From a virus (taxonomy: Duplodnaviria; Caudoviricetes): a stretch of 64,000 nucleotides of DNA. Position numbers and translations under genes: made by a program. Within the stretch, counting starts at the first letter, position 1. Each line of letters begins with the position of its first letter. The notes beneath the pieces were generated by a model, which did no database searches, was not told where the DNA came from, and worked only from the letters and a program-made list of their open reading frames with translations. The stretch covers positions 49,679 to 113,678 of the IMG/VR virus record IMGVR_UViG_3300027782_000046; one strand, given 5' to 3'. Shown here one piece after another: positions 1-64,000 of this stretch.

Positions 1-2
1 CC

Positions 3-3000
3 AATATTGCAAATGTAGTACTTGGCGTTGTGGCCGCATCAACCACATCTGGATTTGCAAATTCATCTGGTTTTTCTAATGTATCCGGTTATGCTAATGT
101 ATCGGGATACGCAAATTCATCTGGTTTTGCCAATGTATCGGGATACGCAAATACAACAGGATTTGCCAATGTAGCTTCCATTGCTAATATAGCTGCCATT
201 GCCAATGTATCTGGATATGCTAATGTATCGGGATTTGCTAATATAGCTGCCATTGCTAATGTATCGGGATTTGCTAATGTATCTGGGTATGCAAATGTAG
301 CAAATCTAGCAAACTATGCTAATGTTGCCGAATTTGCGAATTCTACTAATTATACAAATGTTGCCAACTATGCAACATATGCATTAATATCTACGTTAAC
401 AAATTTTGCCAATTCTGCAATTTTTGCTAACAATGCCGGATATGCTAATGTATCAGGATTTGCAAACACATCATTAGTCTCAAATAATAGTTATTACACG
501 TTATTGGCAGAAGTTGCTTATATATCAAATTCTTCAAATATAGCACTTAGATCCAATTTTGCAAATACTACAGGTTTTGCTAATACATCAACATTTGCAA
601 ACACGGCAACATTCGCTAACACAACAAGTTTTGCCAATGTGGCAGCAGTTGCAAATACAGCAACATTCGCTAATACAACAAATTTTGCCAATGTGGCAGC
701 AGTTGCAAACACATCAATATTTGCCAATGTAGCAACATTTGCCAATACAACGGGATTCGCTAATACAACAAGTTTTGCTAATTTGGCTGCTGTTGCCAAT
801 GTAGCAACATTTGCTAACATTGCAGATTCGGCAAACTTTTCAGGTTTAGCAAGTATAGCAAATATAGCAATATCTGCTAATTTTTCAACTAATTCCGGTT
901 CCGCAAACACATCTGGGTTTGCTAATATATCAGGTTCAGCCAATGTAGCAACCTTTGCTAACACTGCAAGTTTTGCCAATACATCCGGTTTTGCTAATAT
1001 ATCGGGCTCGGCAAATGTATCAACCTTTGCCAACACTGCCGGGTTTGCAAATACAGCAACAGTTGCTAATACAGCAATTTTTGCTAACACTGCAGGGTTT
1101 GCAAATACAGCAACATTTGCCAATACAGCAATTTTTGCTAACACCGCAAATATTGCAAATCTAGTTATATCCATTGCTAATTTTACAACTTCAAATTTGG
1201 CAGAAGGTTCTAATTTATATTATACAAATGCTAGAGTTATTTCTGCAGTTACCGGAACAGCATTAAGTAATGTAACAGTAACAGGAAATGTAGTTGCTGG
1301 TAATGTTAGAGCTGGATATTTTATTGGTGACGGATCATTATTAACAAATATTGTTGCTAATATTAATTCTGTTACAGGTAATTTAACAGTAACGGGCAAT
1401 ATAATTGCCAACTCAATGGTAGTTGGTGCAGGCACGGGCGGTGTTATCACTGGTGCAAATTTAATACAAACAAATTACATTAGTGCTAATATATGGCAAG
1501 GTCTTTATACTGCAAATGTCATTGAATCTGCAAGTAATTTATACTACACAAATGCAAGAGTATATGCAAATGTATTGCCATTATTGGCAACTAAGGCAAA
1601 TGTATCGGATTTAACAACGGCAAATGTAATTGAATCTACTTCAAATTTATATTTTACAAATACAAGAGCAGTTAATGCAATAACAAATACTGCATTAAGT
1701 AATGTAACAGTAACAGGAAATGTAGTTGCTGGTAATGTTAGAGCTGGATATTTTATTGGTGACGGATCACAATTAGCAAACATCAATTCAATTACAGGCA
1801 ATTTAACTGTTTCCGGCAATATAATTGCAAATACAATTATTGTTGGTTCGGCAGCCGGCGGTAGTTTAACCGGTGCAAATTTATTACAAGCAGCATATAT
1901 TGTTGGAAATGTATGGCAAGGAATTTATACTGCCAATGTAATTGAATCTACGGGCAATCTATATTTTACTAATGCAAGAGTATTTGCCAACTTATCTCAA
2001 GCAAGCATAAATGCACTTGCAGACGTTGATACAGTAACCGCAGTACCAACAATAGGTCAAGGCCTAATTTGGAATGGTACTATTTGGGCACCTGCATCAA
2101 TAACTGTTTCGGGTACAGAAACATCAAATATTGCTAATGTAGTATTATCGACAGCCAATTTTACAACGGCAAATATACGAGAGGCTTCAAGTAATTTATA
2201 TTATACTAATGCGAGAGTTTATGCAAATGTATTACCATTATTAGCAACTAAAGCTAATGTATCTGATTTAACAACTGCAAATATATTTGAATTAGGTGAT
2301 ACTACAACAGGTAACGTATTCTTCTCTAATGCAAGAGCAAGAAACTCTATTAGCGCAGCTGATGGTACAATTATATACGATCCAATTGCAGGTACAATTA
2401 GAGCAACTGCAAATGTTACTGCAACTATTAGTGCAACTATTGATGGTTTAAATACTGGTAATGTATCGGAAAATGCTGCTTCGGGCAATCTGTATTATAC
2501 GAACGCAAGAGTATATTCTAATGTTATTCAATTATTGAGTAGCTTAGGATTGGCCGCGGGTGTTAATTTTACTACAGATCAAATACCAGAAGCAAGCAAT
2601 TTATATTATACTAATACAAGAGTATATGCGAATGTTGCTCCGTTATTAGCAAATAAAGCAAATGTAACAGATTTGACAACGGCAAATGTTGTTGAATTTA
2701 ATAATCTATATTACACAAATGCAAGAGCCAGATTAGCAATATCTGAAGGTACGGGCGTATCTTACAATAATACGACGGGTGTAATATCAATTGGACAAAA
2801 TGTTGCTACAACGGCAAATGTTCAATTCAATGGTTTACGAGTAGATGGAAATGCTACTTTCTACGGCACTGCAACATTCTATGGTAATGTAACAACTCAT
2901 ACATCAAATAACTTGTCCGTATCGGACAATATGATTTATTTGAATGCAGGTTCGGAAACATCTAATCCTGATTTAGGATTTGCTGGTAATTATAATGATG

Positions 3001-6000
3001 GTGTTTATCATCACGCAGGTTTCTTTAGAGATGCTTCAGATTCTGGCACATGGAAAGTATTTGAAAATTATTCCCCAGAACCAGATGCTAATATCTTTAT
3101 TGATACAAGTCATGCATCGTTTAGACTTGCAAATCTTGCAGCAAATTATTTCGTTGGAGATGGTTCAAGATTAACTAATATTGTTTTACCTACAGGAACA
3201 TTAAATTCCATAACAGGTAATTTAAATGTAAATGGTAACGTAATTGCAAATTCGTTTGTTGCTACAGCGCCGGGAGCTGGAACATTATCTTCGACTTCTG
3301 ATCTAGCATTAATAGCAACAGGTAATTTAAATCTTACTGCAAGTAATATTAATTTAAATTCAAATGTATTTGTTGGCGGAAATTTAAGAGCAAATTATTT
3401 TGTTGGTAATGGTGCATTATTAACCGGAATTGTTACATCAATCAATTCTGTAAATGGAAATCTAAATGTAACTGGTAACGTAATTGCCAACGCATTTGTA
3501 TCCACTTCAACTGGCGTAGGTATATTATCATCTACATCTGATTTAGTATTATCTGCATCATCTAATGTAAATATTAACGCAAGTAATATTAATCTAAATT
3601 CGAACGTATTTACTACTGGTAATATAACTGCAAATTATTTCAAAGGTAATGGTGCATTATTAACAGGTATTGTTACCACAATCAATTCAGTTGTTGGTAA
3701 TCTAACAGTTACAGGAAATGTAATTGCTAATGCGTTTGTAGCAACTGCTCCCGGAACAGGAACATTATCCTCTACCTCAGATTTAGCATTGACTGCTGCA
3801 GGTAATTTAAATCTTACTGCAAGTAATATTAATCTAAATTCGAACGTATTTACTACTGGTAATATAACTGCAAATTATTTCAAAGGTAACGGTGCACTAT
3901 TAACTGGTATAGTATTACCAGCAGGTACATTAAATTCTGTAACGGGTAACTTGAATGTTTCTGGTAACGTAATTGCCAACGCAATCTATACTGGCGCAGT
4001 AATTAATACAGGCAATGCCTCGGCCGCATATTTTATAGGCGATGGTTCTAGATTAACTAATATATCTGTAAATTCTGTAACAGGTAACTTGAATGTTGCT
4101 GGTAATGTAGTTGCTAATGGATTTGTTTCTATAGCTCTTGGTGCAGCAATATTATCATCTACCAATGATTTATTAATTAATGCCGCAAGTAATGTAAATA
4201 TCACCTCAAGCAGTATTAATTTAAATTCAAATATATTTGCAACAGGAAATATAAGCGCTACCTACTTTAAAGGCAATGGCGCGCTATTAACAGGTATTGT
4301 TACTACAATTAACTCTGTTGCCGGAAATCTAAATGTAACTGGTAACGTAATTGCCAACGCAATTTATACTGGCGCAGTAATTAATACGGGAAATGCCTCG
4401 GCTGGGTATTTCATTGGCAATACAGTTGCAACAACAGTTGTCTCAACCGGCAACATTACAACAAATGCATATTTTGTTGGGGATGGTTCTAGATTATCTA
4501 ATATTACTTTACCTGCAGGTACATTAAATTCTATAACAGGTAACTTGAATGTTTCCGGCAATGTAATTGCAAATGGATTTGTTTCTACAGCTCTTGGGGC
4601 AGCAATATTATCATCTACAAATGATCTTTTATTGAATGCAACATCAAATGTATCCATTACTGCAAGCAGTATTAATTTAAATTCAAATGTATTTGCATCT
4701 GGTAATATAACCGCAAATTATTTTAAAGGTAACGGCTCGTTATTAACAGGTATTGTTACTACAATTAATTCTGTAACAGGTAATTTAACTGTATCTGGTA
4801 ATGTAATTGCCAATGCAATATACACCGCAGCAGTAATTAATACCGGTAATGCCTCGGCCGCATATTTTATAGGTAACGGCTCGTTATTAACAGGTATTGT
4901 TACTACAATTAATTCCGTAAATGGTAATTTAAATGTAACAGGTAATGTAATTGCCAACGCATTTGTATCTACATCAACTGGCGTAGGTATATTATCATCA
5001 ACATCTGATCTGTTATTGAATGCAGTAAGTAATGTAAATATTACAGCATCCAATATTAATTTAAATTCTAATATATTTGCTACAGGGAATGTAAGTGCAA
5101 ACTACTTCAAAGGTAATGGCGCATTATTAACTGGTATAGTATTACCAGCAGGTGCATTAAATTCTGTTACAGGTAATTTAAATGTAAGTGGAAATATAAT
5201 TGCAGGCGCTGCAATTATTGCAGCAGGAAATATTACTGCAAATACAATAAATTTAACTGGTACGGGCAGTGCATTATTATCATCGACTTCGGATATAGTA
5301 ATAACTACAAGTGCAAATGCAAGCATAACTGCTGCAAATATTAATTTAAATTCTAATATATTTGCTACAGGGAATGTAAGTGCAAACTACTTCAAAGGCA
5401 ATGGTGCATTATTAACTGGTATTGTTACTACAATTAATTCCGTTTCAGGTAATTTAAATGTTACAGGTAACGTAATTGCTAATGCGTTTATTTCAAGCAC
5501 AACAGGTGCCGGATTAATATATTCTTCTACAGACTTTAATATTAATTCTGCATCAAATATTAGCATCACCGCAAGTAATGTAAATCTTAACTCTAATGTA
5601 TTTACTACAGGAAATGTTAAGGCAGCATATTTTATCGGCAGTGGAGCATTCTTAACAAATATTACTCTGCCTGCAGGAACATTAAATTCTGTAACAGGCA
5701 ATTTAAATGTTTCGGGTAACGTAATTGCCGCAGGTATTTTTGCAAATACATGGCAAGGCATTTATACTGCAAATGTAATTGAATCAGCATCTAATTTATA
5801 TTATACTAATACAAGAGTATATTCAAATATAATTCAATTATTGCCAACATTGGCAGGCCAAAATATTAATATTGCGGCAAATGGTCAAATTAGTGCAAAT
5901 ATATCCGCGTTAACGGGTAATATTGCAGTAAATGGTAATTTATTAGTTACTAATTATATTACTGCTAATGGTTTAATTATTAGAGGAACAGAATTAGTAA

Positions 6001-6461
6001 CTGGTGCATCTGGCGCATTAACAATATCTGCATCAAATGTTTATGCTGGAAATATATCCGCAAATGTTTGGAACAACATATATACTGCAAATGTAGTTGA
6101 AACTGGCGCAAATCTGTATTTTACAAATACAAGAGTAATTGCAGCATTAAGTGCAGGTGATGGTATAACTCTTGCATCGAATGGTTTAATTTCTGGCGGT
6201 GTTCACACAATTATTGACGCACAATATTTTAATGGCGGCAATGCAAACATTATGATGGCGTCCGCAGTTGCAGATGCAAAACGTATTATAGTTAACATAG
6301 ATGGTGTTACACAAATACCTACTCTGGATTATTCTGTTAATGGAACAACATTAATATTAAGTTCAATACCTGCAACAAATTCTATAGTTGAAGTTAAATA
6401 CTTCGGCAATGAAGCAATAACAACATTATCATTCAATCCTTTCTTATTTGCTGGTCTGTGA
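3..6461 (+). CDS. Giant repetitive tail-fibre/virion fibre protein 1, 5'-truncated by the window edge
   Basis: The frame is open from position 3 (NIANVVLGVVAAS...), so the real start lies upstream. It has ~380 aa of AN-x-x-x-(F/Y) hexapeptide repeats, TTANVxExxxNLYYTNARV repeats and GNLNVSGNVIAN/YFKGNGALLTGI repeats. The C-terminus has a VNIDGVTQIPxxDYSVNGTTL domain and ends FNPFLFAGL. Confidence 0.75.
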   Translation, partial: NIANVVLGVVAASTTSGFANSSGFSNVSGYANVSGYANSSGFANVSGYANTTGFANVASIANIAAIANVSGYANVSGFANIAAIANVSGFANVSGYANVANLANYANVAEFANSTNYTNVANYATYALISTLTNFANSAIFANNAGYANVSGFANTSLVSNNSYYTLLAEVAYISNSSNIALRSNFANTTGFANTSTFANTATFANTTSFANVAAVANTATFANTTNFANVAAVANTSIFANVATFANTTGFANTTSFANLAAVANVATFANIADSANFSGLASIANIAISANFSTNSGSANTSGFANISGSANVATFANTASFANTSGFANISGSANVSTFANTAGFANTATVANTAIFANTAGFANTATFANTAIFANTANIANLVISIANFTTSNLAEGSNLYYTNARVISAVTGTALSNVTVTGNVVAGNVRAGYFIGDGSLLTNIVANINSVTGNLTVTGNIIANSMVVGAGTGGVITGANLIQTNYISANIWQGLYTANVIESASNLYYTNARVYANVLPLLATKANVSDLTTANVIESTSNLYFTNTRAVNAITNTALSNVTVTGNVVAGNVRAGYFIGDGSQLANINSITGNLTVSGNIIANTIIVGSAAGGSLTGANLLQAAYIVGNVWQGIYTANVIESTGNLYFTNARVFANLSQASINALADVDTVTAVPTIGQGLIWNGTIWAPASITVSGTETSNIANVVLSTANFTTANIREASSNLYYTNARVYANVLPLLATKANVSDLTTANIFELGDTTTGNVFFSNARARNSISAADGTIIYDPIAGTIRATANVTATISATIDGLNTGNVSENAASGNLYYTNARVYSNVIQLLSSLGLAAGVNFTTDQIPEASNLYYTNTRVYANVAPLLANKANVTDLTTANVVEFNNLYYTNARARLAISEGTGVSYNNTTGVISIGQNVATTANVQFNGLRVDGNATFYGTATFYGNVTTHTSNNLSVSDNMIYLNAGSETSNPDLGFAGNYNDGVYHHAGFFRDASDSGTWKVFENYSPEPDANIFIDTSHASFRLANLAANYFVGDGSRLTNIVLPTGTLNSITGNLNVNGNVIANSFVATAPGAGTLSSTSDLALIATGNLNLTASNINLNSNVFVGGNLRANYFVGNGALLTGIVTSINSVNGNLNVTGNVIANAFVSTSTGVGILSSTSDLVLSASSNVNINASNINLNSNVFTTGNITANYFKGNGALLTGIVTTINSVVGNLTVTGNVIANAFVATAPGTGTLSSTSDLALTAAGNLNLTASNINLNSNVFTTGNITANYFKGNGALLTGIVLPAGTLNSVTGNLNVSGNVIANAIYTGAVINTGNASAAYFIGDGSRLTNISVNSVTGNLNVAGNVVANGFVSIALGAAILSSTNDLLINAASNVNITSSSINLNSNIFATGNISATYFKGNGALLTGIVTTINSVAGNLNVTGNVIANAIYTGAVINTGNASAGYFIGNTVATTVVSTGNITTNAYFVGDGSRLSNITLPAGTLNSITGNLNVSGNVIANGFVSTALGAAILSSTNDLLLNATSNVSITASSINLNSNVFASGNITANYFKGNGSLLTGIVTTINSVTGNLTVSGNVIANAIYTAAVINTGNASAAYFIGNGSLLTGIVTTINSVNGNLNVTGNVIANAFVSTSTGVGILSSTSDLLLNAVSNVNITASNINLNSNIFATGNVSANYFKGNGALLTGIVLPAGALNSVTGNLNVSGNIIAGAAIIAAGNITANTINLTGTGSALLSSTSDIVITTSANASITAANINLNSNIFATGNVSANYFKGNGALLTGIVTTINSVSGNLNVTGNVIANAFISSTTGAGLIYSSTDFNINSASNISITASNVNLNSNVFTTGNVKAAYFIGSGAFLTNITLPAGTLNSVTGNLNVSGNVIAAGIFANTWQGIYTANVIESASNLYYTNTRVYSNIIQLLPTLAGQNINIAANGQISANISALTGNIAVNGNLLVTNYITANGLIIRGTELVTGASGALTISASNVYAGNISANVWNNIYTANVVETGANLYFTNTRVIAALSAGDGITLASNGLISGGVHTIIDAQYFNGGNANIMMASAVADAKRIIVNIDGVTQIPTLDYSVNGTTLILSSIPATNSIVEVKYFGNEAITTLSFNPFLFAGL

Positions 6462-6470
6462 GAGTAAAAT

Positions 6471-7535
6471 ATGGCGTTAAATTTTAAAGTATTGGGGCAA
6501 TCAACAAGCCTTTCTGGAAATTCAAATATCATTTTATATGGAGTACCTTACTATACAAGTACGGTAGTATCCACATTAAATGTTTGTAATTATGGTTCGG
6601 GTCCTGCAACATTTGATGTTGCATTTAGAAAAGGCGGCGCGAATTTAACAAGCAAGCATTATTTCTCATATAGAACACCAATTGCTGCATATGAATCTAT
6701 AGGTATTACTGCAGGAATTACTTTGGATCAAGCAGATCTTGTAGTAGTATCTGCAAATACCTCAAATGTTAGTTTCAATTTATTTGGTACAGAAAGCTTT
6801 GCTGGCGGCGGATCGGTGTTCCCAACCATGGAATATTTAATTGTTGCAGGTGGTGGCAATGGAGGCGGTGGTAGTACCGCAGGTGGCGGCGGAGGTGGCG
6901 GCTTTAGATTTGGTAGTTTAAATACTCCAATGACAGGAGCCGCTACTTATACAATTACCGTTGGGGCTGGTGGTACAAACGCATCAAGTATTGATGGCGG
7001 ATATCTTGTTTCAAAAGTAGAATCTGCAGGCGGCGGCGCAGCAGGTCAAAATGGAGGCTCGGGTGGCGGTAACGGTGGTCTTGGTAATGTACCAGCAACA
7101 ACTCCTAGACAAGGATATGACGGAGGAATAGCATTTAACGGTTCATCTGGCGGTGGCGGCGGTGCAGGCGCAGCAGGCTCTGGACTTAATGGCGGTGTTG
7201 GAGAATATTCAAGTATAACTGGTACTTCATTGCCTTATTCTGGCGGCGGCGGAGGTTCTTATTCCGGCGGCCAAGGCGGTAACGGCGGTGACGGCGGCGG
7301 TGGCTTAGGTGTTGGTTTTAATTATGGCGGCGCTGGATATTTAGGAAACGGCGTCAACGGAGGAACAAATACTGGAGGCGGTGGAGGTGGTTCCGGTTCT
7401 GGTGGTTCTGGTGTTGTTATAATACGATATTCAAATACATTACCTGCAGCAACTAGTACAGGAAGCCCAACAATAACATCTGCCAACGGATATCAAATAT
7501 ATAAGTTTACATCATCTGGCACATTGACGGTGTAA
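6471..7535 (+). CDS. KVLGQ adaptor-like domain fused to a glycine-rich domain (array member)
   Basis: The N-terminal ~110 aa are homologous to 17211 and 18795 (KVLGQ...FNLFGxE). Then EYLIVAGGG...GGSGVVIIRY...YKFTSSGTLTV. Confidence 0.8.
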   Translation: MALNFKVLGQSTSLSGNSNIILYGVPYYTSTVVSTLNVCNYGSGPATFDVAFRKGGANLTSKHYFSYRTPIAAYESIGITAGITLDQADLVVVSANTSNVSFNLFGTESFAGGGSVFPTMEYLIVAGGGNGGGGSTAGGGGGGGFRFGSLNTPMTGAATYTITVGAGGTNASSIDGGYLVSKVESAGGGAAGQNGGSGGGNGGLGNVPATTPRQGYDGGIAFNGSSGGGGGAGAAGSGLNGGVGEYSSITGTSLPYSGGGGGSYSGGQGGNGGDGGGGLGVGFNYGGAGYLGNGVNGGTNTGGGGGGSGSGGSGVVIIRYSNTLPAATSTGSPTITSANGYQIYKFTSSGTLTV

Positions 7536-7541
7536 ACAATT

Positions 7542-7755
7542 ATGACGTTCTCATTTCAAAATTTTAATTGGAACGGCGGTTTTAGAATTTATACGAATGC
7601 GATATCTTCTGTTGAATATCTGCTTGTTGCTGGCGGTGGATCTGGCGGAGTAAATAGTAATCAGGGCGGCGGTGCCGGTGGTATGCAGGCCAATACTGCT
7701 TCTGTGTCCATAGGTACTATATACATTTAAGAGTTCTGGTACAATAACATTCTAA
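7542..7755 (+). pseudogene. Internally deleted, frameshifted glycine-rich array member
   Basis: It starts like its paralogs (MTFSFQNF...VEYLLVAGGG) and stops at 7730. The family C-terminus YTFKSSGTITF* survives in the +1 frame at 7720-7755. Confidence 0.8.
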
Positions 7756-7761
7756 AATAAT

Positions 7762-8592
7762 ATGACTTTCTCGTTTCAAAATCTTAGTTATACAGGAAAT
7801 TTCACATTTTTACCTGGTCCAATACCACCTCCAATAATTGATTATTTGGTTGTTGCTGGAGGTGGAGGCGGGGGCGGCACTAGCAATGACGGTAACGGCG
7901 GCGGAGGTGGCGCCGGCGGGTTTGTAATGGGGACAACGGCAGTTACTTCAGGATACACATTAAATATTTCAATAGGTGCAGGCGGCGCCGTTGCTGCAAA
8001 CGGTGTTGATTCAACTTTACAATTATCTGGATCATTGACTATTACTTCATTAGGTGGCGGCGGCGGTCAACAATATGGCATTGGTAATAGTGGTGGATCG
8101 GGTGCTGGAACGTCAAGGGTTGCAGATCGCGGCGGCTATGGATTACAACCAGCAAGTGCCAGTGGCGGCTATGGTAACGATGGTGGTGCTTCCAGTAGCG
8201 GATACTATGTTACTGGCGGCGGTGGTGCCGGTGCTGCTGGATCAGGATATCCTGGCGCAGGCGGCGCTGGTAAAGAATGGCCGGTTGGTTCTGGAACATA
8301 CTATGCAGGTGGTGGCGCCAGCTGGTATGCAATGGGTGGGACAGGCGGAGGCGGTAACGGAGCTCTTCAAGTTGGTAATAACACTGGCCAAAACGGCGTA
8401 GCAAATACTGGCGGCGGCGGTAGCGTAGGCACAAATAACGGGGCTGAGGGCCGCGGCGGATCTGGTGTTGTTATCATTCAATATCTTGAGGGATACCCGC
8501 CCGCCGCAAATACAACTGGTTCACCTACAATAACTGTTTCTGGCGGATATAGAACATATAAATTTACAAGTACCGGTACAATAACATTCTAA
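7762..8592 (+). CDS. Glycine-rich domain virion protein (array member, tagged)
   Basis: MTFSFQNL tag; DYLVVAGGG; GGSGVVIIQY; YKFTSTGTITF*. Confidence 0.85.
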   Translation: MTFSFQNLSYTGNFTFLPGPIPPPIIDYLVVAGGGGGGGTSNDGNGGGGGAGGFVMGTTAVTSGYTLNISIGAGGAVAANGVDSTLQLSGSLTITSLGGGGGQQYGIGNSGGSGAGTSRVADRGGYGLQPASASGGYGNDGGASSSGYYVTGGGGAGAAGSGYPGAGGAGKEWPVGSGTYYAGGGASWYAMGGTGGGGNGALQVGNNTGQNGVANTGGGGSVGTNNGAEGRGGSGVVIIQYLEGYPPAANTTGSPTITVSGGYRTYKFTSTGTITF

Positions 8593-8599
8593 AATAATT

Positions 8600-9505
8600 A
8601 TGCCCATTTCTTTTCAAAATATTAACTATCAAGGCAATTTTACTTTTACAACTGGGCCATCACAGGTATCCAGCCCGTCAACTGTAGAATACTTAGTTAT
8701 AGCCGGCGGTGGCGGTGGAGGTGGCGGCACAACTAGTCCCGGCGGGTCGGGCGGCGGCGCCGGCGGTTATAGAACAGCTACTGGATTTTCTGTTACTCCA
8801 GGGGCAAACATAGTAATTACTGTTGGATCTGGCGGTACTGCTGGAACAGGAACATCGCCAATTGCGACTAAAGGAAGTGATTCAATATTTAGTACTATTA
8901 CTTCTACAGGCGGTGGAGCCGGCCAACATTATAATCAAACATTCAATTCTGCAATACATAGTGGTGGCTCCGGCGGCGGCGCATTTTGGAATTTTGGAAC
9001 AGCTGGAACTGGTAATACACCTAGTACAAGCCCAAGTCAAGGAAACGACGGTGGCCCAGCAGGCGGCGGTGGCGCAACTCAGGCAAGTTCTGGCGGCGGA
9101 GGAAGTAGCGCAGTAGGTGGGCAATCTACTGGGTCGGCCGGTGGAGCTGGAGGTAATGGTACTGCATCCTCAATTTCTGGTACTTCCACTACATACGCTG
9201 GCGGCGGTGGCGGCGGTGCAGGCATTAATAGCACGTTAGGTGCCGGTGGTTCTGGAGGCGGCGGCAGCGGTGGGGCCACCTACGGCAATGGATCGGACGG
9301 ATCCACTAATACCGGAGGCGGTGGTGGCGGTGCAGGCGAAGAACAAAATGGTACTCGTACTGGAGGCAATGGTGGTTCGGGTATTGTAATTATACGTTAT
9401 GCAGATTCTTATGCGGCAGCGACAACAACAGGATCTCCTAACGTAACAGTTGCCGGTGGTTATAGAGTATATAAATTTACAAATTCCGGCTCAATAATTT
9501 TCTAA
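8600..9505 (+). CDS. Glycine-rich domain virion protein (array member, tagged)
   Basis: MPISFQNI tag; VEYLVIAGGG; GGSGIVIIRY; YKFTNSGSIIF*. Confidence 0.85.
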   Translation: MPISFQNINYQGNFTFTTGPSQVSSPSTVEYLVIAGGGGGGGGTTSPGGSGGGAGGYRTATGFSVTPGANIVITVGSGGTAGTGTSPIATKGSDSIFSTITSTGGGAGQHYNQTFNSAIHSGGSGGGAFWNFGTAGTGNTPSTSPSQGNDGGPAGGGGATQASSGGGGSSAVGGQSTGSAGGAGGNGTASSISGTSTTYAGGGGGGAGINSTLGAGGSGGGGSGGATYGNGSDGSTNTGGGGGGAGEEQNGTRTGGNGGSGIVIIRYADSYAAATTTGSPNVTVAGGYRVYKFTNSGSIIF

Positions 9506-9506
9506 A

Positions 9507-10427
9507 ATGATTACGTTCAATAATATTTCCTCTTCAGGTAGTTTTAATTTTAATGTTACTACATTAGGGCCAACTGCCCCTTCGTCTGTAGACTATTTGG
9601 TCGTAGCAGGTGGCGGGCCCGGCGGATATGGAATACAAAACTATTCTATTGGTGCAGGTGGCGGCGCAGGTGGACTATTACAAGCAACCGGGGCAGCTAT
9701 AACTCCAAGTGTAACTTATACAATTACTATTGGCGCGGGTGGCGCGCAAAGTTCTTGGACCAATGGATCAAATTCTGTTATTTCAGGATCGGGATTTACA
9801 ACTGTTACAGCTGTTGGCGGCGGAAAAGGAGCAGATTCTCGCAATTATAATGTGCCTGCTGGCAACGGAGGAAGCGGCGGCGGAGGGGCAACTCTTATAG
9901 GCAGTTCAACTGGTAAAGGTATATATCCAGGTTCAACGTATATAGATGCAGCCAGACAAGGTTATGATGGAGGTAATAATGGAACAAATGGATATCCTTA
10001 TCCTACAGCAGGTGGCGGTGGTGCCGGTGGCGATGGATTAAATGGTTCTGGGTCCTCGGGCGGAACGGGCGGCCCTGGTTTATATTCTACAATATCTGGT
10101 TCAAATGTTGCTTACGCTGGCGGCGGTGGTGGATCAGTAGTTCAAGGTTCGGGTTATCTAAGTACCGGCGGTATTGGTGGTGGCGGCCGAGGCGGCTCAC
10201 CCGGCCTTGCTGAGGCAGGTACTATAAATACAGGCGGAGGCGGCGGTGCCGGTGGCGGTACAGTATCTTCTCCTGCAGCTGGTGGGGATGGAGGTTCGGG
10301 TATTATAATTATACGATATGCTGATTCTTATAATGCTGCTTCAAATACAACAGGTTCTCCAAACGTAACAGTGGCGGGTGGTTACCGAATATACAAGTTC
10401 ACAAGTTCTGGTTCAATAACTTTCTAA
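9507..10427 (+). CDS. Glycine-rich domain virion protein (array member, tagged)
   Basis: MITFNNI tag; same conserved blocks as its paralogs. Confidence 0.85.
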   Translation: MITFNNISSSGSFNFNVTTLGPTAPSSVDYLVVAGGGPGGYGIQNYSIGAGGGAGGLLQATGAAITPSVTYTITIGAGGAQSSWTNGSNSVISGSGFTTVTAVGGGKGADSRNYNVPAGNGGSGGGGATLIGSSTGKGIYPGSTYIDAARQGYDGGNNGTNGYPYPTAGGGGAGGDGLNGSGSSGGTGGPGLYSTISGSNVAYAGGGGGSVVQGSGYLSTGGIGGGGRGGSPGLAEAGTINTGGGGGAGGGTVSSPAAGGDGGSGIIIIRYADSYNAASNTTGSPNVTVAGGYRIYKFTSSGSITF

Positions 10428-10445
10428 ATAAAAATGTTTACTTTT
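10390..10445 (+). repeat. 56-bp perfect direct repeat spanning a stop-spacer-start junction (second copy 11314-11369)
   Basis: TATACAAGTTCACAAGTTCTGGTTCAATAACTTTCTAAATAAAAATGTTTACTTTT at both sites. A 46-bp overlapping match also links 11334-11379 with 24278-24323. Confidence 0.9.
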
Positions 10446-11351
10446 AATAATTTTAATGTTACTGGTAATTGGTCTGCAACCAGTGCCGTATATATCGGAG
10501 CACCTACAGCCGTTGAATACTTAGTTGTTGCTGGTGGAGGCGGTGGTGGTGGATCTGCTGGTGGTGGTGGAGGCGCCGGCGGGTATCTTGCAAATACTGG
10601 ATATTCTGTAAATGTTTCTTCAGTTTATACTGTAACCGTGGGAGGTGGTGGAACAGCAGGTGGTGGCGGTTCTCCAGCATACCAAGGCACACAAGGAGGA
10701 AACGGCACCAATTCAGTATTTTCAAATATAACTAGCATTGGTGGCGGTGGCGGTGGCGCATCGGGCCCTGGAGGCGGGACCGTTGGTTTGCGAGTTGGTT
10801 TATCTGGTGGGTCAGGTGGAGGTGGCGCGGGGAATGATCAATCTGTTCAAGCTGCTGCATCTGGCACCGCCGGTCAAGGTAATAATGGTGGATCAAATGG
10901 CACAGTATCCTCCCCGTATCCAGCAGCCGGCGGCGGCGGAGCCGGTGCAGTGGGGGGAAATGGTTCTGGTAGTCAATCTGGTGCGGGAGGCGCAGGATTA
11001 TATTCCACTATTTCTGGAGCAAATGTTGCTTATGCCGGCGGCGGCGGTGGTGGCTCATCAATACAAGGCGCAGTACAAGGCGCTGGCGGTGTTGGCGGTG
11101 GCGGTGCTGGAGGTCAGACAGCTGTAAGTTCAGTAGCAGGTACTACAAATACCGGAGGAGGAGGCGGGGGTGGACAAAATACATCTGGAGCACCTTATAT
11201 TAATGGTGCCACAGGCGGTTCAGGTATCGTTATTATTCGATATGCAGATTCATATACTGCTGCTTCAAATACAACAGGTTCCCCTAATGTAACCGTTTCT
11301 GGCGGTTACCGAGTATACAAGTTCACAAGTTCTGGTTCAATAACTTTCTAA
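10434..11351 (+). CDS. Glycine-rich domain virion protein (array member, tagged)
   Basis: MFTFNNF tag; same conserved blocks. Confidence 0.85.
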   Translation: MFTFNNFNVTGNWSATSAVYIGAPTAVEYLVVAGGGGGGGSAGGGGGAGGYLANTGYSVNVSSVYTVTVGGGGTAGGGGSPAYQGTQGGNGTNSVFSNITSIGGGGGGASGPGGGTVGLRVGLSGGSGGGGAGNDQSVQAAASGTAGQGNNGGSNGTVSSPYPAAGGGGAGAVGGNGSGSQSGAGGAGLYSTISGANVAYAGGGGGGSSIQGAVQGAGGVGGGGAGGQTAVSSVAGTTNTGGGGGGGQNTSGAPYINGATGGSGIVIIRYADSYTAASNTTGSPNVTVSGGYRVYKFTSSGSITF

Positions 11352-11357
11352 ATAAAA

Positions 11358-12233
11358 ATGTTTACTTTTCAAAATTTTAGCACCAATGGGACTTTTTCTG
11401 TTGTAACTGGTTCTATACCGCCTGCAACTGTTGAATATTTAGTTGTTGCTGGTGGAGGCGGTGGCGGTGGTTCTGTTGCTGGTGGTGGAGGTGCTGGTGG
11501 TTTATTAACAGCCTCCAATTTATCTATTTCTCCTAGTATTGTGTATTCAATTAATATTGGCGCAGGAGGAGCAGGCGGCGCAAATAAATATTTTGGATCA
11601 AATGGTTCAAATTCTTATATTAGTGCAAGTGGAAGCAATCTTATTATTGCAGTAGGTGGTGGATACGGTTCGGCAGGTAATGATACCAATATAAATGGTG
11701 GGGCATGGAATGCTGGATCTGGCGGTTCTGGTGGTGGCGGTACAAATATTGTTGGAAGATTGGGAACTCCGGGTTCCGGCATTGCTGGTCAAGGTTATGC
11801 CGGCGGCGCCGGTTATAATAGTGGTTCAGCTGGTTATACTGGTGGTGGAGGCGGTGCAGGTGGCGTGGGAGTAGCTGGAGATGGAACCACTGCAGGCGCC
11901 GGCGGCCCTGGGGTATATTCTACAATATCCGGTTCAAATGTTGCTTACGCAGGTGGCGGCGGTGGCGGACAAAATGGTCTTGGCGGAGTAGGTGGAGGCG
12001 GAGTAGGTGGAGATACTGCACCAACCGCAGGTACTACAAATACAGGTGGCGGCGGCGGTGGTGGAAATGGATATGCGGCGGGCACAGGTCGAGCAGGAGG
12101 CTCTGGTATTATTATCATTCGTTATCCAGATTTTTATACTTCTGCAGCAAATACAACCGGTTCTCCTAATGTAACTGTTTCCGGTGGTTACAAGATATAC
12201 CAATTCACAAGTTCTGGCACAATAACTTTCTAA
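11358..12233 (+). CDS. Glycine-rich domain virion protein (array member, tagged)
   Basis: MFTFQNF tag; same conserved blocks. Confidence 0.85.
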   Translation: MFTFQNFSTNGTFSVVTGSIPPATVEYLVVAGGGGGGGSVAGGGGAGGLLTASNLSISPSIVYSINIGAGGAGGANKYFGSNGSNSYISASGSNLIIAVGGGYGSAGNDTNINGGAWNAGSGGSGGGGTNIVGRLGTPGSGIAGQGYAGGAGYNSGSAGYTGGGGGAGGVGVAGDGTTAGAGGPGVYSTISGSNVAYAGGGGGGQNGLGGVGGGGVGGDTAPTAGTTNTGGGGGGGNGYAAGTGRAGGSGIIIIRYPDFYTSAANTTGSPNVTVSGGYKIYQFTSSGTITF

Positions 12234-12239
12234 ATAAAA

Positions 12240-14255
12240 ATGTTTACTTTACAAAATCTATCTTCTACCGGAAATTTTTATATTACGCAAGTAAATATTC
12301 CGCAGCCATCTGACGTATACTTTAAGTACGTTACAATGTTGTTGCATGGTGACGGAACTAACGGCTCTCAAAATAATACGTTTATAGACTCCAGTACTAA
12401 TGCTTTTACTATTACTCGTAACGGCAATACCACGCAAGGTACGTTTAGTCCATATGATGCTAGCTGGTCTAATTACTTTAATGGCAGTAGCACTTATTTT
12501 ACAGTTCCAACTAATGCAAACTTGCATCTAGAAACTGCTTCAGTTTTTACAGTTGAAGCCTGGATATATCTTACAGGAATTGGTTCATCGCAATCAACTA
12601 TTGTTGGTAATAGAAGCGGTTTAAGCGTAAGTGGATGGGAATTTAGAGTTAGTACTTCACGAACCTTACAATTCTATTATACCGGCAATTCTGGAAGTAC
12701 CACAAATTCTACCGATGTATTAGCATACAATACTTGGTACCATGTTGCTTTAGTAAGAAACTCTGGAACCGTTCAGATTTTTATCAACGGAGCGCTATCC
12801 ATAACTAATAATTCCATTACAAACGGAACATTAAATTCAACTGCGCTTACTATTGGAGCTGAGGGATCTGACACTACATCCATATTTGCAGGATATATTT
12901 CAAATTTAAGAATTGTTAACGGCACGGCATTATATACAGCTGCCTTTACAGTCCCAACATCGCCATTAACTGCAATTACTAATACAGCATTACTCACTTG
13001 TCAATCAAATCAATTCATTGATAATAGTACAAACGCATTTACTATAACAACTACCGGTTTGCCTATAGTGCAAAGTTTTAGTCCGTTTGCTCCAACAACG
13101 GCATACAGTACTAGCGTTATTGGTGGATCTGCATACTTTGATGGTACAGGGGATTATTTGTCAATTCCAAATGCCGCCGCACTTCAATTTGGCACCGGTG
13201 ATTTTACAGCCGAGTATTGGGTATATTTTAATTCAACACCTAGCGGCACCTCTCAAATGCCTTTATCTAAATGGGCATCAAATACCGGTTGGGAACTTTA
13301 TTTTACCAGTAACACTAATAAATTTGCTTTTTATGCACTTGCTGGCACCCCAGCTATACTTGGCACAACATCACCTGTTGGAGGTGTATGGTATCATTTG
13401 GCGGTGTCACGAGCCAGCGGAACTATAAGACTTTTTGTTAATGGAACACAGGAAGGATCATCAGTTACTGGAAATACAAGTGATTTTAGTGATACTAATA
13501 CTTTATTTATTGGCAAAGAAAACAACACCACGGGTTTACCTTTTACCGGTTATGTCTCCAACCTTCGGATAGTCAAAGGCACAGCAGTCTATACAGCTAA
13601 TTTTACGCCTCCTACTGCTCCATTGACTGCAATAGCAAACACATCTTTACTATGTAATTTTACTAATGCGGCAGTTGTTGACAACTCGCAATTAAATAAT
13701 CTAGAGACAGTTGGTACTGTACAAATAAACACAAGTGTTGCAAAATTTGGCGCAGGGTCAATGTATTTTGATGGCAGTAGTTATTTAACCGGAAAAAGCA
13801 GCACAAATTTTAGTTTTACCGGAGATTTCACTATTGAATGTTGGGTTTATTTAACTACGGCCAGTGGAACAAAAACAATCTTTACAAACAGATCATCTTA
13901 TGCTAATCCAACCGGGCTTGCTTGGGTAACGCAATCTGGGTCTGCAGCATTATCAATCTATACAAATAGCGGATTTTCTGCAGCAAGCTCAACTGCTATT
14001 ACAACAAATACATGGACTCATGTTGCTCTTACAAGATCAGGAAGTACTATTACCCAATGGCTAAATGGTGTGAGCGTCGCTAACGTAACAAATAGCAGTT
14101 CTTTTACAGATGCTTTATGTTATATAGGTGCAAATAATTCTGCCGCAGAATATTGGCCAGGTTATATAGACGATTTCCGTATTACAAATGGTATCGCAAG
14201 ATATTCAAATACATTTACTGTACCAACAACAGTTTTCCCTGACATTGGACCATAG
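12240..14255 (+). CDS. Triple LamG/concanavalin A-like lectin domain protein (tagged)
   Basis: Three FT(V/A/I)ExW...W(Y/T)H(V/L)A..R.G....F.NG...GYISNLR/IDDFRIT units; MFTLQNL tag. Confidence 0.85.
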   Translation: MFTLQNLSSTGNFYITQVNIPQPSDVYFKYVTMLLHGDGTNGSQNNTFIDSSTNAFTITRNGNTTQGTFSPYDASWSNYFNGSSTYFTVPTNANLHLETASVFTVEAWIYLTGIGSSQSTIVGNRSGLSVSGWEFRVSTSRTLQFYYTGNSGSTTNSTDVLAYNTWYHVALVRNSGTVQIFINGALSITNNSITNGTLNSTALTIGAEGSDTTSIFAGYISNLRIVNGTALYTAAFTVPTSPLTAITNTALLTCQSNQFIDNSTNAFTITTTGLPIVQSFSPFAPTTAYSTSVIGGSAYFDGTGDYLSIPNAAALQFGTGDFTAEYWVYFNSTPSGTSQMPLSKWASNTGWELYFTSNTNKFAFYALAGTPAILGTTSPVGGVWYHLAVSRASGTIRLFVNGTQEGSSVTGNTSDFSDTNTLFIGKENNTTGLPFTGYVSNLRIVKGTAVYTANFTPPTAPLTAIANTSLLCNFTNAAVVDNSQLNNLETVGTVQINTSVAKFGAGSMYFDGSSYLTGKSSTNFSFTGDFTIECWVYLTTASGTKTIFTNRSSYANPTGLAWVTQSGSAALSIYTNSGFSAASSTAITTNTWTHVALTRSGSTITQWLNGVSVANVTNSSSFTDALCYIGANNSAAEYWPGYIDDFRITNGIARYSNTFTVPTTVFPDIGP

Positions 14256-14256
14256 T

Positions 14257-16284
14257 ATGTTCACTATACAAAATCTTAATATTGGTGGTGTTTCTGGATA
14301 TGCAGCCGAACTGCCAACTGATACTTACTTTAATTATGTTACTTTGCTTTTACATGGTGACGGGACTAACAGCACCCAAAACAATACGTTTATAGACTCC
14401 AGCAGCAATGCGTTTACTGTCTCTCGCACTGGCAGCGCAACGCAAGGCAGCTTTAGCCCGTTTGGGCCTGATTGGAGTAATTATTTTAATGGTACAAGCG
14501 GTTATTTAAACGCAAGCGCAAATGATGTTTTTGCTTTTGGCACGGGGTCTTTCACTGTAGAAGCATGGGTAAATTTATCAATATTGCAAGACACTTTGTT
14601 ATTTGATACCAGAACATCCGCTGCAACTACTGGAATCGGATTTCAAATTAATTCATCTGGTGTTCTTTGTTATATTCAATCAACAAGTACATCATTAGCA
14701 ACAACTGCGTTAACTGTAAATACATGGAATCATGTTGCTTGGGTTTATAATGGCACATCAGTTACTGGGTACGTTAACGGAGTTGCAGGCACTTCATCAA
14801 CTATTTCTTTAAATATAACGCAAAATAATTCTTCTATTGGTCGTTCCGGCGTATCCTCGGCTAGTTTTATTGCTGGATATATATCCAATTTGCGAGTTGT
14901 TAAAGGAACAGCAGTTTACACCGCAGCTTTTACACCTCCTACAGCGCCATTAACAGCAATAACCAATACGTCTTTACTCACTTGCCAATCAAATCGTTTT
15001 ATTGACAATAGCACAAACGCTTTTGCCATAACAATTGCTGGTTCCCCATCCATTCAGCGTTTTAGCCCGTTTAGTATGGGGTCGGCGTATTCTACTTCTG
15101 TAATTAGCGGCAGCGGTTATTTTAATGGTAGCACTGATTCTTTAACTGTTCCAGCTAATACAGCATTTGCTTTTGGGCAAGGTGATTTTGCGGTTCAAAT
15201 GTGGATATATCCTACAGCAACAATAACTAGCCCCGCCAATATTGGATTATTTTATATAGAACAAACAAACGGATTGGTTGTTGGTTTGGTTAATGGTTAT
15301 ATTGCGATGGGTTTAAGAACAATTGGATACGATTTAACATCAACTTATATACCACCTTTAAACACTTGGACTCATATTGCTGTAACTAGATCAGGAGCAA
15401 CTGCGTACATTTTTGCAAATGGTGTTTTAGTAGGTACGGTAACGGCCCCTGGAGGAAATCCGGCCAATAACTCTAATTACCTTTGTACAACTGGATTACC
15501 TACTATTGCTGGAAATTATGCTGGCGGTGCAGGATTTGGTTATTTTCCTGGATACATATCTAATATTCAAGTAGTTAAAGGTACAGCAGTTTATACATCT
15601 GCTTTTACTCCGCCTACTTCCCCAGCAACAGCAATCACAAATACATCACTTCTGCTTAACTACGTCAACGGCGGCATTTACGACAATGCCATGCAGAACA
15701 ATTTAATAACCGTTGGTAATGCTCAGATTAGCACCACGCAATCTAAATTTGGCGGGGCTTCAATGTATTTTGATGGTTCTGGTGATTATTTGGTTACGAA
15801 CATTCCATCAAATAATGTATATACTTTTGGTTCGGGTGATTTTACTATTGAGTTTTGGTTATATTCTGTTAATTTTTCCAGCCCAGTTAATTTGCAAATA
15901 GTTGTTGATTTTAGGCCAACAAGCACGGATGGTCTATATCCTTGTATATATTTTACAAGTGGTCAAATTTTTTATTATGTTTCTTCAACTAATGTAATTA
16001 CAGGAACAACTTTAAGCTCAAGTCAGTGGTACCACATTGCTTTAAGCCGTTCTGGAACAAATACTAAATTGTTTGTAAATGGTACGCAAGTTGGTTCCAC
16101 GTACACAGATTCAAATAATTATTTATGTGGGCTTAATAGGCCTGCAATTGGATGTAGGGGTTTTTTGTTGGGTGAAAATAGTTACAATGGTTATATAGAC
16201 GATCTGCGTATCACCAAAGGATACGCCCGCTATACCGCTAACTTCACTGCACCAACAGCGGCTTTACCCGATATCGGACCATAG
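14257..16284 (+). CDS. Triple LamG/concanavalin A-like lectin domain protein (tagged), paralog of 12240
   Basis: Start moved from 14188 to the ATG at 14257 (MFTIQNL tag, 1 nt after the previous stop). Same LLHGDG...PDIGP* architecture. Confidence 0.85.
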   Translation: MFTIQNLNIGGVSGYAAELPTDTYFNYVTLLLHGDGTNSTQNNTFIDSSSNAFTVSRTGSATQGSFSPFGPDWSNYFNGTSGYLNASANDVFAFGTGSFTVEAWVNLSILQDTLLFDTRTSAATTGIGFQINSSGVLCYIQSTSTSLATTALTVNTWNHVAWVYNGTSVTGYVNGVAGTSSTISLNITQNNSSIGRSGVSSASFIAGYISNLRVVKGTAVYTAAFTPPTAPLTAITNTSLLTCQSNRFIDNSTNAFAITIAGSPSIQRFSPFSMGSAYSTSVISGSGYFNGSTDSLTVPANTAFAFGQGDFAVQMWIYPTATITSPANIGLFYIEQTNGLVVGLVNGYIAMGLRTIGYDLTSTYIPPLNTWTHIAVTRSGATAYIFANGVLVGTVTAPGGNPANNSNYLCTTGLPTIAGNYAGGAGFGYFPGYISNIQVVKGTAVYTSAFTPPTSPATAITNTSLLLNYVNGGIYDNAMQNNLITVGNAQISTTQSKFGGASMYFDGSGDYLVTNIPSNNVYTFGSGDFTIEFWLYSVNFSSPVNLQIVVDFRPTSTDGLYPCIYFTSGQIFYYVSSTNVITGTTLSSSQWYHIALSRSGTNTKLFVNGTQVGSTYTDSNNYLCGLNRPAIGCRGFLLGENSYNGYIDDLRITKGYARYTANFTAPTAALPDIGP

Positions 16285-16299
16285 AATGTTTTCTTTTCC

Positions 16300-17205
16300 A
16301 TGTTAACAATACAAAATTTTAATCTTAGTGGCGCAATGAGCTTTAACAATGTTTCTGGCGCATTACCAATTCCACCTACAGTGACATATATTTTAGTTGC
16401 GGGCGGGGGATCTGGTGGTACTGGAAATTATTCTGGTGGCGGTGGTGCCGGCGGGTTACTATCAAATACATTCTCAACAAGTGGCGGTGTAACATATTCT
16501 ATCACGGTTGGGGCTGGCGGCGGAACTGCTGCAAGCGGCGGAAATAGTGCAATATCCGGAACAAATATTACAACCGTCACTGCAGTTGGTGGCGGCCGAG
16601 GTTCGGGTGGTTATGGTAGTTTTGCCGGAGCAGCTGGTGGTTCTGGTGGAGGCGGTGGCGCAGGCGGCGGTGGGCCTGGCGCAGGTACAACAGGCCAAGG
16701 TAATGCTGGAGGATCTGCTGCTACAGGCGGCAACTATTCTGGAGGCGGCGGCGGGGGGTATGGTGCCGCAGGCAGTAATGCAGCCGACGGTGTAGGCGGC
16801 AATGGCGGTGTAGGTACAAGCACATACAGTTCATGGTTGTCTGATACTAATTTGGGGCACAATGTTAGCGGTACTAGATATCTTGCAGGTGGCGGTGGCG
16901 GGGCCATTGAGAGAGCATATGGCACACCCGGTTCGGGTGGCGCTGGCGGCGGTGGCGCGGGAACACTTGGAGGAGGAGCTGCAACTTCAGCAAGTACAGG
17001 CATTATAAATACAGGTGGAGGCGGTGGCGCTTGGACTGCTTATGGCGGAACCCAATATTCATATTTTAATGGTGGATCTGGCGTTGCTATTATTAGATAT
17101 TCAGATAGTTACCGAGTAGCAACAACTACCGGCAATGTATCTTATATAGCAAATAATGGCTATCGTTACTATGCATTTTTTGATTCCGGATCTTTAACTT
17201 GGTAA
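16300..17205 (+). CDS. Glycine-rich domain virion protein (array member, tagged)
   Basis: MLTIQNF tag; YILVAGGG; GGSGVAIIRY; FDSGSLTW*. Confidence 0.85.
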   Translation: MLTIQNFNLSGAMSFNNVSGALPIPPTVTYILVAGGGSGGTGNYSGGGGAGGLLSNTFSTSGGVTYSITVGAGGGTAASGGNSAISGTNITTVTAVGGGRGSGGYGSFAGAAGGSGGGGGAGGGGPGAGTTGQGNAGGSAATGGNYSGGGGGGYGAAGSNAADGVGGNGGVGTSTYSSWLSDTNLGHNVSGTRYLAGGGGGAIERAYGTPGSGGAGGGGAGTLGGGAATSASTGIINTGGGGGAWTAYGGTQYSYFNGGSGVAIIRYSDSYRVATTTGNVSYIANNGYRYYAFFDSGSLTW

Positions 17206-17210
17206 TTTAA

Positions 17211-18395
17211 ATGGCTGGTATAAACTATAGAGTTTTAGGACAAGTAAACCCAACTAACGGGGTAACTACTGCACTATATACTGTTCCAAATAATTACTCT
17301 ACACGAGTAACAACTCTTGCCGTTTGCAACTATTCAAATGCAGCAACAAGATTTAGTATTGCTGTCCAACCATCAAATGCAACAATTGCGGCAAATAGTT
17401 ATTTAAATTATAATACATGGGCACCTGCATATGATACTACTTTGTTACATACAGGAGTATCATTAAATGATTCGGACGTTATTTCCGTAGTCACAAATGG
17501 TTCATCTAATGTCAACTACACCCTCTTTGGATTTGAAACATCGAAAGATATGCCAACATTATCAAGTGTAGAATATTTGGTAATTGCCGGTGGCGGCGGT
17601 GGCGGTGACGGCCCAGGAGGATATGGCGGCGGTGGTGGTGGAGCCGGTGGATTTAGAACAGGCAATACCCAAATACAAACAAATGCAAATCTTGTTGTTG
17701 TAATTGGCGCAGGCGGTACTAATAGTACGAACGGCAGCAATTCATATATTCTTGGCGGAAATCCTGCAGCAGGATATGTTATAAATCTAATATCTGTAGG
17801 CGGTGGCCGAGGCGCAAGTTATAGTGGTTCAGTTATACCTGCCGGTTCTGGTGGTTCTGGCGGCGGCGGCACAAATCTTAATGGCGATGCAGGTGGTACT
17901 GGTATTGCAGGCCAAGGATTTGCTGGCGGGCAAGGCGGCGGGCAGGCAACATACTATAACAACGGCGGTGGCGGCGGAGGTGCTAGTGCGGTTGGTACCG
18001 GCGGATCGTATGATGGTACTGGCGGCGCAGGCGCATATTCTGCAATAACAGGAACAAATATTGCCTACGCCGGCGGTGGCGGAGGTGGAACAAACTGGGG
18101 CCCTAGTACAGGGGGCAGAGTAAGTTATGGTGGTGTCGGTGGTGGCGGCCAAGGCACAGCCTATGGTACATTCTCGCAGAATTCACCAACTGCAGGTACA
18201 ACAAATACCGGTAGTGGAGGAGGCGGAGGTGGTTCGGGTACAACTGGAGGTTATGGAGGTTCAGGTATAGTTATAGTTCGTTATCCAACATATTATAGTG
18301 CAGCAACAACAACAGGATCGCCAAATGTAACAATTAGTGGCGGTTATAGGATTTATAGATTCTGGCAAACCGGCTCAATTAATTTTAATAAATAG
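17211..18395 (+). CDS. KVLGQ adaptor-like domain fused to a glycine-rich domain (array member)
   Basis: YRVLGQ...YTLFGFE N-terminal domain followed by a VEYLVIAGGG domain. Confidence 0.8.
   Translation: MAGINYRVLGQVNPTNGVTTALYTVPNNYSTRVTTLAVCNYSNAATRFSIAVQPSNATIAANSYLNYNTWAPAYDTTLLHTGVSLNDSDVISVVTNGSSNVNYTLFGFETSKDMPTLSSVEYLVIAGGGGGGDGPGGYGGGGGGAGGFRTGNTQIQTNANLVVVIGAGGTNSTNGSNSYILGGNPAAGYVINLISVGGGRGASYSGSVIPAGSGGSGGGGTNLNGDAGGTGIAGQGFAGGQGGGQATYYNNGGGGGGASAVGTGGSYDGTGGAGAYSAITGTNIAYAGGGGGGTNWGPSTGGRVSYGGVGGGGQGTAYGTFSQNSPTAGTTNTGSGGGGGGSGTTGGYGGSGIVIVRYPTYYSAATTTGSPNVTISGGYRIYRFWQTGSINFNK
18388..18394 (+). promoter_or_regulatory. Possible T4-like late promoter (ATAAATA)
   Basis: ATAAATA ~35 nt upstream of the GGAG RBS and ATG at 18430. 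Confidence 0.4.
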
Positions 18396-18429
18396 TCGGT
18401 TATCAATTAATTTATCACAAGGAGATAAA

Positions 18430-18783
18430 ATGTCGCATTTTGCAAAAGTAGAAGATGGTATTGTAACACAAGTAATCGTAGTAGAGCAAGACGTTATTAA
18501 TACTGGTTTATTCGGAGACCCATCATCTTGGGTACAAACATCATATAACACATACGGTGGCGAGCATCGTAATGGTGGCACACCTTTGCGTAAAAATTAC
18601 GCAGGTATTGGTTACACTTATGATTCTCAAAGAGACGCATTTATTGCGCCTAAACCATTCGCAAGCTGGGTTCTAGATGAGAACACTTGCCTTTGGAACG
18701 CACCTGTTACTATGCCTACAGAAGGCGGACCATACAGATGGGATGAGGAAACAACTAATTGGGTTGCAATTACTACTGAGTAA
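18430..18783 (+). CDS. Small protein associated with fibre/adhesin modules (possible assembly chaperone)
   Basis: AGGAG RBS, then MSHFAKVEDG...WVQTSYN...RKNYAGIGYTYD..RDAFIAPKP..SW. Start moved from 18337. Function is inferred from position only. Confidence 0.7.
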   Translation: MSHFAKVEDGIVTQVIVVEQDVINTGLFGDPSSWVQTSYNTYGGEHRNGGTPLRKNYAGIGYTYDSQRDAFIAPKPFASWVLDENTCLWNAPVTMPTEGGPYRWDEETTNWVAITTE

Positions 18784-18794
18784 AGAGAAAGCAT

Positions 18795-19127
18795 ATGGCA
18801 ATAACGTATAAAGTTTTGGGGCAAGCATCCCCAGCTGCAACTACAAATACTGCACTGTATACTGTACCGGCATATATGGCTGCGGCCACATCTACGTTAT
18901 CCATATGCAATCAAAATGCAACTGATGCAAGATTTCGTGTAGCGGTACAGGCAGGAAATGCGTCGATACAATTTAAACATTATATCGCATATGATACACT
19001 TTTACCCGCATATGAAACCATTTCATTAACTATAGGAATGACATTGGCAACTACAGATGTGGTTACCGTGTATGCAAATACAACCAATATTAGTTTTAAT
19101 TTATTTGGGTCAGAGATTAATACATGA
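18795..19127 (+). CDS. Stand-alone KVLGQ adaptor-like domain protein
   Basis: MAITYKVLGQ...FNLFGSEI; homologous to the N-termini of 6471 and 17211. Confidence 0.8.
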   Translation: MAITYKVLGQASPAATTNTALYTVPAYMAAATSTLSICNQNATDARFRVAVQAGNASIQFKHYIAYDTLLPAYETISLTIGMTLATTDVVTVYANTTNISFNLFGSEINT

Positions 19128-19954
19128 CCTTAAGACGATTTAGTACTACTAAAGTTAGCCGGTCCCGATCTTTTTCGACGTCCGGCACAACTACTAGTAA
19201 TAACGTAAGTCGTCAGATGAGAATAGATTATTTAATTGTTGCAGGTGGTGGTGGCGGAGGTGGATCTCCGGGTACCGACTCAGACAGAGATGGCGGAGGT
19301 GGTGCTGGCGGTCTTGTTATGGGATCCGTTGCTGCCAGTAAATTTGGAATAGGTACGGCGATATCTATACAAGTTGGAACTGCAGGATCAACATCAACCT
19401 CTCCAACTGCAGGCGGTAATAGTTATTTAGGACCTGTGATTGCATATGGTGGAGGAACTGGTGGATATTTTGGTGCAAATGCTGGTGCTGGCGGTTCTGG
19501 AGGCGGTTCTGGAAGAAACTCAAGTCCTGCAGGAAAAACTCAAATAAGTTATCCGGAATATGGTGGGACTGGATTTGGTAACGCAGGCGGCGGCCAAGGA
19601 GATGGAATATTTGCATCTTCCGCAGGTGGTGGTGGGGGTGCTTTAGGTCCTGGTGGATTTTCTGGTGGCAATTCTGGTGGTTTAGGAATGGTATCAACTA
19701 TTACTGGATCTGCAGTAACATATGCAAGCGGAGGCAGGGCAGGATCATTAATAACATATCCAACAAATACTGGTTCTGGGGGTAGTGTCCAACCATATGG
19801 TGGCACGACTCAACCAACAGATGGTATTGTGATAGTAAGACATTTGGCATCGTACCCTCAAGCAACAACTACTGGTTCTCCAACAATAACAATATATGGT
19901 AATTATATAATTTACACGTTTACGAGTTCTGGCTCAATAACATTCCCGGGATAG
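19124..19954 (+). CDS. Glycine-rich domain virion protein with a basic N-terminus (array member, different leader)
   Basis: ATGA overlap with 18795; MTLRRFSTTK leader; DYLIVAGGG; YTFTSSGSITF. Confidence 0.8.
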   Translation: MTLRRFSTTKVSRSRSFSTSGTTTSNNVSRQMRIDYLIVAGGGGGGGSPGTDSDRDGGGGAGGLVMGSVAASKFGIGTAISIQVGTAGSTSTSPTAGGNSYLGPVIAYGGGTGGYFGANAGAGGSGGGSGRNSSPAGKTQISYPEYGGTGFGNAGGGQGDGIFASSAGGGGGALGPGGFSGGNSGGLGMVSTITGSAVTYASGGRAGSLITYPTNTGSGGSVQPYGGTTQPTDGIVIVRHLASYPQATTTGSPTITIYGNYIIYTFTSSGSITFPG

Positions 19955-19958
19955 AATA

Positions 19959-21674
19959 ATGTCAATCATTTTTAACAATATAAGTATTTTTGGTAATTTA
20001 TCTGTAGTAACACCTTACATACAATTGGCTCCAAGCACTGTTGAATACTTAGTTGTAGCTGGCGGTGGAGGCGGGGGTGGAGGCGTTGTAAACATATCTG
20101 TTGGCTCTGGTGGTGGTGCAGGTGGATACTTAGCTAATACTGGATTTGCGGTTAGTGCATCAACAACATATGCTGTAACGGTAGGAGCAGGAGGCACTGC
20201 AGGGTATTCAACACCAGGCGGTAATGGAAGTCCATCAATATTTTCAAGTATTACATCAACTGGTGGCGGTGGAGGTGTTACTGGAAGTGGTATATATAAT
20301 GGCGTTGCAGGCGGCTCTGGAAGTGGGGCTGCATACACAGGAACACCTGGCACAGGAATTAGCGGACAAGGTTTCGCAGGAGGAAGTGGGGCAACAACTT
20401 CAAATTACGGATCAGGTGGAGGTGGCGGTGCAGGCGGCGTTGGTGGAAATGGAACTACAACAGTTGGAGGTGCTGGAGGTATTGGGGCTACTTCTAGTAT
20501 TAGTGGTTCTTCACTTAATTACGCTGGTGGTGGTGGTGGAGGTATTGGAAATAGTGGCTCTGGAGGCGCCGCATCTTATGGCGGCGGGGCGGGAGCTTTT
20601 GGAGTAGCAACGGCTGCAACTGCTAATACTGGAGGTGGTGGCGGTGGAGGAGGGGGTGGATCATCATCGGCTGGAACCGGCGGCAATGGCGGGTCTGGTG
20701 TTGTAATCATACGTTATCCATCTGATTATAAACTAGCAACATATACAACAGGTTCGCCAGACGTAGTAACGTCTGGCGGAAATGTAAGTTACATATTTAC
20801 ACAATCTGGTTCAATAACTTGGGCTCCTGTTGTTACAGTTGAATACTTAGTTGTTGCTGGTGGTGCTAGTGGCGGTTCTCCATATGGTGGAGGTGGTGGT
20901 GCAGGCGGATTTAGATCATCAGTAGTAGGTTCTACTAGTGGAGGTGGAGCATCCGCGGAAACTGTATTAAGTTTAACTCCGGGTGTTTCTTATACTGTAA
21001 CAATTGGTGCTGGCGGCGCTGCACGAAACAACACATCTACTCCTGGAAATAATGGGTCAGACTCAGTATTTGCCACTATTACATCTATTGGTGGCGGTGG
21101 TGGTGGCTGGCGATATACTAGTGGTCAAGGTTCTAACGGTTCATCCGGCGGTTCTGGAGGAGGTGCTCCAGATAATTATTGGAGTGCTAGTTATACTGGT
21201 GGTGCAGGAACAACAGGTCAAGGATATGCCGGTGCTGGAGCAGCATTTTATACTTACTTAGGTTCGGGCGGCGGCGGCGCCGGTGGTGCCGGAGTTCAGG
21301 CTTCGTCAGGTGGTACGGGTGGTGCTGGTCAAACAAATTCTATAACTGGAACAGCAACATACTATGGTGGTGGTGGTGGTGGTGGACAAAATAATGCTGG
21401 TGGCGCAGGCGGTGCCGGTGGTTCTGGAGGTGGCGGCCGAGGATCAGGCGGAGGTTTGGCTTCTACAAACGGAACTGTTAATACAGGTAGCGGAGGTGGT
21501 GGTGGTGGAGACGGAGGATATGAAGCGTCAGGTGCCGGTGGTTCTGGAATTGTCATTATTCGTTATGCAGATTCAACTGCAGCTGCATCAAACACAACAG
21601 GATCTCCTAACGTAACTGTTACCGGCGGTTATAGAATATATAGATTCTGGCAATCTGGAACAATAACTTTTTAA
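19959..21674 (+). CDS. Tandem two-domain glycine-rich virion protein (tagged)
   Basis: Two VEYLVVAGG...GSG(V/I)VIIRY units joined by SGSITWAPVVT. Confidence 0.85.
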   Translation: MSIIFNNISIFGNLSVVTPYIQLAPSTVEYLVVAGGGGGGGGVVNISVGSGGGAGGYLANTGFAVSASTTYAVTVGAGGTAGYSTPGGNGSPSIFSSITSTGGGGGVTGSGIYNGVAGGSGSGAAYTGTPGTGISGQGFAGGSGATTSNYGSGGGGGAGGVGGNGTTTVGGAGGIGATSSISGSSLNYAGGGGGGIGNSGSGGAASYGGGAGAFGVATAATANTGGGGGGGGGGSSSAGTGGNGGSGVVIIRYPSDYKLATYTTGSPDVVTSGGNVSYIFTQSGSITWAPVVTVEYLVVAGGASGGSPYGGGGGAGGFRSSVVGSTSGGGASAETVLSLTPGVSYTVTIGAGGAARNNTSTPGNNGSDSVFATITSIGGGGGGWRYTSGQGSNGSSGGSGGGAPDNYWSASYTGGAGTTGQGYAGAGAAFYTYLGSGGGGAGGAGVQASSGGTGGAGQTNSITGTATYYGGGGGGGQNNAGGAGGAGGSGGGGRGSGGGLASTNGTVNTGSGGGGGGDGGYEASGAGGSGIVIIRYADSTAAASNTTGSPNVTVTGGYRIYRFWQSGTITF

Positions 21675-22619
21675 ATGTTTACCTTTCAAAATCTTAGTTT
21701 TGCTGGAACTTGGTCTGCCGTAGGATTGCCCAGCGCAGCCACTACTCCGTCAACTATAGATTATTTGGTTGTAGCTGGAGGAGGAGGCGGTCCGGGTGCA
21801 TACTATGGAGGGGGCGGTGGCGCTGGAGGTTTACGTTCTACAGTAACAACAACCGGCGGCGGAGGAAATCTTGAATCTCAGTTATCAGTTGTTGCTAGTA
21901 CAACATATAATATAACTGTAGGCGCAGGCGGAACCGCCGGTGGATCTGGCAACGCTGGTAATAATGGTGCAAATTCATCTATAATTGGAGGAGCAGTCAA
22001 TATAGTATCCTTGGGTGGTGGCGGAGGGCAGTTCTATATAACTGGTGCGCCTGCCGGCCAAGGTGGTTCTGGTGGTGGCGCCGGGTCTGGTTCTACATAT
22101 AGTATTTTGGGCACAGCAAATCAAGGATATAACGGTGGCACAGGCGGAGGTGGCGGTGGTTCTACGGGTGCTGGCTCTGGTGGTGGGGGCGGTGGTGGCG
22201 CTGGAGGCGTTGGTGGCAACGGGGTAAATAATGGATATCCTAGTGGTACTGGTGGCTCAGGCGGTCCAGGAATATACACTACTATTAGCGGAGCAAATGT
22301 TGCATATGGTGGCGGCGGTGGCGGTGCAGGATATGCAAGTGGAGGGTCTCAAACTTATCCAGGCGGTGTAGGTGGCGGCGGTGTAGGTGGAGCCGGCGGT
22401 TCTTCTGCTACTGCAGGTACGGCAAATACTGGGGGAGGCGGAGGCGCCGATGATGGTCATGCATTTACTACAGGTAAAGATGGAGGTTCCGGTATAGTTA
22501 TCATCCGCTATTCTAGTTCTTATAATGCGGCATCTGCTACAACAGGTTCACCAAACGTAACTGTTACTGGTGGTTATAGAATATACCAATTCACGAGTTC
22601 TGGAACAATAACTTTTTAA
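21675..22619 (+). CDS. Glycine-rich domain virion protein (array member, tagged)
   Basis: MFTFQNL tag; same conserved blocks. Confidence 0.85.
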   Translation: MFTFQNLSFAGTWSAVGLPSAATTPSTIDYLVVAGGGGGPGAYYGGGGGAGGLRSTVTTTGGGGNLESQLSVVASTTYNITVGAGGTAGGSGNAGNNGANSSIIGGAVNIVSLGGGGGQFYITGAPAGQGGSGGGAGSGSTYSILGTANQGYNGGTGGGGGGSTGAGSGGGGGGGAGGVGGNGVNNGYPSGTGGSGGPGIYTTISGANVAYGGGGGGAGYASGGSQTYPGGVGGGGVGGAGGSSATAGTANTGGGGGADDGHAFTTGKDGGSGIVIIRYSSSYNAASATTGSPNVTVTGGYRIYQFTSSGTITF

Positions 22620-22624
22620 ATAAA

Positions 22625-24295
22625 ATGGCATTTACAATTCAAAATCTTATTCTCGGCGGCAATATGCAAACATCGCAGCCTGCCCTTGGTGCACCTTCCG
22701 CAGTAGAATACTTAGTTGTTGCTGGTGGCGGTGGCGGTGGATATAATTATGCCGGCGGCGGCGGTGCCGGAGGATATCTTGCAAATGTTGGATATTCAGT
22801 AAATACTACTTCAACGTATACAGTCACTGTCGGCGCTGGCGGAGTTGGAGCAACAAGTGGTGCAAATGGTACAAACGGAAATGCTTCGATATTTGGCGTA
22901 TTAACTGCAAATGGAGGCGGTGGCGGTGCAGGTTTCCAAAATAATGGTTTAGCTGGTGGCTCTGGCGGTGGCGGTGGCGGAAATAACGGTGGGTCTTATA
23001 CCGGAGGTTCTGCTGTATCTGGACAAGGATACGCTGGCGGTTCTGGATATTCAAATGGCGGTGGGGGTGGTGGCGGCGGCGCTGGCGGTGTGGGTAGCAC
23101 AGGCGGCAGCGGCGGCCCTGGCCCAGGCGGCGCCGGAGGCATTGGTCAATACTCTACATTATCTGGTGCAAATGTTGCCTACGCCGGAGGAGGTGGTGGT
23201 GGCGGCAGTTCTGGTGGAACTGCAAGTTACGGTGGCGGCGCAGGAGGCAGCGGAACAGGTGGTTCCGGAACAATTGGCACTACAAATACTGGAGGGGGCG
23301 GCGGCGGTGGCTCTGCTTATAATGGTTCTGGCGGCAATGGCGGTTCCGGCATCGTTATCTTGCGTTACCCATCTGATTATACTGCAGCAATTACCACAAC
23401 TGGTTTGCCAAATGTAAGTGTAACAAGTGGTTATAGAATATACCAATTCAATAGTTCTGGAACAATATCTTGGGCACCGATCTTATTTATGGAATACTTA
23501 GTTGTTGCTGGTGGTGGTGGCGGCGGTAGAGAGAGTTACTCAACCGGAGTAGGTGGCGGTGGAGGTGCTGGCGGCATGCTTACCGGAAATAGTACTGTAA
23601 CTGTTGGAACTACTTTTATTGTTACTGTAGGCGCCGGCGGTTCTGGATATACTGTTAGTGGGGGGACGGGGTCTCCTGGTTACAATGGTGCAAATTCTAA
23701 TATTTCTGGTTCAATTACTGTAACCGCGGTTGGTGGTGGTGGTGGTGGTGGCGGTTCTAGTGGAGGTACAGGTTCTGCCGGTCTAAATGGTGGTTCCGGC
23801 GGTGGTTCCGGCGGTACTGGTGCAGGTGCAGGAATTGCCGGCCAAGGAAATAACGGCGGAACAGGATCTGGAGCCGGTGGTGGCGGTGGTGGCGGTGCTG
23901 GCGGTCTTGGTGGTTCTGGAGCTGGCAGCGCAGGTGGTGCTGGCTTATATTCAACAATAAGCGGAGCAAATGTTGCATATGCTGGCGGTGGCGGTGGAGG
24001 TCTTTATAATGCTCCCGCGGCAGCCGGCGGGGTTGGTGGAGGCGGCAATGGTGGTCTTTATTATGCCGGGCAAGCACCTACAGCAGGTGCTACTAATACC
24101 GGAGGAGGTGGAGGTGGTTCGGGCAATAGTAGTGGCGGAGATAGCACTCCTGCAGCAGGTGGTTCTGGTGTAGTTATTATTCGTTATGCGGACTCAAATG
24201 CAGCAGCAACTGCAACAACTGGTTCGCCAAATGTAACCGTTTCTGGTGGATATAGAGTATACCAATTCACGAGTTCAGGTTCAATAACTTTCTAA
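22625..24295 (+). CDS. Tandem two-domain glycine-rich virion protein (tagged)
   Basis: Two units joined by SGTISWAPILF; MAFTIQNL tag. Confidence 0.85.
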   Translation: MAFTIQNLILGGNMQTSQPALGAPSAVEYLVVAGGGGGGYNYAGGGGAGGYLANVGYSVNTTSTYTVTVGAGGVGATSGANGTNGNASIFGVLTANGGGGGAGFQNNGLAGGSGGGGGGNNGGSYTGGSAVSGQGYAGGSGYSNGGGGGGGGAGGVGSTGGSGGPGPGGAGGIGQYSTLSGANVAYAGGGGGGGSSGGTASYGGGAGGSGTGGSGTIGTTNTGGGGGGGSAYNGSGGNGGSGIVILRYPSDYTAAITTTGLPNVSVTSGYRIYQFNSSGTISWAPILFMEYLVVAGGGGGGRESYSTGVGGGGGAGGMLTGNSTVTVGTTFIVTVGAGGSGYTVSGGTGSPGYNGANSNISGSITVTAVGGGGGGGGSSGGTGSAGLNGGSGGGSGGTGAGAGIAGQGNNGGTGSGAGGGGGGGAGGLGGSGAGSAGGAGLYSTISGANVAYAGGGGGGLYNAPAAAGGVGGGGNGGLYYAGQAPTAGATNTGGGGGGSGNSSGGDSTPAAGGSGVVIIRYADSNAAATATTGSPNVTVSGGYRVYQFTSSGSITF

Positions 24296-24301
24296 ATAAA
24301 A

Positions 24302-25177
24302 ATGTTTACTTTTCAAAATTTTAATGTCAGTGGACCGTTTGCTGTTTATGGAGGCCCTGTTGTTTATGGCGCGCCAAGCACAGTAGAATATTTAGTTGTA
24401 GCAGGTGGAGGATCCGGAGCGGGCTACGCGGGCGGCGGTGGCGCTGGTGGATATAGAACATCAACAAGTTATAGTATTAATACTGCCAATTCTTATACAA
24501 TTACCATAGGAGCAGGAGGCACGGCGGTAACAGACGTTTCTCAGAATGGTAATGATGGCAGTCCTTCAGTATTTGATACAATTACCAGCGCTGGAGGTGG
24601 AGGCGGGGGAGGATATGCAAACTCTGGTCGCCCCGGAGGTTCGGGCGGCGGCGGAGGAATTGGTTCTGGTAATCCGGCAGGCGGAGCTGCAACCCCTGCC
24701 GGCCAAGGAAATGCAGGTGGTGCAGGGGGTAGTTATTCTAATCCTTATCCAAGCGGAGGTGGTGGTGGCGCCGGCGCAGTAGGGGGCGCCGCAGTTGGTA
24801 GCACTCAGTCAGGTGATGGAGGTGCTGGATTATATTCCACTATTTCTGGAGCAAATGTTGCTTATGCCGGCGGTGGTGGCGGCGGTATAGGATATGCCGC
24901 GGCCGGTAAAGGAGCCGCGGGCATTGGTGGTGGCGGCATCGGTGGCAACGGTAGCACAGCCGCCGGATCCGGCACACCAAATACAGGCGGTGGAGGCGGC
25001 GGCCAAGGATATAATAGCGGAAACGGATCGGGCGGCGCCGGCGGATCGGGCGTAGTTATTATTCGTTATGCAGATGTTTATACTGCCGCATCAAATACAA
25101 CTGGCTCGCCAAATGTAACTGTTACTGGCGGATATAGAGTATACCAATTCAATAGTTCTGGTTCAATAACTTTCTAA
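24302..25177 (+). CDS. Glycine-rich domain virion protein (array member, tagged)
   Basis: MFTFQNF tag; same conserved blocks. Confidence 0.85.
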   Translation: MFTFQNFNVSGPFAVYGGPVVYGAPSTVEYLVVAGGGSGAGYAGGGGAGGYRTSTSYSINTANSYTITIGAGGTAVTDVSQNGNDGSPSVFDTITSAGGGGGGGYANSGRPGGSGGGGGIGSGNPAGGAATPAGQGNAGGAGGSYSNPYPSGGGGGAGAVGGAAVGSTQSGDGGAGLYSTISGANVAYAGGGGGGIGYAAAGKGAAGIGGGGIGGNGSTAAGSGTPNTGGGGGGQGYNSGNGSGGAGGSGVVIIRYADVYTAASNTTGSPNVTVTGGYRVYQFNSSGSITF

Positions 25178-25178
25178 T

Positions 25179-26054
25179 ATGATTACTGTCCAAAACGTAA
25201 ATCTTAACGGCAATTTTTCTTTTATTGCTCCACAAATTCTAATTGTCCCCTCAACTGTAGAATATTTGGTTATTGCCGGCGGGGGGGGTGGCGGAAGTGC
25301 AGTTGCCAATAATACTGGTATGGGAGGCGGCGGCGCAGGTGGCTATAGAGCCAATGCCGGATATTCTGTTTCTGCCGGATCAGCAATAACAGTTACGGTC
25401 GGCGCAGGCGGCGCGGCTGGCGGGTATAACGGAAATAACTCCGTTTTTGGATCTATCACATCAACAGGCGGCGGGGGTGGCGGTACTTATTATGGTGCCG
25501 GCGGATACGGAGGAAAAGATGGCGGCTCAGGAGGTGGTGGTTCTGGGTATGGAACAATAACTCCTGGTAGTGGCACTTCTGGGCAAGGAAATTCTGGTGG
25601 CTCTGGAAATACTGGAAACTATGCTGGTGGTGGTGGTGGTGGGGGCGGCGCTAGTGCTGCTGGTAGCGTTGGCCCTACAGAAAAAGGCGGCGCTGGAGGT
25701 AATGGAACATCATCATCCATAAGTGGGTCTGCAACTACTTATGGTGGCGGCGGTGGCGGCGGGAATGGCTCAACAAGCGGCGCGGCCGGCGCTGGCGGTA
25801 CAGGTGGTGGTGGCGCTGGCAGTGGGTCACCAAATGGTTCAACCGCAACTTCAGGAACAACAAATACTGGCGGGGGTGGCGGAGGTGGTTATTACTATTC
25901 TGGTGTGGGCGGCGCAGGTGGCTCTGGTATTGTAATCATTCGTTACGCAGATTCATATACTGCTGCTTCAAATACAACAGGTTCTCCTAATGTAACCGTT
26001 TCTGGTGGTTACAGAGTATACCAATTCACAAGTTCTGGTTCAATTACGTTTTAA
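25179..26054 (+). CDS. Glycine-rich domain virion protein (last array member, tagged)
   Basis: MITVQNV tag; same conserved blocks. Confidence 0.85.
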   Translation: MITVQNVNLNGNFSFIAPQILIVPSTVEYLVIAGGGGGGSAVANNTGMGGGGAGGYRANAGYSVSAGSAITVTVGAGGAAGGYNGNNSVFGSITSTGGGGGGTYYGAGGYGGKDGGSGGGGSGYGTITPGSGTSGQGNSGGSGNTGNYAGGGGGGGGASAAGSVGPTEKGGAGGNGTSSSISGSATTYGGGGGGGNGSTSGAAGAGGTGGGGAGSGSPNGSTATSGTTNTGGGGGGGYYYSGVGGAGGSGIVIIRYADSYTAASNTTGSPNVTVSGGYRVYQFTSSGSITF

Positions 26055-26070
26055 CCTATTTTTAATCGTA

Positions 26071-26078
26071 TATAAATA
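26071..26078 (+). promoter_or_regulatory. T4-type late promoter TATAAATA
   Basis: Exact T4 gp55 consensus in the intergenic gap before fibre 2. Confidence 0.7.
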
Positions 26079-26104
26079 AATAGATAACAACAAAAGGTCA
26101 AGAA

Positions 26105-29100
26105 ATGACGCGCAAAATAGATTCTAGTTTAATTAGTCCATTGGGCGGAACAGAAGGACAGGTGCTTGGGATTAGTTCCGGCAATGTTACTTTTATTGCT
26201 GCAGGAAGCGGTGGTGGGACTACTTATGCAAATTCTATTGTAAATCTTAATACTGCAAACGTAACAGAATCCGCGTCAAATTTATACTATACAAATGCAA
26301 GAGTTATTGCTGCAGTTGCAAATACAACAATAAGTAATCTAACTGTTGCTGGTAATGTAACAGTTTTGGGAAATGTAGTTGCCAACGCATTTATATCTAC
26401 CACAAGCGGCCCAGCTATACTATCATCTACAACAGATGTATATATCAATTCAACAAGTAATGTAAATATTACTGCAACTAATGTAAATGTTGCCGGAAAC
26501 TTAACCGCAAACTTTTTTAGAGGTAATGGCTCTTTATTAACTGGGCTTGTCACTTCTGTAAATTCCGTTACTGGCAACTTAAATGTTTCTGGTAACGTAA
26601 TTGCCAATGCGTATTTTGTTGGAGATGGTTCCAAATTAACTAACTTGCCTTCACTAAGTTCTGTTACAGGAAATTTAACGGTTACCGGAAATGTAATTGC
26701 AAACGCATTTGTATCTACCACAAGCGGTCCGGCAATACTAGCATCTACCACGGATGTTTATATTAATTCCGTAAGTAATGTATCTGTTACTTCAAGTAAC
26801 ATTAATTTAAACTCAAATATAAGAGTTTCTGGAAATGTCACGGCAAATTATTTCCTAGGTGATGGTTCTAGATTAACTGGTATAAGTGCAGGTAGCAGCA
26901 ATTCTGTAACTGGCAACCTAAATGTTAGCGGCAATGTAATTGCAAATGCTTTTATTGCTACTTCTAATGGCCCAGGTATATTTTCTTCTACAACAGATCT
27001 ATACCTAAATTCTGCTGCAAATGTAAGTATTACATCAAGTAATATCAATTTAAATTCTAACATTGTAAGAATATCGGGTAATATATTTTCAAATTATTTT
27101 GTTGGAGATGGTTCAAGATTAACTGGCATAACTGCAAATGCAAGTAGTTCGATTACTGGAAATCTAAATGTTTCTGGTAACGTAATTGCAAATACTTTTG
27201 TTTCTACTGCGGCCGGTACTGCGGCTTTAATTTCATCTACAGATTTTGTATTAAATGCCGCGGGCAATGTAAGTATTACATCAAGCAATATTAATTTAAA
27301 TTCTAATGTTTATGCAACAGGAAACATTAATGCAAATTATTTCAAAGGTAATGGTGCATTATTAACTGGTATTGTTACTACAATTAATTCTGTAACAGGT
27401 AACCTAAATGTTTCAGGAAACATAATTGCAAATGCAATATACACCGGGGCAATAATTAATACCGGCAATGCATCAGCTGGGTATTTTATTGGTAATGTAG
27501 TTGCAAATACAGTTGTTGCCGTAGGCAATGTTACCGCAAATTATTTTGTAGGCGATGGTTCTAGATTAACTGGTATAACTAGTTCTGCAAATATTAGTTC
27601 TGTAGCAGGAAACTTGACCGTAACAGGGAACGTAATTGCTAATACTTTTGTTTCTACAGGAACAGGAATTGCATCGTTAATTTCATCCACAGATTTTGCC
27701 TTAAATGCTGCCGCAAATGTAAATATTACTTCTGGTAATATCAATTTAAATTCAAATGTATTTACAACAGGTAACGTAAATGCAAATTATTTTAAAGGCA
27801 ATGGTGCATTACTAACAGGTATTACTGCAACTGTTAGCTCTGTAACAGGAAACTTAAATGTTTCTGGTAACGTAATTGGATCATATTTTGTAGGTAATGG
27901 CTCACTATTAACAGGTATTACTGCAACTGTTAGCTCTGTAACCGGTAACTTAAATGTTTCTGGTAACGTAATTGCAAATGCTTTTGTATCTACAGGATCG
28001 GGTGCTGGCGGAATATCATCCCCTACAGATTTTTATATTAATTCTGCAGCAAATGTTAATATTGTATCTAGTAATGTAACACTTAACTCAAATGTAGTAA
28101 TTTCAGGAAACATAAGTGCGAATTTCTTTAGAGGTAATGGTTCGTTACTAACAGGATTAGTTACTTCTGTAAATTCAGTAACTGGTAATTTAAATGTTAG
28201 CGGAAATGTAATTGCTAACGGATTTGTATCTACAGGTATAGGATCCGGAGGAATATCTTCTCCAGTTGATTTTTATATTAATTCTGCAGCAAATGTAAGT
28301 ATTACATCAAGTAATATTAATTTAAATTCAAATGTATTTACAACTGGCAATTTAAATGCAAACTTCTTTAGAGGTAATGGTTCATTACTAACGGGTATTG
28401 TTACATCAATTAATTCTGTAACTGGTAATTTAACTGTTACTGGTAACATCCTTGTAGGATCAAATGGTTATATTGGCGTAGGCACATCAAATCCCGATTC
28501 AGAAGTTACAATTTTAGCTATACCTCAAACAGTAAGCTATCCAGTTACTGGTACTAGCAATACTGCAGGTACGGACTTGCATATTTCTGGGGCGGACGGT
28601 TCGATAACTCGTATCACACAAGACTCATTTGGCTCAAATACTTACGTAGCATTTACTGGTAGAGCAGCCCGCGGTACAGCTGCAAGTCCTGCGCAAACAC
28701 AAAGTAATGATACATTATCACAGTTCACCGGACGTGGTTTTAGTAACGGTAGTTTGCAATTTAGCACCGTATCAACAGGACGTGTTGATGTAGTTGCGGC
28801 AGAAAACTTTACCGACACCTCCCGTGGCACAAAGGTATTGGTCTTTACCACTCCAACTGGTTCCATTAACCCAGTCAATACTGCAACATTTGATAGCACT
28901 GGTGCATTCAGCGCAAATGGCAATGTTACAACAGGCGCATATTTTGTAGGAGACGGTTCTAGATTAACTAATGTAGTTGCAACTTCTGCAAATATTAGTT
29001 CCGTAACAGGTAATTTGACAGTAACAGGCAATGTGATTGCTAATGCGTTTGTAGCAACTGCACCAGGCGCAGGCTATATTTTATCTAGTTCGGATGTAAA

Positions 29101-31936
29101 TATAAATGCCGCAAGCAACGTAAACATTACAGCAAGCAATATTAATTTAAATTCAAACGTATTTACAACAGGTAATATAACCGCAAATTATTTTAAAGGC
29201 AATGGCGCATTATTAACTGGTATTACTATCAATTCCGTTACAGGGAATTTAACCGTTAGCGGAAACGTAATTGCGAATACAGTTATTGCAACCGGCAACA
29301 TAACGGCAAACTTCTTTAGAGGCAATGGTTCATTGCTAACAGGCATTACCGCAAGCGTTAGTTCTGTAACAGGTAATTTGACAGTAACAGGCAATGTGAT
29401 TGCTAATGCATATGTTTCAACAGCAACGGGACCTGCAGTACTATCTTCAGCATTGGATGTTTATGTTAATTCTGCAACAAATGTAAATATTGTTTCTAAT
29501 AATATAAACTTGAATTCCAATGTTTACGCATCGGGCAATGTAAACGCAAATTATTTCAAAGGTAATGGTGCATTATTAACAGGCATCGTTACTACAATTA
29601 ATTCCGTTACAGGGAATTTAAATGTTTCCGGTAATGTAATTGCAAATGCATATGTTTCAACAGCATCGGGCCCGGCGGTATTATCTTCGGCATCAGATGT
29701 TTATATTAACTCTGCATCAAATGTTAATATTGTTTCAAGTAATATTAATTTAAATTCAAATGTATTTACAACAGGTAATGTAAGTGCTAATTTCTTTAAA
29801 GGCAATGGCTCGTTACTAACAGGAATCGTTACAACTATTAATTCTGTAACAGGCAATTTAACAGTTACAGATAACGTAATTGCAAATGCAGTTGTTACAA
29901 CGGGCAATGTAACTGCAAACTTCTTTAAAGGCAATGGTTCGTTACTAACAGGAATCGTTACAACTATTAATTCTGTAACAGGCAATTTAACAGTTACAGG
30001 AAATATAATTGCAAATGGCTCGGTAATTTCTGCAACTTTTGTTGGAACCTCGGTTGGAGCAGGATTAATCTCATCTACATCCGATATTAACATTAACGCG
30101 GCAAGTAACGTAAACATTACGGCAAGCAATGTTACCTTAAATTCAAATGTTGTAATTTCTGGAAATGTGAGCGGAAACTTTTTTAGAGGAAATGGTTCTC
30201 TGTTAACCGGACTTGTTACTACGGTCAATTCTGTAACAGGCAATTTAAATGTTTCGGGCAACGTAATTGCTAATGGATCCGTAATTTCTGCAACTTTTGT
30301 TGGAACTTCTGTTGGCGCCGGCCTTATTTCTTCAACATCCGATATTAACATTAACGCAACAAGTAATGTAAACATTACGGCAAGCAATGTTACCTTAAAT
30401 TCAAACGTAAGAACAACTGGCAATGTTACAGCAAATTATTTCTTAGGCGATGGCTCTAGATTAACAAATCTACCTTCGGCGAGTTCTGTAACAGGCAACC
30501 TAAATGTTTCTGGCAACGTACTTGTAGCATCGGGCGGCAGCATTGCCGTTGGTACATCTTTACCCGATGCCGAAGTTACAATTTTAGCTTATCCTCAGAC
30601 AGTAAGTTATACAGTTACTGGTACTAGCAATACCGCCGGCACGGACTTACACATTACAGGCGCGGACGGTTCTATAACTCGTATCACACAAGACTCATTT
30701 GGCTCAAATACTTATGTGGCATTTACTGGGCGTGCGGCAAGAGGAACCGCTGCAAGCCCAACACAAACCCAAAACAATGACGCATTAGCACAATTTACTG
30801 GACGCGGTTTCAGTAATGGTAGTTTGCAATTTAGCACAGTATCAACCGGACGTGTTGATGTAGTAGCAGCAGAAAACTTTACCGATACTAGCAGAGCTAC
30901 TAAGGTATTAGTATTTACAACTCCAACTGGTTCGATTGCCCCAGTTAATACTGCGACATTTGATAGCACAGGTGCATTTACTGCTAATGGAAATGTTACA
31001 ACCGGCGCATATTTTATTGGTGACGGTTCTAGATTAACTAATCTAGCAGCGGCAAGTACTGTAACTGGCAATCTAAATGTTTCCGGTAACGTAGTCGCTG
31101 GCGGTAGTTTCATATCTACCGGCAATCAAACAGGCACATTATATTCAAGTGCAAACTTAGTAATATCTACTCCTGCAAATATTGTCCTACAAGGCAATGT
31201 GTTTACAACAGGAAATGTTTATGCAAGTTACTTTAATCTTCAAGGTAATTTAACTGTTACAAATACCGTAAGTGCTAATAATTTTGTAGCTTCTGGAAAT
31301 CAAGATGGTACTATAACATCTGCATCAAATATTTCGATAGCAACGACTGCATATATTTCGTTGAATGCAAACACAGTAACATTATCATCCACATATAACG
31401 CAAATGCAGTATTGTCTAGCAGCGGAAACATATCATTAATTGCAGGTACCGGCAATAGTGTTGTTATACCAAATAGCCCATTACGATTTGCTAGTTTAAA
31501 CACCGCAAATCTAAATTATGCCAATTTAGCTGCAGGAGATACTGTTTATAATCTTGGATCGAATGTACTAAATTATCGTGGTTCCAGCAACGCATGGATT
31601 GAAGTTGGTTATTTAAATATTCCACAGAATAGCCAAAATACAAATTACACCTTAGTAAAAGATGATGCAGGTAAGCATATTTTCCATCCGGCAACAGATG
31701 CAAATGCTCGCACATTTACAATTCCATCGAATAGTAATGTTGCATATCCATTAGGAACCGCAATTAGCTTTATTAATCTATCATCAAGCACTGTTTCAAT
31801 TGCAATTGCGGTTGATGTGATGTATTTAAGTTCTGCAGGTACAACAGGTACTCGTAGTTTAGCACAATATGGCACAGCAACTGCAGTAAAAATTACTTCT
31901 AATAATTGGATTATTTCGGGAAGCGGTTTAACATGA
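26105..31936 (+). CDS. Giant repetitive tail-fibre/virion fibre protein 2
   Basis: Same GNLNVSGNVIAN / YFKGNGALLTGI repeats as fibre 1; two copies of a ~165-aa RAARGTAASP globular domain; C-terminal NYTLVKDDAGKHI...WIISGSGLT domain. Confidence 0.8.
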   Translation: MTRKIDSSLISPLGGTEGQVLGISSGNVTFIAAGSGGGTTYANSIVNLNTANVTESASNLYYTNARVIAAVANTTISNLTVAGNVTVLGNVVANAFISTTSGPAILSSTTDVYINSTSNVNITATNVNVAGNLTANFFRGNGSLLTGLVTSVNSVTGNLNVSGNVIANAYFVGDGSKLTNLPSLSSVTGNLTVTGNVIANAFVSTTSGPAILASTTDVYINSVSNVSVTSSNINLNSNIRVSGNVTANYFLGDGSRLTGISAGSSNSVTGNLNVSGNVIANAFIATSNGPGIFSSTTDLYLNSAANVSITSSNINLNSNIVRISGNIFSNYFVGDGSRLTGITANASSSITGNLNVSGNVIANTFVSTAAGTAALISSTDFVLNAAGNVSITSSNINLNSNVYATGNINANYFKGNGALLTGIVTTINSVTGNLNVSGNIIANAIYTGAIINTGNASAGYFIGNVVANTVVAVGNVTANYFVGDGSRLTGITSSANISSVAGNLTVTGNVIANTFVSTGTGIASLISSTDFALNAAANVNITSGNINLNSNVFTTGNVNANYFKGNGALLTGITATVSSVTGNLNVSGNVIGSYFVGNGSLLTGITATVSSVTGNLNVSGNVIANAFVSTGSGAGGISSPTDFYINSAANVNIVSSNVTLNSNVVISGNISANFFRGNGSLLTGLVTSVNSVTGNLNVSGNVIANGFVSTGIGSGGISSPVDFYINSAANVSITSSNINLNSNVFTTGNLNANFFRGNGSLLTGIVTSINSVTGNLTVTGNILVGSNGYIGVGTSNPDSEVTILAIPQTVSYPVTGTSNTAGTDLHISGADGSITRITQDSFGSNTYVAFTGRAARGTAASPAQTQSNDTLSQFTGRGFSNGSLQFSTVSTGRVDVVAAENFTDTSRGTKVLVFTTPTGSINPVNTATFDSTGAFSANGNVTTGAYFVGDGSRLTNVVATSANISSVTGNLTVTGNVIANAFVATAPGAGYILSSSDVNINAASNVNITASNINLNSNVFTTGNITANYFKGNGALLTGITINSVTGNLTVSGNVIANTVIATGNITANFFRGNGSLLTGITASVSSVTGNLTVTGNVIANAYVSTATGPAVLSSALDVYVNSATNVNIVSNNINLNSNVYASGNVNANYFKGNGALLTGIVTTINSVTGNLNVSGNVIANAYVSTASGPAVLSSASDVYINSASNVNIVSSNINLNSNVFTTGNVSANFFKGNGSLLTGIVTTINSVTGNLTVTDNVIANAVVTTGNVTANFFKGNGSLLTGIVTTINSVTGNLTVTGNIIANGSVISATFVGTSVGAGLISSTSDININAASNVNITASNVTLNSNVVISGNVSGNFFRGNGSLLTGLVTTVNSVTGNLNVSGNVIANGSVISATFVGTSVGAGLISSTSDININATSNVNITASNVTLNSNVRTTGNVTANYFLGDGSRLTNLPSASSVTGNLNVSGNVLVASGGSIAVGTSLPDAEVTILAYPQTVSYTVTGTSNTAGTDLHITGADGSITRITQDSFGSNTYVAFTGRAARGTAASPTQTQNNDALAQFTGRGFSNGSLQFSTVSTGRVDVVAAENFTDTSRATKVLVFTTPTGSIAPVNTATFDSTGAFTANGNVTTGAYFIGDGSRLTNLAAASTVTGNLNVSGNVVAGGSFISTGNQTGTLYSSANLVISTPANIVLQGNVFTTGNVYASYFNLQGNLTVTNTVSANNFVASGNQDGTITSASNISIATTAYISLNANTVTLSSTYNANAVLSSSGNISLIAGTGNSVVIPNSPLRFASLNTANLNYANLAAGDTVYNLGSNVLNYRGSSNAWIEVGYLNIPQNSQNTNYTLVKDDAGKHIFHPATDANARTFTIPSNSNVAYPLGTAISFINLSSSTVSIAIAVDVMYLSSAGTTGTRSLAQYGTATAVKITSNNWIISGSGLT

Positions 31937-33000
31937 GCGCCAACCAACAAATTTTATCGGGGCTCGGCGCGCCGGCTGTGCAAAAGGTTGACGTTGCAAT
32001 TGCTATGTACTATTCCCCGTACGTCATGGTATATTCTTGGGATTCGGCTACTGGGTTTGGAACTAAGTATGCAGACCCAGGTACTTTGCCGCCAAACCCC
32101 GGATATTCTCTTGATTGGCACCCTACCGGAAATGCTCTTGCAATTGGCATTGGCGGCGGAGGCGGCGTACGGCTTTCGGCCTATGGATGGTCAACTTCTG
32201 GATTTGGTTCTAAGTTTTCGGATCCTCCAAGCGGAATATATAACGATGTTACCGGCGTATCATTTAATTCGGCGGGAAATGTAATTGCAACTTCATTTAT
32301 TGGATTTGGAGTTTATATTGCAGCAATTGCCTGGTCGCCTTCTGGATTTGGAACTAAGTATGCAGACCCAGCAGTTTATCCTGCTGGCGCTGCTCAAGAT
32401 ATAAAATTCAATCCTGCAGGAAATGTTCTCGCATGTGTTCACGAATCTTCGCCATATATGACTGCATGGCCCTGGAGCGGTGGATTTGGAACTAAATATA
32501 GTAATCCAAGTTCATATTATGTTACGACTCATTATGGACTTAACTGGTCTCCTTCTGGCAATGCTATTGCGGTAACATTTGATCCTTCTCCTCACCAGTC
32601 TGTATATCAATGGTCATCTGGATTTGGAACCAGATATTCCGATCCAGGAACTGCAACTGCTGGTACTGGGTGGGGGGCGGCATGGAGTCCATCTGGAAAT
32701 GCTTTAGCATTTGCTCATTCCGGGTCACCATTTGTTAGTGTATATCCTTGGAGTTATAGTTCAGGATTTGGAACTAAATATTCTAATCCGGGTACTTTGC
32801 CTAGTAGCAGTAATTACGCAAAATCTGTTTCGTTTACTGCTGCTGGCGATGCTATTGCATTTACGCATGATGTTACTCCGTATATCTCGGCATATCCTTG
32901 GAGTGATAGTACAGGATTTGGAAGTAAATATTCAAACCCAACTACATTGCCGACATCTGGTGTTACGCCAAATAGTGTTAGATTTTCTCCCCCACATTGA
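31933..33000 (+). CDS. Beta-propeller (WD40-like) repeat protein, putative fibre-tip partner
   Basis: ATGA overlap with the fibre 2 stop (start MSANQQ); about 7 repeats of W-x-S-GFGTKY(S/A)(N/D)P...(W/F)(S/N)PxGNA(L/I)A. Confidence 0.75.
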   Translation: MSANQQILSGLGAPAVQKVDVAIAMYYSPYVMVYSWDSATGFGTKYADPGTLPPNPGYSLDWHPTGNALAIGIGGGGGVRLSAYGWSTSGFGSKFSDPPSGIYNDVTGVSFNSAGNVIATSFIGFGVYIAAIAWSPSGFGTKYADPAVYPAGAAQDIKFNPAGNVLACVHESSPYMTAWPWSGGFGTKYSNPSSYYVTTHYGLNWSPSGNAIAVTFDPSPHQSVYQWSSGFGTRYSDPGTATAGTGWGAAWSPSGNALAFAHSGSPFVSVYPWSYSSGFGTKYSNPGTLPSSSNYAKSVSFTAAGDAIAFTHDVTPYISAYPWSDSTGFGSKYSNPTTLPTSGVTPNSVRFSPPH

Positions 33001-33009
33001 AAGTATAAA

Positions 33010-33243
33010 ATGAATAAAAACGAAATTTTAAAACAAGCACTTGTTGCTAGAGAAGAAGAAATTTTTGGATATCAAATCAACATTGATAATTATACGCTTG
33101 CCATTGAACATATTAATGCTAGCGGAGATTCGGATTTAACTGATTTTCGCAATAAGCTTACCGAACTATTGGCGTCTGAAAAATTAGAACAAAAAAAGGC
33201 AAAAGTTATTCGAGATATTGTTCAAAAGCAATTAGAGGATTAA
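33010..33243 (+). CDS. Hypothetical helical protein
   Basis: Clean ORF in the operon. Confidence 0.6.
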   Translation: MNKNEILKQALVAREEEIFGYQINIDNYTLAIEHINASGDSDLTDFRNKLTELLASEKLEQKKAKVIRDIVQKQLED

Positions 33244-33244
33244 T

Positions 33245-33691
33245 ATGTACGCGCAACAAATAGAAAATACTTGGAAAGAATTAATAGGAAATATTGTATT
33301 TTCTCCAACCATTTATCAGACTGCAGAATCATTGACTGATGAACAACGTCAAGAATTCAATGTATATTTAATAGAAGAAGCTGCCATACCTTCTGTATCA
33401 TCTACTCAAAAATTGGGATCGATTGTTTACACACTAAAAGATAATGTGGTTGAAAAGTCTTATACTGTAATTGATAAGACATCTGAAGAAATAGCACAAG
33501 AGACTGCATATAAAGCGTTGCAAGTTCGAGCCGAACGAAGAGTTAAACTTGCGGAATCTGATTGGACTCATCTGACTGATAGCACAGTAAACAAAACAGA
33601 ATGGGCAACATACCGTCAAGCATTACGAGACATTACTACACAATCAGGATTTCCGTTAACAGTTGAATGGCCTACTCCTCCTGGAGCATAA
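33245..33691 (+). CDS. Phage tail (fibre) assembly chaperone
   Basis: C-terminal R..R...LAESDWT......W..YRQALRDI.......V.WP.PP motif. Confidence 0.75.
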   Translation: MYAQQIENTWKELIGNIVFSPTIYQTAESLTDEQRQEFNVYLIEEAAIPSVSSTQKLGSIVYTLKDNVVEKSYTVIDKTSEEIAQETAYKALQVRAERRVKLAESDWTHLTDSTVNKTEWATYRQALRDITTQSGFPLTVEWPTPPGA

Positions 33692-33735
33692 TAAATAACA
33701 AGAGAAACAATTAGTTTCAAATATCGGAGCAATAG

Positions 33736-34185
33736 ATGGCCAAGTTAAAAGTATCAGAATTACAAGCAGCGACTCAAATAAATTTGAATGATACAATGTA
33801 TATCGTTCAAAATGGTGTTAGCAAACAAGCAAATGTGTCTACATTCCTTGCAAATACTTTAGGCTCTCCTCAGATTGCATCTGTTACAAATTATTCTCTT
33901 CTTATAAGAGACCAAGATAAGCATTTGTACTTTACAAATGGCACAGATGTAACATTATCTATTCCAAATAATACTGAAATTTCTTGGCCTATTGGCACAA
34001 CAATTAAAGTTGTCGCAAAAACAACAAATCAATCAAATGTTATAGTTAGCCCAAATGTAGGAGTATCTTTATACTTGGCTGGCAATTCAACATCAACATC
34101 TAGAAAAATTACACCGTATGGCGTAGCAACTTTATTAAATGTTGCAGCAAATACTTGGTTTATAAGCGGTTACGCAATCGTTTAA
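33736..34185 (+). CDS. Short fibre-like adaptor sharing the C-terminal domain of fibre 2
   Basis: NYSLLIRDQDKH...PIGTTI...YGVATL...WFISG aligns with the fibre 2 C-terminus; preceded by ATAAATA (33691-33697) and a GGAG RBS. Confidence 0.7.
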   Translation: MAKLKVSELQAATQINLNDTMYIVQNGVSKQANVSTFLANTLGSPQIASVTNYSLLIRDQDKHLYFTNGTDVTLSIPNNTEISWPIGTTIKVVAKTTNQSNVIVSPNVGVSLYLAGNSTSTSRKITPYGVATLLNVAANTWFISGYAIV

Positions 34186-34203
34186 TTATTTTTAGGCGAT
34201 CTA

Positions 34204-35757
34204 ATGTTTTCTCTTAGTGGCGGGCAGATATCAGGAAGTTTTGAGCTCTCATATAGGGGGCCCTTTGCTGTTCCTGCACTACCAGAATTAACATCTACAG
34301 TACCCCAAGGCCAATCTGCATGGACGGGAACGGCTGGAGTATACAATGGCGGTAGTACAACTATTGAATGGACTGTTCCTGCCGGAGTCACTACTATATC
34401 AATAGTGGCAGTTGGTGGAGGTTCGGGCGGTGGAAATCTTGGTTCTCCTCTGGGAGCGGGGTCTGGTGGCGGGCTTGCATATGGTTCTTGCAACGTAACT
34501 GCTGGATCTAATATTACTATTCTTGTTGGAAATGGTGGCGGAGCATATATTTCTGGAGGCATTTATGATACAGCTGCCGGCGGAGATTCAAAAGTACAGA
34601 TACCATCAGGAACAGATGTAATTGCAGGATATGGCGGAGGTGCAGTAAGTACTTCAACTTCATATGGCGGCAGTTATTATAATTCTGGAATGGATGCATC
34701 AAAACCCAGAGGAGGCGGCGCAGGAGGAAACGGCGCTTGCGGTTCTGGTACAAGTATAGCTGGTAGTGGGGGCGGTGCTGGAGGATATGACAGCAATGGC
34801 GGCAACGGCGGTATCAATGGCGGCGGTGCTAGTACCAGCAACTATTCTGGAGGTGGTGGCGGATATCGAAACCAAGGTGGAGGCGTTGGTTTGCTTGGTC
34901 AAAGTGCTGGCGGATTTGCACAATCTACAATTAATACAGCAGGATATGATGGATCCGGGGGCGGGTATGGTTCTGGAGGCGGCGGCGCTGGAACATATGT
35001 TAACCCATATACTTCATATCCAAAATATGGTGGGAGCGGGGGAGTAAGAATAGTTTGGGGATCAAACAGACAATATCCTGATCCTGCAAATGTTGCTGAT
35101 GTATCAACAATTACTTGGGCGCCAAATTCTCCAAGAGATATGCCGGGCATAGTTGCATGGTATGACGAAAAATCATTTGATGATCGCCGTGGAATTTGGT
35201 ATGATAGATTGGGCAATACATCTATCTCAGCAAATGTTGTTGGTTGCGCATTAGTAACTCTTGCTGGAGGCAATGGTGCAAATACAAATCTTGGTGCAGC
35301 AATAAGCGGCACACCTGCAAGTAGTATAACATGGCCAACAGGCCTTATATCAAACACGTATACTATATTCCATGTAACAAGATATTCTGGGTCAAACAAA
35401 CAAAGAATTTATTCAACAACCGGTGGCGTTGATTGGGCATCTGGGCATATTAATGGAGCGGCCGGCCAATTTAAGCATGGTAGCTTATTAACTGGATCGG
35501 ATGGTTCTACTGATTATTATGGCACAAATTGGTTTGTTACTACAGATCAATTGAATATAGGAAGAACTAACGGGATAACACGCGGTACAGGATCTGGGCT
35601 TACAACTTATCCAACCACTTTGGCAATTAATAAATATAGCACAGAGAAGAGTGATTTCCAAACAACGTGTTTAGTTGTTTGTTCGGGTCAGATGAATTAC
35701 GGATATTATACTGCACTTGAAACCTGGTTGAGAAACTATTACGGAATAACATCATAA
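34204..35757 (+). CDS. Divergent glycine-rich domain plus C-terminal lectin-like domain
   Basis: WTVPAGVTTISIVAVGGG...GGSGGVRIVWG, then a WYD...WYDR.GN beta-sandwich-like region. Confidence 0.7.
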   Translation: MFSLSGGQISGSFELSYRGPFAVPALPELTSTVPQGQSAWTGTAGVYNGGSTTIEWTVPAGVTTISIVAVGGGSGGGNLGSPLGAGSGGGLAYGSCNVTAGSNITILVGNGGGAYISGGIYDTAAGGDSKVQIPSGTDVIAGYGGGAVSTSTSYGGSYYNSGMDASKPRGGGAGGNGACGSGTSIAGSGGGAGGYDSNGGNGGINGGGASTSNYSGGGGGYRNQGGGVGLLGQSAGGFAQSTINTAGYDGSGGGYGSGGGGAGTYVNPYTSYPKYGGSGGVRIVWGSNRQYPDPANVADVSTITWAPNSPRDMPGIVAWYDEKSFDDRRGIWYDRLGNTSISANVVGCALVTLAGGNGANTNLGAAISGTPASSITWPTGLISNTYTIFHVTRYSGSNKQRIYSTTGGVDWASGHINGAAGQFKHGSLLTGSDGSTDYYGTNWFVTTDQLNIGRTNGITRGTGSGLTTYPTTLAINKYSTEKSDFQTTCLVVCSGQMNYGYYTALETWLRNYYGITS

Positions 35758-35765
35758 TTACTATA

Positions 35766-36155
35766 ATGAGATTTGAATTGACTGAAGAAAATTTTATGAT
35801 GTATGCCATGAAGCATTATGATAATCCATATTGTAAAGGCATGGATGAATTCTTAGACGACGTTAAACGATTTAAATATATCAAACGCCTATTAGGAAAG
35901 TATCTTAATAATAAAGAACTTAAAGAGCGATTAATTATAAATCACATAATTATTCTAAATAATTTATTTGGAGTAGATGCAGCAACAAGGATGTTGTTCT
36001 TTAAAATAGATAAAAAATACTGGTCACAACTAAAGACATTTCTGGTATTTTTAAATTATATGCCAGAAAAAATAGTTATAACCGAGGAGTCTCCTATATT
36101 TGAATCAGAGATTCCATTGGACGCCAAAATAATAGAAATTTTAAGAAGAGTATAA
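35766..36155 (+). CDS. Conserved T4-like phage hypothetical protein
   Basis: FMMYAMKHYDNP.C....EF.DD.KRFKYIKRL...ERLI.NHIIIL.N.FG motif, recognised from T4-like environmental phages. Confidence 0.7.
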   Translation: MRFELTEENFMMYAMKHYDNPYCKGMDEFLDDVKRFKYIKRLLGKYLNNKELKERLIINHIIILNNLFGVDAATRMLFFKIDKKYWSQLKTFLVFLNYMPEKIVITEESPIFESEIPLDAKIIEILRRV

Positions 36156-36156
36156 A

Positions 36157-36705
36157 ATGGGTAAATTTGTAGATTCAGTAATAACCTATAGGATCCTTCG
36201 TCTTTTGACAACACCATTTGAAAAAACAGATGCCTATAAATTAGGTATTATAGATAAAAATGGGAATGAACTTAAAAAGATGGGCGACCTGAATACGGTT
36301 GAAGAAAGAGATGCATATACTCTTTTACACCGATTAGTATTCAGATTGAAAAAAATCATCAATAAAGTTCCAATTGCGAACAAAACTCTAACATCATATG
36401 CAGCTGCATATGCCTTAGTTAAAGAAAGCCTAGATAATAATCACGAACCGATTGACCTAGAATTTCAGTATATAAATAAAGTAAGCGCCGAATTAAATTC
36501 GGAGCTGGCGATAGTTGAAGAGTTTTTAAATGGAAATAAAATTTTTACATTTAAACAGTTTTCAGAAGACGGTGAAGGTGGAGTTGCGGCAAATAACGCT
36601 GCAGTAACACCGGGGATTGCAGGATTACCTCCAGACCAACCCCCTATTAGCAAAAAACGTCAGAAGAAATGGGTTGACAAAAATAGTATATTTAGGAGAA
36701 AATAA
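36157..36705 (+). CDS. Conserved T4-like phage hypothetical protein
   Basis: YRILRLLTTPFEKTDAYKLGIID..G...AYTLLHRLVF.LKK motif. Confidence 0.65.
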   Translation: MGKFVDSVITYRILRLLTTPFEKTDAYKLGIIDKNGNELKKMGDLNTVEERDAYTLLHRLVFRLKKIINKVPIANKTLTSYAAAYALVKESLDNNHEPIDLEFQYINKVSAELNSELAIVEEFLNGNKIFTFKQFSEDGEGGVAANNAAVTPGIAGLPPDQPPISKKRQKKWVDKNSIFRRK

Positions 36706-37082
36706 TGGAATTTTTAGGATTAATATTAGTAGCATTGGTTGGAGTTGGTGTTTATGTTTTCTTTAAAAAGGAAGACGAACCTTCTCCTACATTAACACCG
36801 TTGAACAAGCCAATGGCTGCTCCTGTAAAAACAGAAACAGTTACGCTTAAACCAATTGATACTCCTGTACCAGTTACAATAGACACAAAAACTGATGCGG
36901 CGCCTCAAGAAGCAGTTGCGGTTGCAATTGCACAGGTTGCGGAAGTTAAACAAGCGCCAGTAATTGAAGAGCCTGTACTGGTTGTAGAGCCAGAACCAGT
37001 TGTAGAAGAAACTGCAGCAAACCCCGCCGCAAAGAAAACTGCAGCAAAAACAACTGCATCAAAACCAAAAAAGAAAAAGTAA
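36705..37082 (+). CDS. Single-TM Pro/Ala/Glu-rich protein with a lysine tail
   Basis: N-terminal hydrophobic helix, low-complexity body. Confidence 0.6.
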   Translation: MEFLGLILVALVGVGVYVFFKKEDEPSPTLTPLNKPMAAPVKTETVTLKPIDTPVPVTIDTKTDAAPQEAVAVAIAQVAEVKQAPVIEEPVLVVEPEPVVEETAANPAAKKTAAKTTASKPKKKK

Positions 37083-37088
37083 TGCAAA

Positions 37089-37331
37089 ATGGAAATGATC
37101 GATACTCAAGCAAGGCTTGCCGTCATGGAACATGAAGTTAAAAATATCTGTGACGAACTAAAAGAGCTTCGTTCAGAACAAAAAGAGCAGCATAATTTGA
37201 TGATGGCCAAACTATCCAAAATGGATGAGCGTATTGGTATCATTGAAAAATGGAGATGGATGCTTATTGGCGGAGCTCTTGTTCTAGGATATTTCTTGGC
37301 CCATGTACAAATAGGCAAAATTATCGCTTGA
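37089..37331 (+). CDS. Small coiled-coil protein with a C-terminal TM helix (holin/XhlA-like)
   Basis: Coiled coil followed by KWRWMLIGGALVLGY. Confidence 0.5.
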   Translation: MEMIDTQARLAVMEHEVKNICDELKELRSEQKEQHNLMMAKLSKMDERIGIIEKWRWMLIGGALVLGYFLAHVQIGKIIA

Positions 37332-37379
37332 TTTTTTATCATTTCTATATTATAATTAAGGCTCTTAGTGGAGCCTTAA
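37328..37379 (+). promoter_or_regulatory. Sigma70-like promoter and RBS-occluding hairpin upstream of primase
   Basis: TTGATT-N17-TATAAT (37328-37356); perfect 9-bp inverted repeat TTAAGGCTC/GAGCCTTAA (37356-37379) covering the GGAG. Confidence 0.65.
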
Positions 37380-37380
37380 C

Positions 37381-38397
37381 TTGTCTTTATTTCTCGATTT
37401 AAAATATCTAAAATTAATCAGTAATAGATTGCCATTGTTCAAACAAAAGAACAATCATGTCTATAACTGTAGGTGCATCCTGTGTGGAGATTCTTCTTCA
37501 AAGAAAACCAAAACACGTGGATATTTCTATGCCATAAAAAACGACTTATTTTATAAGTGTCATAACTGTGATGCATCAATGCACTTTGGTTCATTCCTAA
37601 AGCAACTTGATGCAATGCAGTATAACCAATATACTCTTGAACGATATAATGAAGGCTTGCCATTATCTAAACCTCATCAAAAGATTGAGGATAAGTTTAA
37701 AATGGCACAACCTGTATTTGAACAAAAAAATATTCTAGATGAACTATTAGATCGTCTAGATAAATTACCAGAAGATAATGAGGCAGTTCAATTTTGTTTG
37801 AAAAGAAAGATTCCAAAAGAAACTTTTGACCGTTTATATTTTATTGACGATATCCGAAAAATTGAACAGCTGTCTGATAAGTACAAAAACACGTTAAAAA
37901 CATCTGAACCCAGATTGGTCATTCCTTTCTATGACCAGGATGGTTTATTAGTAGGAGTAACTTGTAGAGCACTCAGAAATGAATCTTTAAGATATGTTAC
38001 TATTAAAATTAATGATGAGAAGCCATTCATCTTTGGACTTGATTTTGTTGATAAAAAGAAAAAGGTTTATGTAGTTGAAGGCCCTATTGATAGTTTGTTT
38101 ATTCCAAATTGTATTGCAGTTGCAGGTACTGCATTTGGTAAGTTGGATAGTATCGGCATACCAAAAGAGAATCTAGTTGTCATCTTTGATAATCAGCCAA
38201 GGAATAAAGAAGTTTGTAAGATCATTGACAAAGCTATCAATAGCAATTATAATACTGTTATATGGCCTCAGACTTTGGAAGAAAAAGATATCAATGATAT
38301 TGTCTTAACGGGTAAAGATCCGTTTAAGATGATTACAAAGAACATATATAATGGTCTAGAAGCAAAAATGAAATTCGTATCATGGAAAAGGTGTTAA
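37381..38397 (+). CDS. 61: T4-like DNA primase (gp61)
   Basis: NCRCILCGDS...RGY...YKCHNC zinc domain; VYVVEGPIDSLF TOPRIM motif; KDIND; TTG start. Confidence 0.92.
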   Translation: MSLFLDLKYLKLISNRLPLFKQKNNHVYNCRCILCGDSSSKKTKTRGYFYAIKNDLFYKCHNCDASMHFGSFLKQLDAMQYNQYTLERYNEGLPLSKPHQKIEDKFKMAQPVFEQKNILDELLDRLDKLPEDNEAVQFCLKRKIPKETFDRLYFIDDIRKIEQLSDKYKNTLKTSEPRLVIPFYDQDGLLVGVTCRALRNESLRYVTIKINDEKPFIFGLDFVDKKKKVYVVEGPIDSLFIPNCIAVAGTAFGKLDSIGIPKENLVVIFDNQPRNKEVCKIIDKAINSNYNTVIWPQTLEEKDINDIVLTGKDPFKMITKNIYNGLEAKMKFVSWKRC

Positions 38398-39069
38398 ATG
38401 AAAGTTAAATTAATCTCAAATTCGAAACCATCTAGAGAAATGGTGACGGATGGAATTTATGAAATTGAGGACTTGGTATCATTTTGTGCAAGGGTATCGA
38501 ATCCATCTAATCAATATAATTTGGAAACTGCGGACAAGCTAATTAAGTATTTAATTAAGCATCAGCATTGGTCTCCGTTAGAAATGGTTAGTGTGTGTTT
38601 AGAGATTACTACAACACGAGACATTGCTCGACAGATTCTACGTCATCGTAGTTTCTCATTCCAAGAATTTAGTCAGCGTTATGCAGACCCAACTAAAGAA
38701 TTGGATTTTGAAGTAAGAGAAGCAAGGATGCAGGATCCAAATAATAGACAAAATTCTATTAAGACTGACGATACTGAATTGAATAAAATGTGGCAAGCCA
38801 AGCAACGAGATCTTATTGCAGAAGCAAGACGAACGTATGTTTGGGCAGTTACTAATGGAATTGCAAAGGAACAAGCTAGAGCAATATTGCCAGAGGGATT
38901 GACAGTAAGCAGACTCTACATGAATGGAACCTTAAGGTCTTGGATCCATTATTGTCAACTAAGATCTTCGAACGGTACTCAGAAAGAACACGCCGAAATT
39001 GCACTAGCATGTGCTCAAGTAATTGCAGAGATTTTTCCGTTGACTAAGGAACTTGTAAATGAACAGTAA
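38398..39069 (+). CDS. thyX: Flavin-dependent thymidylate synthase
   Basis: HWSPLE and RHRSFSFQEFSQRY signature. Confidence 0.95.
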   Translation: MKVKLISNSKPSREMVTDGIYEIEDLVSFCARVSNPSNQYNLETADKLIKYLIKHQHWSPLEMVSVCLEITTTRDIARQILRHRSFSFQEFSQRYADPTKELDFEVREARMQDPNNRQNSIKTDDTELNKMWQAKQRDLIAEARRTYVWAVTNGIAKEQARAILPEGLTVSRLYMNGTLRSWIHYCQLRSSNGTQKEHAEIALACAQVIAEIFPLTKELVNEQ

Positions 39070-39436
39070 TGATGACGTTAAAACATTCATGCTTGCCGGC
39101 GAGCAAAAAGTTTATATTAATCCAGCAATCGAAGATGATAGAACCAATCAAGCAGAATTATATTTAAGATTGGTGACAGAAGAATACAATGAATTGACTG
39201 AAGCATTTCGCAATAATGATCTTGTAGAAATTGCAGACGCTTGTGCAGATTTAAAATGGGTAATTGAAGGACTTGAACATTCATACGGCATACCACAACA
39301 ATCAGTATGGGATGAAGTATCTAGATCAAATATGTCTAAAATGGTTGATGGAAAATTAATAAAAAGAGCAGACGGGAAGGTATTAAAACCCGATACTTTT
39401 GTACAACCAAACATAAAAAAAGCACTGGGGATTTAA
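39059..39436 (+). CDS. MazG-like / PRA-PH nucleoside triphosphate pyrophosphohydrolase
   Basis: EEYNEL...EIADACADL..V...EV.RSNMSK...R.DGKVLKP. Confidence 0.85.
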   Translation: MNSNDDVKTFMLAGEQKVYINPAIEDDRTNQAELYLRLVTEEYNELTEAFRNNDLVEIADACADLKWVIEGLEHSYGIPQQSVWDEVSRSNMSKMVDGKLIKRADGKVLKPDTFVQPNIKKALGI

Positions 39437-40153
39437 ATGTGGCTACTGAATTTTGTACCTGATATCATATTCCACGCTATATTGATAGCAGGAATATTAA
39501 TATTTCTTACTTCATTTGTTCTAAGATTCATTCCATTCTTTAGAACATATGGTGCATTTATCCAATTAGCTTCGGTATTATTGATTACATTAGGTGTATG
39601 GTTTGAAGGTGCCATGAGCGTTCAAGCAGAATGGGAAGCCAAAGTTGTAGCAATGGAACTTAAGGTTGCAGAAGCTCAAGCAAAATCTGAAAAGACAAAT
39701 ACTGAAATTGTTACTCAAGTTGTAGAGAAAACAAAAGTTATACACGAAAAAGGTAAGAGCATTATTAATTACGTTGACAGAGAAGTTGTTAAAGATAAAG
39801 AAGTAATTAAGTTTGTAGAGAATTGTCCTATCCCTAGCGCAATTATAAAAGCACATAATGCTGGTGCATTGAATCAATCTATTGAAATTGTTAAAGCCCC
39901 CGAACCTGCTGCATCTGCAGTACCAGCACAAAAAGTAGAATCCAAACCTCAAGAACCAGCAAAGACAGTTGCAACGGTAACAACTTGGGCAAATATCAGG
40001 CCAACTAAAGATAGTTCAAGCGAAAAAATTGAAAAGCTAGCCCCATATACTAAGATAGAAGTTATTCGTTTAGAAGGTAATTACGCATTTGTTAAGTCAA
40101 ACAAAGAAGGTTGGATAGGCAAAGAATTTATCTCCATAGAGAAAAAAGGATAA
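39437..40153 (+). CDS. Putative inner-membrane spanin (Rz-like) with a C-terminal SH3-like domain
   Basis: N-terminal TM helices, coiled coil and a single Cys; tail ANIRP....EKIEKL.....IEVI......AFV....EGWI; followed by a lipoprotein gene. Confidence 0.6.
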   Translation: MWLLNFVPDIIFHAILIAGILIFLTSFVLRFIPFFRTYGAFIQLASVLLITLGVWFEGAMSVQAEWEAKVVAMELKVAEAQAKSEKTNTEIVTQVVEKTKVIHEKGKSIINYVDREVVKDKEVIKFVENCPIPSAIIKAHNAGALNQSIEIVKAPEPAASAVPAQKVESKPQEPAKTVATVTTWANIRPTKDSSSEKIEKLAPYTKIEVIRLEGNYAFVKSNKEGWIGKEFISIEKKG

Positions 40154-40156
40154 GTA

Positions 40157-40423
40157 ATGAAATATCTAATAATTTGTTTAACAATGTTCCTTGTCGGATG
40201 TGCTACAACTGTTCCAGTAGTTGCAAAATTTCCTACAGCGCCCGAAGTATTAAAAGAAAAATGCTCGGCATTAAAAACAATTGAAGGTGATACTATTAGT
40301 ATTATTGAATATACAAAAACAGTAATAGCAAACTATACATTGCATTATGAATGTGTGGCGAAAAATGATGCTTGGATCGAATGGTATACCAAGCAAAAGT
40401 CTATATTTGAAGAAGTAAAATAA
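40157..40423 (+). CDS. Putative outer-membrane spanin lipoprotein (Rz1-like)
   Basis: Signal peptide with LVGC lipobox; FP..P..L...C..L and NY..H..C pattern. Confidence 0.7.
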   Translation: MKYLIICLTMFLVGCATTVPVVAKFPTAPEVLKEKCSALKTIEGDTISIIEYTKTVIANYTLHYECVAKNDAWIEWYTKQKSIFEEVK

Positions 40424-40442
40424 CAACGGAGTAAGTAAAAAT

Positions 40443-42254
40443 ATGTCGCAAGAAATTGTACATGGTATTAAGGTAGATTATTCAAGAGATAATTTATTTG
40501 ATGAATTAGGAATTAAACGATTAAAAGAAAGTTACATGAAAGATGACGAACAATCTCCCCAAGAAAGGTTTGCATTTGTATCGTCGTCGTTTGGTTCTAA
40601 CGATGCACACCGTCAAAGATTATATGATTACGCTTCTAAGCATTGGTTGTCTTATTCCACTCCCATTCTTTCTTTTGGTCGTAGTAAGCGTGGGCTCCCT
40701 ATTTCATGTTTTCTACCATATCTTGATGATTCTGCCGAGGGCTTGGTCAACACATTATCAGAAGTAAATTGGCTCAGTATGTTGGGCGGAGGAGTTGGTC
40801 TTGGTATTGGCATTCGGTCTTCTGATGATAAATCTGTTGGGGTCATGCCTCATCTTCGCACTTACGATGCATCCAGTCTCGCGTATAGGCAAGGGCGGAC
40901 TCGCCGCGGTAGTTATGCTGCATACCTTAACATTTCTCATCCTGATATTCTAATGTTCTTGGATATGCGAAAGCCAACAGGCGATCCAAATATGCGAGCA
41001 TTGAATCTACATCATGGCATTAATATTACTGACGATTTTATGCACATAATTGAGAAGTGCATGATAGATCCTACTGCCAATGATGATTGGGAATTAAAAG
41101 ATCCACATGATGGTGTTGTTCGCGAAGTTGTATCTGCAAAAGAATTATGGCAACGTGTTCTTGAAATGCGTATGCAGACAGGCGAACCATATCTACATTT
41201 TATTGATACCAGTAATCGTATGATGCCAGAGTTTCAAAAGAAACTTGGATTGAGTATCAGACAAAGCAATTTATGCTCTGAAATTATCTTGCCAACAGAT
41301 AAAGAACGAACTGCGGTGTGTTGCTTATCATCTTTAAACTTGGAGTACTATGATGATTGGAAAGATGAACCTCAGTTCCTTCGGGATGTTGCTGAAATGC
41401 TCGATAATGTTCTACAGTATTTTATTGATAACGCGCCAACTGCCATCGCCAGGGCCATTTATTCTGCTAGCCGTGAGCGCTCTATTGGTATTGGTGCCTT
41501 AGGTTGGCACGCATTTCTACAAAAGAATAATTTGCCATGGGAATCTGCTATGGCAGTAGGCGCCAATCACAAAATCTTTAAGCATATTCGTGAGGGATTA
41601 GACATTGCAAACCTCGAGCTCGGAAAAGAAAGAGGTGAGGCTCCTGATGCTGCAGGTACAGGTCGTCGGTTTTCTCATATGTTAGCGGTTGCACCCAATG
41701 CCTCATCCTCCATTATTATGGGTAATACTAGTCCATCCATTGAGCCTCTTCGGGCAAATGCTTATAGACAAGATACTTTATCGGGCTCATCATTGGCCAA
41801 AAATAAATGGTTAGATAGAATTATACAAAAGCATCTTGCAAGTGATGGAGAGACCGTATCACAAAATGATTACAATGATATTTGGTCTTCAATCATTGCA
41901 AATGATGGTTCGTGTCAACACTTAACTTGGATGGATGATTGGACTAAAGATGTATTTAAGACATCTATGGAAATTGACCAACGATGGGTTGTGCAGCATG
42001 CGTCAGATCGTCAACAATATATTGACCAAGCACAATCAGTTAATCTGTTCTTTAGACCTGATAGCAATGTGATGTATATTCATGCTGTTCACTTCCAAGC
42101 ATGGAAACAAGGATTGAAAACACTTTACTATTGCCGCTCTGAAAAGATTGGTAAAGCGGATAAAGTATCTAAGAGAATTGAAAGAAAAGTGATGGAAGAA
42201 TTAGATATGAAAACTCTAGCTTCTGAAGAAGTCTGTTTAGCGTGTGAGGGATAA
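40443..42254 (+). CDS. nrdA: Class I ribonucleotide reductase alpha subunit
   Basis: ISCF, QSNLCSEI, AVCCLSS, APNASSS, KTLYYCR and C-terminal CLACEG; short N-terminus with no apparent ATP cone. Confidence 0.95.
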   Translation: MSQEIVHGIKVDYSRDNLFDELGIKRLKESYMKDDEQSPQERFAFVSSSFGSNDAHRQRLYDYASKHWLSYSTPILSFGRSKRGLPISCFLPYLDDSAEGLVNTLSEVNWLSMLGGGVGLGIGIRSSDDKSVGVMPHLRTYDASSLAYRQGRTRRGSYAAYLNISHPDILMFLDMRKPTGDPNMRALNLHHGINITDDFMHIIEKCMIDPTANDDWELKDPHDGVVREVVSAKELWQRVLEMRMQTGEPYLHFIDTSNRMMPEFQKKLGLSIRQSNLCSEIILPTDKERTAVCCLSSLNLEYYDDWKDEPQFLRDVAEMLDNVLQYFIDNAPTAIARAIYSASRERSIGIGALGWHAFLQKNNLPWESAMAVGANHKIFKHIREGLDIANLELGKERGEAPDAAGTGRRFSHMLAVAPNASSSIIMGNTSPSIEPLRANAYRQDTLSGSSLAKNKWLDRIIQKHLASDGETVSQNDYNDIWSSIIANDGSCQHLTWMDDWTKDVFKTSMEIDQRWVVQHASDRQQYIDQAQSVNLFFRPDSNVMYIHAVHFQAWKQGLKTLYYCRSEKIGKADKVSKRIERKVMEELDMKTLASEEVCLACEG

Positions 42255-42255
42255 T

Positions 42256-42504
42256 ATGAAGATTTATAGATTTACAGCATCATGGTGCCAGCCATGTAAA
42301 GCAATGGCAAAAATATTGGAAGGTGCAAACACGGATAATGTTCCAATTGAAGTAGTTGATATTGATGTTCATCCAGAACTTGCAGCAACATACCGAGTAC
42401 GTAGTGTACCTACATTGATAATGGTAGATGAAGATGGAAAATCATTAAAGATGATGGTCGGAGTAAAATCAGAATCAATTATAAAGGAGTGGTTAAATGA
42501 TTAA
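42256..42504 (+). CDS. Thioredoxin
   Basis: FTASWCQPC and VRSVPTL; located between nrdA and nrdB. Confidence 0.9.
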   Translation: MKIYRFTASWCQPCKAMAKILEGANTDNVPIEVVDIDVHPELAATYRVRSVPTLIMVDEDGKSLKMMVGVKSESIIKEWLND

Positions 42505-43483
42505 GAAAGCTTCTAGTAGATTGACTGACGAAAGACAATCATTTAAACCTTTTAATTATCCATGGGCATATGATGCTTGGTTAAAGCATGAGCAATCTCA
42601 CTGGCTTCATACAGAAGTACCTATGTTAGAAGATGTTAAGGATTGGAAGAACAAACTAACAGATTCCGAGAAACATTTCCTAACTAATATTTTCCGTTTC
42701 TTTACTCAAGGTGACATTGACGTTGCGGGCGGCTATGTAAATAATTACTTGCCATACTTCCCACAGCCTGAAGTAAGAATGATGCTATTGGGATTTGCTG
42801 CAAGAGAGGCATTGCACATTGCTGCATATTCGCATCTTATTGAATCACTTGGTATGCCTGAAAGCACATACAATGAGTTTATGGAATATCAGGAAATGAA
42901 GGACAAGCATGAGTATGTTATGGACATATCTCAGAAAAATTCAACAAAAGAAAATACAGCAACGCACATTGCCGTATTCTCAGCATTCACCGAAGGTATG
43001 CAATTGTTTAGTTCTTTCATTATGTTATTGAACTTCCCTCGTAACGGGAACATGAAAGGTATGGGACAAATTGTTACTTGGTCTATTGTAGATGAAACAA
43101 TGCACGCCGAGAACATGATCAAGTTGTTTAGAACATACATCGAAGAGAATAAAGAAATTTGGAACGATGATCTTAAAGGAAAGATTTATTCCATTGCAGA
43201 GAAGATGGTTGAGCTAGAAGATAAGTTTATTGACCTAGCATTTAGTATGGGTGAGATGAAAAATCTTACATCTGAAGAAGTTAAAAAGTATATTCGTTAT
43301 ATTGCTGATCGTAGATTAATTTCATTGGGTCTAAAAGGCATCTTTAAAGTTAAACGTAATCCATTGCCGTGGGTGGAAACCATTATTAATGCTCCTACTC
43401 ATACTAATTTCTTTGAGCAACGTGTTACTGATTATGCTAAAGGCGCATTGTCTGGTTCATGGGAAGAGGTCTGGGCAAAATGA
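42497..43483 (+). CDS. nrdB: Ribonucleotide reductase beta subunit
   Basis: FFTQGD, EALHIAAYSH, EGMQLFSSF, DETMH, NFFE. Confidence 0.95.
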   Translation: MIKKASSRLTDERQSFKPFNYPWAYDAWLKHEQSHWLHTEVPMLEDVKDWKNKLTDSEKHFLTNIFRFFTQGDIDVAGGYVNNYLPYFPQPEVRMMLLGFAAREALHIAAYSHLIESLGMPESTYNEFMEYQEMKDKHEYVMDISQKNSTKENTATHIAVFSAFTEGMQLFSSFIMLLNFPRNGNMKGMGQIVTWSIVDETMHAENMIKLFRTYIEENKEIWNDDLKGKIYSIAEKMVELEDKFIDLAFSMGEMKNLTSEEVKKYIRYIADRRLISLGLKGIFKVKRNPLPWVETIINAPTHTNFFEQRVTDYAKGALSGSWEEVWAK

Positions 43484-43656
43484 GCAATGAAAAGGTGATT
43501 TCTTTTGTAGATAAAAGACGAGCGATTTGTGATGAATGTGAGTTTAAAGAAAAGATTATTGGCGCAGACATTTGTTCAAAATGTGGATGTGCTATATGGG
43601 GTAAGGTGAGATTGAGCGGACAAAAATGTCCAGAAGGAAAATGGCATGCCGAATAA
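43480..43656 (+). CDS. Small Cys-rich metal-binding protein
   Basis: C..C...C..CGC...CP..KW; ATGA overlap with nrdB. Confidence 0.6.
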   Translation: MSNEKVISFVDKRRAICDECEFKEKIIGADICSKCGCAIWGKVRLSGQKCPEGKWHAE

Positions 43657-44113
43657 ATTTGATGATGCACATATGAAGGTTGCAGAGACCTATGCTAAGT
43701 TATCTTCTGCAGGTAGATTGAAGGTTGGAGCAATTATTGTTAAAGATGATAGAATCATTAGCATTGGGTACAATGGTACACCGGCTGGTTGGGATAATGC
43801 GTGTGAGGATATAACTTCAGAAGATTCTTCGTATATAATTGATCCTGGCGGTCCGGAATATCCAATGCGCCTAATTGGTACAAAGACAAAACCAGAAGTT
43901 ATCCATGCTGAAATGAATGCTATTGGTAAACTTGCTAAGTCTGCAGAGTCTGGTAACCAGGCAACAATGTACATTACCCATGCGCCATGTTTTGAATGTG
44001 CTAAGCTTATACATATTGCTGGTATAAAGAAAGTATTTTATCGCGAGCAATATAGAAGCACCGAAGGTTTAGAATTTTTAGATAAGTGTAATATTGATGT
44101 GGAGAAGATATGA
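43646..44113 (+). CDS. dCMP deaminase
   Basis: VGAIIV, GYNG, HAEMNA, PCFEC. Confidence 0.92.
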   Translation: MPNKFDDAHMKVAETYAKLSSAGRLKVGAIIVKDDRIISIGYNGTPAGWDNACEDITSEDSSYIIDPGGPEYPMRLIGTKTKPEVIHAEMNAIGKLAKSAESGNQATMYITHAPCFECAKLIHIAGIKKVFYREQYRSTEGLEFLDKCNIDVEKI

Positions 44114-44610
44114 AAACAGAAAATTTAAGAATTGGTTTTGTTGCATCAACTTTTGATTTGTTCCACGCAGGGCATGTCATTATGCTTGAAGAAGCAAAGA
44201 GACAATGCGATTATTTAATTGCAGCAATACAACTTGATCCTACATTGGATCGTCCAACAAAGAATAAACCGGTACAATCTATTATTGAAAGACAGATTCA
44301 AGTTTCATCATGCAAACACGTTGATGAGATTATTGTTTATTCTACAGAAAAAGAACTTGAAGATATTCTAATGTCATTGCCAATAGACGTTAGAATATTG
44401 GGAGAGGAATATAAAGACAAAGAGTTTACCGGCAAAGACATTTGCATTAAACGTAAAATAGATCTATACTATAATAAAAGAGATCACTTCTTTAGCTCGT
44501 CTGACCTTCGTCTAAGAGTTTACGAAGCAGAATCAAAGAAACGAGGAGAACCCGAGGCATGCCAAAAAGCAAACACGAATGCGTCGAATGTGACGCAATC
44601 TTCACGATAA
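44110..44610 (+). CDS. Cytidylyltransferase (TagD/RfaE-C-like)
   Basis: STFDLFHAGH (HxGH motif), ER......KHVDEI, GEEY, SSS.LR. Confidence 0.85.
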   Translation: MKTENLRIGFVASTFDLFHAGHVIMLEEAKRQCDYLIAAIQLDPTLDRPTKNKPVQSIIERQIQVSSCKHVDEIIVYSTEKELEDILMSLPIDVRILGEEYKDKEFTGKDICIKRKIDLYYNKRDHFFSSSDLRLRVYEAESKKRGEPEACQKANTNASNVTQSSR

Positions 44611-44714
44611 GCCATCAACTAGATGAGACTTATTATGAGGTAACAAACTGTCCTTTCTGCGGTGCAGAAATAGAACATGATGACCAGGACGATGACGACG
44701 AAGAATTGTCCTAA
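44559..44714 (+). CDS. 51-aa zinc-ribbon protein with an acidic tail (absent from the ORF track)
   Basis: GAGGAG RBS; MPKSKHECVECDAIF...CPFCGAEIEHDDQDDDDEELS*. Confidence 0.7.
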   Translation: MPKSKHECVECDAIFTISHQLDETYYEVTNCPFCGAEIEHDDQDDDDEELS

Positions 44715-45030
44715 ATGTGGTATCGAACATAAAAAGCCTGGGAAATTCTGTTCCCGGGCTTGTGCCAATTCTAGAGAATGGAAAGATGAGCATAAGCAAT
44801 TATTCTCTGAACGGCAAGCAGCCTATATGGCAAGAGAAGAATCTGAAGAACACAGAGCAAAGAAATCTATTCAAACCAAAATGCTTGTTAAAGCTGGTAT
44901 TATGGGAACAGGAGAAGCGACGGAAGATCCTGAAGATGTGATGACAAACCCAGATGATTATTTCTTTGTTCCTCCAAGGGATGAGGGTGATAGTTTTTCT
45001 GATGGAAATGACTATTGGGAGACCGTATAA
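44677..45030 (+). CDS. Zinc-binding hypothetical protein
   Basis: CPKCG.EH.K.GKFCSRACANSR. Confidence 0.65.
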   Translation: MMTRTMTTKNCPKCGIEHKKPGKFCSRACANSREWKDEHKQLFSERQAAYMAREESEEHRAKKSIQTKMLVKAGIMGTGEATEDPEDVMTNPDDYFFVPPRDEGDSFSDGNDYWETV

Positions 45031-45033
45031 ATA
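45026..45033 (+). promoter_or_regulatory. T4-type late promoter TATAAATA
   Basis: Exact consensus 21 nt before the ATG at 45055. Confidence 0.55.
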
Positions 45034-45054
45034 CTAATTTAAATTGGTATTTAA

Positions 45055-45456
45055 ATGTGGTTATATAAGAACAAAGAATTAGAAGTAATTCCAGATGATG
45101 CATATGGGTATGTTTATCTGATTACTAACACTATCACTAATCGTAGGTATATAGGTAAAAAACTATTTTGGTTTAGAAAAACTAAAGTAGTTAAAGGTAA
45201 AAAGAAAAGATTAAAGGTAGAATCAGATTGGAGAGATTATTGGTCTTCATCTGATGAGTTAAAAGCTGATGTATTAAAGCACGGCGAAGATAATTTTGTT
45301 AGAGAAATATTGCATATATGTCCAAATAAAGGATTATGCAATTACCTTGAAGCTAGGGAGCAGATGGATAGGAGAGTATTGGAATCGGAAGATTATTATA
45401 ACGGTCAGATACAATGCAGAATTCATCGTACTCATATTAAAAACTTAAAAAGTTAA
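45055..45456 (+). CDS. GIY-YIG family nuclease-like protein
   Basis: GYVYLITN......YIGKK...Y.SS...FVREIL...E. Confidence 0.8.
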   Translation: MWLYKNKELEVIPDDAYGYVYLITNTITNRRYIGKKLFWFRKTKVVKGKKKRLKVESDWRDYWSSSDELKADVLKHGEDNFVREILHICPNKGLCNYLEAREQMDRRVLESEDYYNGQIQCRIHRTHIKNLKS

Positions 45457-45466
45457 AGGGGACAAA

Positions 45467-45583
45467 ATGTTAGATACCTTATTTTGGATAGGAATTGGCG
45501 CATTCGTTGGTTGGAATTTTCCTCAACCTTTTTGGGCAAAGGCAATTCAAGCAAAGATGCAAGAAACGTTTAGCAAAAAATGA
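45467..45583 (+). CDS. 38-aa membrane peptide (absent from the ORF track)
   Basis: GGGG RBS; MLDTLFWIGIGAFVGWNFPQPFWAK...; ATGA overlap with the next gene. Confidence 0.55.
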   Translation: MLDTLFWIGIGAFVGWNFPQPFWAKAIQAKMQETFSKK

Positions 45584-46230
45584 AACCGACAATTGCTATT
45601 TTTGTAAAACATCCAGAATGCTCATTGGATTCTGCGAATGGTATAAGAATAGCATTGTCTTCAGAATATAATGTTAGAACATTTTCAGTAGGCGATATTA
45701 AACCTAGTTTGTTTAAGGGTTTGGATGTTATTGCTTTTCCTGGTGGTATAGGAGATGCAGACAAATATTATAATTTTATTGGTCGCAAAGCCGGTAATAT
45801 GATTGAAGATTTTATTGACGATGGCGGACATTATCTTGGCATTTGTATGGGTGCTTATTGGGCAGGCCATCATTACTTGGATATACTAGACGGAGTAAAA
45901 TGCGAACAGTATATAAAAAGAAAAACCAGCGATATAAAACGCAGTTACAGTACAATTGCAACTGTGAATTGGAAAGGGCAATCAGAAGATATGTTCTTTT
46001 ATGATGGGTGCGCATTAATTGGTGACGAGAGAAAATTTAAAACTATTGCTCGATATTGTAATGGTGATCCAATGGCAATAATTCAAAATAGAATAGGTAT
46101 CATAGGTTGCCATCCTGAGAGCACTAAACACTGGTACGAAAAACCCTACGAATACATTAATAAATATTGGCACAAGGGATCTCATCACGATCTATTATTA
46201 GATTTTACTAATACACTAATACAAAAATGA
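45580..46230 (+). CDS. Class I glutamine amidotransferase-like protein (BPL_N-like)
   Basis: AFPGG, YLGICMGAY nucleophile elbow, HPE. Confidence 0.75.
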   Translation: MKPTIAIFVKHPECSLDSANGIRIALSSEYNVRTFSVGDIKPSLFKGLDVIAFPGGIGDADKYYNFIGRKAGNMIEDFIDDGGHYLGICMGAYWAGHHYLDILDGVKCEQYIKRKTSDIKRSYSTIATVNWKGQSEDMFFYDGCALIGDERKFKTIARYCNGDPMAIIQNRIGIIGCHPESTKHWYEKPYEYINKYWHKGSHHDLLLDFTNTLIQK

Positions 46231-46985
46231 TAATTAACGGCGGAATAGTTTTAACTCAAGGTATGTTGCTCGCGCCAGGGCCTTTGCCTGCAAGTATAAG
46301 TGCGCCATTAGTATTTGATTTGGATGCTGCTAATTTTTCTGCAGCACCGATCACTGGTTCAAAAGATGCTACAGGAACTTATACACTAACAGTGAATAAT
46401 TCAAGTTCTACAATTGGTTGGAGTAGCAGCAATGGAGGTATGTTTACCAAAAGCGCTAGCACAGCAACAGATAATATTGTAGTAGGCCCCAATACTACCA
46501 ATGCAAATTATTCCGTATTCATGGCATATCAACCACAAAACATTTCTAGTGGCGGGCAAGGACGAATATTATCTACAAACTCTGGACAAGATTGGTTACT
46601 AGGAACTTATGCGCCTGCTCCGGGAAGCGGAACAGTTTATATGAATGTATACTATCCAGGCAGTGAGGTTTGGTTATCGCACGATCCTGCAGATGCAAAC
46701 TGGCATTTTATCTGGGCAACATATAATTATACTACCGGTGTTGCAAATCTTTATATTGCATCATCTACAGTTAATAATACAATAGGGCCAACTGCAGTAT
46801 ATAAAACAACAACTTTTTCTGCCAGTAGTAATAGAGGATTTAATCAGTTTCTACTATGGTGCAGACCGGGGCCAAGCGAACCGGGTCAAGCAAATATTGG
46901 TTTTATTAAATCATATAGCGGGCCATTAACACTTACAGATATACAAAATCTGTGGTCTCAATATCATAATAGATTTGGAATTTAA
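46227..46985 (+). CDS. ConA/LamG-like lectin-fold virion-type protein
   Basis: LVFDLDAAN...WHFIWATY...Y...LT..DI.NLW....RFGI. Confidence 0.6.
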   Translation: MIINGGIVLTQGMLLAPGPLPASISAPLVFDLDAANFSAAPITGSKDATGTYTLTVNNSSSTIGWSSSNGGMFTKSASTATDNIVVGPNTTNANYSVFMAYQPQNISSGGQGRILSTNSGQDWLLGTYAPAPGSGTVYMNVYYPGSEVWLSHDPADANWHFIWATYNYTTGVANLYIASSTVNNTIGPTAVYKTTTFSASSNRGFNQFLLWCRPGPSEPGQANIGFIKSYSGPLTLTDIQNLWSQYHNRFGI

Positions 46986-47717
46986 ATGATAATTCAAAAT
47001 GTTACTTTTATAGACGGAAGCACATTGAGCCCATCTTCGACAGTGCAAGTATCTGCAATAGGATCTATTGCAAGTACAGTAAGTCCCACGTTAAATGGTA
47101 CTACTACAACTAGTAGTAATCCATATTCAGGTATAACTGCAAATAGTTATAATATGAATGGCACAAGTAACTATCTTAGTATACCTGCTAGCTCAAATTG
47201 GGCATTTGGTACTGGAGATTTTACTGTGGAATGGTGGCAATATATGACAAGTCAACCTTCAAATCCTCGAGTATTTGCTGTAGGAAATTATCCTTCCACT
47301 TCTATCGGTGTCAGTATTGAAGGGGGTACTTTTTATGTTTGGGAAGTTAATGGTTATAGATTCAGTTTTTCTCTAACATCTTATTTAAATAATTGGATAC
47401 ATTTTGCAATATCTAGAGTAAATAATGTTACTTCGATATATAGGAATGGTACTAGAATAGGAGCATCTTATTCTGATAACAATAATATTACAAATAGTAC
47501 CACATCTCTCAGTATTGGCCAAGAAAGTACCGCATCATCTAACAGTTACTTCCCGGGATACATAACTAGTTTTAGAATATGTAAGGGACTAGGTGTTTAT
47601 ACTGGCAATTTTACTGTGCCTACAAGCCAATTAGGACAAACTCAAAGCGCAAATCCATACGGTGGCGCCAACACTTCAGTGATCACAAACCAATGTGTTC
47701 TATTATTAAACCCTTAG
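46986..47717 (+). CDS. LamG domain protein
   Basis: FGTGDFTVEWW, WIHFAISR, YRNG, GYITSFRICKG..VYTGNFTVP. Confidence 0.8.
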   Translation: MIIQNVTFIDGSTLSPSSTVQVSAIGSIASTVSPTLNGTTTTSSNPYSGITANSYNMNGTSNYLSIPASSNWAFGTGDFTVEWWQYMTSQPSNPRVFAVGNYPSTSIGVSIEGGTFYVWEVNGYRFSFSLTSYLNNWIHFAISRVNNVTSIYRNGTRIGASYSDNNNITNSTTSLSIGQESTASSNSYFPGYITSFRICKGLGVYTGNFTVPTSQLGQTQSANPYGGANTSVITNQCVLLLNP

Positions 47718-47726
47718 GATTTTATT

Positions 47727-48041
47727 ATGGATTTTTTTGAAATACTATTAGCAATTGCATTTTTCTTTTTGATAGTAAATTACATATCAACCACACGCAG
47801 AAGAGTGATGTTCATGTATAAAATGCATGAAGCTATGGAACAGACCAGGGAACAGATTAGATTATGCTCTATAGAAAAGCACGGAGACATACTCTATCTA
47901 TGGTCAAAAGATGGAAATACCTTTATTACTCAAGGCAAAACATTGGATGAGATCAGAGCAAATTGTCTAACGTATTTTCCGGAAGACAAATTTATTATTG
48001 AAGATTCCCAAAACTTACTTGAACCCACACCATCAGTGTAG
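47727..48041 (+). CDS. Hypothetical membrane-anchored protein
   Basis: N-terminal TM helix; FITQGKT motif. Confidence 0.55.
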   Translation: MDFFEILLAIAFFFLIVNYISTTRRRVMFMYKMHEAMEQTREQIRLCSIEKHGDILYLWSKDGNTFITQGKTLDEIRANCLTYFPEDKFIIEDSQNLLEPTPSV

Positions 48042-48089
48042 ATACAAAGCATACTACCATAAAAGGGAATATTGTTTTTAATTTTTTAA

Positions 48090-48605
48090 TCATTTGAATA
48101 TCTTTGGTTCTTTACAACCAATTACCTTATCTAGAATATCAATAGTATCCATGATATAACCCTTGTGCATGATGGCAATACCGTTGCCCTTTTCATGCCA
48201 ATCGACAATGTTTGAATACTTGTCGTCAATTAAGATATCTCCCGGGCGGCACCATTTCCATTTATCAGTACTGAATGGCCCAAAGTTTACCACAAACCCT
48301 GGGAAGTATTTAGCAACCCATTCCTTTTTATCTTCCATAGCATATGGAACAGTATCTTTTCTTGGGATTGCTGTTAGGAACTCTACATTATACTTCGGAG
48401 TGATACCTTTACAGTATCCAACCAAAGTAGTAGCACCTTCCATTAAAGGAAGATTGTAGTATAGTCTATACTCGGCGGCAATAAGTTTCCATTCTTCGGG
48501 CGATATACTTCTATCAGTCCAAAGGACCGTCCTGCCTAGTATCTTACTAACGTGTTCACTGAAGCCTGCTACGACTTCGTCTAAATCAATATAAATTGTG
48601 TTCAT
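48090..48605 (-). CDS. HAD-family 5'(3')-deoxyribonucleotidase-like protein
   Basis: IYIDLDEVVAGF, FLTA.P, K..W, ILIDD...N...W...G. Confidence 0.8.
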   Translation of the reverse strand: MNTIYIDLDEVVAGFSEHVSKILGRTVLWTDRSISPEEWKLIAAEYRLYYNLPLMEGATTLVGYCKGITPKYNVEFLTAIPRKDTVPYAMEDKKEWVAKYFPGFVVNFGPFSTDKWKWCRPGDILIDDKYSNIVDWHEKGNGIAIMHKGYIMDTIDILDKVIGCKEPKIFK

Positions 48606-48877
48606 ATAATTTTTCTTAAAATTCTTACTTGTTCATCTGGCATAATACAAACTCGTGCTATAATTTCTGTATATAAAGTAATTGGATTATCTTTTAAATT
48701 AATCTCAATCAAATTATTATCCAACATATAAAGCGCAATTTGGTTTGCAATATTTTGTTTTATAAATCCTTTTAAATCTGAATCACTATTTGCTCTTGCA
48801 ATTGTGTGAGAAGAAAGTTGTTCTCTGTAAACAACAAGTTTACCCCCGACTGGAATGTCTACTGTTTTTATATTCAT
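48602..48877 (-). CDS. Hypothetical protein
   Basis: ORF in the minus-strand operon. Confidence 0.5.
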   Translation of the reverse strand: MNIKTVDIPVGGKLVVYREQLSSHTIARANSDSDLKGFIKQNIANQIALYMLDNNLIEINLKDNPITLYTEIIARVCIMPDEQVRILRKII

Positions 48878-48878
48878 A

Positions 48879-49034
48879 TTAATTCAATGGATCATTTGAA
48901 TGATAATACATAAACAATTTTAGATAGTAATCAAATTGCGCAGGATAATGTACGGGAGAAGGTATCTTATCGCCAAACACTTCCTTCATCTTTTTAGCAA
49001 TAAGTTGCAATTGTTCCTCAGTTACATTATCCAT
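48879..49034 (-). CDS. 51-aa hypothetical protein (absent from the ORF track)
   Basis: MDNVTEEQLQLIAKKMKEVFGDKIPSPVHYPAQFDYYLKLF...; fills the operon gap. Confidence 0.55.
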   Translation of the reverse strand: MDNVTEEQLQLIAKKMKEVFGDKIPSPVHYPAQFDYYLKLFMYYHSNDPLN

Positions 49035-49248
49035 GTATTCTCATTATCCTATTATAATTTTTTCTACTCTCTTCTAGATTAAAAGAAGATTCTACATTGG
49101 TTATTTCTTTTAATACGGGGTGCAGTAATTTGGCATTCAATCTTTTAGACATTGTTTCAATAACAACATTCGCATCTTTACCTGCTCTAATTTCTTTTAG
49201 AGCTTTGTCTAATTCTTTAGATTGTACTTGCTCTATCCAGCCACTCAT
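49027..49248 (-). CDS. Stand-alone glutamyl-tRNA reductase dimerisation-domain-like protein
   Basis: ELDKALKEIRAGKDANVVIETMSKRLNAKLLHP resembles the HemA C-terminal EL.KAL..L..G.D...V......L.NKLLH.P pattern. Confidence 0.55.
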   Translation of the reverse strand: MSGWIEQVQSKELDKALKEIRAGKDANVVIETMSKRLNAKLLHPVLKEITNVESSFNLEESRKNYNRIMRIHG

Positions 49249-49448
49249 TTAAAGTAACGGTTAATAGTCAGTAGCTTTGTCTCGCATTGTGCCATTGCTT
49301 CTAATTCTTTATAGAATGCGCCCATAATATCCGCAGAAGCATTGCCTAAAGGATGGCTGATTACAATCTCAGCATTTAGCCGATGACTTTCCAATTCAGC
49401 TTCAAGCCTACGTTTTGTTGTAGCAACAATATCATTTCTAAAATCCAT
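49245..49448 (-). CDS. Hypothetical protein
   Basis: ORF in the operon. Confidence 0.55.
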   Translation of the reverse strand: MDFRNDIVATTKRRLEAELESHRLNAEIVISHPLGNASADIMGAFYKELEAMAQCETKLLTINRYFK

Positions 49449-49455
49449 AGTATTC

Positions 49456-49725
49456 CTAGTATTCTTCTAATCGACGTTTAATGTCTTTGTGTTTAACTAC
49501 GATAATGTTTCTAACGACACCATCGTTTTTGATAGGTAGATCAAGATGTATTGTTACTTCAGGTCCATCATTTTCATTGACAAATCTATCATTGCCTACA
49601 CTACCAATGAAAGGTATCTTGTTATAATAACCGAATACCCTATCACCGATATCATAAGTATGCTTGTAGGCCCTGGCCTCAAAATAATTAGTTTGCCAGC
49701 CCATCTTTAGCTTTCCAAACATCAA
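49456..49725 (-). CDS. Hypothetical protein (start probably 49704)
   Basis: YDIGDRVFG...IPFIGSVGND. Confidence 0.55.
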   Translation of the reverse strand: MMFGKLKMGWQTNYFEARAYKHTYDIGDRVFGYYNKIPFIGSVGNDRFVNENDGPEVTIHLDLPIKNDGVVRNIIVVKHKDIKRRLEEY

Positions 49726-50203
49726 TTGATTCTGTTAATGCTTGCTCGACAAACTCATTGAATGTGATATCCAAAGTATGAGCAGCCTTCATCATAATCA
49801 ATAGTTCGTCATCTGGAATATCAATAGACATCAGTACTCTTGTATCATAATCTAGACCATGGATAATGCCATGTGCTTTTTCAGCAAAGTCTGAGTACAT
49901 ATCCAAATCAATATACTTCACATCATCATATGCAGCATCTTCAATGCCTCGAACTTTACACTCGTCAAAATACAAATCTTTAAATGTTTCGTTAAAGATA
50001 CGATATGAACGATTGTTGATAAAGTCATGCGCTTCCATGACAAATACGGTTTGATCTTTAGTATCATAGATCACAGATACATCATATTTGTCTAGCACGC
50101 TGCTAGTTAGAGTATATGCATTGTCGCCGAAGCAACGCCACATATATTTGGAACCTTCTCCAATTTTATATTCAACCAATTCAAAATAATCTTGTAGTGT
50201 CAT
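49688..50203 (-). CDS. Conserved phage hypothetical protein with a C-terminal ribbon-helix-helix-like segment
   Basis: AH..DITFNEFVEQAL at the C-terminus; AGGA RBS. Confidence 0.6.
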   Translation of the reverse strand: MTLQDYFELVEYKIGEGSKYMWRCFGDNAYTLTSSVLDKYDVSVIYDTKDQTVFVMEAHDFINNRSYRIFNETFKDLYFDECKVRGIEDAAYDDVKYIDLDMYSDFAEKAHGIIHGLDYDTRVLMSIDIPDDELLIMMKAAHTLDITFNEFVEQALTESIDVWKAKDGLAN

Positions 50204-50211
50204 AATATATC

Positions 50212-50382
50212 CTATTTGTTGTTTAGCAAATCCTGCATATCTTTAAGCAATGGGCGCATCTCATCCTTCACAGTGGCCTCAACCATTCTTGCGAATAATT
50301 GCACTGCATCATAATCAAATGATGTTCCGTCACACGCTAGTCCAGCTTGTATTGCCATTTCATCAATTTTCTCGTTCGTCAT
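50212..50382 (-). CDS. 56-aa hypothetical protein (absent from the ORF track)
   Basis: MTNEKIDEMAIQAGL...QLFARMVE...; weakly resembles the FAELIV family. Confidence 0.5.
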   Translation of the reverse strand: MTNEKIDEMAIQAGLACDGTSFDYDAVQLFARMVEATVKDEMRPLLKDMQDLLNNK

Positions 50383-50626
50383 CTATTTCCTCATCTATAA
50401 TCTCAGCATCTTCTAACTTAACTATATTAAGGTACCCGGCTGGCTCTCTGCTCATGTAACAATCATCGTACTCCCGTACATAAGGAACTACTTCACCTAC
50501 AAGTTTACTGTACCACATTAAAGAATCCGAGCATTTAAGAATCTTTAATGATCGTTTAATTACTGGTAGTTTGAGAGTAGGGGCTTCCATATCTTCAATC
50601 TGAGTTTTGCGCCAGCCTTGTGCCAT
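50363..50626 (-). CDS. Hypothetical protein
   Basis: ORF in the operon. Confidence 0.55.
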   Translation of the reverse strand: MAQGWRKTQIEDMEAPTLKLPVIKRSLKILKCSDSLMWYSKLVGEVVPYVREYDDCYMSREPAGYLNIVKLEDAEIIDEEIDDEREN

Positions 50627-50630
50627 AATA

Positions 50631-50855
50631 TTAGAAACTTAAAATAGATTTTTTCTGATTAAGCATTGAAACAACTTTGTCAAGTGGTTCAGTTACTTCC
50701 CATGTACCGTGTGGAGGACAGAAGATAAAGGTGCGGAGTTCCGTCACTTCATCTACAGTTACCTCACTAGAGTGAATGGTAGCAATCAAATCTGAATTGA
50801 TTGCGATTTTGTTTCCGCGATGCGCAGCGGTTGCGTTTGTCAAAGTAATATACAT
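50631..50855 (-). CDS. FlbD-like small protein
   Basis: MYITLT...GNKIAINSDLIATI...V.E....V pattern; start moved from 50912. Confidence 0.45.
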   Translation of the reverse strand: MYITLTNATAAHRGNKIAINSDLIATIHSSEVTVDEVTELRTFIFCPPHGTWEVTEPLDKVVSMLNQKKSILSF

Positions 50856-50856
50856 T

Positions 50857-51204
50857 TTATTCCCAAGTTCTATGTGTTTCTGTAATGTGTTCACACCCGT
50901 CGTATTCTTCAATATACCATTCTACGTCATCGGGTATTTCCACAACTTTTAAATCGGCATAAGCTCCGCTGGCCATATGTTTCAACTCCTCGACAACTTG
51001 TACAAGATACTTGTCGTCACGATCAAGATTGCCTTCATAGAAAAAGTGAGCATTATCTACACGACCTTCTTCATAGAAAAAAGATGCCCCATTTTTAGTT
51101 TCAGTCTTAACGAGATTCAACCCAGCAAGCTCACCATACCGAACTACAGCATCATCGGATAACCCGAATCCGCCATAGCATTTATTTATAACGATTTTTT
51201 TCAT
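50857..51204 (-). CDS. Conserved phage hypothetical protein
   Basis: KIVINKCYGGFGLS...RDD..LV.VVEEL...LKVVEIPDDVEW.IEEYDG.E. Confidence 0.7.
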   Translation of the reverse strand: MKKIVINKCYGGFGLSDDAVVRYGELAGLNLVKTETKNGASFFYEEGRVDNAHFFYEGNLDRDDKYLVQVVEELKHMASGAYADLKVVEIPDDVEWYIEEYDGCEHITETHRTWE

Positions 51205-51419
51205 ACTATTTTACCTAACACTTTGTAGATTAATTTATCCAACTCTGTTTGGTAATCGTTGTTACCCATTCGACGCTTCATCCAGATTTGTTCTACAAGA
51301 GAGTTTATACTATTATCACTTGGCAATGAATCTCGAAGTTCCAATTCTTCAATCAATTCTTCAGTATCGAAATCGCTAAGATCAACATCAACTTCTGCAG
51401 TAATAGTTTTATAGCCCAT
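51201..51419 (-). CDS. Hypothetical protein
   Basis: EVDVDLSDFDTEELIEELE.R motif. Confidence 0.6.
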   Translation of the reverse strand: MGYKTITAEVDVDLSDFDTEELIEELELRDSLPSDNSINSLVEQIWMKRRMGNNDYQTELDKLIYKVLGKIV

Positions 51420-51604
51420 TATACAATCTCCTCAACGATTCCAAGAATCTCTGCTAAAATTAGCAACCAACCTGTTAAGACAAACGATCCCATAATAAGA
51501 GCAGCACCTGCTCCAATTCGTATAGCGCTCTTCATAATGCTGACATAAAAATGTCCGCGACTTGTGTCTTTTGGTTGTATTTCAATCTTATCAAAATCAA
51601 TCAT
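51419..51604 (-). CDS. Small membrane protein
   Basis: HFYVSIMKSAIRI...AEILGIVEEIV. Confidence 0.6.
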   Translation of the reverse strand: MIDFDKIEIQPKDTSRGHFYVSIMKSAIRIGAGAALIMGSFVLTGWLLILAEILGIVEEIV

Positions 51605-51786
51605 AGCATTTGCCTATTTAGTTTAGATTCAAGAAATGCAATGCGACGTTCGGTTGCTGCATTAGCTTCATCGTCAAGTTCTCCTCGGATCTCACACAAA
51701 TGAATTAACTCATTCATAATAGATTCGTTAGTTTGGTCTACTTCGCGTAGCTCGATTTGTTTATTCTGTTTCATCATCTGCTCCAA
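51601..51786 (-). CDS. Hypothetical protein
   Basis: ORF in the operon. Confidence 0.5.
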   Translation of the reverse strand: MEQMMKQNKQIELREVDQTNESIMNELIHLCEIRGELDDEANAATERRIAFLESKLNRQML

Positions 51787-52093
51787 TATTAATTGTTACA
51801 CCCTTAACACTATCATATCGAAAGCTGCGCCAAGCATTAGCTTCCAAATCATAAACTGCAAGTGCTTCTTCGCTCACCTTGCGAGTTTTTTCTTTTTTGT
51901 TTTCTTCAATTGCTAGTCCGGGAACCAGCTCAGGATCTAGTGTGCAAAGCATTTTACGCTCTGCTCCATCTTTCTTAATGAACTCTACAGTTGCAGAGCC
52001 TGTCTTCAAGATAGATTTGATCCAAATCTTAAATGCGATATAGTCTTCGTCAGACAATGTCGTTGAGAATGTCTTTTCTAAAGTATCAGTCAC
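51761..52093 (-). CDS. WYL_2 / SH3-like beta-barrel protein of T4-like phages
   Basis: VEF.KKDG.ER.M.CTL...VYDLE...WRSFR.D.V. Confidence 0.75.
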   Translation of the reverse strand: MTDTLEKTFSTTLSDEDYIAFKIWIKSILKTGSATVEFIKKDGAERKMLCTLDPELVPGLAIEENKKEKTRKVSEEALAVYDLEANAWRSFRYDSVKGVTINIGADDETE

Positions 52094-52120
52094 ATGATCT
52101 CCATTAATTAGTTATGCTAT

Positions 52121-52149
52121 ATTGTAGCACACTCTACTCTGCGTGTCAA
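52121..52149 (-). promoter_or_regulatory. Leftward early sigma70-like promoter
   Basis: Minus strand: TTGACA-N17-TACAAT with TGn extension. Confidence 0.75.
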
Positions 52150-52173
52150 GCAATTTTTATCCATTTGATAAAC

Positions 52174-52479
52174 TTATTGCGTATTCAACACTGGCGAATA
52201 CTCAGCAATCAACGCTCGCTCTAAATTATGAGCAGGAGTCTTGCCACGAATAATCGCTAGCTCTTGTGCTAGAAATGACTCGGGTCCAAACTTTCGGATT
52301 GCTTCGCATAGCGCCCAAGAACGATTCTCAGTACGAGCTCGTTGAATGTGCTTCAATATACGAACACGCAGATCTTTCTTTCGAGATCCCTGCGTGATAC
52401 CAATGTAGAAATCACCAGTAACAGAATTCGTAATACTGTATACTATGTGCTTTCGGTCAGAACGTTTCTTTCTCATCAT
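52174..52479 (-). CDS. GIY-YIG nuclease family protein, probably leaderless
   Basis: HIVYSITN..TG.FYIGIT...R...H...L..AIRKFG.E.F...E..LI....P.LN. Start moved to 52479 because the ORF-track extension runs through the promoter. Confidence 0.75.
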   Translation of the reverse strand: MMRKKRSDRKHIVYSITNSVTGDFYIGITQGSRKKDLRVRILKHIQRARTENRSWALCEAIRKFGPESFLAQELAIIRGKTPAHNLERALIAEYSPVLNTQ

Positions 52480-52485
52480 GTCGTT

Positions 52486-52514
52486 ATTATAGCACCTTTT
52501 GTCCATTGTGTCAA
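52486..52514 (-). promoter_or_regulatory. Leftward early promoter of a divergent pair
   Basis: Minus strand: GTGCTTGACA-N17-TATAAT with TGn extension. Confidence 0.85.
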
Positions 52515-52524
52515 GCACTTTTTT

Positions 52525-52590
52525 AGTACCCATATGAGCAAAAGGGTCTTTCAAAAAGTGCTTGACAAGAGCATCGAAAGGTGCTATAAT
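52525..52590 (+). promoter_or_regulatory. Early promoter cassette 1 (inverted repeat plus sigma70 promoter)
   Basis: ACCC-N12-GGGT; TTGACA at 52562, TATAAT at 52585. Confidence 0.85.
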
Positions 52591-52621
52591 AGAGACTTAA
52601 TTAATTAGAAAGGTGCTTTAT

Positions 52622-52915
52622 ATGCAAGTTGTATTCGCTCCAGAAACTAAACAAGATCTTCGAAATCTATTGAACTACATCGACACTCATGCTAGTGCAA
52701 TTGCTAAACGTCGCAAGAACGCTGAGTATTTGAAAGAGGTCAACGTGGTGCGTAGCAAGTTAGCAGCCAGCTTTGCTGAACGAGCTCCAGGCCCTGGTGC
52801 TTGCAGATGGCAAGAAATTGGTGTGCTCAGCATCTGTGATAAGATTGCAGAACAATTTCAAGTGCCAATCTACGATGTAGTTGGCGATGCAAATCCATAT
52901 TTGAAGTTTAACTGA
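52622..52915 (+). CDS. Hypothetical early protein
   Basis: First ORF after the promoter; AAGGTG RBS. Confidence 0.6.
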   Translation: MQVVFAPETKQDLRNLLNYIDTHASAIAKRRKNAEYLKEVNVVRSKLAASFAERAPGPGACRWQEIGVLSICDKIAEQFQVPIYDVVGDANPYLKFN

Positions 52916-52923
52916 AAGAATAT

Positions 52924-53175
52924 ATGCGTAGAAAAGAAATTATCAAAGGCCTAAAGAACTCTACTCGTTTTCGAGTGATGCTTAATGGCATTGGTCTCTA
53001 TATGAGTATCAGTGATACTGAGAAGTGTTTTGCTACAAGTTCGCACAGAGTGGCGACACAAGTTGCGCTGCAGCAATTAGTTAAAGAAAAGACTACTGGT
53101 CTTGGCACCACAGTTAAAGTTTACAACGACAAGTTACAATCCGAATCAATTCAAGTACAGGTAGATTTAATATGA
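52924..53175 (+). CDS. Hypothetical early protein
   Basis: ORF in the operon. Confidence 0.6.
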   Translation: MRRKEIIKGLKNSTRFRVMLNGIGLYMSISDTEKCFATSSHRVATQVALQQLVKEKTTGLGTTVKVYNDKLQSESIQVQVDLI

Positions 53176-53417
53176 CAAATACAGATTACGATCTCGACGA
53201 ATTCGTTAACAATAGCGGAACTAATGTCGATTTTACTAAGTATGAAGACGATGCAAGCACAATTGATATGTTTGAACGACTTCCAGCAATGTTCGCAGCA
53301 AAATTCAAATGGGATACTTTGAATGAATCTGCAGACCCAGTATTGGTATGGGAGCTTGATGGGCGACCCGTAGCATGGTACGATTGCGAAATGTTCGTTG
53401 GATATATAAAAGCATAA
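53172..53417 (+). CDS. Hypothetical early protein
   Basis: ATGA overlap with the upstream gene. Confidence 0.6.
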   Translation: MTNTDYDLDEFVNNSGTNVDFTKYEDDASTIDMFERLPAMFAAKFKWDTLNESADPVLVWELDGRPVAWYDCEMFVGYIKA

Positions 53418-53433
53418 AACGGAAAAACCCACA

Positions 53434-53511
53434 ATTTAAGGGTACTAACCTATTGATTTTATTGTGGAATCTGACACACCAAATCGTAAAAATGCTAAAG
53501 TACCCTTAAAT
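53434..53511. repeat. 13-bp perfect intergenic inverted repeat
   Basis: ATTTAAGGGTACT (53434-53446) and AGTACCCTTAAAT (53499-53511). Confidence 0.8.
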
Positions 53512-53550
53512 AGACGTTTTACTTAACAATATACCTATATACCCTTTTCA

Positions 53551-54399
53551 ATGAAAATAGCACTTGCCAGCGATTTACACTTAGAATTTCAAGACATCAT
53601 ACTCAAAAATACTGAGAATGCCGATGTATTGATTCTAAGTGGTGATATACTTGTCGCAGAAGACCTGCACAATCATCCCGAAGTGCATCCAAACGACCCA
53701 GTTAACATCCCTAACTTGAGCCGTAGACAACTATCGGCACAACGGTTCCGTGACTTTATCAAGCGTTGCAGTTTTCAATTTCCACATGTCGTTGTAATTG
53801 CGGGGAATCACGAATTCTATCATGGTAACTGGAAAGCAAGCATTCAATATTTGCGCGATGAATATAGTAAGTTTCCAAATGTCTATTTTCTAGAACAAGA
53901 GTTAAAGACTATAGATGATGTGACATTTATTGGCGGGACACTCTGGACTGATTGCAATAAAGGCGATCCATTAACACTACACGCATTAGGTGATATGATG
54001 AATGACTTTAGAGTAATTCGCAATGATGAACTTGGATTTACTAAGTTACGTCCTGCTCATACTATGCATCGTCATCGACAAACTATGCAATTCATGAAAG
54101 TGATGCTACCTACATTGACAAACAGCAAAGTTGTTGTGGTTGGACATCATGCACCGAGTCCGTTAAGTATTCACGATAGATATAAGCACAATGTTCATTC
54201 ATTAATGAATGGTGGATACCATAGTGATCTGAGTGATTTTATTTTAGATCATCCGCAGATTAAACTCTGGACCCACGGTCATATGCATGATCCTAGTGAT
54301 TATATGATTGGAGACACTCGGGTGGTTTGCAACCCACGTGGGTATGCCGGTCATGATGAACACGCCGACGTGTTTGAACTGAAATTCCTAGAAATCTGA
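53551..54399 (+). CDS. Calcineurin-like metallophosphoesterase
   Basis: SDLHLE, GDI, GNHE, HHAP, HGHMH, NPRGY. Confidence 0.9.
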   Translation: MKIALASDLHLEFQDIILKNTENADVLILSGDILVAEDLHNHPEVHPNDPVNIPNLSRRQLSAQRFRDFIKRCSFQFPHVVVIAGNHEFYHGNWKASIQYLRDEYSKFPNVYFLEQELKTIDDVTFIGGTLWTDCNKGDPLTLHALGDMMNDFRVIRNDELGFTKLRPAHTMHRHRQTMQFMKVMLPTLTNSKVVVVGHHAPSPLSIHDRYKHNVHSLMNGGYHSDLSDFILDHPQIKLWTHGHMHDPSDYMIGDTRVVCNPRGYAGHDEHADVFELKFLEI

Positions 54400-54400
54400 C

Positions 54401-54466
54401 AGTATCCGACTCTTTTGCTCGGATACTTACTTTTTGCTTGACACGATGACCAAAAGGTGCTATAAT
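54401..54466 (+). promoter_or_regulatory. Early promoter cassette 2
   Basis: AGTATCCGA-N9-TCGGATACT; TTGACA at 54438, TATAAT at 54461. Confidence 0.85.
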
Positions 54467-54493
54467 TGAGGCTTAAACAGTAAGGAACACGAA

Positions 54494-54802
54494 ATGGCAA
54501 AGCTCTTAATTTCTACTCAGATTCACGAAAATTATGGCGCCCATGATTGGGACGGCGAAGGCGAGTGTCCTCAATACTGGAAAGCCAAGGGCGGCAGTGA
54601 TTATGTCGTTAAGAAATTCAAAGGCGATGCTACTATGGCTATCATGGGTCTGCGCTCGCAAATTGAATGCGATGACAATTACTTTCGCGAATCAATTATT
54701 AATTGGAAAATCGTTCCTAACGATTATATGACAGAGTTTGAGAAAGATCAACTTGGTTATATGGGCAAGATTCAGTATGGTCCTAAAGAACTCGTGTGGT
54801 AA
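54494..54802 (+). CDS. Conserved phage hypothetical protein
   Basis: TQ.HENYGAHDWDG.GECPQYWK.KGG; AAGGA RBS. Confidence 0.7.
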   Translation: MAKLLISTQIHENYGAHDWDGEGECPQYWKAKGGSDYVVKKFKGDATMAIMGLRSQIECDDNYFRESIINWKIVPNDYMTEFEKDQLGYMGKIQYGPKELVW

Positions 54803-54812
54803 TATATAATAT

Positions 54813-54983
54813 ATGTCTTATACAGTATTCAAACATTCTAAAGAATTCGGACCTCGTAAAGGCCTAGAAGGACCTTTCCATTATCGCAATGGCAGGGTTC
54901 TGTATTACGATCCTAAAGAAGGAAAGTATTATGATCCTTTGACAGATTTTTACGTTGAATACGACGAGGTAAAGGAACTATAA
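54813..54983 (+). CDS. 56-aa Tyr-rich protein (absent from the ORF track)
   Basis: GLEGPF...GRVLYYDPKEGKYYDPLTDFY. Confidence 0.6.
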   Translation: MSYTVFKHSKEFGPRKGLEGPFHYRNGRVLYYDPKEGKYYDPLTDFYVEYDEVKEL

Positions 54984-55136
54984 ATGTACGTAGTTTGTCG
55001 AGAGTGTGGAGGAACACATGAACCCAATGTCATTAAAACACTTAATGTCGAAGAAGATTTCGAGGGCCGTGATGTATTGGAATTTATTTGCCCAGTCACG
55101 GAAGAACCGACGAAAAGTATTATTCTCGGCAACTAG
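54984..55136 (+). CDS. 50-aa zinc-binding-like protein (absent from the ORF track)
   Basis: AAGGA RBS; MYVVCRECGGTH...NVEEDFEGRDVLEFICP. Confidence 0.6.
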   Translation: MYVVCRECGGTHEPNVIKTLNVEEDFEGRDVLEFICPVTEEPTKSIILGN

Positions 55137-55259
55137 TATAATTTCAGAAGAAAAGATTGCTGCATTTTTTATAATATCATTTATACTATGTGTCATAGTA
55201 AATGTAATAATACTATTTGCTTTAGATTATTTACTAGTAATTAAAGTAATAGGAATAAT

Positions 55260-55385
55260 ATGAAAAGCATTTTAGTAAATGCAGTCAGGGAAATGCTGGA
55301 TCGTCATTGGAGTGTCTATGAGATTGCGGCAAAGCTGAATTTGGATGTTAACCTTGTTCAGCAGATAATTGATCTGTTAACATAG
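55260..55385 (+). CDS. 41-aa helix-turn-helix-like protein (absent from the ORF track)
   Basis: AGGA RBS; SVYEIAAKLNLDVNLVQQII. Confidence 0.55.
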   Translation: MKSILVNAVREMLDRHWSVYEIAAKLNLDVNLVQQIIDLLT

Positions 55386-55399
55386 CAAAGAATTTTATT

Positions 55400-55657
55400 A
55401 TGGAAAAAGAATTGCCAGTAAAAACAAAGCAAGTAGTCCAATATGTTGGAAATGCGACCATTCATCTTTGGCCTTGGACTACTGAAGAGATATATGTCGC
55501 CCGCATACCTTTCGTTTTAAATCATCCAACACTAGGCAAATGCCCCGATGTTAGAACATCTCGAATTGTCAAACAACCAGATGAGTCTGGTCGATTTGAA
55601 ACCCTCAACACAATATATGAAAAAGTAGAAAGTGAAGATAATCATGGAAATGAATGA
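55400..55657 (+). CDS. Conserved phage hypothetical protein
   Basis: HP.LG....VRTS.IV.......FETLNTIY. Confidence 0.65.
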   Translation: MEKELPVKTKQVVQYVGNATIHLWPWTTEEIYVARIPFVLNHPTLGKCPDVRTSRIVKQPDESGRFETLNTIYEKVESEDNHGNE

Positions 55658-55907
55658 ATATGTAAAAGAGCTCGAGGCTCAAGTTGATCCAACCGTTGTC
55701 GAGAAGATTAAAGATTGGCCAGTAGAAACCAAACTCTATATGTACTTGCACAATATTCAATTGGCAATGATGAAAGAGTTTAAAGAAAATCAAGTTGTAT
55801 TTCCTAAAGTACCAGCTAAAGACTTTATGCAATGGCGTATGCCAAAGATTGAATATCTAGGTTATCCTACTCCAGGTACTACAACTTATGAATACAAGCA
55901 AGGTTGA
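55644..55907 (+). CDS. Hypothetical protein
   Basis: ORF in the operon. Confidence 0.5.
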   Translation: MEMNEYVKELEAQVDPTVVEKIKDWPVETKLYMYLHNIQLAMMKEFKENQVVFPKVPAKDFMQWRMPKIEYLGYPTPGTTTYEYKQG

Positions 55908-56073
55908 TAAACTCTATAAGATTGCAATGGTTCAAGACGGTATAGAGTCTGAAAGAGATCTTATACACGCATTCGCGGAGTTGATTGTTCGAGAATGTGC
56001 TGATATTGCTGCCGATCATGATGGGTTGGATATTTACGAAGAAATTAGAGAACATTTCGGAGTTCAAGAATGA
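55888..56073 (+). CDS. FAELIVREC family small protein
   Basis: FAELIVREC...IREHFGVQE. Confidence 0.65.
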   Translation: MNTSKVDKLYKIAMVQDGIESERDLIHAFAELIVRECADIAADHDGLDIYEEIREHFGVQE

Positions 56074-56261
56074 AAATAACAGAAGTGCAAGCACATAATA
56101 CTCGTATTCATAATGAAGTCGTTAGAACAGAACGAATTCATAATGAACAATTAAACAAGCATCGTCTTGAGAAATTGCGTCAAGTCGATACTGAGGAAAA
56201 ACGTATTGAAGCAAATCGGCGCATGAATCGCGCGGGCCAAAACGTGGATAAATTAGCATGA
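56070..56261 (+). CDS. Hypothetical protein
   Basis: ATGA overlaps; C-terminal GQNVDKLA. Confidence 0.55.
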   Translation: MKITEVQAHNTRIHNEVVRTERIHNEQLNKHRLEKLRQVDTEEKRIEANRRMNRAGQNVDKLA

Positions 56262-56413
56262 TAAAATATATTGCATTAGGATTAACACTAATATCAGCAT
56301 TTCAAATGTACCAATACTGGGACTCTGCATTATTCGATGCATGGTGTGTTGGGTTTACTGGCTGGCTTAATGTTTTTTTCTATGAATTAGAGAAAAAAAG
56401 AAATGTCGAATAA
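56258..56413 (+). CDS. 51-aa membrane protein (absent from the ORF track)
   Basis: MIKYIALGLTLISAF...; ATGA overlap. Confidence 0.45.
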   Translation: MIKYIALGLTLISAFQMYQYWDSALFDAWCVGFTGWLNVFFYELEKKRNVE

Positions 56414-56753
56414 AGATACAATTTGGATTGTTGCTGGTAATAGGCAAGAGTTTGATGCATACGTCTTGCGCAAAATTAATCAAAAGATACAACTACTTAG
56501 TCCTGTACAACTACGTAGTTCCATACTAACCGAATATAAGTTTGTCTTTAGAACAGACCAATTAAGAGGTTTAGATGATATTAAAGGTTTCTATATTGGA
56601 AGCTATAAATCAAGACCAGATATTGATGAGATTCACGATGCAATTGCCATGATAAAATCTAAAAGCATTCTTAGAGGGACCAACACTTTTATAGTCCATC
56701 AGGAAGGCCTCGCGTACGGCACCTCACCATTTTTAATTCAATCATACACTTAA
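56403..56753 (+). CDS. Hypothetical protein
   Basis: IWIVAGN..EF...LRGL....G..IGSY..R.D. Confidence 0.55.
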   Translation: MSNKDTIWIVAGNRQEFDAYVLRKINQKIQLLSPVQLRSSILTEYKFVFRTDQLRGLDDIKGFYIGSYKSRPDIDEIHDAIAMIKSKSILRGTNTFIVHQEGLAYGTSPFLIQSYT

Positions 56754-56783
56754 CATCTTTTCCCTTTCCTGTCAACCTTTTTT

Positions 56784-56850
56784 AGTACCCGAGCAAAAGA
56801 CTCGGGTATTTTACTTTGTGCTTGACACTCTGACCAAAAGGTGCTATAAT
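56784..56850 (+). promoter_or_regulatory. Early promoter cassette 3
   Basis: ACCC-N13-GGGT; TTGACA at 56822, TATAAT at 56845. Confidence 0.85.
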
Positions 56851-56876
56851 AGTGGCATAAACAGCAACAGGAGTAG

Positions 56877-57083
56877 ATGATGCGCGAACAGACAACGAAA
56901 CTTCTAGCCATGATGGACGAAGGTTTAATAAGGGCAGAAACAATCGTAGAGATGTGTCTTGCCTATATGAGTGAAGACGATGTGGCAGACATGATGCGGT
57001 CCAACGACATTGTTGACTATGATGAAGATGATGGTCAGCCTGACGAAGCCCAGGAATGGGAATCGTTTGACCCAGATTGCTAA
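56877..57083 (+). CDS. Acidic hypothetical early protein
   Basis: AGGAG RBS; C-terminal DGQPDEAQEWESFDPDC. Confidence 0.65.
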   Translation: MMREQTTKLLAMMDEGLIRAETIVEMCLAYMSEDDVADMMRSNDIVDYDEDDGQPDEAQEWESFDPDC

Positions 57084-57098
57084 TAGAAAGGATAATAT

Positions 57099-57263
57099 AT
57101 GTGGATAGTACAAGTATACGATACGGTTGAAGCAACATTCAAGTATGAGGAATTTCGCAATCGCAAGGCTGCAGAATCCTACGCTGAAGATTTTGAAATT
57201 ATCGCTAGTCTGTATGGACAGGCTGGACGCTATACAAAGATATCAGTTCAGTACATGAGTTAA
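57099..57263 (+). CDS. 54-aa hypothetical protein (absent from the ORF track)
   Basis: AAGGA RBS; MWIVQVYDT... Confidence 0.55.
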   Translation: MWIVQVYDTVEATFKYEEFRNRKAAESYAEDFEIIASLYGQAGRYTKISVQYMS

Positions 57264-57316
57264 CCCTTTGGAGCAAAGGGTCTTTGCTTGACATTTGACT
57301 CCAACGGTGCTATAAT
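57263..57316 (+). promoter_or_regulatory. Early promoter cassette 4
   Basis: ACCCTTTG-GAG-CAAAGGGT; TTGACA at 57288, TATAAT at 57311. Confidence 0.85.
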
Positions 57317-57341
57317 TGAGGCTTAACAGTAAGGAACTTAT

Positions 57342-57530
57342 ATGACACGAGAAGAAGCTAGAATCGCACAAGAACAAGCAGTCGCAGAATTCTTGGCACA
57401 AGGTGGAATGGTTGAGGTCTTGAAGGGTCGGAAGAATCCGAAACCCGTCAGTGCTCGAGGCAAATTCAATTCTGGAATGAAAATTCGGATGGACCCAACG
57501 GCCCGTTTCCCTAGCAAAAATTACGCTTAA
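57342..57530 (+). CDS. Hypothetical early protein
   Basis: AAGGA RBS; AVAEFLAQGGMVE. Confidence 0.6.
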   Translation: MTREEARIAQEQAVAEFLAQGGMVEVLKGRKNPKPVSARGKFNSGMKIRMDPTARFPSKNYA

Positions 57531-57539
57531 GGATATATT

Positions 57540-57761
57540 ATGATTGCAGAACAGACAATGTATGATACTCGACACGGCGGACCCTTTGACCGGGGTAATG
57601 CAGATTCCTATTACAATCGAGGATATGCTCCGCATTATTACACAGGTAGCACCTACGATAGCGAGCGGATTGATATGAAAGATATGACTGCAGCTGAGAT
57701 TACAGCATACACCGCAGGATACAATGAGAACGAAGAATCGGGCAACAAGAAAGCTTGGTAG
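57540..57761 (+). CDS. Conserved phage hypothetical protein
   Basis: HGGPFDRG.ADSYY.R...PHYY...MT..EI..Y.AGY. Confidence 0.65.
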   Translation: MIAEQTMYDTRHGGPFDRGNADSYYNRGYAPHYYTGSTYDSERIDMKDMTAAEITAYTAGYNENEESGNKKAW

Positions 57762-57762
57762 T

Positions 57763-57825
57763 ACCCAAGCAATCCGTAGGGTCTCTTTCTGAATGCTTGA
57801 CAAGATGACCAAAAGGTGCTATAAT
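57763..57825 (+). promoter_or_regulatory. Early promoter cassette 5
   Basis: ACCC-N12-GGGT; TTGACA at 57797, TATAAT at 57820. Confidence 0.85.
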
Positions 57826-57851
57826 TGAGGCATAAACAGTAAGGAACTTAT

Positions 57852-58439
57852 ATGGCAAGATACGAAATTACCCCTTTTAATTTGGCTGACATTGGTTATA
57901 ATGGACATGGTTCAATCCGTATTAAGGTTGAGGGTTATTGGTCTCAGGATGTTATTACCCTTTATATTGATCGCGCATATGGTTCTAATGGATGGACCGT
58001 TAAGCTTTCTCATTCCTCAGGTGGTCGAGATACCAAAGTAATAGAGTGCGATATGGAAGCAGAAATGAATTTTGCTACAGCACTTAACGTGATGGCTAAA
58101 ATTGGTCTCGATATTAAGACAACTAAGTTCGGTATGCTGGAAGAAAATTATCAGCGCCGAGTCAAAGACGACAAAGAACGCCTTGAGAAAGAAAAGGCAG
58201 AATTTGCTGCAGCTGTCGCGGCTGATAAAGAAATTGGAATTGCGTTGGCTCGATATAAATTAGATACCATAGGCGATTTCGGTGAATTGAAAGTATTTGC
58301 CCGCGGAACAGATAAAATCCGTCGATTCTCAGTATCGCATCGGGTTAAAAAGACATTCTTTCTGCAGGGAATGCGAATTTCCAAGCAGGAAGCAATTGTA
58401 GAGTTGGCAAAATGCTCAGCTCGTGAAGTAACTATCTAA
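57852..58439 (+). CDS. Hypothetical early protein
   Basis: First ORF after the promoter; AAGGA RBS. Confidence 0.65.
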   Translation: MARYEITPFNLADIGYNGHGSIRIKVEGYWSQDVITLYIDRAYGSNGWTVKLSHSSGGRDTKVIECDMEAEMNFATALNVMAKIGLDIKTTKFGMLEENYQRRVKDDKERLEKEKAEFAAAVAADKEIGIALARYKLDTIGDFGELKVFARGTDKIRRFSVSHRVKKTFFLQGMRISKQEAIVELAKCSAREVTI

Positions 58440-58449
58440 GGAAAACATT

Positions 58450-58707
58450 ATGAATCAGATTCAAAAAGAAGCCGCCCTATACGTGGCAAAAGTAATTAGT
58501 TTGGCAGTTGGTGTAGGAATGGTAACGATGTTATCTGTGATCTATATTGGTATGACAGAAACGTTTTTATTAATCGCCGGGTTATTGCTAGTTAATCTCG
58601 CATTTGCAGCATTTGAGAATAAAGTAAAAGAATTAGAACACTTGGAACGCATGAATGAAATTGCAGCTGATCGAGAAAAACGTATGGCTGAATTGAATGC
58701 AAAATGA
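58450..58707 (+). CDS. Two-TM hypothetical protein
   Basis: Two hydrophobic helices. Confidence 0.6.
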   Translation: MNQIQKEAALYVAKVISLAVGVGMVTMLSVIYIGMTETFLLIAGLLLVNLAFAAFENKVKELEHLERMNEIAADREKRMAELNAK

Positions 58708-59006
58708 ATAAAGAATTAAACGAAAAACACGCAGCCAATCCTCAGGCCGGCGACTATTGGTCCGAGCGAGCTTTTATTCCATGCTTCTTGGTAATAGATG
58801 TGTCGAGGTTTTCGGTATCGTTTTTATCCAAGACAAAAACTGTGCAGGGAGATAAATTCTGGGACACATCACATATAGAGACGTGTACTCATAAGGAATT
58901 CAAAAAGCGTTTATGTTATGAATTTGTCTCAGGTACATGGTGTGATGTTACCCCTAACTGGAAACATGCTGCAGAATATATCGAAGAAGCGTTTGCCACA
59001 CTATGA
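58704..59006 (+). CDS. Hypothetical protein
   Basis: ATGA overlaps. Confidence 0.6.
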   Translation: MNKELNEKHAANPQAGDYWSERAFIPCFLVIDVSRFSVSFLSKTKTVQGDKFWDTSHIETCTHKEFKKRLCYEFVSGTWCDVTPNWKHAAEYIEEAFATL

Positions 59007-59203
59007 ACGATCAGCTTAGAAAGTTTCATCGTTTATCTGGTCTTGACATCTATGGTCTTGGAAAAGATAGAGAGAAATGGGAAGCAGCAATCGACAGATA
59101 TACCGAGTTAGTTATCAAGGAGTGTGGATTTTATCTCCTTGAAAATGAGATAGTAGACATTATGGATGTGATTGGTATGGAAGATCACTTTAAAGGAAAA
59201 TAA
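59003..59203 (+). CDS. Divergent FAELIVREC family member
   Basis: RYTELVIKECG...EDHF. Confidence 0.55.
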   Translation: MNDQLRKFHRLSGLDIYGLGKDREKWEAAIDRYTELVIKECGFYLLENEIVDIMDVIGMEDHFKGK

Positions 59204-59204
59204 A

Positions 59205-59402
59205 ATGGCAAAAGAAAAAATCAACGAAAACTTCAACCTGAGCTTTTCTTCACGGGATAGTAATACTAGCGATACTATTATGGATTGCAATATCAGTTTT
59301 GAAAATCCACGAGACGACCATGCAATCGTATCTAAGATTGCTACCTGGCTCGTAGCAATTGGTCGGACCAATATCGCAGTTCGACTTGTGAATCCAAAAT
59401 AA
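59205..59402 (+). CDS. Hypothetical protein
   Basis: AAGGA RBS, start MAKEK. Confidence 0.55.
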   Translation: MAKEKINENFNLSFSSRDSNTSDTIMDCNISFENPRDDHAIVSKIATWLVAIGRTNIAVRLVNPK

Positions 59403-59704
59403 TATGTTCTTCTGGACAATAGTATTAATCTCAACGAATATTACCTATATTGGTCAGTTTGAGGATGAGGCCAAATGCAATAAAGCTGTAGAAGCGATTA
59501 AGACTCAATATATTAAAGCGGCGTGCATTCAAGCCAAAGCACCAGATAAGGATCAAAAGAAATGATATTTTTTCTAATCATAGTATATGATCTAATCCTA
59601 TTATCAGGGACGGCGTATCTGGTGCAAGAGTGTAACTGGTCTATGTGGACGTTCCTTTTGACGGCATGTTTCTTTATGACCACTAAGTCAAGCGACGAAA
59701 AAGA

Positions 59705-59767
59705 ACCCACATAGATCAAAGGGTCTTTTGGAAAGTGCTTGACAAGGTCCCCAAAAGGTGCTATAAT
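59705..59767 (+). promoter_or_regulatory. Early promoter cassette 6
   Basis: ACCC-N12-GGGT; TTGACA at 59739, TATAAT at 59762. Confidence 0.85.
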
Positions 59768-59794
59768 AGTAGCATAAACAGTAAGGAACTAAAA

Positions 59795-59965
59795 ATGGTA
59801 ACAGTCAATATCACTCTCAATCCGAAACAAGTCGGTCTACTTCTGGGAATTCTGGATCAAATCGATCGCGATCTAATCTATACCACTTCTGAGGAATACG
59901 AAATTCATCACCAAGTCGAGTCTATTTTAGAAGACGCTGAAAACGAAATTACCAACCTATATTAA
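59795..59965 (+). CDS. Hypothetical early protein
   Basis: Start moved to the ATG after the AAGGA RBS. Confidence 0.55.
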   Translation: MVTVNITLNPKQVGLLLGILDQIDRDLIYTTSEEYEIHHQVESILEDAENEITNLY

Positions 59966-59979
59966 TCTGGAATATTATT

Positions 59980-60153
59980 ATGTCACATCATTTAGTCGTT
60001 TTTGCACAATTTTGCCGGGATAACGGCCTAACTCTAACAGAAGCAATTGCCTATGTAGGCGACAACTACGATAATCTGGATTCAGATATTGTAAATGCCT
60101 ACGAAGAAACCTATCAGGAATTAATGAATTTCGTGGAATCAGAAACAGTATGA
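59980..60153 (+). CDS. 57-aa hypothetical protein (absent from the ORF track)
   Basis: MSHHLVVFAQFCRD...; ATGA overlap with 60150. Confidence 0.5.
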   Translation: MSHHLVVFAQFCRDNGLTLTEAIAYVGDNYDNLDSDIVNAYEETYQELMNFVESETV

Positions 60154-60368
60154 CGGATTACAAATCAAATCGAATCAAAGAACTTGCTCCACAATGCTGG
60201 GAACTCACAGAATTTGGTCTTAATTTTAATTATCAAAAGTTCGCCGAGTTGATTGTGCGGGAATGTATTGAGATTGTTGACAAATGGTCATATGATGGAC
60301 CCTATCGAGAAGAAGGTGATATTATTCCCGTGAAAAAGATTAAAGAACATTTCGGAGTTGAAGAATGA
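60150..60368 (+). CDS. FAELIVREC family small protein
   Basis: NRIKELA...KFAELIVREC...IKEHFGVEE. Confidence 0.65.
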   Translation: MTDYKSNRIKELAPQCWELTEFGLNFNYQKFAELIVRECIEIVDKWSYDGPYREEGDIIPVKKIKEHFGVEE

Positions 60369-60703
60369 ACGAACGAATTATAGAACTTGCTGACAAGGCT
60401 GTTGAGGACATTTCCTCTGGTCCCTGGAACATTTCTGATGAATTTTGTAAAAAGTTCGCCGAACTAATTGTTCGTGAATGTGCTACACTTGCGTTTGATG
60501 GTCCCAATGGTATCTTGGAACATTTCGGAGTTGAAGATAACTCAATCAAGGTCGGTAGCCGAATCAAAGTTGTTTCTAAATTCAATGTTGGTGCTAGGGG
60601 CACAGTTAACTATATTGAACCATCTGGTAAATTATGGGTTCGGCGAGATGGAGCCAGCAGTGATGTATCCTATTATCCAACTGAAGTGATTGGAGATGAC
60701 TAA
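60365..60703 (+). CDS. FAELIVREC family protein fused to an SH3/KOW-like domain
   Basis: MNERIIELA...KFAELIVREC...EHFGVE, then IKVGSRIKV....G..GTV. Confidence 0.65.
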   Translation: MNERIIELADKAVEDISSGPWNISDEFCKKFAELIVRECATLAFDGPNGILEHFGVEDNSIKVGSRIKVVSKFNVGARGTVNYIEPSGKLWVRRDGASSDVSYYPTEVIGDD

Positions 60704-60918
60704 TGAACATGCCAATCGTCCCTGATAATGTAATCAAGATGTGGAATGATCCACACTTCCAACTACTTGCCGAGGTTGATAAACTATTGAATAGTAGCAA
60801 AATTTGGGGTGGTATGGATTGGAGTTATAATCCTATATATCCCGTCAAGTATCTACCTGTAAGAGATAAGGTAAACCAGGCATTAGCAGATATTAGAAAA
60901 GAATATGGAATTGAATGA
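60703..60918 (+). CDS. Hypothetical protein
   Basis: GGAG RBS. Confidence 0.55.
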   Translation: MNMPIVPDNVIKMWNDPHFQLLAEVDKLLNSSKIWGGMDWSYNPIYPVKYLPVRDKVNQALADIRKEYGIE

Positions 60919-61130
60919 TGAACGAACGAATTAAACAACTTGCTGATGAGGCTGCAAAATACAGTGCTATAATGGCTCTTCCTACAGGTGAGTCGGGAGA
61001 CAAATTATTTGTAGAAAAGTTCGCCGAGTTGATTGTGCGGGAATGCGCTGATGTAGGTGCCTTTGGACAGGGGCCTACTGATAGTGAGTTGATCAAACGA
61101 GGAGTATTGGAACACTTTGGAATAGAGTAA
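60915..61130 (+). CDS. FAELIVREC family small protein
   Basis: MNERIKQLA...KFAELIVREC...EHFGIE. Confidence 0.65.
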   Translation: MMNERIKQLADEAAKYSAIMALPTGESGDKLFVEKFAELIVRECADVGAFGQGPTDSELIKRGVLEHFGIE

Positions 61131-61332
61131 TATGATTAGTTTTATTATGGGATATATCGTAGGAGTATTGTATATGTGCTATCGTAGTAACGAAGATAGA
61201 AAAGTTGATATACCATGATAGAAATACTAGTAATAATGATAGTTTGTCTGGCAATAAAGATAAGTATCGTATTTACTATAAAATCGAGGTATAGTAAGTA
61301 ATGATCGAATATTGCTATAATATAGCATAGAC

Positions 61333-61352
61333 TGTGGATAACCTGTGGATAG
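61333..61352. promoter_or_regulatory. Tandem DnaA boxes
   Basis: TGTGGATAA (perfect reverse complement of TTATCCACA) and TGTGGATAG, 11 bp apart, in the largest gap lacking long ORFs. Confidence 0.55.
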
Positions 61353-61538
61353 AGATCGCAGAGCTATCTAAAATCGAGCCTAAAGAAAACTCTGTATTTA
61401 TACGGTAAATGGCTGGTTCAGATTCTATACGACCGGATCAGATTATAAACGGCAGAGTAATAATCTAAACTCGCGAGTCACCTTTCATACTCTATGTGCT
61501 ATAACATCTTTTCCCTACCCTGTCAACCTTTTTATAGT

Positions 61539-61601
61539 ACCCATACATCTCAAAGGGTCTTTAAACTAATGCTTGACGATCTGACCAAAAGGCGCTATAA
61601 T
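61539..61601 (+). promoter_or_regulatory. Early promoter cassette 7
   Basis: ACCC-N12-GGGT; TTGACG at 61573, TATAAT at 61596. Confidence 0.85.
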
Positions 61602-61633
61602 AGAGGCATAAACAGCAACAGAAGGACTCTTAT

Positions 61634-61897
61634 ATGAACAGCAGCAAACAGATCGCAATGTATGGTATGACAGAAGACGAGATTCAGTCTCAGTATATGG
61701 AGTCTATTACAGCGCGCTTCAGTGGTCTGGAGATGGTGATTGCAGGTCTATTAAGCGATTGTCAAGAGATGAATCAGTATCAGCACGCTGCGACAGTGAA
61801 TCAAGAAGCCAGCAAAGAGCGGATTCGTCAGCAACTGAACGTAGCGAAGCACATTCTGTTTAAGATGGTTGACCAGCGCGAAGCAGAATTTGAATAA
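61634..61897 (+). CDS. Hypothetical early protein
   Basis: AAGGA RBS; GLLSDCQE...RQQLNVAK. Confidence 0.65.
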   Translation: MNSSKQIAMYGMTEDEIQSQYMESITARFSGLEMVIAGLLSDCQEMNQYQHAATVNQEASKERIRQQLNVAKHILFKMVDQREAEFE

Positions 61898-61950
61898 GTC
61901 GAAGGGATCGTATCCCCTAGGCGCCGAGTGAGAAATTCTCGGCAACTAAT

Positions 61951-62013
61951 ACCCGAGCGATTCGAAGGGTCTTTTGGAAAGTGCTTGACGATCTGACCAA
62001 AAGGCGCTATAAT
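61951..62013 (+). promoter_or_regulatory. Early promoter cassette 8
   Basis: ACCC-N12-GGGT; TTGACG at 61985, TATAAT at 62008. Confidence 0.85.
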
Positions 62014-62042
62014 AGCAGCATAAACAGCAAAAAGGAATCACG

Positions 62043-62393
62043 ATGCAAGATACAATGACCCGCAAAGAAGAACTGCACAGCATCTACTGGGATATGTACA
62101 AAGATGCTCATGGCTTCCGTCCTCGCCACGTGGACACTACGGGTTGGACCGAAGAGCAGTTTGCGGCTGAATTCGCTATGCTCGAGCAAATTATCATCCG
62201 CGAGAACCAGGAACGTCTGGTCTCAGAGGCTAAGGCCATCCAACGCTTCGAGAACCAGATTATGCAGCTGATAACCACTGGTGCCAAGACCCGTGAGCAG
62301 GCTATCATATGGATGCATGCTGCTGAAGGCACCGGCGGCGACGACGAGTTCCTGTGCTACACCCTGGGCCTGCCTTATCGTTATTTCAAGTAA
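62043..62393 (+). CDS. Conserved phage hypothetical early protein
   Basis: YWDMYKDAHGFRPR...GA..RE.AI.W...GLPY.YF. Confidence 0.7.
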   Translation: MQDTMTRKEELHSIYWDMYKDAHGFRPRHVDTTGWTEEQFAAEFAMLEQIIIRENQERLVSEAKAIQRFENQIMQLITTGAKTREQAIIWMHAAEGTGGDDEFLCYTLGLPYRYFK

Positions 62394-62403
62394 TAGGTTG
62401 CTA

Positions 62404-62470
62404 AAAAGACCCTATAGAGATATGGGTCTTTTGGAAAGTGCTTGACGATCTGACCAAAAGGTGCTATAAT
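62404..62470 (+). promoter_or_regulatory. Early promoter cassette 9
   Basis: AAAAGACCC-N11-GGGTCTTTT; TTGACG at 62442, TATAAT at 62465. Confidence 0.85.
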
Positions 62471-62498
62471 AGAGGCATAAACAGCAACAGAGGTATAT

Positions 62499-63407
62499 AT
62501 GAAAGTAGCAGTCAAATTCAACAAAGCAAAGAATCGTTTCGAAGGATTCGTGGATGGCAAGATGGTGACACGCTCAAAGCATGAGATGTACGTCAAGAAC
62601 GTTCTAGCTAGCATGGGTCTAGAGGTCGAAGAGTCCACAGGTCTCGTGAACAATCAGCCTAAGATTGACGAGTTTGGCATCAATAAACGCTTTGAGTTCG
62701 TTCAGCAGATGGTCACAATGGTTGGTAAGAAGACTATTGCCTCAGCGATCATCACAGGTCAGGGTGGTCTGGGTAAGACGCACACAGTGTTGAAGTCGCT
62801 CAAGGCCCAGGGCTTGATCGATACTACAGACCTCGCAGCGTTCGAAGAGGGTTACAAGTTTAACTCTTCGAAGTCTTATCGTGTTGTCAAGGGTTACAGC
62901 ACAGCAAAAGGTCTCTATCGTACGTTGTTCGAGGGCAACGGACAAGTTCTCGTGTTCGACGACTGCGACAGTGTTCTCAAAGATCCCGTAGCGTTGAACT
63001 TGCTCAAGGGCGCCCTGGATTCTTACGGTGAGCGCTGGATCTCCTGGAACGCAGACATGAAAGACGAAGATCTGCCTCGCTCATTCAAGTTCACAGGTGC
63101 CATCGTGTTCATCAGCAACATGGACGCTGATCGTATAGACCAAGCAGTGAAGACACGCGCTATGTGCGTTGACTTGTCCATGACACAGATGCAGAAGCTA
63201 GAGCGCATGGAAGTGATCATGAAAGAAGACGAATTCCTGCCTGAGTACAGCATGGGCTTTAAGCAAGACGCTTTGAATCTGCTTAAAGAAGTAGCAAATA
63301 CAGTAGACAATTTGTCTCTACGTTCGTTGATTGCAGTGACGAAGATTCGCGCTGAGAATGAGAATTGGAAAGATCTGGCTCGTTACATCGTCAGCGCCGG
63401 GGCGTAA
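62499..63407 (+). CDS. P-loop (AAA-like) ATPase
   Basis: Walker A GQGGLGKT, Walker B VLVFDDCD, LLKGALDS, FISN. Confidence 0.85.
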   Translation: MKVAVKFNKAKNRFEGFVDGKMVTRSKHEMYVKNVLASMGLEVEESTGLVNNQPKIDEFGINKRFEFVQQMVTMVGKKTIASAIITGQGGLGKTHTVLKSLKAQGLIDTTDLAAFEEGYKFNSSKSYRVVKGYSTAKGLYRTLFEGNGQVLVFDDCDSVLKDPVALNLLKGALDSYGERWISWNADMKDEDLPRSFKFTGAIVFISNMDADRIDQAVKTRAMCVDLSMTQMQKLERMEVIMKEDEFLPEYSMGFKQDALNLLKEVANTVDNLSLRSLIAVTKIRAENENWKDLARYIVSAGA

Positions 63408-63408
63408 A

Positions 63409-63462
63409 GCCCTACAGGGCAAAGGGTCTTTGCTTGACCCTCTGTCCATTTTGTGCTATAAT
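63409..63462 (+). promoter_or_regulatory. Early promoter cassette 10
   Basis: GCCC-N11-GGGT; TTGACC at 63434, TATAAT at 63457. Confidence 0.8.
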
Positions 63463-63486
63463 AAGACATAGTAACAAGGAACCCAT

Positions 63487-63576
63487 ATGATACGATTCGC
63501 AATTGAGCTATTCCAAGCAACAGTCTTCGCAGCGACAATGTTCGCAGCGTTCATCATCTACTTCTACGCAATGTAA
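63487..63576 (+). CDS. 29-aa hydrophobic peptide (absent from the ORF track)
   Basis: AAGGA RBS directly after the promoter; MIRFAIELFQATVFAATMFAAFIIYFYAM*. Confidence 0.55.
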   Translation: MIRFAIELFQATVFAATMFAAFIIYFYAM

Positions 63577-63577
63577 T

Positions 63578-63796
63578 ATGACTACGAAATACACTAAAGA
63601 AGAAATCAACGAAGTCCTCAACGAGTTCGGCGAAGTAACCTACGAACACTGGGGCTCTTATGCCTACTCAGCGGGTGCTCTACAGATGCAGCTCTCTACT
63701 CTACTCGCGGACATGCCTAGGTACAAGCAAGCAGAGGTGTTAAGTAATTTGAAGGCATTGACAGAGAAATATAGTAAACAAAAGGAGACTGTATGA
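63578..63796 (+). CDS. Hypothetical protein
   Basis: Start moved to MTTKY. Confidence 0.55.
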   Translation: MTTKYTKEEINEVLNEFGEVTYEHWGSYAYSAGALQMQLSTLLADMPRYKQAEVLSNLKALTEKYSKQKETV

Positions 63797-63999
63797 GCAA
63801 AATGAAGGATCTATTCATCGAAATCGAAGTTTTGTATGACGCATGCGTCATATTATATGACGCAGGTATCTCTGAGACAGAGATCGCTAGACGCTTGAAT
63901 ATTCCCCTAGGGGCAGTTCGGGCGGTGACAGATGCCGTGGACGAGATGGCTTACCATGTAGATATGCGTGAAGGGTACGACCGCGAGGTTATGGTATAG
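63793..63999 (+). CDS. Small helix-turn-helix protein
   Basis: AGGAG RBS; GISETEIARRLNIPLGAV. Confidence 0.6.
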   Translation: MSKMKDLFIEIEVLYDACVILYDAGISETEIARRLNIPLGAVRAVTDAVDEMAYHVDMREGYDREVMV

Positions 64000-64000
64000 T

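Follow-up and report, generated by a model that had tools for sequence, protein, structure and literature searches.

A glycine-rich gene array in the fibre/host-recognition module of a T4-like freshwater myovirus is probably a set of host-binding tips. The explanation that we favour, at a probability of roughly 0.6, is a multi-head receptor-binding repertoire made up of paralogous small fibre heads. The window analysed here is the whole 64,000-nt stretch from position 49,679 to 113,678 of the viral record IMGVR_UViG_3300027782_000046, a contig of 113.7 kb on which the gp43 polymerase is ~50% identical to that of Kyanoviridae. The features of the module are compiled in Table 1.

Table 1. Features of the fibre module, in window coordinates
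Feature	Position	Strand	Evidence and remarks
Giant fibre protein 1	1-6461	+	Open at the window 5' end, ORF start upstream at contig C1:49264; PF06598 (Chlorovirus glycoprotein repeat) occurs five times; tandem repeats of 18 nt and 240 nt
Member 1: jelly-roll N-domain (~119 aa) and one Gly_rich_2 unit (6828-7532)	6471-7535	+	PF21722, 35.8 bits; N-domain matches phrog_1276 and phrog_11338
Internally deleted family remnant	7542-7755	+	Weak PF21722 match at 7599-7706, 20 bits
Five single-unit members	7762-8592, 8600-9505, 9507-10427, 10434-11351, 11358-12233	+	PF21722, 60-85 bits; each with N-terminal MxTFQNF...G peptide; intergenic 1-7 nt
Triple Laminin_G_3 (ConA-like lectin fold) protein with shared N-terminal peptide	12240-14255	+	Matches PF13385 in three stretches (E 2e-64)
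Second triple Laminin_G_3 protein with shared N-terminal peptide	14257-16284	+	Translation probably begins at the inner Met, 14257
Divergent single-unit member with N-terminal peptide	16300-17205	+	PF21722, 38 bits
Jelly-roll N-domain and one Gly_rich_2 unit (17568-18392)	17211-18395	+	PF21722, 64.7 bits
Small phrog_7759 protein, 117 aa from inner Met	18430-18783	+	phrog_7759, E 7e-34
Stand-alone 110-aa jelly-roll protein	18795-19127	+	Homologues are the N-domains of genes 6471 and 17211; 4-nt overlap with next gene
Divergent single-unit member without shared peptide	19124-19954	+	PF21722, 39.6 bits
Five members with seven units	19959-21674 (2), 21675-22619, 22625-24295 (2), 24302-25177, 25179-26054	+	PF21722; all five with N-terminal peptide
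Giant fibre protein 2, 1943 aa	26105-31936	+	Eight PF06598 repeats; 240-nt repeats
Tail-fibre assembly chaperone-like protein	33245-33691	+	PF16778, E 9e-20; matching PHROGs carry the annotation 'tail fiber assembly'
Distal 15th intact member, 517 aa	34204-35757	+	Gly_rich_2 at residues 52-285, PF21722 34.1 bits; phrog_4474

The sequence-only reading had described 14 intact genes with 16 domains and one collapsed copy between 6471 and 26054. ORF listing and domain cutting returned exactly 14 intact ORFs with 16 units, and the collapsed copy proved to be real: its 5' part (7542-7730) encodes 62 residues comprising the N-terminal peptide, VEYLLVAGGG, and the first loops before a stop, and its 3' part (7720-7755), in the +1 frame, encodes the last 11 residues of the family (YTFKSSGTITF) and a stop. 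The remnant is an internal deletion. The family is repeated in tandem as had been described, but the continuity of the array is broken by the two triple-LamG genes, the phrog_7759 gene, and the stand-alone jelly-roll gene, and its extent had been drawn too narrowly, with a further member lying downstream to give 15 intact genes in total. The C-terminal ~230 aa of this distal member gave no family match. The array genes are co-directional and tightly packed, with gaps of 0-15 nt, and no excess of promoters or terminators was found in the array.

All eight constant blocks named earlier were present in the order given for them; spelled exactly, each occurs in 5 to 14 of the 16 units, and the range rises to 14 to 16 if one or two positions are loosened. 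When columns with at least 90% occupancy and a top residue of at least 60% were taken as frame, they made up 129 of the 362 alignment columns, 73 of them glycine. Pairwise amino acid identity among the units is 40-64% (median 52%). On sequence grounds the copies are old, and at synonymous sites the paralogues are almost randomised relative to one another (same-codon fraction of 0.40 versus 0.36 expected). The loops were said to differ in every copy, which holds for 10 of the 12 inter-block segments (all 16 units differ), and to carry frequent Tyr, Trp, or Phe, for which we saw no enrichment (8.0% of variable positions versus 7.0% of frame positions). Ala, Ser, Thr, and Asn abound in the loops, which carry almost no charge. 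Variable segments lie between all constant blocks, and therefore not all of them need be at the distal end.

All 15 intact members scored above the curated cut-off of PF21722 (Gly_rich_2; 24.3 bits, whole-protein score), with 34-142 bits, and the remnant fell below it. The seven glycine-rich array members submitted all matched PHROG 2295, which has no assigned function (E 3e-22 to 1e-97). In the AF2 model of the product of 25179-26054 (pLDDT 91.5, pTM 0.87), a TNF-like β-sandwich is combined with a lattice of glycine-rich extended segments. The model contains no helix, so that an N-terminal α-helical domain of the Pam3 type, for trimerisation and baseplate docking, is absent, and its residues 1-25 have no secondary structure (pLDDT 60-66 for residues 1-20). 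A Foldseek-independent search of 48,161 chains with this predicted model gave only three matches with Z of at least 5, the next having a Z of 4.7. The top match was the Pam3 fibre (7ypx_A; Z 13.6, rmsd 2.5 Å, 168 aa, 30% identity), which the family sequence profile also found weakly (E 0.006), and the Bxb1 tail tip (9d93_Qa, Z 13.2) followed, its chains Qa and Qb matching with Z 13.2-13.4, rmsd 3.2-3.3 Å, 167 aa, and 37% identity.

The adhesin gp38 of T-even phages had been named as the relative of the family; the relevant type is that of Pam3 gp24 and the Bxb1 'brush' (PF21722). At E ≤ 0.01, PF21722 alone among Pfam families was reported for the members, and no gp38 family; S16 gp38 (6F45), which may be distantly similar, was not among the best 50 fold matches listed. 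In T-even phages, gp38 attaches to the tip of gp37 via its own N-terminal domain. The principle of S16 gp38 is alike, with a polyglycine-type sandwich and variable receptor-binding loops between glycine-rich motifs (PMC9608196). The proposed architecture of a glycine lattice with a constant stem and variable loops was borne out, and the solved relatives stand at the host-facing end of phage tails (Pam3 gp24 and the Bxb1 tail-tip chain). Pam3 gp24 (PDB 7YPX, 7YFW) resembles the array members in its β-sandwich with a glycine hairpin lattice, constant stem, and variable tips; the passage describing its glycine-rich domain gives a stem that is conserved and a distal tip that is hypervariable, and receptor binding is only 'proposed' there (PMC9608196). 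Both phages have a fibre-assembly chaperone gene nearby. However, Pam3 has one such glycine-rich gene and the array phage 15 intact ones, the N-terminal helical docking/trimerisation domain of Pam3 is replaced in the array members by the short peptide or the jelly-roll, and the array members add a conserved ~30-aa C-terminal β-meander outside the range aligned to Pam3. The glycine-rich PPII-bundle ('brush') domain of Bxb1 (9D93 chains Qa/Qb) is likewise a tail-tip part of like fold, although Bxb1 is a siphovirus of an actinobacterium, another phage type than the array myovirus. In descriptions of the Bxb1 tail, such bundles are placed in parts of it and are termed brush domains, with credentials as antireceptors (PMC13243192, PMC13243795), the bundles in the Bxb1 entry being attributed to gp33 (wing brush) and gp29 (PMC13243192). 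The animal ectodomains of the receptor kinases ALK and LTK, which have a TNF-like sandwich with a glycine-helix lattice, show only a distant resemblance (Z 4.3-4.9 over 104-108 aa, 18-19% identity). Many binding heads attached via conserved N-terminal adaptor parts are found in the Klebsiella phage PhiK64-1, CBA120, and phi92. Most heads of those phages are large tailspikes with enzymatic activity and differing folds, whereas in the array phage one small non-enzymatic fold is multiplied ~17 times.

A shared N-terminal peptide of ~13 aa was found in 13 ORFs of the 113.7-kb contig (11 glycine-rich and two triple-LamG), all within the array. Its identity between LamG and glycine-rich proteins (0.43) equals that among all 13 bearers (0.43), and at 43% it is no better conserved than the units. 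Among the glycine-rich members, common descent alone might account for the peptide; that the LamG proteins have it too is the sole argument for a function. Three further glycine-rich proteins carry or are accompanied by a 110-aa jelly-roll module. The model of the stand-alone form (pLDDT 95.5) has eight strands and generic jelly-roll matches at Z 8-10, and, to judge from sequence, this gene and the one overlapping it are a split form of the jelly-roll plus glycine-rich architecture. Matches of the module are to the N-terminal parts of PHROGs that bear a tail fibre protein annotation. In 10 longer proteins the jelly-roll precedes Gly_rich_2 in six (one at 24.2 bits against the cut-off of 24.3; one also with LamG), LamG alone in one (below cut-off), RCC1 and TIG in one, and collagen in one, with no match in the remaining one. 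Database relatives of Gly_rich_2 are fused to TIG, He_PIG, fn3, and LamG, and once to a T7 tail-fibre N-terminal domain. A phrog_7759 homologue adjoins glycine-rich units in 43 of the 49 loci having such a unit; the array's own copy, for which no Pfam, PDB, or Atlas annotation was found, may be a chaperone or adaptor.

Comparison of array content across phages contradicted the premise, carried over from gp38, that such genes are normally single-copy: there are 11 PF21722 matches in Bellamy and 11 and 5 in other viral contigs, and a group of ~63-kb phages shares a four-gene Gly_rich_2 array. In the cultured Synechococcus phage Bellamy (MF351863.1) the matches lie in ~20 kb directly after the tail-fibre genes. 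Bellamy is, like the array phage, a T4-like aquatic myovirus, and its set (genes 33, 38, 41, 44, 51, and 54, all annotated 'hypothetical protein') has a phrog_7759-like gene inside. In contrast to the array, small ORFs are interspersed, the N-termini are dissimilar, and there is no conserved C-terminal tail; in a quick tree, the Bellamy genes form their own clade. Branched fibres at the baseplate and head apex are described in the account of Bellamy (PMC5646251), and their relation to the Gly_rich_2 genes is one of co-occurrence only.

As had been proposed, the array sits among fibre genes and is flanked by two giant fibre genes, to which a third, upstream of the window, has to be added, and the PF16778 chaperone gene follows. 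The absence of a DGR or invertase was upheld for the contig (completeness only 63%), where neither RVT_1 nor Resolvase gave a match. Natural strains differ in gene content: the second LamG gene is missing in a related strain, whose contig (X7 record 26) joins position 14237 directly to 16267. Loops and frame were also compared between strains, as had been suggested, over the 40 listed of 815 substitutions and the 12 listed of 20 indels. Of 22 listed substitutions within units, those in the frame are all synonymous (9 versus 0 non-synonymous), and those at variable positions are 7 synonymous and 6 non-synonymous (Fisher p 0.046); in gene 9507, 9 of 11 listed indels fall in variable columns. Between paralogues, DNA is mostly 60-88% identical over short stretches, the longest repeat family reaching 233 nt at 63-75% identity, and no near-identical repeat pairs were found in the array. 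DNA identity is 79% over the final 60 nt of the genes, but 51% over the opening 45 nt of the gene that follows.

Among other explanations, one might suspect that the assembler had collapsed or joined strain variants into a chimera, the contig being metagenome-derived and its glycine codon runs recurring many times. We consider such an artefact highly improbable, because the copies are far from strain-level similarity in both protein and DNA, and contigs from two other studies bridge many junctions at ~95-97% identity (6300-7569, 7722-10109, 16192-17567, 17538-20065, and 21537-22573); one record holds the first LamG gene and gene 16300 at the expected spacing of ~3.1 kb. It is also very unlikely, if somewhat less so, that most copies are silent cassettes whose loops pass by gene conversion into a single expressed tip or a few of them. 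Such recombination could be aided by the conservation of 3' ends and of the junctions between genes (repeat families D4, D6, and D18), but all 14 copies keep a start codon, full length, and the N-terminal peptide or N-domain, the listed strain differences in frame columns are synonymous throughout, and long near-identical tracts as left by recent conversion are missing.

Two readings that accept expressed virion proteins deserve more weight, and we regard both as unlikely. The members may be general adhesive or decorative elements, not infection receptor binders, that bind polysaccharide, particles, or non-host surfaces weakly or stabilise fibres. Ig-like and fn3 domains, to which relatives of the family are often fused, occur in phage decoration proteins; the nearly uncharged loops and the N-terminal peptide shared with lectin-type LamG heads also fit. 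Yet the tail tip or the end of a fibre, and not the capsid, is where the solved relatives are located, and the concentration of listed non-synonymous changes and indels in the loops is as expected for arms-race recognition. Equally improbable to us is stochastic assembly, in which the 13 peptide-bearing heads are rivals for one set of docking sites and each virion of a burst is a different mosaic. This agrees with the sharing of one peptide by 13 proteins whose heads differ, two unrelated LamG proteins among them, with the lack of reverse transcriptase or resolvase matches, and with the packing of the genes, which fits co-expression. On the other hand, three highly repetitive giant fibres could offer many equivalent sites and so permit co-display, and other phages show position-specific N-termini among their paralogues, conserved from genome to genome, which points to fixed places in an ordered complex. 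If stochastic assembly were true, the array would be a bet-hedging host-range repertoire without a DGR or invertase.

Of the antibody-like tip library proposed from the letters, the fold, the fibre context, the lack of a DGR or invertase, and the integrity of the assembly were retained; the kinship with gp38 found no support, and the single-copy premise did not hold. In the multi-head repertoire that we prefer, each head is a TNF-like β-sandwich whose projecting glycine-rich hairpins pack into an extended-strand (polyglycine/PPII-type) lattice, the glycine stem and C-terminal β-meander being constant and the connecting loops unlike in every copy. The heads lack a shaft, and the N-terminal peptide and jelly-roll may act as address labels, by which different heads are docked at shared sites of the virion, probably on the three giant repetitive fibres or close to them. 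The deleted remnant, the loss of the second LamG gene, and the 3' ends, which are the most conserved DNA, suggest that the array grows and shrinks by unequal recombination between paralogues. Smaller Gly_rich_2 sets in other phages had gone unnoticed; in this phage, such a repertoire would place many binding specificities on one particle.

The glycine-rich array occupies 6471-26054, where the ORF listing gives a single co-directional block containing 14 intact ORFs of the family (Gly 26-37%), two of which carry two Gly_rich_2 domains each, so that the block holds 16 such units. A further copy, lying between 7535 and 7762, has suffered an internal deletion: a 62-aa N-terminal piece ends at a stop, and the family's final 11 residues with their stop codon follow in the +1 frame. 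With the exception of this remnant, the gaps between array genes are 0-15 nt. Promoter and terminator scans gave no excess over shuffled sequences (40 vs 39.1 and 13 vs 16.9, respectively), and the T4 late motif TATAAATA was not above chance over the whole window (7 occurrences vs 9.1 expected). An exact T4-type late-promoter motif of this sequence is located at 26071-26078, 27 nt upstream of where the second giant fibre gene begins. The listed runs containing the stretch included no RNA run. The other genes in and around the array are collected in the table.

Features in and around the glycine-rich array (window coordinates, except where C1, the complete contig, is named)
Feature	Position	Description
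Giant repetitive protein	C1:41333-48931, upstream of the window	2,532 aa; matches PHROGs annotated tail fibre protein
Giant repetitive protein	1-6461; ORF start upstream at C1:49264	PF06598 Chlorovirus glycoprotein repeat, 5 stretches
Triple-Laminin_G_3 gene (LamG1)	12240-14255	
Triple-Laminin_G_3 gene (LamG2)	14257-16284	
Small phrog_7759 gene	18430-18783	
Stand-alone 110-aa gene	18795-19127	Homologue of the N-terminal ~119 aa of members 6471 and 17211
Giant repetitive protein	26105-31936	1,943 aa; PF06598 Chlorovirus glycoprotein repeat, 8 stretches
PF16778 fibre-assembly chaperone gene	33245-33691	
15th intact family member	34204-35757	Outside the array

The sequence-only reading had described eight ordered constant blocks separated by loops that differ in every copy and often carry aromatic residues. 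The order of the blocks was confirmed, while their exact spelling occurred in only 5-14 of the 16 units and a slightly relaxed form in 14-16. An alignment of the units comprised 362 columns, of which 129 were frame columns (at least 90% occupied, top residue at least 60%), 73 of them glycine, and pairwise identity ranged from 40 to 64% (median 52%). The loops do differ among copies, all 16 units being distinct in 10 of the 12 inter-block segments. Aromatic residues, at 8.0% of the variable parts vs 7.0% of the frame, were not enriched; in the variable parts Ala, Ser, Thr, and Asn are abundant and charge is nearly absent.

All 15 intact proteins scored above the curated cut-off of Pfam PF21722 (Gly_rich_2), and the array members tested matched PHROG 2295, a group to which no function is assigned. 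With 5,529 of 8,000 scored candidates from a collection of 5.8 billion proteins at E <= 0.001, the family is very large. Among the matches listed, PF21722 was present in all 120 relatives, which often add TIG, He_PIG, fn3, or LamG domains and in one case are fused to a T7 tail-fibre N-terminal domain. The AlphaFold2 model of member 25179 (members are named by ORF start), built on a 23-sequence alignment, had a mean pLDDT of 91.5 and a pTM of 0.87. A Foldseek search of this model against the PDB gave one match at E <= 0.001, a chain of the tail tip of mycobacteriophage Bxb1, followed by the tail fibre of cyanophage Pam3 (E 0.0046). In a Foldseek-independent search of 48,161 representative chains, the Pam3 fibre ranked highest (7ypx_A; Z 13.6, rmsd 2.5 Å over 168 aa, 30% identity), with Bxb1 9d93_Qa at Z 13.2; beyond these two phages no chain exceeded Z 4.7, the next being a springtail PPII antifreeze protein and the ALK glycine-rich domain. 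The gp38 adhesin of Salmonella phage S16 was not among the 39 and 50 best fold matches listed for this member. A library of predicted viral structures yielded 119 entries at E <= 0.001, including proteins of Pelagibacter phage HTVC025P, Synechococcus phages Bellamy and S-TIM4, and prasinoviruses. Pam3 gp24 is described as an N-terminal helical docking domain followed by a TNF-like domain and a glycine-rich domain, and its assembly as requiring the TfaMu-like chaperone gp25 (PMC9608196). In Bxb1, the tail parts gp33 (wing brush) and gp29 are reported to hold similar bundles, and the 'brush' domains are seen as likely antireceptors (PMC13243192, PMC13243795). A homotrimer prediction with three copies of 25179 scored 0.00, which speaks neither for nor against trimers. 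At the nucleotide level, 50,697 phage records contained no megablast match to the array or to 36-58 kb; tblastn of 25179 against phages returned one record at 14% query coverage, a result that says nothing on rarity because the low-complexity filter probably masks glycine runs.

A search of the whole contig showed that the peptide M-x-T/S-h-Q/N-N-h-x3-G starts 13 ORFs, every one in the array, namely 11 glycine-rich members and both LamG proteins. Peptide similarity between the LamG and glycine-rich carriers was 0.43, as it was among all 13. In the model of 25179 the peptide lacks structure and its confidence is low. Another locus, L006, has an array with its own common N-terminal peptide, unlike that of the window, and four ~63-kb phages (L003, L004, L008, and L032) have position-specific N-termini kept across genomes. 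The N-terminus of the 15th member, MFSLSGGQISGSF, only loosely resembles the array's common peptide; its C-terminal ~230 aa had no Pfam or PHROG match, and a DUF7207/phrog_407 protein is encoded directly 3' of it (35766-36152).

The 110-aa module was modelled as an eight-stranded jelly-roll (pLDDT 95.5), whose fold matches were generic (Z 8-10): nucleoplasmin-like cores, a phage cement protein, a viral turret, and Ena pilus subunits. Its family comprised 2,052 representatives at E <= 0.001, mostly stand-alone proteins of ~109 aa, with some duplicated forms and some that make up the N-terminal part of a longer protein. Ten of these longer proteins included six with Gly_rich_2 (one just under the cut-off, one with LamG in addition), one with LamG alone (under the cut-off), one with RCC1 and TIG, one with collagen, and one with no match. 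The module also matched PHROGs with the annotation tail fibre protein, in their N-terminal parts. By profile it was found in 8 of 49 viral loci, which did not include the four ~63-kb phages; the ~125-aa genes preceding the arrays of these four had been considered as homologues, which the profile search did not confirm.

A small protein accompanies the family. Its homologues were sought in 51 sources, made up of the window, 49 viral loci, and the region of Bellamy; a phrog_7759 homologue was found beside or inside the glycine-rich genes in 43 of the 49 loci with a long glycine-rich unit, including L003, L004, L006, L008, L014, L025, L026, L032, L047, and L056 (Bellamy). The protein, of ~117 aa and starting with MSHFAKVE, had no Pfam family, its best PDB sequence match was at E 0.12, and its Atlas matches were unnamed viral clusters only; it is a candidate for a dedicated chaperone or adaptor. 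Immediately before the phrog_7759 gene in the L003 array lies a 220-aa Cys-rich ORF (12489-13151), possibly a mobile insertion of endonuclease type; the ORF lists of the sister loci L004, L008, and L032 show no counterpart at this place.

An upstream gp43-type DNA polymerase is ~50% identical to those of Kyanoviridae cyanomyoviruses, and the phage is thus a T4-like myovirus. The runs containing the sequence are freshwater and riverine metagenomes. A psbA-type gene was not found on the contig, and we therefore draw no host inference. The fibre genes at both edges of the array are built of 18-nt (six-residue, FAN-type) and 240-nt (80-residue) tandem repeats. The IMG/VR viral contig (113,678 bp), classed as linear and ending with the 64 kb of the window, is estimated to be 63% complete; it contains neither a reverse transcriptase nor a resolvase, in agreement with the earlier proposal of a repertoire without a DGR or invertase.

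That proposal had also started from T-even gp38 adhesins, which it gave as normally single-copy, a premise that did not hold for the present family; large arrays are less unusual than it supposed. A family profile run on 49 viral loci found one unit in most and 4-6 in several, with 12 matches in 8 ORFs of L006. Pfam searches of whole records gave 11 matches for the L006 record, 5 for a complete 63-kb phage, and 11 for the cultured Synechococcus phage Bellamy (36.4-55.8 kb); SynMITS9220M01, the closest cyanophage by polymerase, had zero PF21722 matches. The window's 16+1 units are the highest count among the records examined. In Bellamy (MF351863.1, region 36.2-55.8 kb), the Gly_rich_2 genes, themselves annotated as hypothetical, directly follow annotated tail fibre genes. 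Each is followed by several small ORFs (110-180 aa), some annotated tail fiber, and Bellamy genes 51 and 54 have a common N-terminal peptide, M.(V/I)FNEFFKKEKP. A quick maximum-likelihood tree with weak support, from which five short units had been dropped, grouped 10 of 16 window units in a clade specific to the window (SH-aLRT 91) and 7 of 9 Bellamy units in a clade of their own (SH-aLRT 94), and sorted the four-gene arrays of the 63-kb phages into 1:1 orthologous groups. The expansions thus appear, from these sequences, to be independent in different lineages. Bellamy virions are reported to carry branched fibres on the baseplate, with a fibre cluster of similar kind on the head apex (PMC5646251); this is a suggestive but unproven correlate of the Gly_rich_2 set. 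When LamG gene 12240 was used as an anchor in a metagenome scan, the best match was 53% identical, so that orthologue-based dN/dS was not feasible, and only 8 of 80 loci had a glycine-rich unit nearby; the pairing of LamG with glycine-rich genes is therefore not general. A literature search gave no description of Gly_rich_2 arrays among the matches listed.

Assembly of several strains into one contig could produce such an array artificially. The many joints with 20-25-nt sides come from glycine-codon repeats and other organisms and were set aside. Contigs from runs of other studies bridge many junctions: those of run X10 (~95-97% identical) span 6300-7569, 7722-10109, 17538-20065, and 21537-22573, one X10 record holds LamG1 together with genes 16300/17211 at the expected spacing, and run X7 contains pieces similar to those of X10. 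An assembly artefact is accordingly very improbable. One X7 record joins 14237 directly to 16267, which indicates that this related natural strain has no second LamG gene (14238-16266 missing); because the two LamG genes are homologous at their 3' ends, where the join falls, it suggests loss of LamG2 by unequal recombination. Long DNA repeats of near identity are absent from the array, whose longest repeat family measures 233 nt with 63-75% identity. Where two units carry the same residue in a frame column, the codon was also the same in 40% of cases vs 36% expected from codon usage, and the copies are thus old and conserved at the protein level; synonymous sites are near random, so that dN/dS among paralogues was abandoned. 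Conservation at the DNA level is highest in the C-terminal tail (same codon 53%; last 60 nt 79% identical). Of 815 strain substitutions, the 40 listed were analysed, and the 22 within units comprised 9 synonymous and 0 non-synonymous in the frame vs 7 and 6 in variable columns (Fisher p 0.046); likewise, 9 of the 11 indels listed in gene 9507 fell in variable columns. Beside these figures, the idea that the copies are silent cassettes seems to us improbable.

The best-supported interpretation sees in the array a repertoire of paralogous fibre heads that belong to the Pam3 gp24 or Bxb1 brush type. The heads would have no shafts of their own and would bear common N-terminal address elements, and they are encoded amid giant fibre genes. 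On the virion they might be displayed together or loaded as alternatives. We put the probability that the array proteins are virion-borne host-binding heads at roughly 60%. A general adhesion or decoration role, set beside the likeness to the Pam3 and Bxb1 bundles, is an unlikely alternative. A more specific scheme starts from the peptide common to glycine-rich and LamG proteins: as an interchangeable label it would let ~13 heads, glycine-rich and lectin-type, load randomly on the repeated docking sites of the giant fibres, with the phrog_7759 protein assisting as a dedicated small partner for folding or docking. Each virion would then display a differing mosaic, and the array would be a germline-encoded host-range repertoire whose diversity is maintained by substitutions in the loops, by small indels, and by unequal recombination. 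We regard this scheme as speculative, and stochastic alternative loading as a distinct mechanism is equally doubtful. The glycine-rich fold and family are already known; new are the extent to which the family has expanded here, the address peptide that its members have in common with lectin-type heads, phrog_7759 as a conserved partner, and the finding that arrays of this kind recur in aquatic phages, one of them cultured.

Little is understood about the host range of aquatic phages, whose fibre genes are mostly annotated as hypothetical. Here, one small head fold, solved in Pam3 and Bxb1, has been multiplied to ~17 units in a single genome, and smaller arrays of the same family, apparently undescribed, occur in cultured and uncultured phages of several types. 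If the heads bind receptors, the array would be a natural one-scaffold, many-loop library for understanding and re-targeting phage adsorption, the common address peptide would provide a simple rule for head attachment, and the cultured phage Bellamy, with its branched fibres, would open the question to experiment.

Follow-up and report, generated by a model that had tools for sequence, protein, structure and literature searches.

Why do genes of a single phage array, encoding unrelated folds, begin with the same short peptide? The stretch of 64,000 nucleotides analysed here (the window) belongs to a 113,678-bp record of an uncultured, T4-like phage, and all 14 ORF starts with this peptide in the record lie inside it.

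The array and its shared N-terminus

The array of 14 tagged ORFs is flanked by two giant fibre genes, one on the 5' side (30..6461, 2143 aa, with 80-aa super-repeats and rungs like NLNVSGNVIA) and one on the 3' side (26105..31936, 1943 aa); these and all genes below lie on the plus strand. Twelve tagged ORFs have a Gly_rich_2 payload, including one broken remnant, and two carry triple-LamG. The 62-aa remnant (7542..7730) consists of the tag MTFSFQNFNWNGGFRIY and the initial ~45 residues of a Gly-rich core; its C-terminal hairpin, YTFKSSGTITF*, is still readable in a different frame at 7720-7755. It is followed by the Gly_rich_2 proteins at 7762..8592 (276 aa; MTFSFQNLSYTGNFTF and a Pro linker), 8600..9505 (301 aa; MPISFQNINYQGNFTF), 9507..10427 (306 aa; MITFNNISSSGSFNF), 10434..11351 (305 aa; MFTFNNFNVTGNWSA) and 11358..12233 (291 aa; MFTFQNFSTNGTFSV), the last of which was modelled with AlphaFold2. 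The first triple-LamG protein (12240..14255, 671 aa) starts with MFTLQNLSSTGNFYIT, followed by a QVNIPQPS linker and DVYFKYVTMLLHGDG; in the second (14257..16284, 675 aa; MFTIQNLNIGGVSGYA) the tag is degenerate in its second half. Further downstream are the Gly_rich_2 proteins at 16300..17205 (301 aa; MLTIQNFNLSGAMSF), 21675..22619 (314 aa; MFTFQNLSFAGTWSA), 24302..25177 (291 aa; MFTFQNFNVSGPFAV) and 25179..26054 (291 aa; MITVQNVNLNGNFSF), as well as two double Gly_rich_2 proteins at 19959..21674 (571 aa; MSIIFNNISIFGNLSV) and 22625..24295 (556 aa; MAFTIQNLILGGNMQT). In ORF 19959 the second domain is untagged and preceded by ...SGSITW-APVVT-VEYLVV. The Pfam model Gly_rich_2 (PF21722, curated cut-off 24.3 bits) matches 11 of the 12 tagged Gly-rich ORFs at 38-142 bits and the remnant at 24.2 bits, and Laminin_G_3 (PF13385) matches ORFs 12240 (216.6 bits) and 14257 (159.8 bits) above cut-off in three stretches each.

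Other genes of the locus do without the tag. An untagged Gly_rich_2 protein (6471..7535) has a KVLGQ domain of ~110 aa at its N-terminus instead, as does a second KVLGQ fusion (17211..18395), whose core clusters with those of the tagged ORFs 9507 and 11358. A stand-alone KVLGQ domain of 110 aa (18795..19127), with homologues annotated as virion structural or tail-fibre-like proteins, is preceded by a conserved 117-aa protein (18430..18783; phrog_7759, no assigned function), homologues of which adjoin the arrays of two other lineages. It is followed by an untagged Gly_rich_2 protein (19124..19954) with a basic, Ser/Thr-rich leader of 35 aa.

The tag spans ~15 residues with the consensus M-(x)-h-[TSI]-h-[QN]-N-h-xxx-G-x-h (h, hydrophobic), in which Asn6 and Gly11 are invariant columns in an alignment of the 14 tags and one homologue from the relative L023. 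The first-pass annotation, made from the sequence alone, had described this motif on 14 array genes, and its description holds: the count includes both triple-LamG genes and the 62-aa remnant, the five tags it quoted are all correct, and the Pro-containing linker that it called usual follows the tag in 13 of 14 cases, the exception being 7542. A 15-column PSSM derived from the 14 tags, scanned in six frames over the whole record, gave 14 matches at 28-40 bits (scores that are circular, since the PSSM was made from those tags), each at most two residues from a start codon. The next-best match (18.2 bits) lies within a fibre rung; 19 of 20 codon-shuffled genomes had no match of 15 bits or more and one had a single match of 17.7 bits. 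The motif is found solely at N-termini in the record. The methionine-aminopeptidase rule removes Met from MT, MP, MS and MA starts. Loss of Met from the four tags of these forms would place Asn at mature residue 6 in all 14.

A separate module conserved as protein

Both homologues and the modelled structure place the tag outside the payload fold, as a distinct N-terminal module. Of the 120 best Gly-rich homologues, more than 100 begin their core at VEYLVVAGG, behind a Pro/Ser/Thr linker and unrelated modules such as He_PIG, fn3, LamG or other leaders. In the AlphaFold2 model of ORF 11358 (mean pLDDT 92.7, pTM 0.89; core 84-98) residues 1-23 contain no strand, the first one appearing at residue 24 or later. 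With VIA-align, the model matches the Bxb1 tail tip 9d93_Qa (Z 13.7, rmsd 2.9 Å, 158 aligned, model residues 20-257) and the Pam3 fibre 7ypx_A (Z 13.1, rmsd 2.7 Å, 167 aligned, model residues 19-262 on chain residues 93-280), with 30% identity over the aligned residues in each case; ALK/LTK glycine-rich domains reach Z 5-6. Since the fold begins at residue 19-20, the tag lies outside it. Judged from the model, the Gly-rich payload is a TNF-like, polyglycine-lattice receptor-binding domain of the kind found at phage fibre tips (Pam3 gp24, Bxb1 tail tip), and its paralogues combine conserved Gly runs with variable stretches between them. The tag has the position of the attachment module in solved homologues; in Pam3 gp24 the residues preceding the tip domain are reported as baseplate-docking helices (PMC9608196). 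The first-pass annotation had named as its own refutation a tag that is an integral strand of each payload, which, for the Gly-rich fold, the strand-free N-terminus of the model and the other modules found there in homologues contradict. Residues 1-20 have a pLDDT of 70-74, above that usual for a free tail, so that some packing on the core is modelled.

The leader stays constant while the payload varies: in syntenic pairs with L023, interior identity drops to 20-68% in six of 13, and over the first 25 columns the same six pairs share 96-100% in five cases and 72% in one. Within the window, neither the KVLGQ fusions nor ORF 19124 carry the tag, and in the double proteins it is missing from the second domain. 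In a quick tree nine of 12 Gly-rich cores from the window fall in one clade (SH-aLRT 97); most Gly-rich copies thus share the tag by descent, and independent evidence for modular transfer comes from both LamG genes, from the exchange of the tag for KVLGQ and from the parallel lineages described below.

The tag is kept as protein, since four codons serve the one invariant Gly11 (GGC 5, GGA 4, GGT 4, GGG 1). The 15 tag codons have a pS of 0.60 and a pN of 0.39, and in the linker pN/pS is about 1. Homogenisation of junctions at DNA level only, the other refuting case named in advance, is at odds with this constraint and with the junction repeat families, which are merely 60-88% identical.

The tag had also been put forward as a candidate universal docking peptide, with a profile search proposed to list further payloads. 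This search, run over 1.84 billion proteins, returned four matches, all from the same lineage and beginning at residue 1-2, with no third payload type among them; the tag is limited to one lineage and two payload families. The design itself recurs. Three other uncultured phage lineages have an equivalent arrangement with leaders of their own, and two of them use the leader on Gly-rich and LamG proteins alike: MII.G.G.. stands on three Gly_rich_2 ORFs and one triple-LamG ORF (G001/L128), and MG[FL]IISG on two triple-LamG and two Gly-rich ORFs (G003/L131). The third (G002) shares the synteny of the window and has eight tandem Gly-rich ORFs headed by a hairpin-like leader of their own. ORF pairs with common N-terminal residues occur in 14 of 79 other metagenome loci; of the 24 such pairs, 12 are dissimilar past residue 60.

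Proposed attachment and its alternatives

We propose that the tag is an N-terminal leader, specific to this lineage, that serves docking or assembly, similar to the conserved peptides of the secondary RBPs of Klebsiella, K1-5 and SP6 phages, a reading to which we give about an even chance. By analogy with these systems, the leader, a ~15-residue module with a beta-hairpin pattern and a Pro-rich linker set apart from its payload, would fix a battery of alternative receptor-binding proteins onto the virion, namely 11 intact polyglycine-lattice adhesins and two lectin-like triple-LamG proteins. Its target would be one kind of virion site, a fibre or baseplate component, and the leader is probably disordered until bound.

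The leader may instead serve oligomerisation, either as a small foldon-like nucleator of homotrimers or by pairing head-to-tail with a second Gly-rich protein through the C-terminal hairpin of the latter, in a donor-hairpin-like manner that would yield adhesin chains or hetero-oligomers. Aligned in register, the tag and the C-terminal hairpin YRVYKFTSSGSITF reach a profile score of +10.1 (other registers, -4 to -21), which 13 of 2000 column permutations attain; given this likeness, an intramolecular or head-to-tail role also fits. In the double proteins a short Pro linker leads from the C-terminal hairpin to the next core, just as one leads from the tag to the core behind it, the LamG proteins of L131 terminate in a motif resembling their own leader, and Pam3 gp24 is described as a trimer held chiefly through its N-terminal part (PMC9608196). 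We nevertheless consider oligomerisation improbable: polyglycine adhesins of the gp38 type are reported to be monomeric (PMC12032242), the LamG proteins of the window have no such C-terminal hairpin, and each Gly-rich domain here possesses its own, leaving no apparent acceptor that lacks a strand.

A tag that folds back on the protein it heads, capping it or aiding its folding, and that reached the LamG genes by hitch-hiking through array recombination, is less credible still. The intermediate pLDDT of the tag agrees with it, as does the Gly_rich_2 profile, whose match to 11358 takes in part of the tag's second half (residue 10 is profile position 3); in addition, LamG gene 12240 begins with 37 nt that belong to a junction repeat family at 75% identity, and the tag of 14257 is half degenerate. 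Against these points stand the strand-free residues 1-23, the structural matches from residue 19-20, the unrelated modules ahead of the core in homologues and the single leader, of other sequence, on Gly-rich and LamG proteins in two more lineages; the tag is also nearly unaltered in relatives of the LamG gene (P0121-P0124).

That the conservation reflects a need of the nucleic acid, as an AT-rich unstructured translation start on GC-rich genes or a recombination junction for cassette shuffling with a functionless peptide, is very unlikely given the protein-level constraint: hydrophobic positions are held by differing residues and codons, the 30 nt upstream average just 39% identity, and start structures are equally weak (mean -6.0) in motif-free genes of the phage. 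The features that this explanation would cover are the low GC of the tag codons (19-38% vs 38-55% in gene bodies), the weak folding of the start region (-1.3 to -7.3 kcal/mol in 13 of 14 vs -9 to -19 in bodies) and mosaic breakpoints directly 3' of the leader, yet the LamG genes are not GC-rich. Array genes start 1-15 nt after the preceding stop codon, and promoter-like (40 vs 39.1 in shuffles) and terminator-like sites (13 vs 16.9) are not above the shuffled expectation, which suggests one long transcript and would also suit it.

No binding partner for the putative docking leader emerged from the analysis. The KVLGQ domain (18795) had been put forward as one partner to model with the tag. Its place in other proteins does not support a socket: in 73 of 79 longer homologues this domain itself stands at the N-terminus, ahead of many different payloads. 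Such behaviour is that of a plug, and the domain resembles a second plug more than a socket. The likeness between tag and fibre rung stands as a pattern only, N-h-xxx-G-x-h-x-h being present in 12 of the 14 tags and at 5, 27 and 30 sites in the three fibres, and absent from 18 other window proteins (4,684 aa); as mimicry it is not supported, since tag and rung do not co-vary in a related phage. The T4gp10-like branching domain (PF07880) has no match in the record, whose completeness is 63% and in which head and baseplate genes are missing.

More speculatively, and we think rather doubtfully, the hairpin leader could define a plug system of uncultured T4-like freshwater phages, in which at least a dozen different adhesins (polyglycine-lattice and lectin types) with one genome-specific plug either vie for equivalent sockets on the giant repeat fibres or occupy them together, or else chain head-to-tail via their terminal hairpins. 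Such a system was not described in the literature searched. If it exists, each virion would show mixed, combinatorial receptor-binding tips, and plugs would evolve together with their sockets from one lineage to the next (MFTFQN.., MII.G.G.., MGFIISG..).

Comparison with known systems

Similar to the payloads here, gp38 adhesins of the T2/T6/S16 type are described with an N-terminal attachment part and a glycine-rich-motif core with variable receptor-binding segments (PMC3157838, PMC12032242). In these accounts the attachment part is a folded domain of ~100 aa in one copy per genome, in contrast to 15 aa and a linker, with 11 intact tagged and three untagged copies, in the window. The likeness is one by description, as no S16 gp38 chain is among the fold-search matches listed. 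With Pam3 gp24 (PDB 7ypx, 7yfw; PMC9608196) and Bxb1 9d93_Qa the TNF-like, polyglycine-lattice fold is shared, as is an N-terminal part ahead of the domain. In the case of Pam3 this part is reported as a trimeric alpha-helical bundle of ~60 residues, whereas a 15-residue hairpin-type peptide takes its place here. In mycobacteriophage Mysterious, N-terminal beta-hairpin arms are reported to dock accessory proteins on the baseplate (PMC13252515, preprint). These are likewise short N-terminal beta elements on peripheral fibre-like proteins, clamped there by a core tail protein; the phage type differs, the sequences are unrelated, and each arm sits on one protein as compared to a family of 14 here.

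The T4 capsid targeting sequence is also a short conserved N-terminal sequence on diverse proteins, which directs them into the particle and can carry foreign proteins. It aims at the head scaffold, whereas the tagged genes lie amid fibre genes and encode fibre-tip-type domains. The T4 prohead protease recognizes the consensus (L/I)-x-E. In the alignment that joins the 14 tags with the L023 homologue, the tag is not followed by such a site, and a targeting sequence of this type was rejected.

The closest parallel is provided by conserved-peptide systems. In phage KP32 a 29-aa N-terminal peptide is reported to be required for incorporation of RBP2 and able to carry a foreign enzyme domain (PMC13352976), and in K1E, K1-5 and SP6 peptides of 7 and 11 residues are described in that role (PMC6872550). 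According to these reports, the peptides of KP32 gp38, KP34 gp57 and the K1E/K1-5/SP6 tailspikes bind a T4gp10-like branching domain (PMC6872550, PMC13352976). As described there, a short peptide (7-29 aa) at the extreme N-terminus is specific for a phage group, precedes unrelated distal domains and is separable from its payload; here, too, the peptide stands at the extreme N-terminus, in 14 ORFs with two payload families in one phage group. The known peptides have no sequence similarity to the tag, the phage in our case is an uncultured T4-like myovirus, and its putatively docked payloads are polyglycine-lattice and LamG lectin-like domains instead of the depolymerases reported there. The principle is thus already known, and it would be found here in an unusually large set, with 14 genes on one peptide compared to the one to four reported in those systems.

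A shared leader on two kinds of fibre-tip-type proteins

The leader of the window array is a separable, protein-constrained and strictly N-terminal peptide carried by two kinds of fibre-tip-type binding proteins. Fourteen ORFs (named here by their start coordinate) begin with the pattern M-(x)-h-[TSI]-h-[QN]-N-h-xxx-G-x-h, where h is a hydrophobic residue, which confirms the shared tag on 14 array genes reported in the first-pass annotation. Asn6 and Gly11 are invariant in the alignment, and in 13 of the 14 ORFs a Pro-containing linker of 5-13 residues follows, which runs up to the first conserved payload strand. According to Pfam, the tagged set consists of 12 Gly_rich_2 proteins (PF21722) and two triple Laminin_G_3 (LamG) proteins, ORFs 12240 and 14257. 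When the six frames of the record are scanned with a PSSM of the tag, the 14 tags are found and nothing else exceeds 18.2 bits; codon-shuffled genomes give at most one match of at least 15 bits. The scores of the 14 tags are circular because the PSSM was built from them; the lack of internal matches is not subject to this circularity. One tagged gene, ORF 7542 (7542-7761), is a Gly-rich remnant of 62 aa in which the tag is retained and the core reduced to about 45 residues, with the C-terminal hairpin YTFKSSGTITF* persisting 3' of it in the +1 frame, while the public protein P0242 is a collapsed LamG protein of 129 aa with an intact tag. Deletion derivatives thus keep both ends.

The array is a run of genes on the same strand (6471-26054) with intergenic gaps of 1-15 nt, in which neither promoter-like nor terminator-like sites rise above shuffled expectation. 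It is flanked by giant fibre genes of 2143 aa (30-6461) and 1943 aa (26105-31936). The window is the final 64 kb of a 113,678-bp record, classed as linear and 63% complete, on which no head or baseplate genes were found. The first 50 kb of the record hold T4-type replication genes (family-B DNA polymerase, sliding clamp, clamp loader, UvsX-like recombinase and DnaB-like helicase) as well as a further giant fibre gene of 2532 aa (genome 41333-48931). All three fibre genes, numbered in genome order, contain 240-nt (80-aa) super-repeats matching the Chlorovirus glycoprotein repeat (PF06598), and at the start of fibre 2 an 18-nt unit coding for SGFANV-type hexapeptides is repeated about 14 times. 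A 364-aa ORF (31906-33000), located between fibre 3 and a gene for a tail-fibre assembly chaperone (33245-33691, PF16778), has about eight repeats ending in SGFGTKY.DP, and Pfam gives only a weak WD40-type match for it. Positions 6000-26000 form a GC-rich island with strong positive GC skew, at 43-53% GC compared to 33-40% in the genome; the array itself has about 50%, against a genome value of 34-39%. Its high GC is caused by GGN-rich coding; both LamG genes within it are at 38-39% GC, as is usual for the genome.

The Gly-rich profile matches the tail fibre of cyanophage Pam3 weakly by sequence (E 0.04). The AlphaFold2 model of ORF 11358, which is confident (mean pLDDT 92.7, pTM 0.89), aligns with Pam3 gp24 (Z 13.1, rmsd 2.7 Å, 167 residues) and with a tail-tip chain of mycobacteriophage Bxb1 (Z 13.7, rmsd 2.9 Å, 158 residues), and more poorly with the ALK/LTK glycine-rich domains (Z 5-6). 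[quoted passage not shown] Similar to gp38, where glycine-rich motifs are described as alternating with hypervariable segments (PMC3157838), the nine intact single-domain tagged paralogues of the window combine conserved Gly runs with variable intervening stretches. The fold is present in 149 viral models of BFVD at E ≤ 0.001, usually at the C-terminus of longer proteins. The LamG proteins belong to a large phage family of concanavalin-like repeat proteins, some PHROG families of which are labelled baseplate wedge or virion structural protein; a phmmer search of the PDB with the first 290 aa of a LamG protein gave no match. Neither a mention of PF21722 or Gly_rich_2 nor a description of such adhesin arrays was found in the literature searched, with wordings that were not exhaustive.

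Separability, constraint and turnover of the leader

As far as tested, the tag is predicted not to be part of the payload fold. The first-pass annotation had named an integral tag strand as one objection to a docking role, and no such strand is seen in the Gly-rich payload: DSSP assigns none before residue 24 of the ORF 11358 model, the pLDDT is 70-74 in residues 1-20 versus 84-98 elsewhere, and alignments to solved relatives start at model residue 19-20. Of the best 120 Gly-rich homologues, more than 100 have the core start VEYLVVAGG immediately behind a Pro/Ser/Thr linker that is itself preceded by an unrelated module, such as Ig-like He_PIG or TIG, fn3, LamG or another short leader. In the window itself, the tag is replaced by the 110-aa KVLGQ domain in two Gly-rich proteins and by a different basic leader in one other, while in both double proteins the second domain is joined to the C-terminal hairpin of the first by a linker of 5-6 residues and lacks the tag. 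Across the LamG family the leader is swapped for other leaders exactly at the boundary ahead of DPYF.YV.LLLHGDG, and on the LamG proteins, too, the tag is judged from sequence to be probably separate.

The constraint on the tag acts on the protein and not on the DNA. Mere homogenisation of gene junctions, the second objection raised earlier, is at odds with the use of all four codons for the invariant Gly (GGC 5, GGA 4, GGT 4, GGG 1), with a synonymous divergence near saturation in the tag codons (pS 0.60; pN 0.39) and with the junction repeat families, which are 60-88% identical and hence no closer than gene bodies. Hydrophobic positions are filled by F, I, L, V, W or M, and the 30 nt upstream of the tagged genes share a mean identity of 39%. 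The linker has a pN/pS of about 1, its composition evolving neutrally. The tag codons are rich in A and T, with weak folding of the start regions, a property shared by other genes of the phage that have no such motif.

Turnover within the lineage is seen when window 8600-25177 is compared with positions 507-15293 of L023, a metagenome locus of a near-identical phage. For six of the 13 syntenic pairs the first 25 columns are 96-100% identical (72% in one) and the interiors 20-68%; there are two LamG genes in the window versus one in L023, and one single-domain window gene is a double in L023. Such differences amount to a cassette-like turnover of gene interiors flanked by conserved 5' and 3' ends. 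A quick tree of 27 cores places nine of the 12 window cores, both KVLGQ fusions included, in one clade (SH-aLRT 97), clusters 7762 and 19124 with a core of the uncultured phage G002 and leaves 16300 outside. Most tag sharing among the Gly-rich genes can thus be ascribed to descent from tandem duplication, while exchange of N-terminal modules has taken place as well, with swaps between tag and KVLGQ and transfer onto LamG genes.

Genome-specific leaders in parallel lineages

The tag is confined to the lineage of the window, so that the universality proposed for it in the first-pass annotation has to be given up. A profile of the tag region yields four matches at E ≤ 0.001 among 1,835,955,588 representative proteins, all from residue 1-2: an N-terminal fragment identical to ORF 24302, the 62-aa remnant and two LamG proteins. 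Clusters in this library are formed at 50% identity, and untagged representatives may therefore stand for further Gly-rich proteins that do have the tag. Within the top 120 homologues of each payload, the tag is carried by two Gly-rich and four LamG proteins, all of them close relatives; among 80 metagenome loci with relatives of the LamG N-terminus (678 kb) it is found only in L023, whose near-identical array has 10 tags. Scanning IMG/VR and the GTDB species genomes for the tag pattern gave 18 and 13 matches, respectively, none of them genuine. Against cultured phages, tblastn gave no match for a 24-aa tag or for a whole Gly-rich protein, the low-complexity filter being the suspected cause in the latter case. 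A third payload type under the tag was not found in these searches.

While the leader is genome-specific, the design recurs in parallel lineages, since three further uncultured phage records (G001, G002 and G003) have the same architecture with leader sequences of their own. In G002 a giant fibre is followed by eight tandem Gly-rich genes, all starting M-h-h-x-x-G-h-x-h-x-x-G-h-x-h plus a Pro-rich linker, and then by a homologue of ORF 18430, nrdA and nrdB, in the same synteny as in the window. In G001, MII.G.G.. leaders head three Gly_rich_2 genes, one more Gly-rich-like gene and one triple-LamG gene; in G003, two triple-LamG and two Gly-rich genes start with MG[FL]IISG. The LamG gene therefore bears its own genome's version of the Gly-rich leader in three lineages (window, G001, G003). 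Among the best 120 homologues of each kind, the class M..RYPGG.I...G.W.L is found on four Gly-rich and 51 LamG proteins and MAQFPS on four and two, respectively. ORF pairs with common first residues occur in 14 of the 79 other loci, and 12 of the 24 such pairs lack similarity past residue 60. Such a combination of a conserved N-terminal anchor with a variable distal part is familiar from phage receptor-binding proteins.

Outside the array, looser hairpin-like leaders, each followed by Pro, are present on three window ORFs: MIINGGIVLTQGMLLAPGPLP (46227-46985), MIIQNVTFIDGSTLSPSS on a single LamG protein (46986-47717) and MFSLSGGQISGSFELSYRGPFAVP on a Gly_rich_2 protein with a further domain (34204-35757). 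They resemble the MII.G.G leaders of G001 and of the public protein P0117 and give no score with the tag PSSM.

In at least three lineages a genome-specific leader is common to proteins of the Gly-rich and the LamG kind, a result independent of any docking role. The most valuable by-product is this co-variation of leader type across lineages, which makes the search for a socket concrete: the socket should be a protein whose type switches in step with the leader type.

Candidate partners and known attachment systems

We infer that the leader is a putative attachment element that would become ordered upon binding. According to the methionine-aminopeptidase rule, Met removal is expected for MT, MP, MS and MA forms; Asn would then be residue 6 in all 14 tags, suggesting that the free N-terminus is part of the putative docking epitope. 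The C-terminal hairpin of the Gly-rich domain itself aligns with the tag in register, so that a head-to-tail or intramolecular role may also be considered. The two triple-LamG proteins of G003 (locus L131, 2850-4931 and 5046-7139) end in ...ASGMTMSGTGSGMIISSI, which resembles the N-terminal leader MGFIISGSGNGLSMSGTGTGMVMSS of the adjoining Gly-rich genes and may be a sign of head-to-tail pairing.

The likeness of the tag to the fibre rung, a short repeat unit of the giant fibres, holds in part. Sites that fit the generic pattern of the second half of the tag are plentiful in the rungs of this phage and absent from 18 other proteins, yet the leader pattern of G002 has no match in the 2404-aa G002 fibre, so that rung mimicry does not hold generally.

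The KVLGQ domain (about 110 aa, without a Pfam family; window 18795-19127, 6471-6830 and 17211-17570, genome 48936-49271), proposed earlier as the socket, takes the N-terminal position in 73 of the 79 longer homologues, ahead of Gly_rich_2, TIG, RCC1, CBM and other payloads, and thus behaves as a second, larger plug. What stands of the plug-and-socket interpretation is the separable, protein-constrained N-terminal leader; its universality and this socket do not. Among phage proteins KVLGQ is widespread at the N-terminus, ahead of C-terminal parts of many kinds, and it is also found as a stand-alone virion protein encoded immediately behind fibre genes. In the window phage a diverged copy comes after fibre 1; in G001, another comes after a fibre of 1357 aa. 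Stand-alone homologues adjoining fibre genes are annotated as virion structural protein (phiPsal1) and tail-fibre-like protein (AcaML1). Its profile gives only insignificant PA-IIL-type lectin matches among solved structures (E 0.3). Each run of tagged genes in the array is preceded by a KVLGQ-bearing gene, an order that recalls anchor-then-branch systems, although it is no proof of one.

ORF 18430 (18430-18783; 117 aa, phrog_7759, starting MSHFAKVEDGIV) is, by eye, highly similar between the window and G002 although the leaders differ, and a protein that barely changes while the leader does is a poor candidate for the socket. Its homologues adjoin the adhesin arrays of G001 and G002 and occur in 39 cultured-phage records (Synechococcus, Pelagibacter, Methylophilales and Roseobacter phages), always as hypothetical protein.

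If the leader docks, 13 intact alternative host-binding proteins could be mounted through one interface; this would make the phage, from an abundant uncultured freshwater group, an extreme example of branched receptor binding as known from Klebsiella phages. Metagenome arrays could then be read by a simple rule, the leader pointing to the virion site and the remainder to the host ligand, and the leader would offer a very small natural tag for putting foreign domains on a phage particle.

The closest known system, by analogy, would be that of secondary receptor-binding proteins with a conserved N-terminal peptide. In K1E, K1-5 and SP6 these peptides are described as having seven and eleven residues, and in Klebsiella phages as differing in length by group (PMC6872550). 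In the case of KP32 gp38, the first 29 residues are reported to be required for incorporation and to suffice for loading a foreign endosialidase domain (PMC13352976). The window differs from these systems in gene number (14), payload types and phage group. Moreover, a branching domain is known in KP32/K1-5/SP6-type systems, whereas none is identified in the window phage, the T4gp10-like domain (PF07880) giving no match in a record that is 63% complete and has no baseplate genes. The window array would be a new version of an already known principle of receptor-binding protein attachment.
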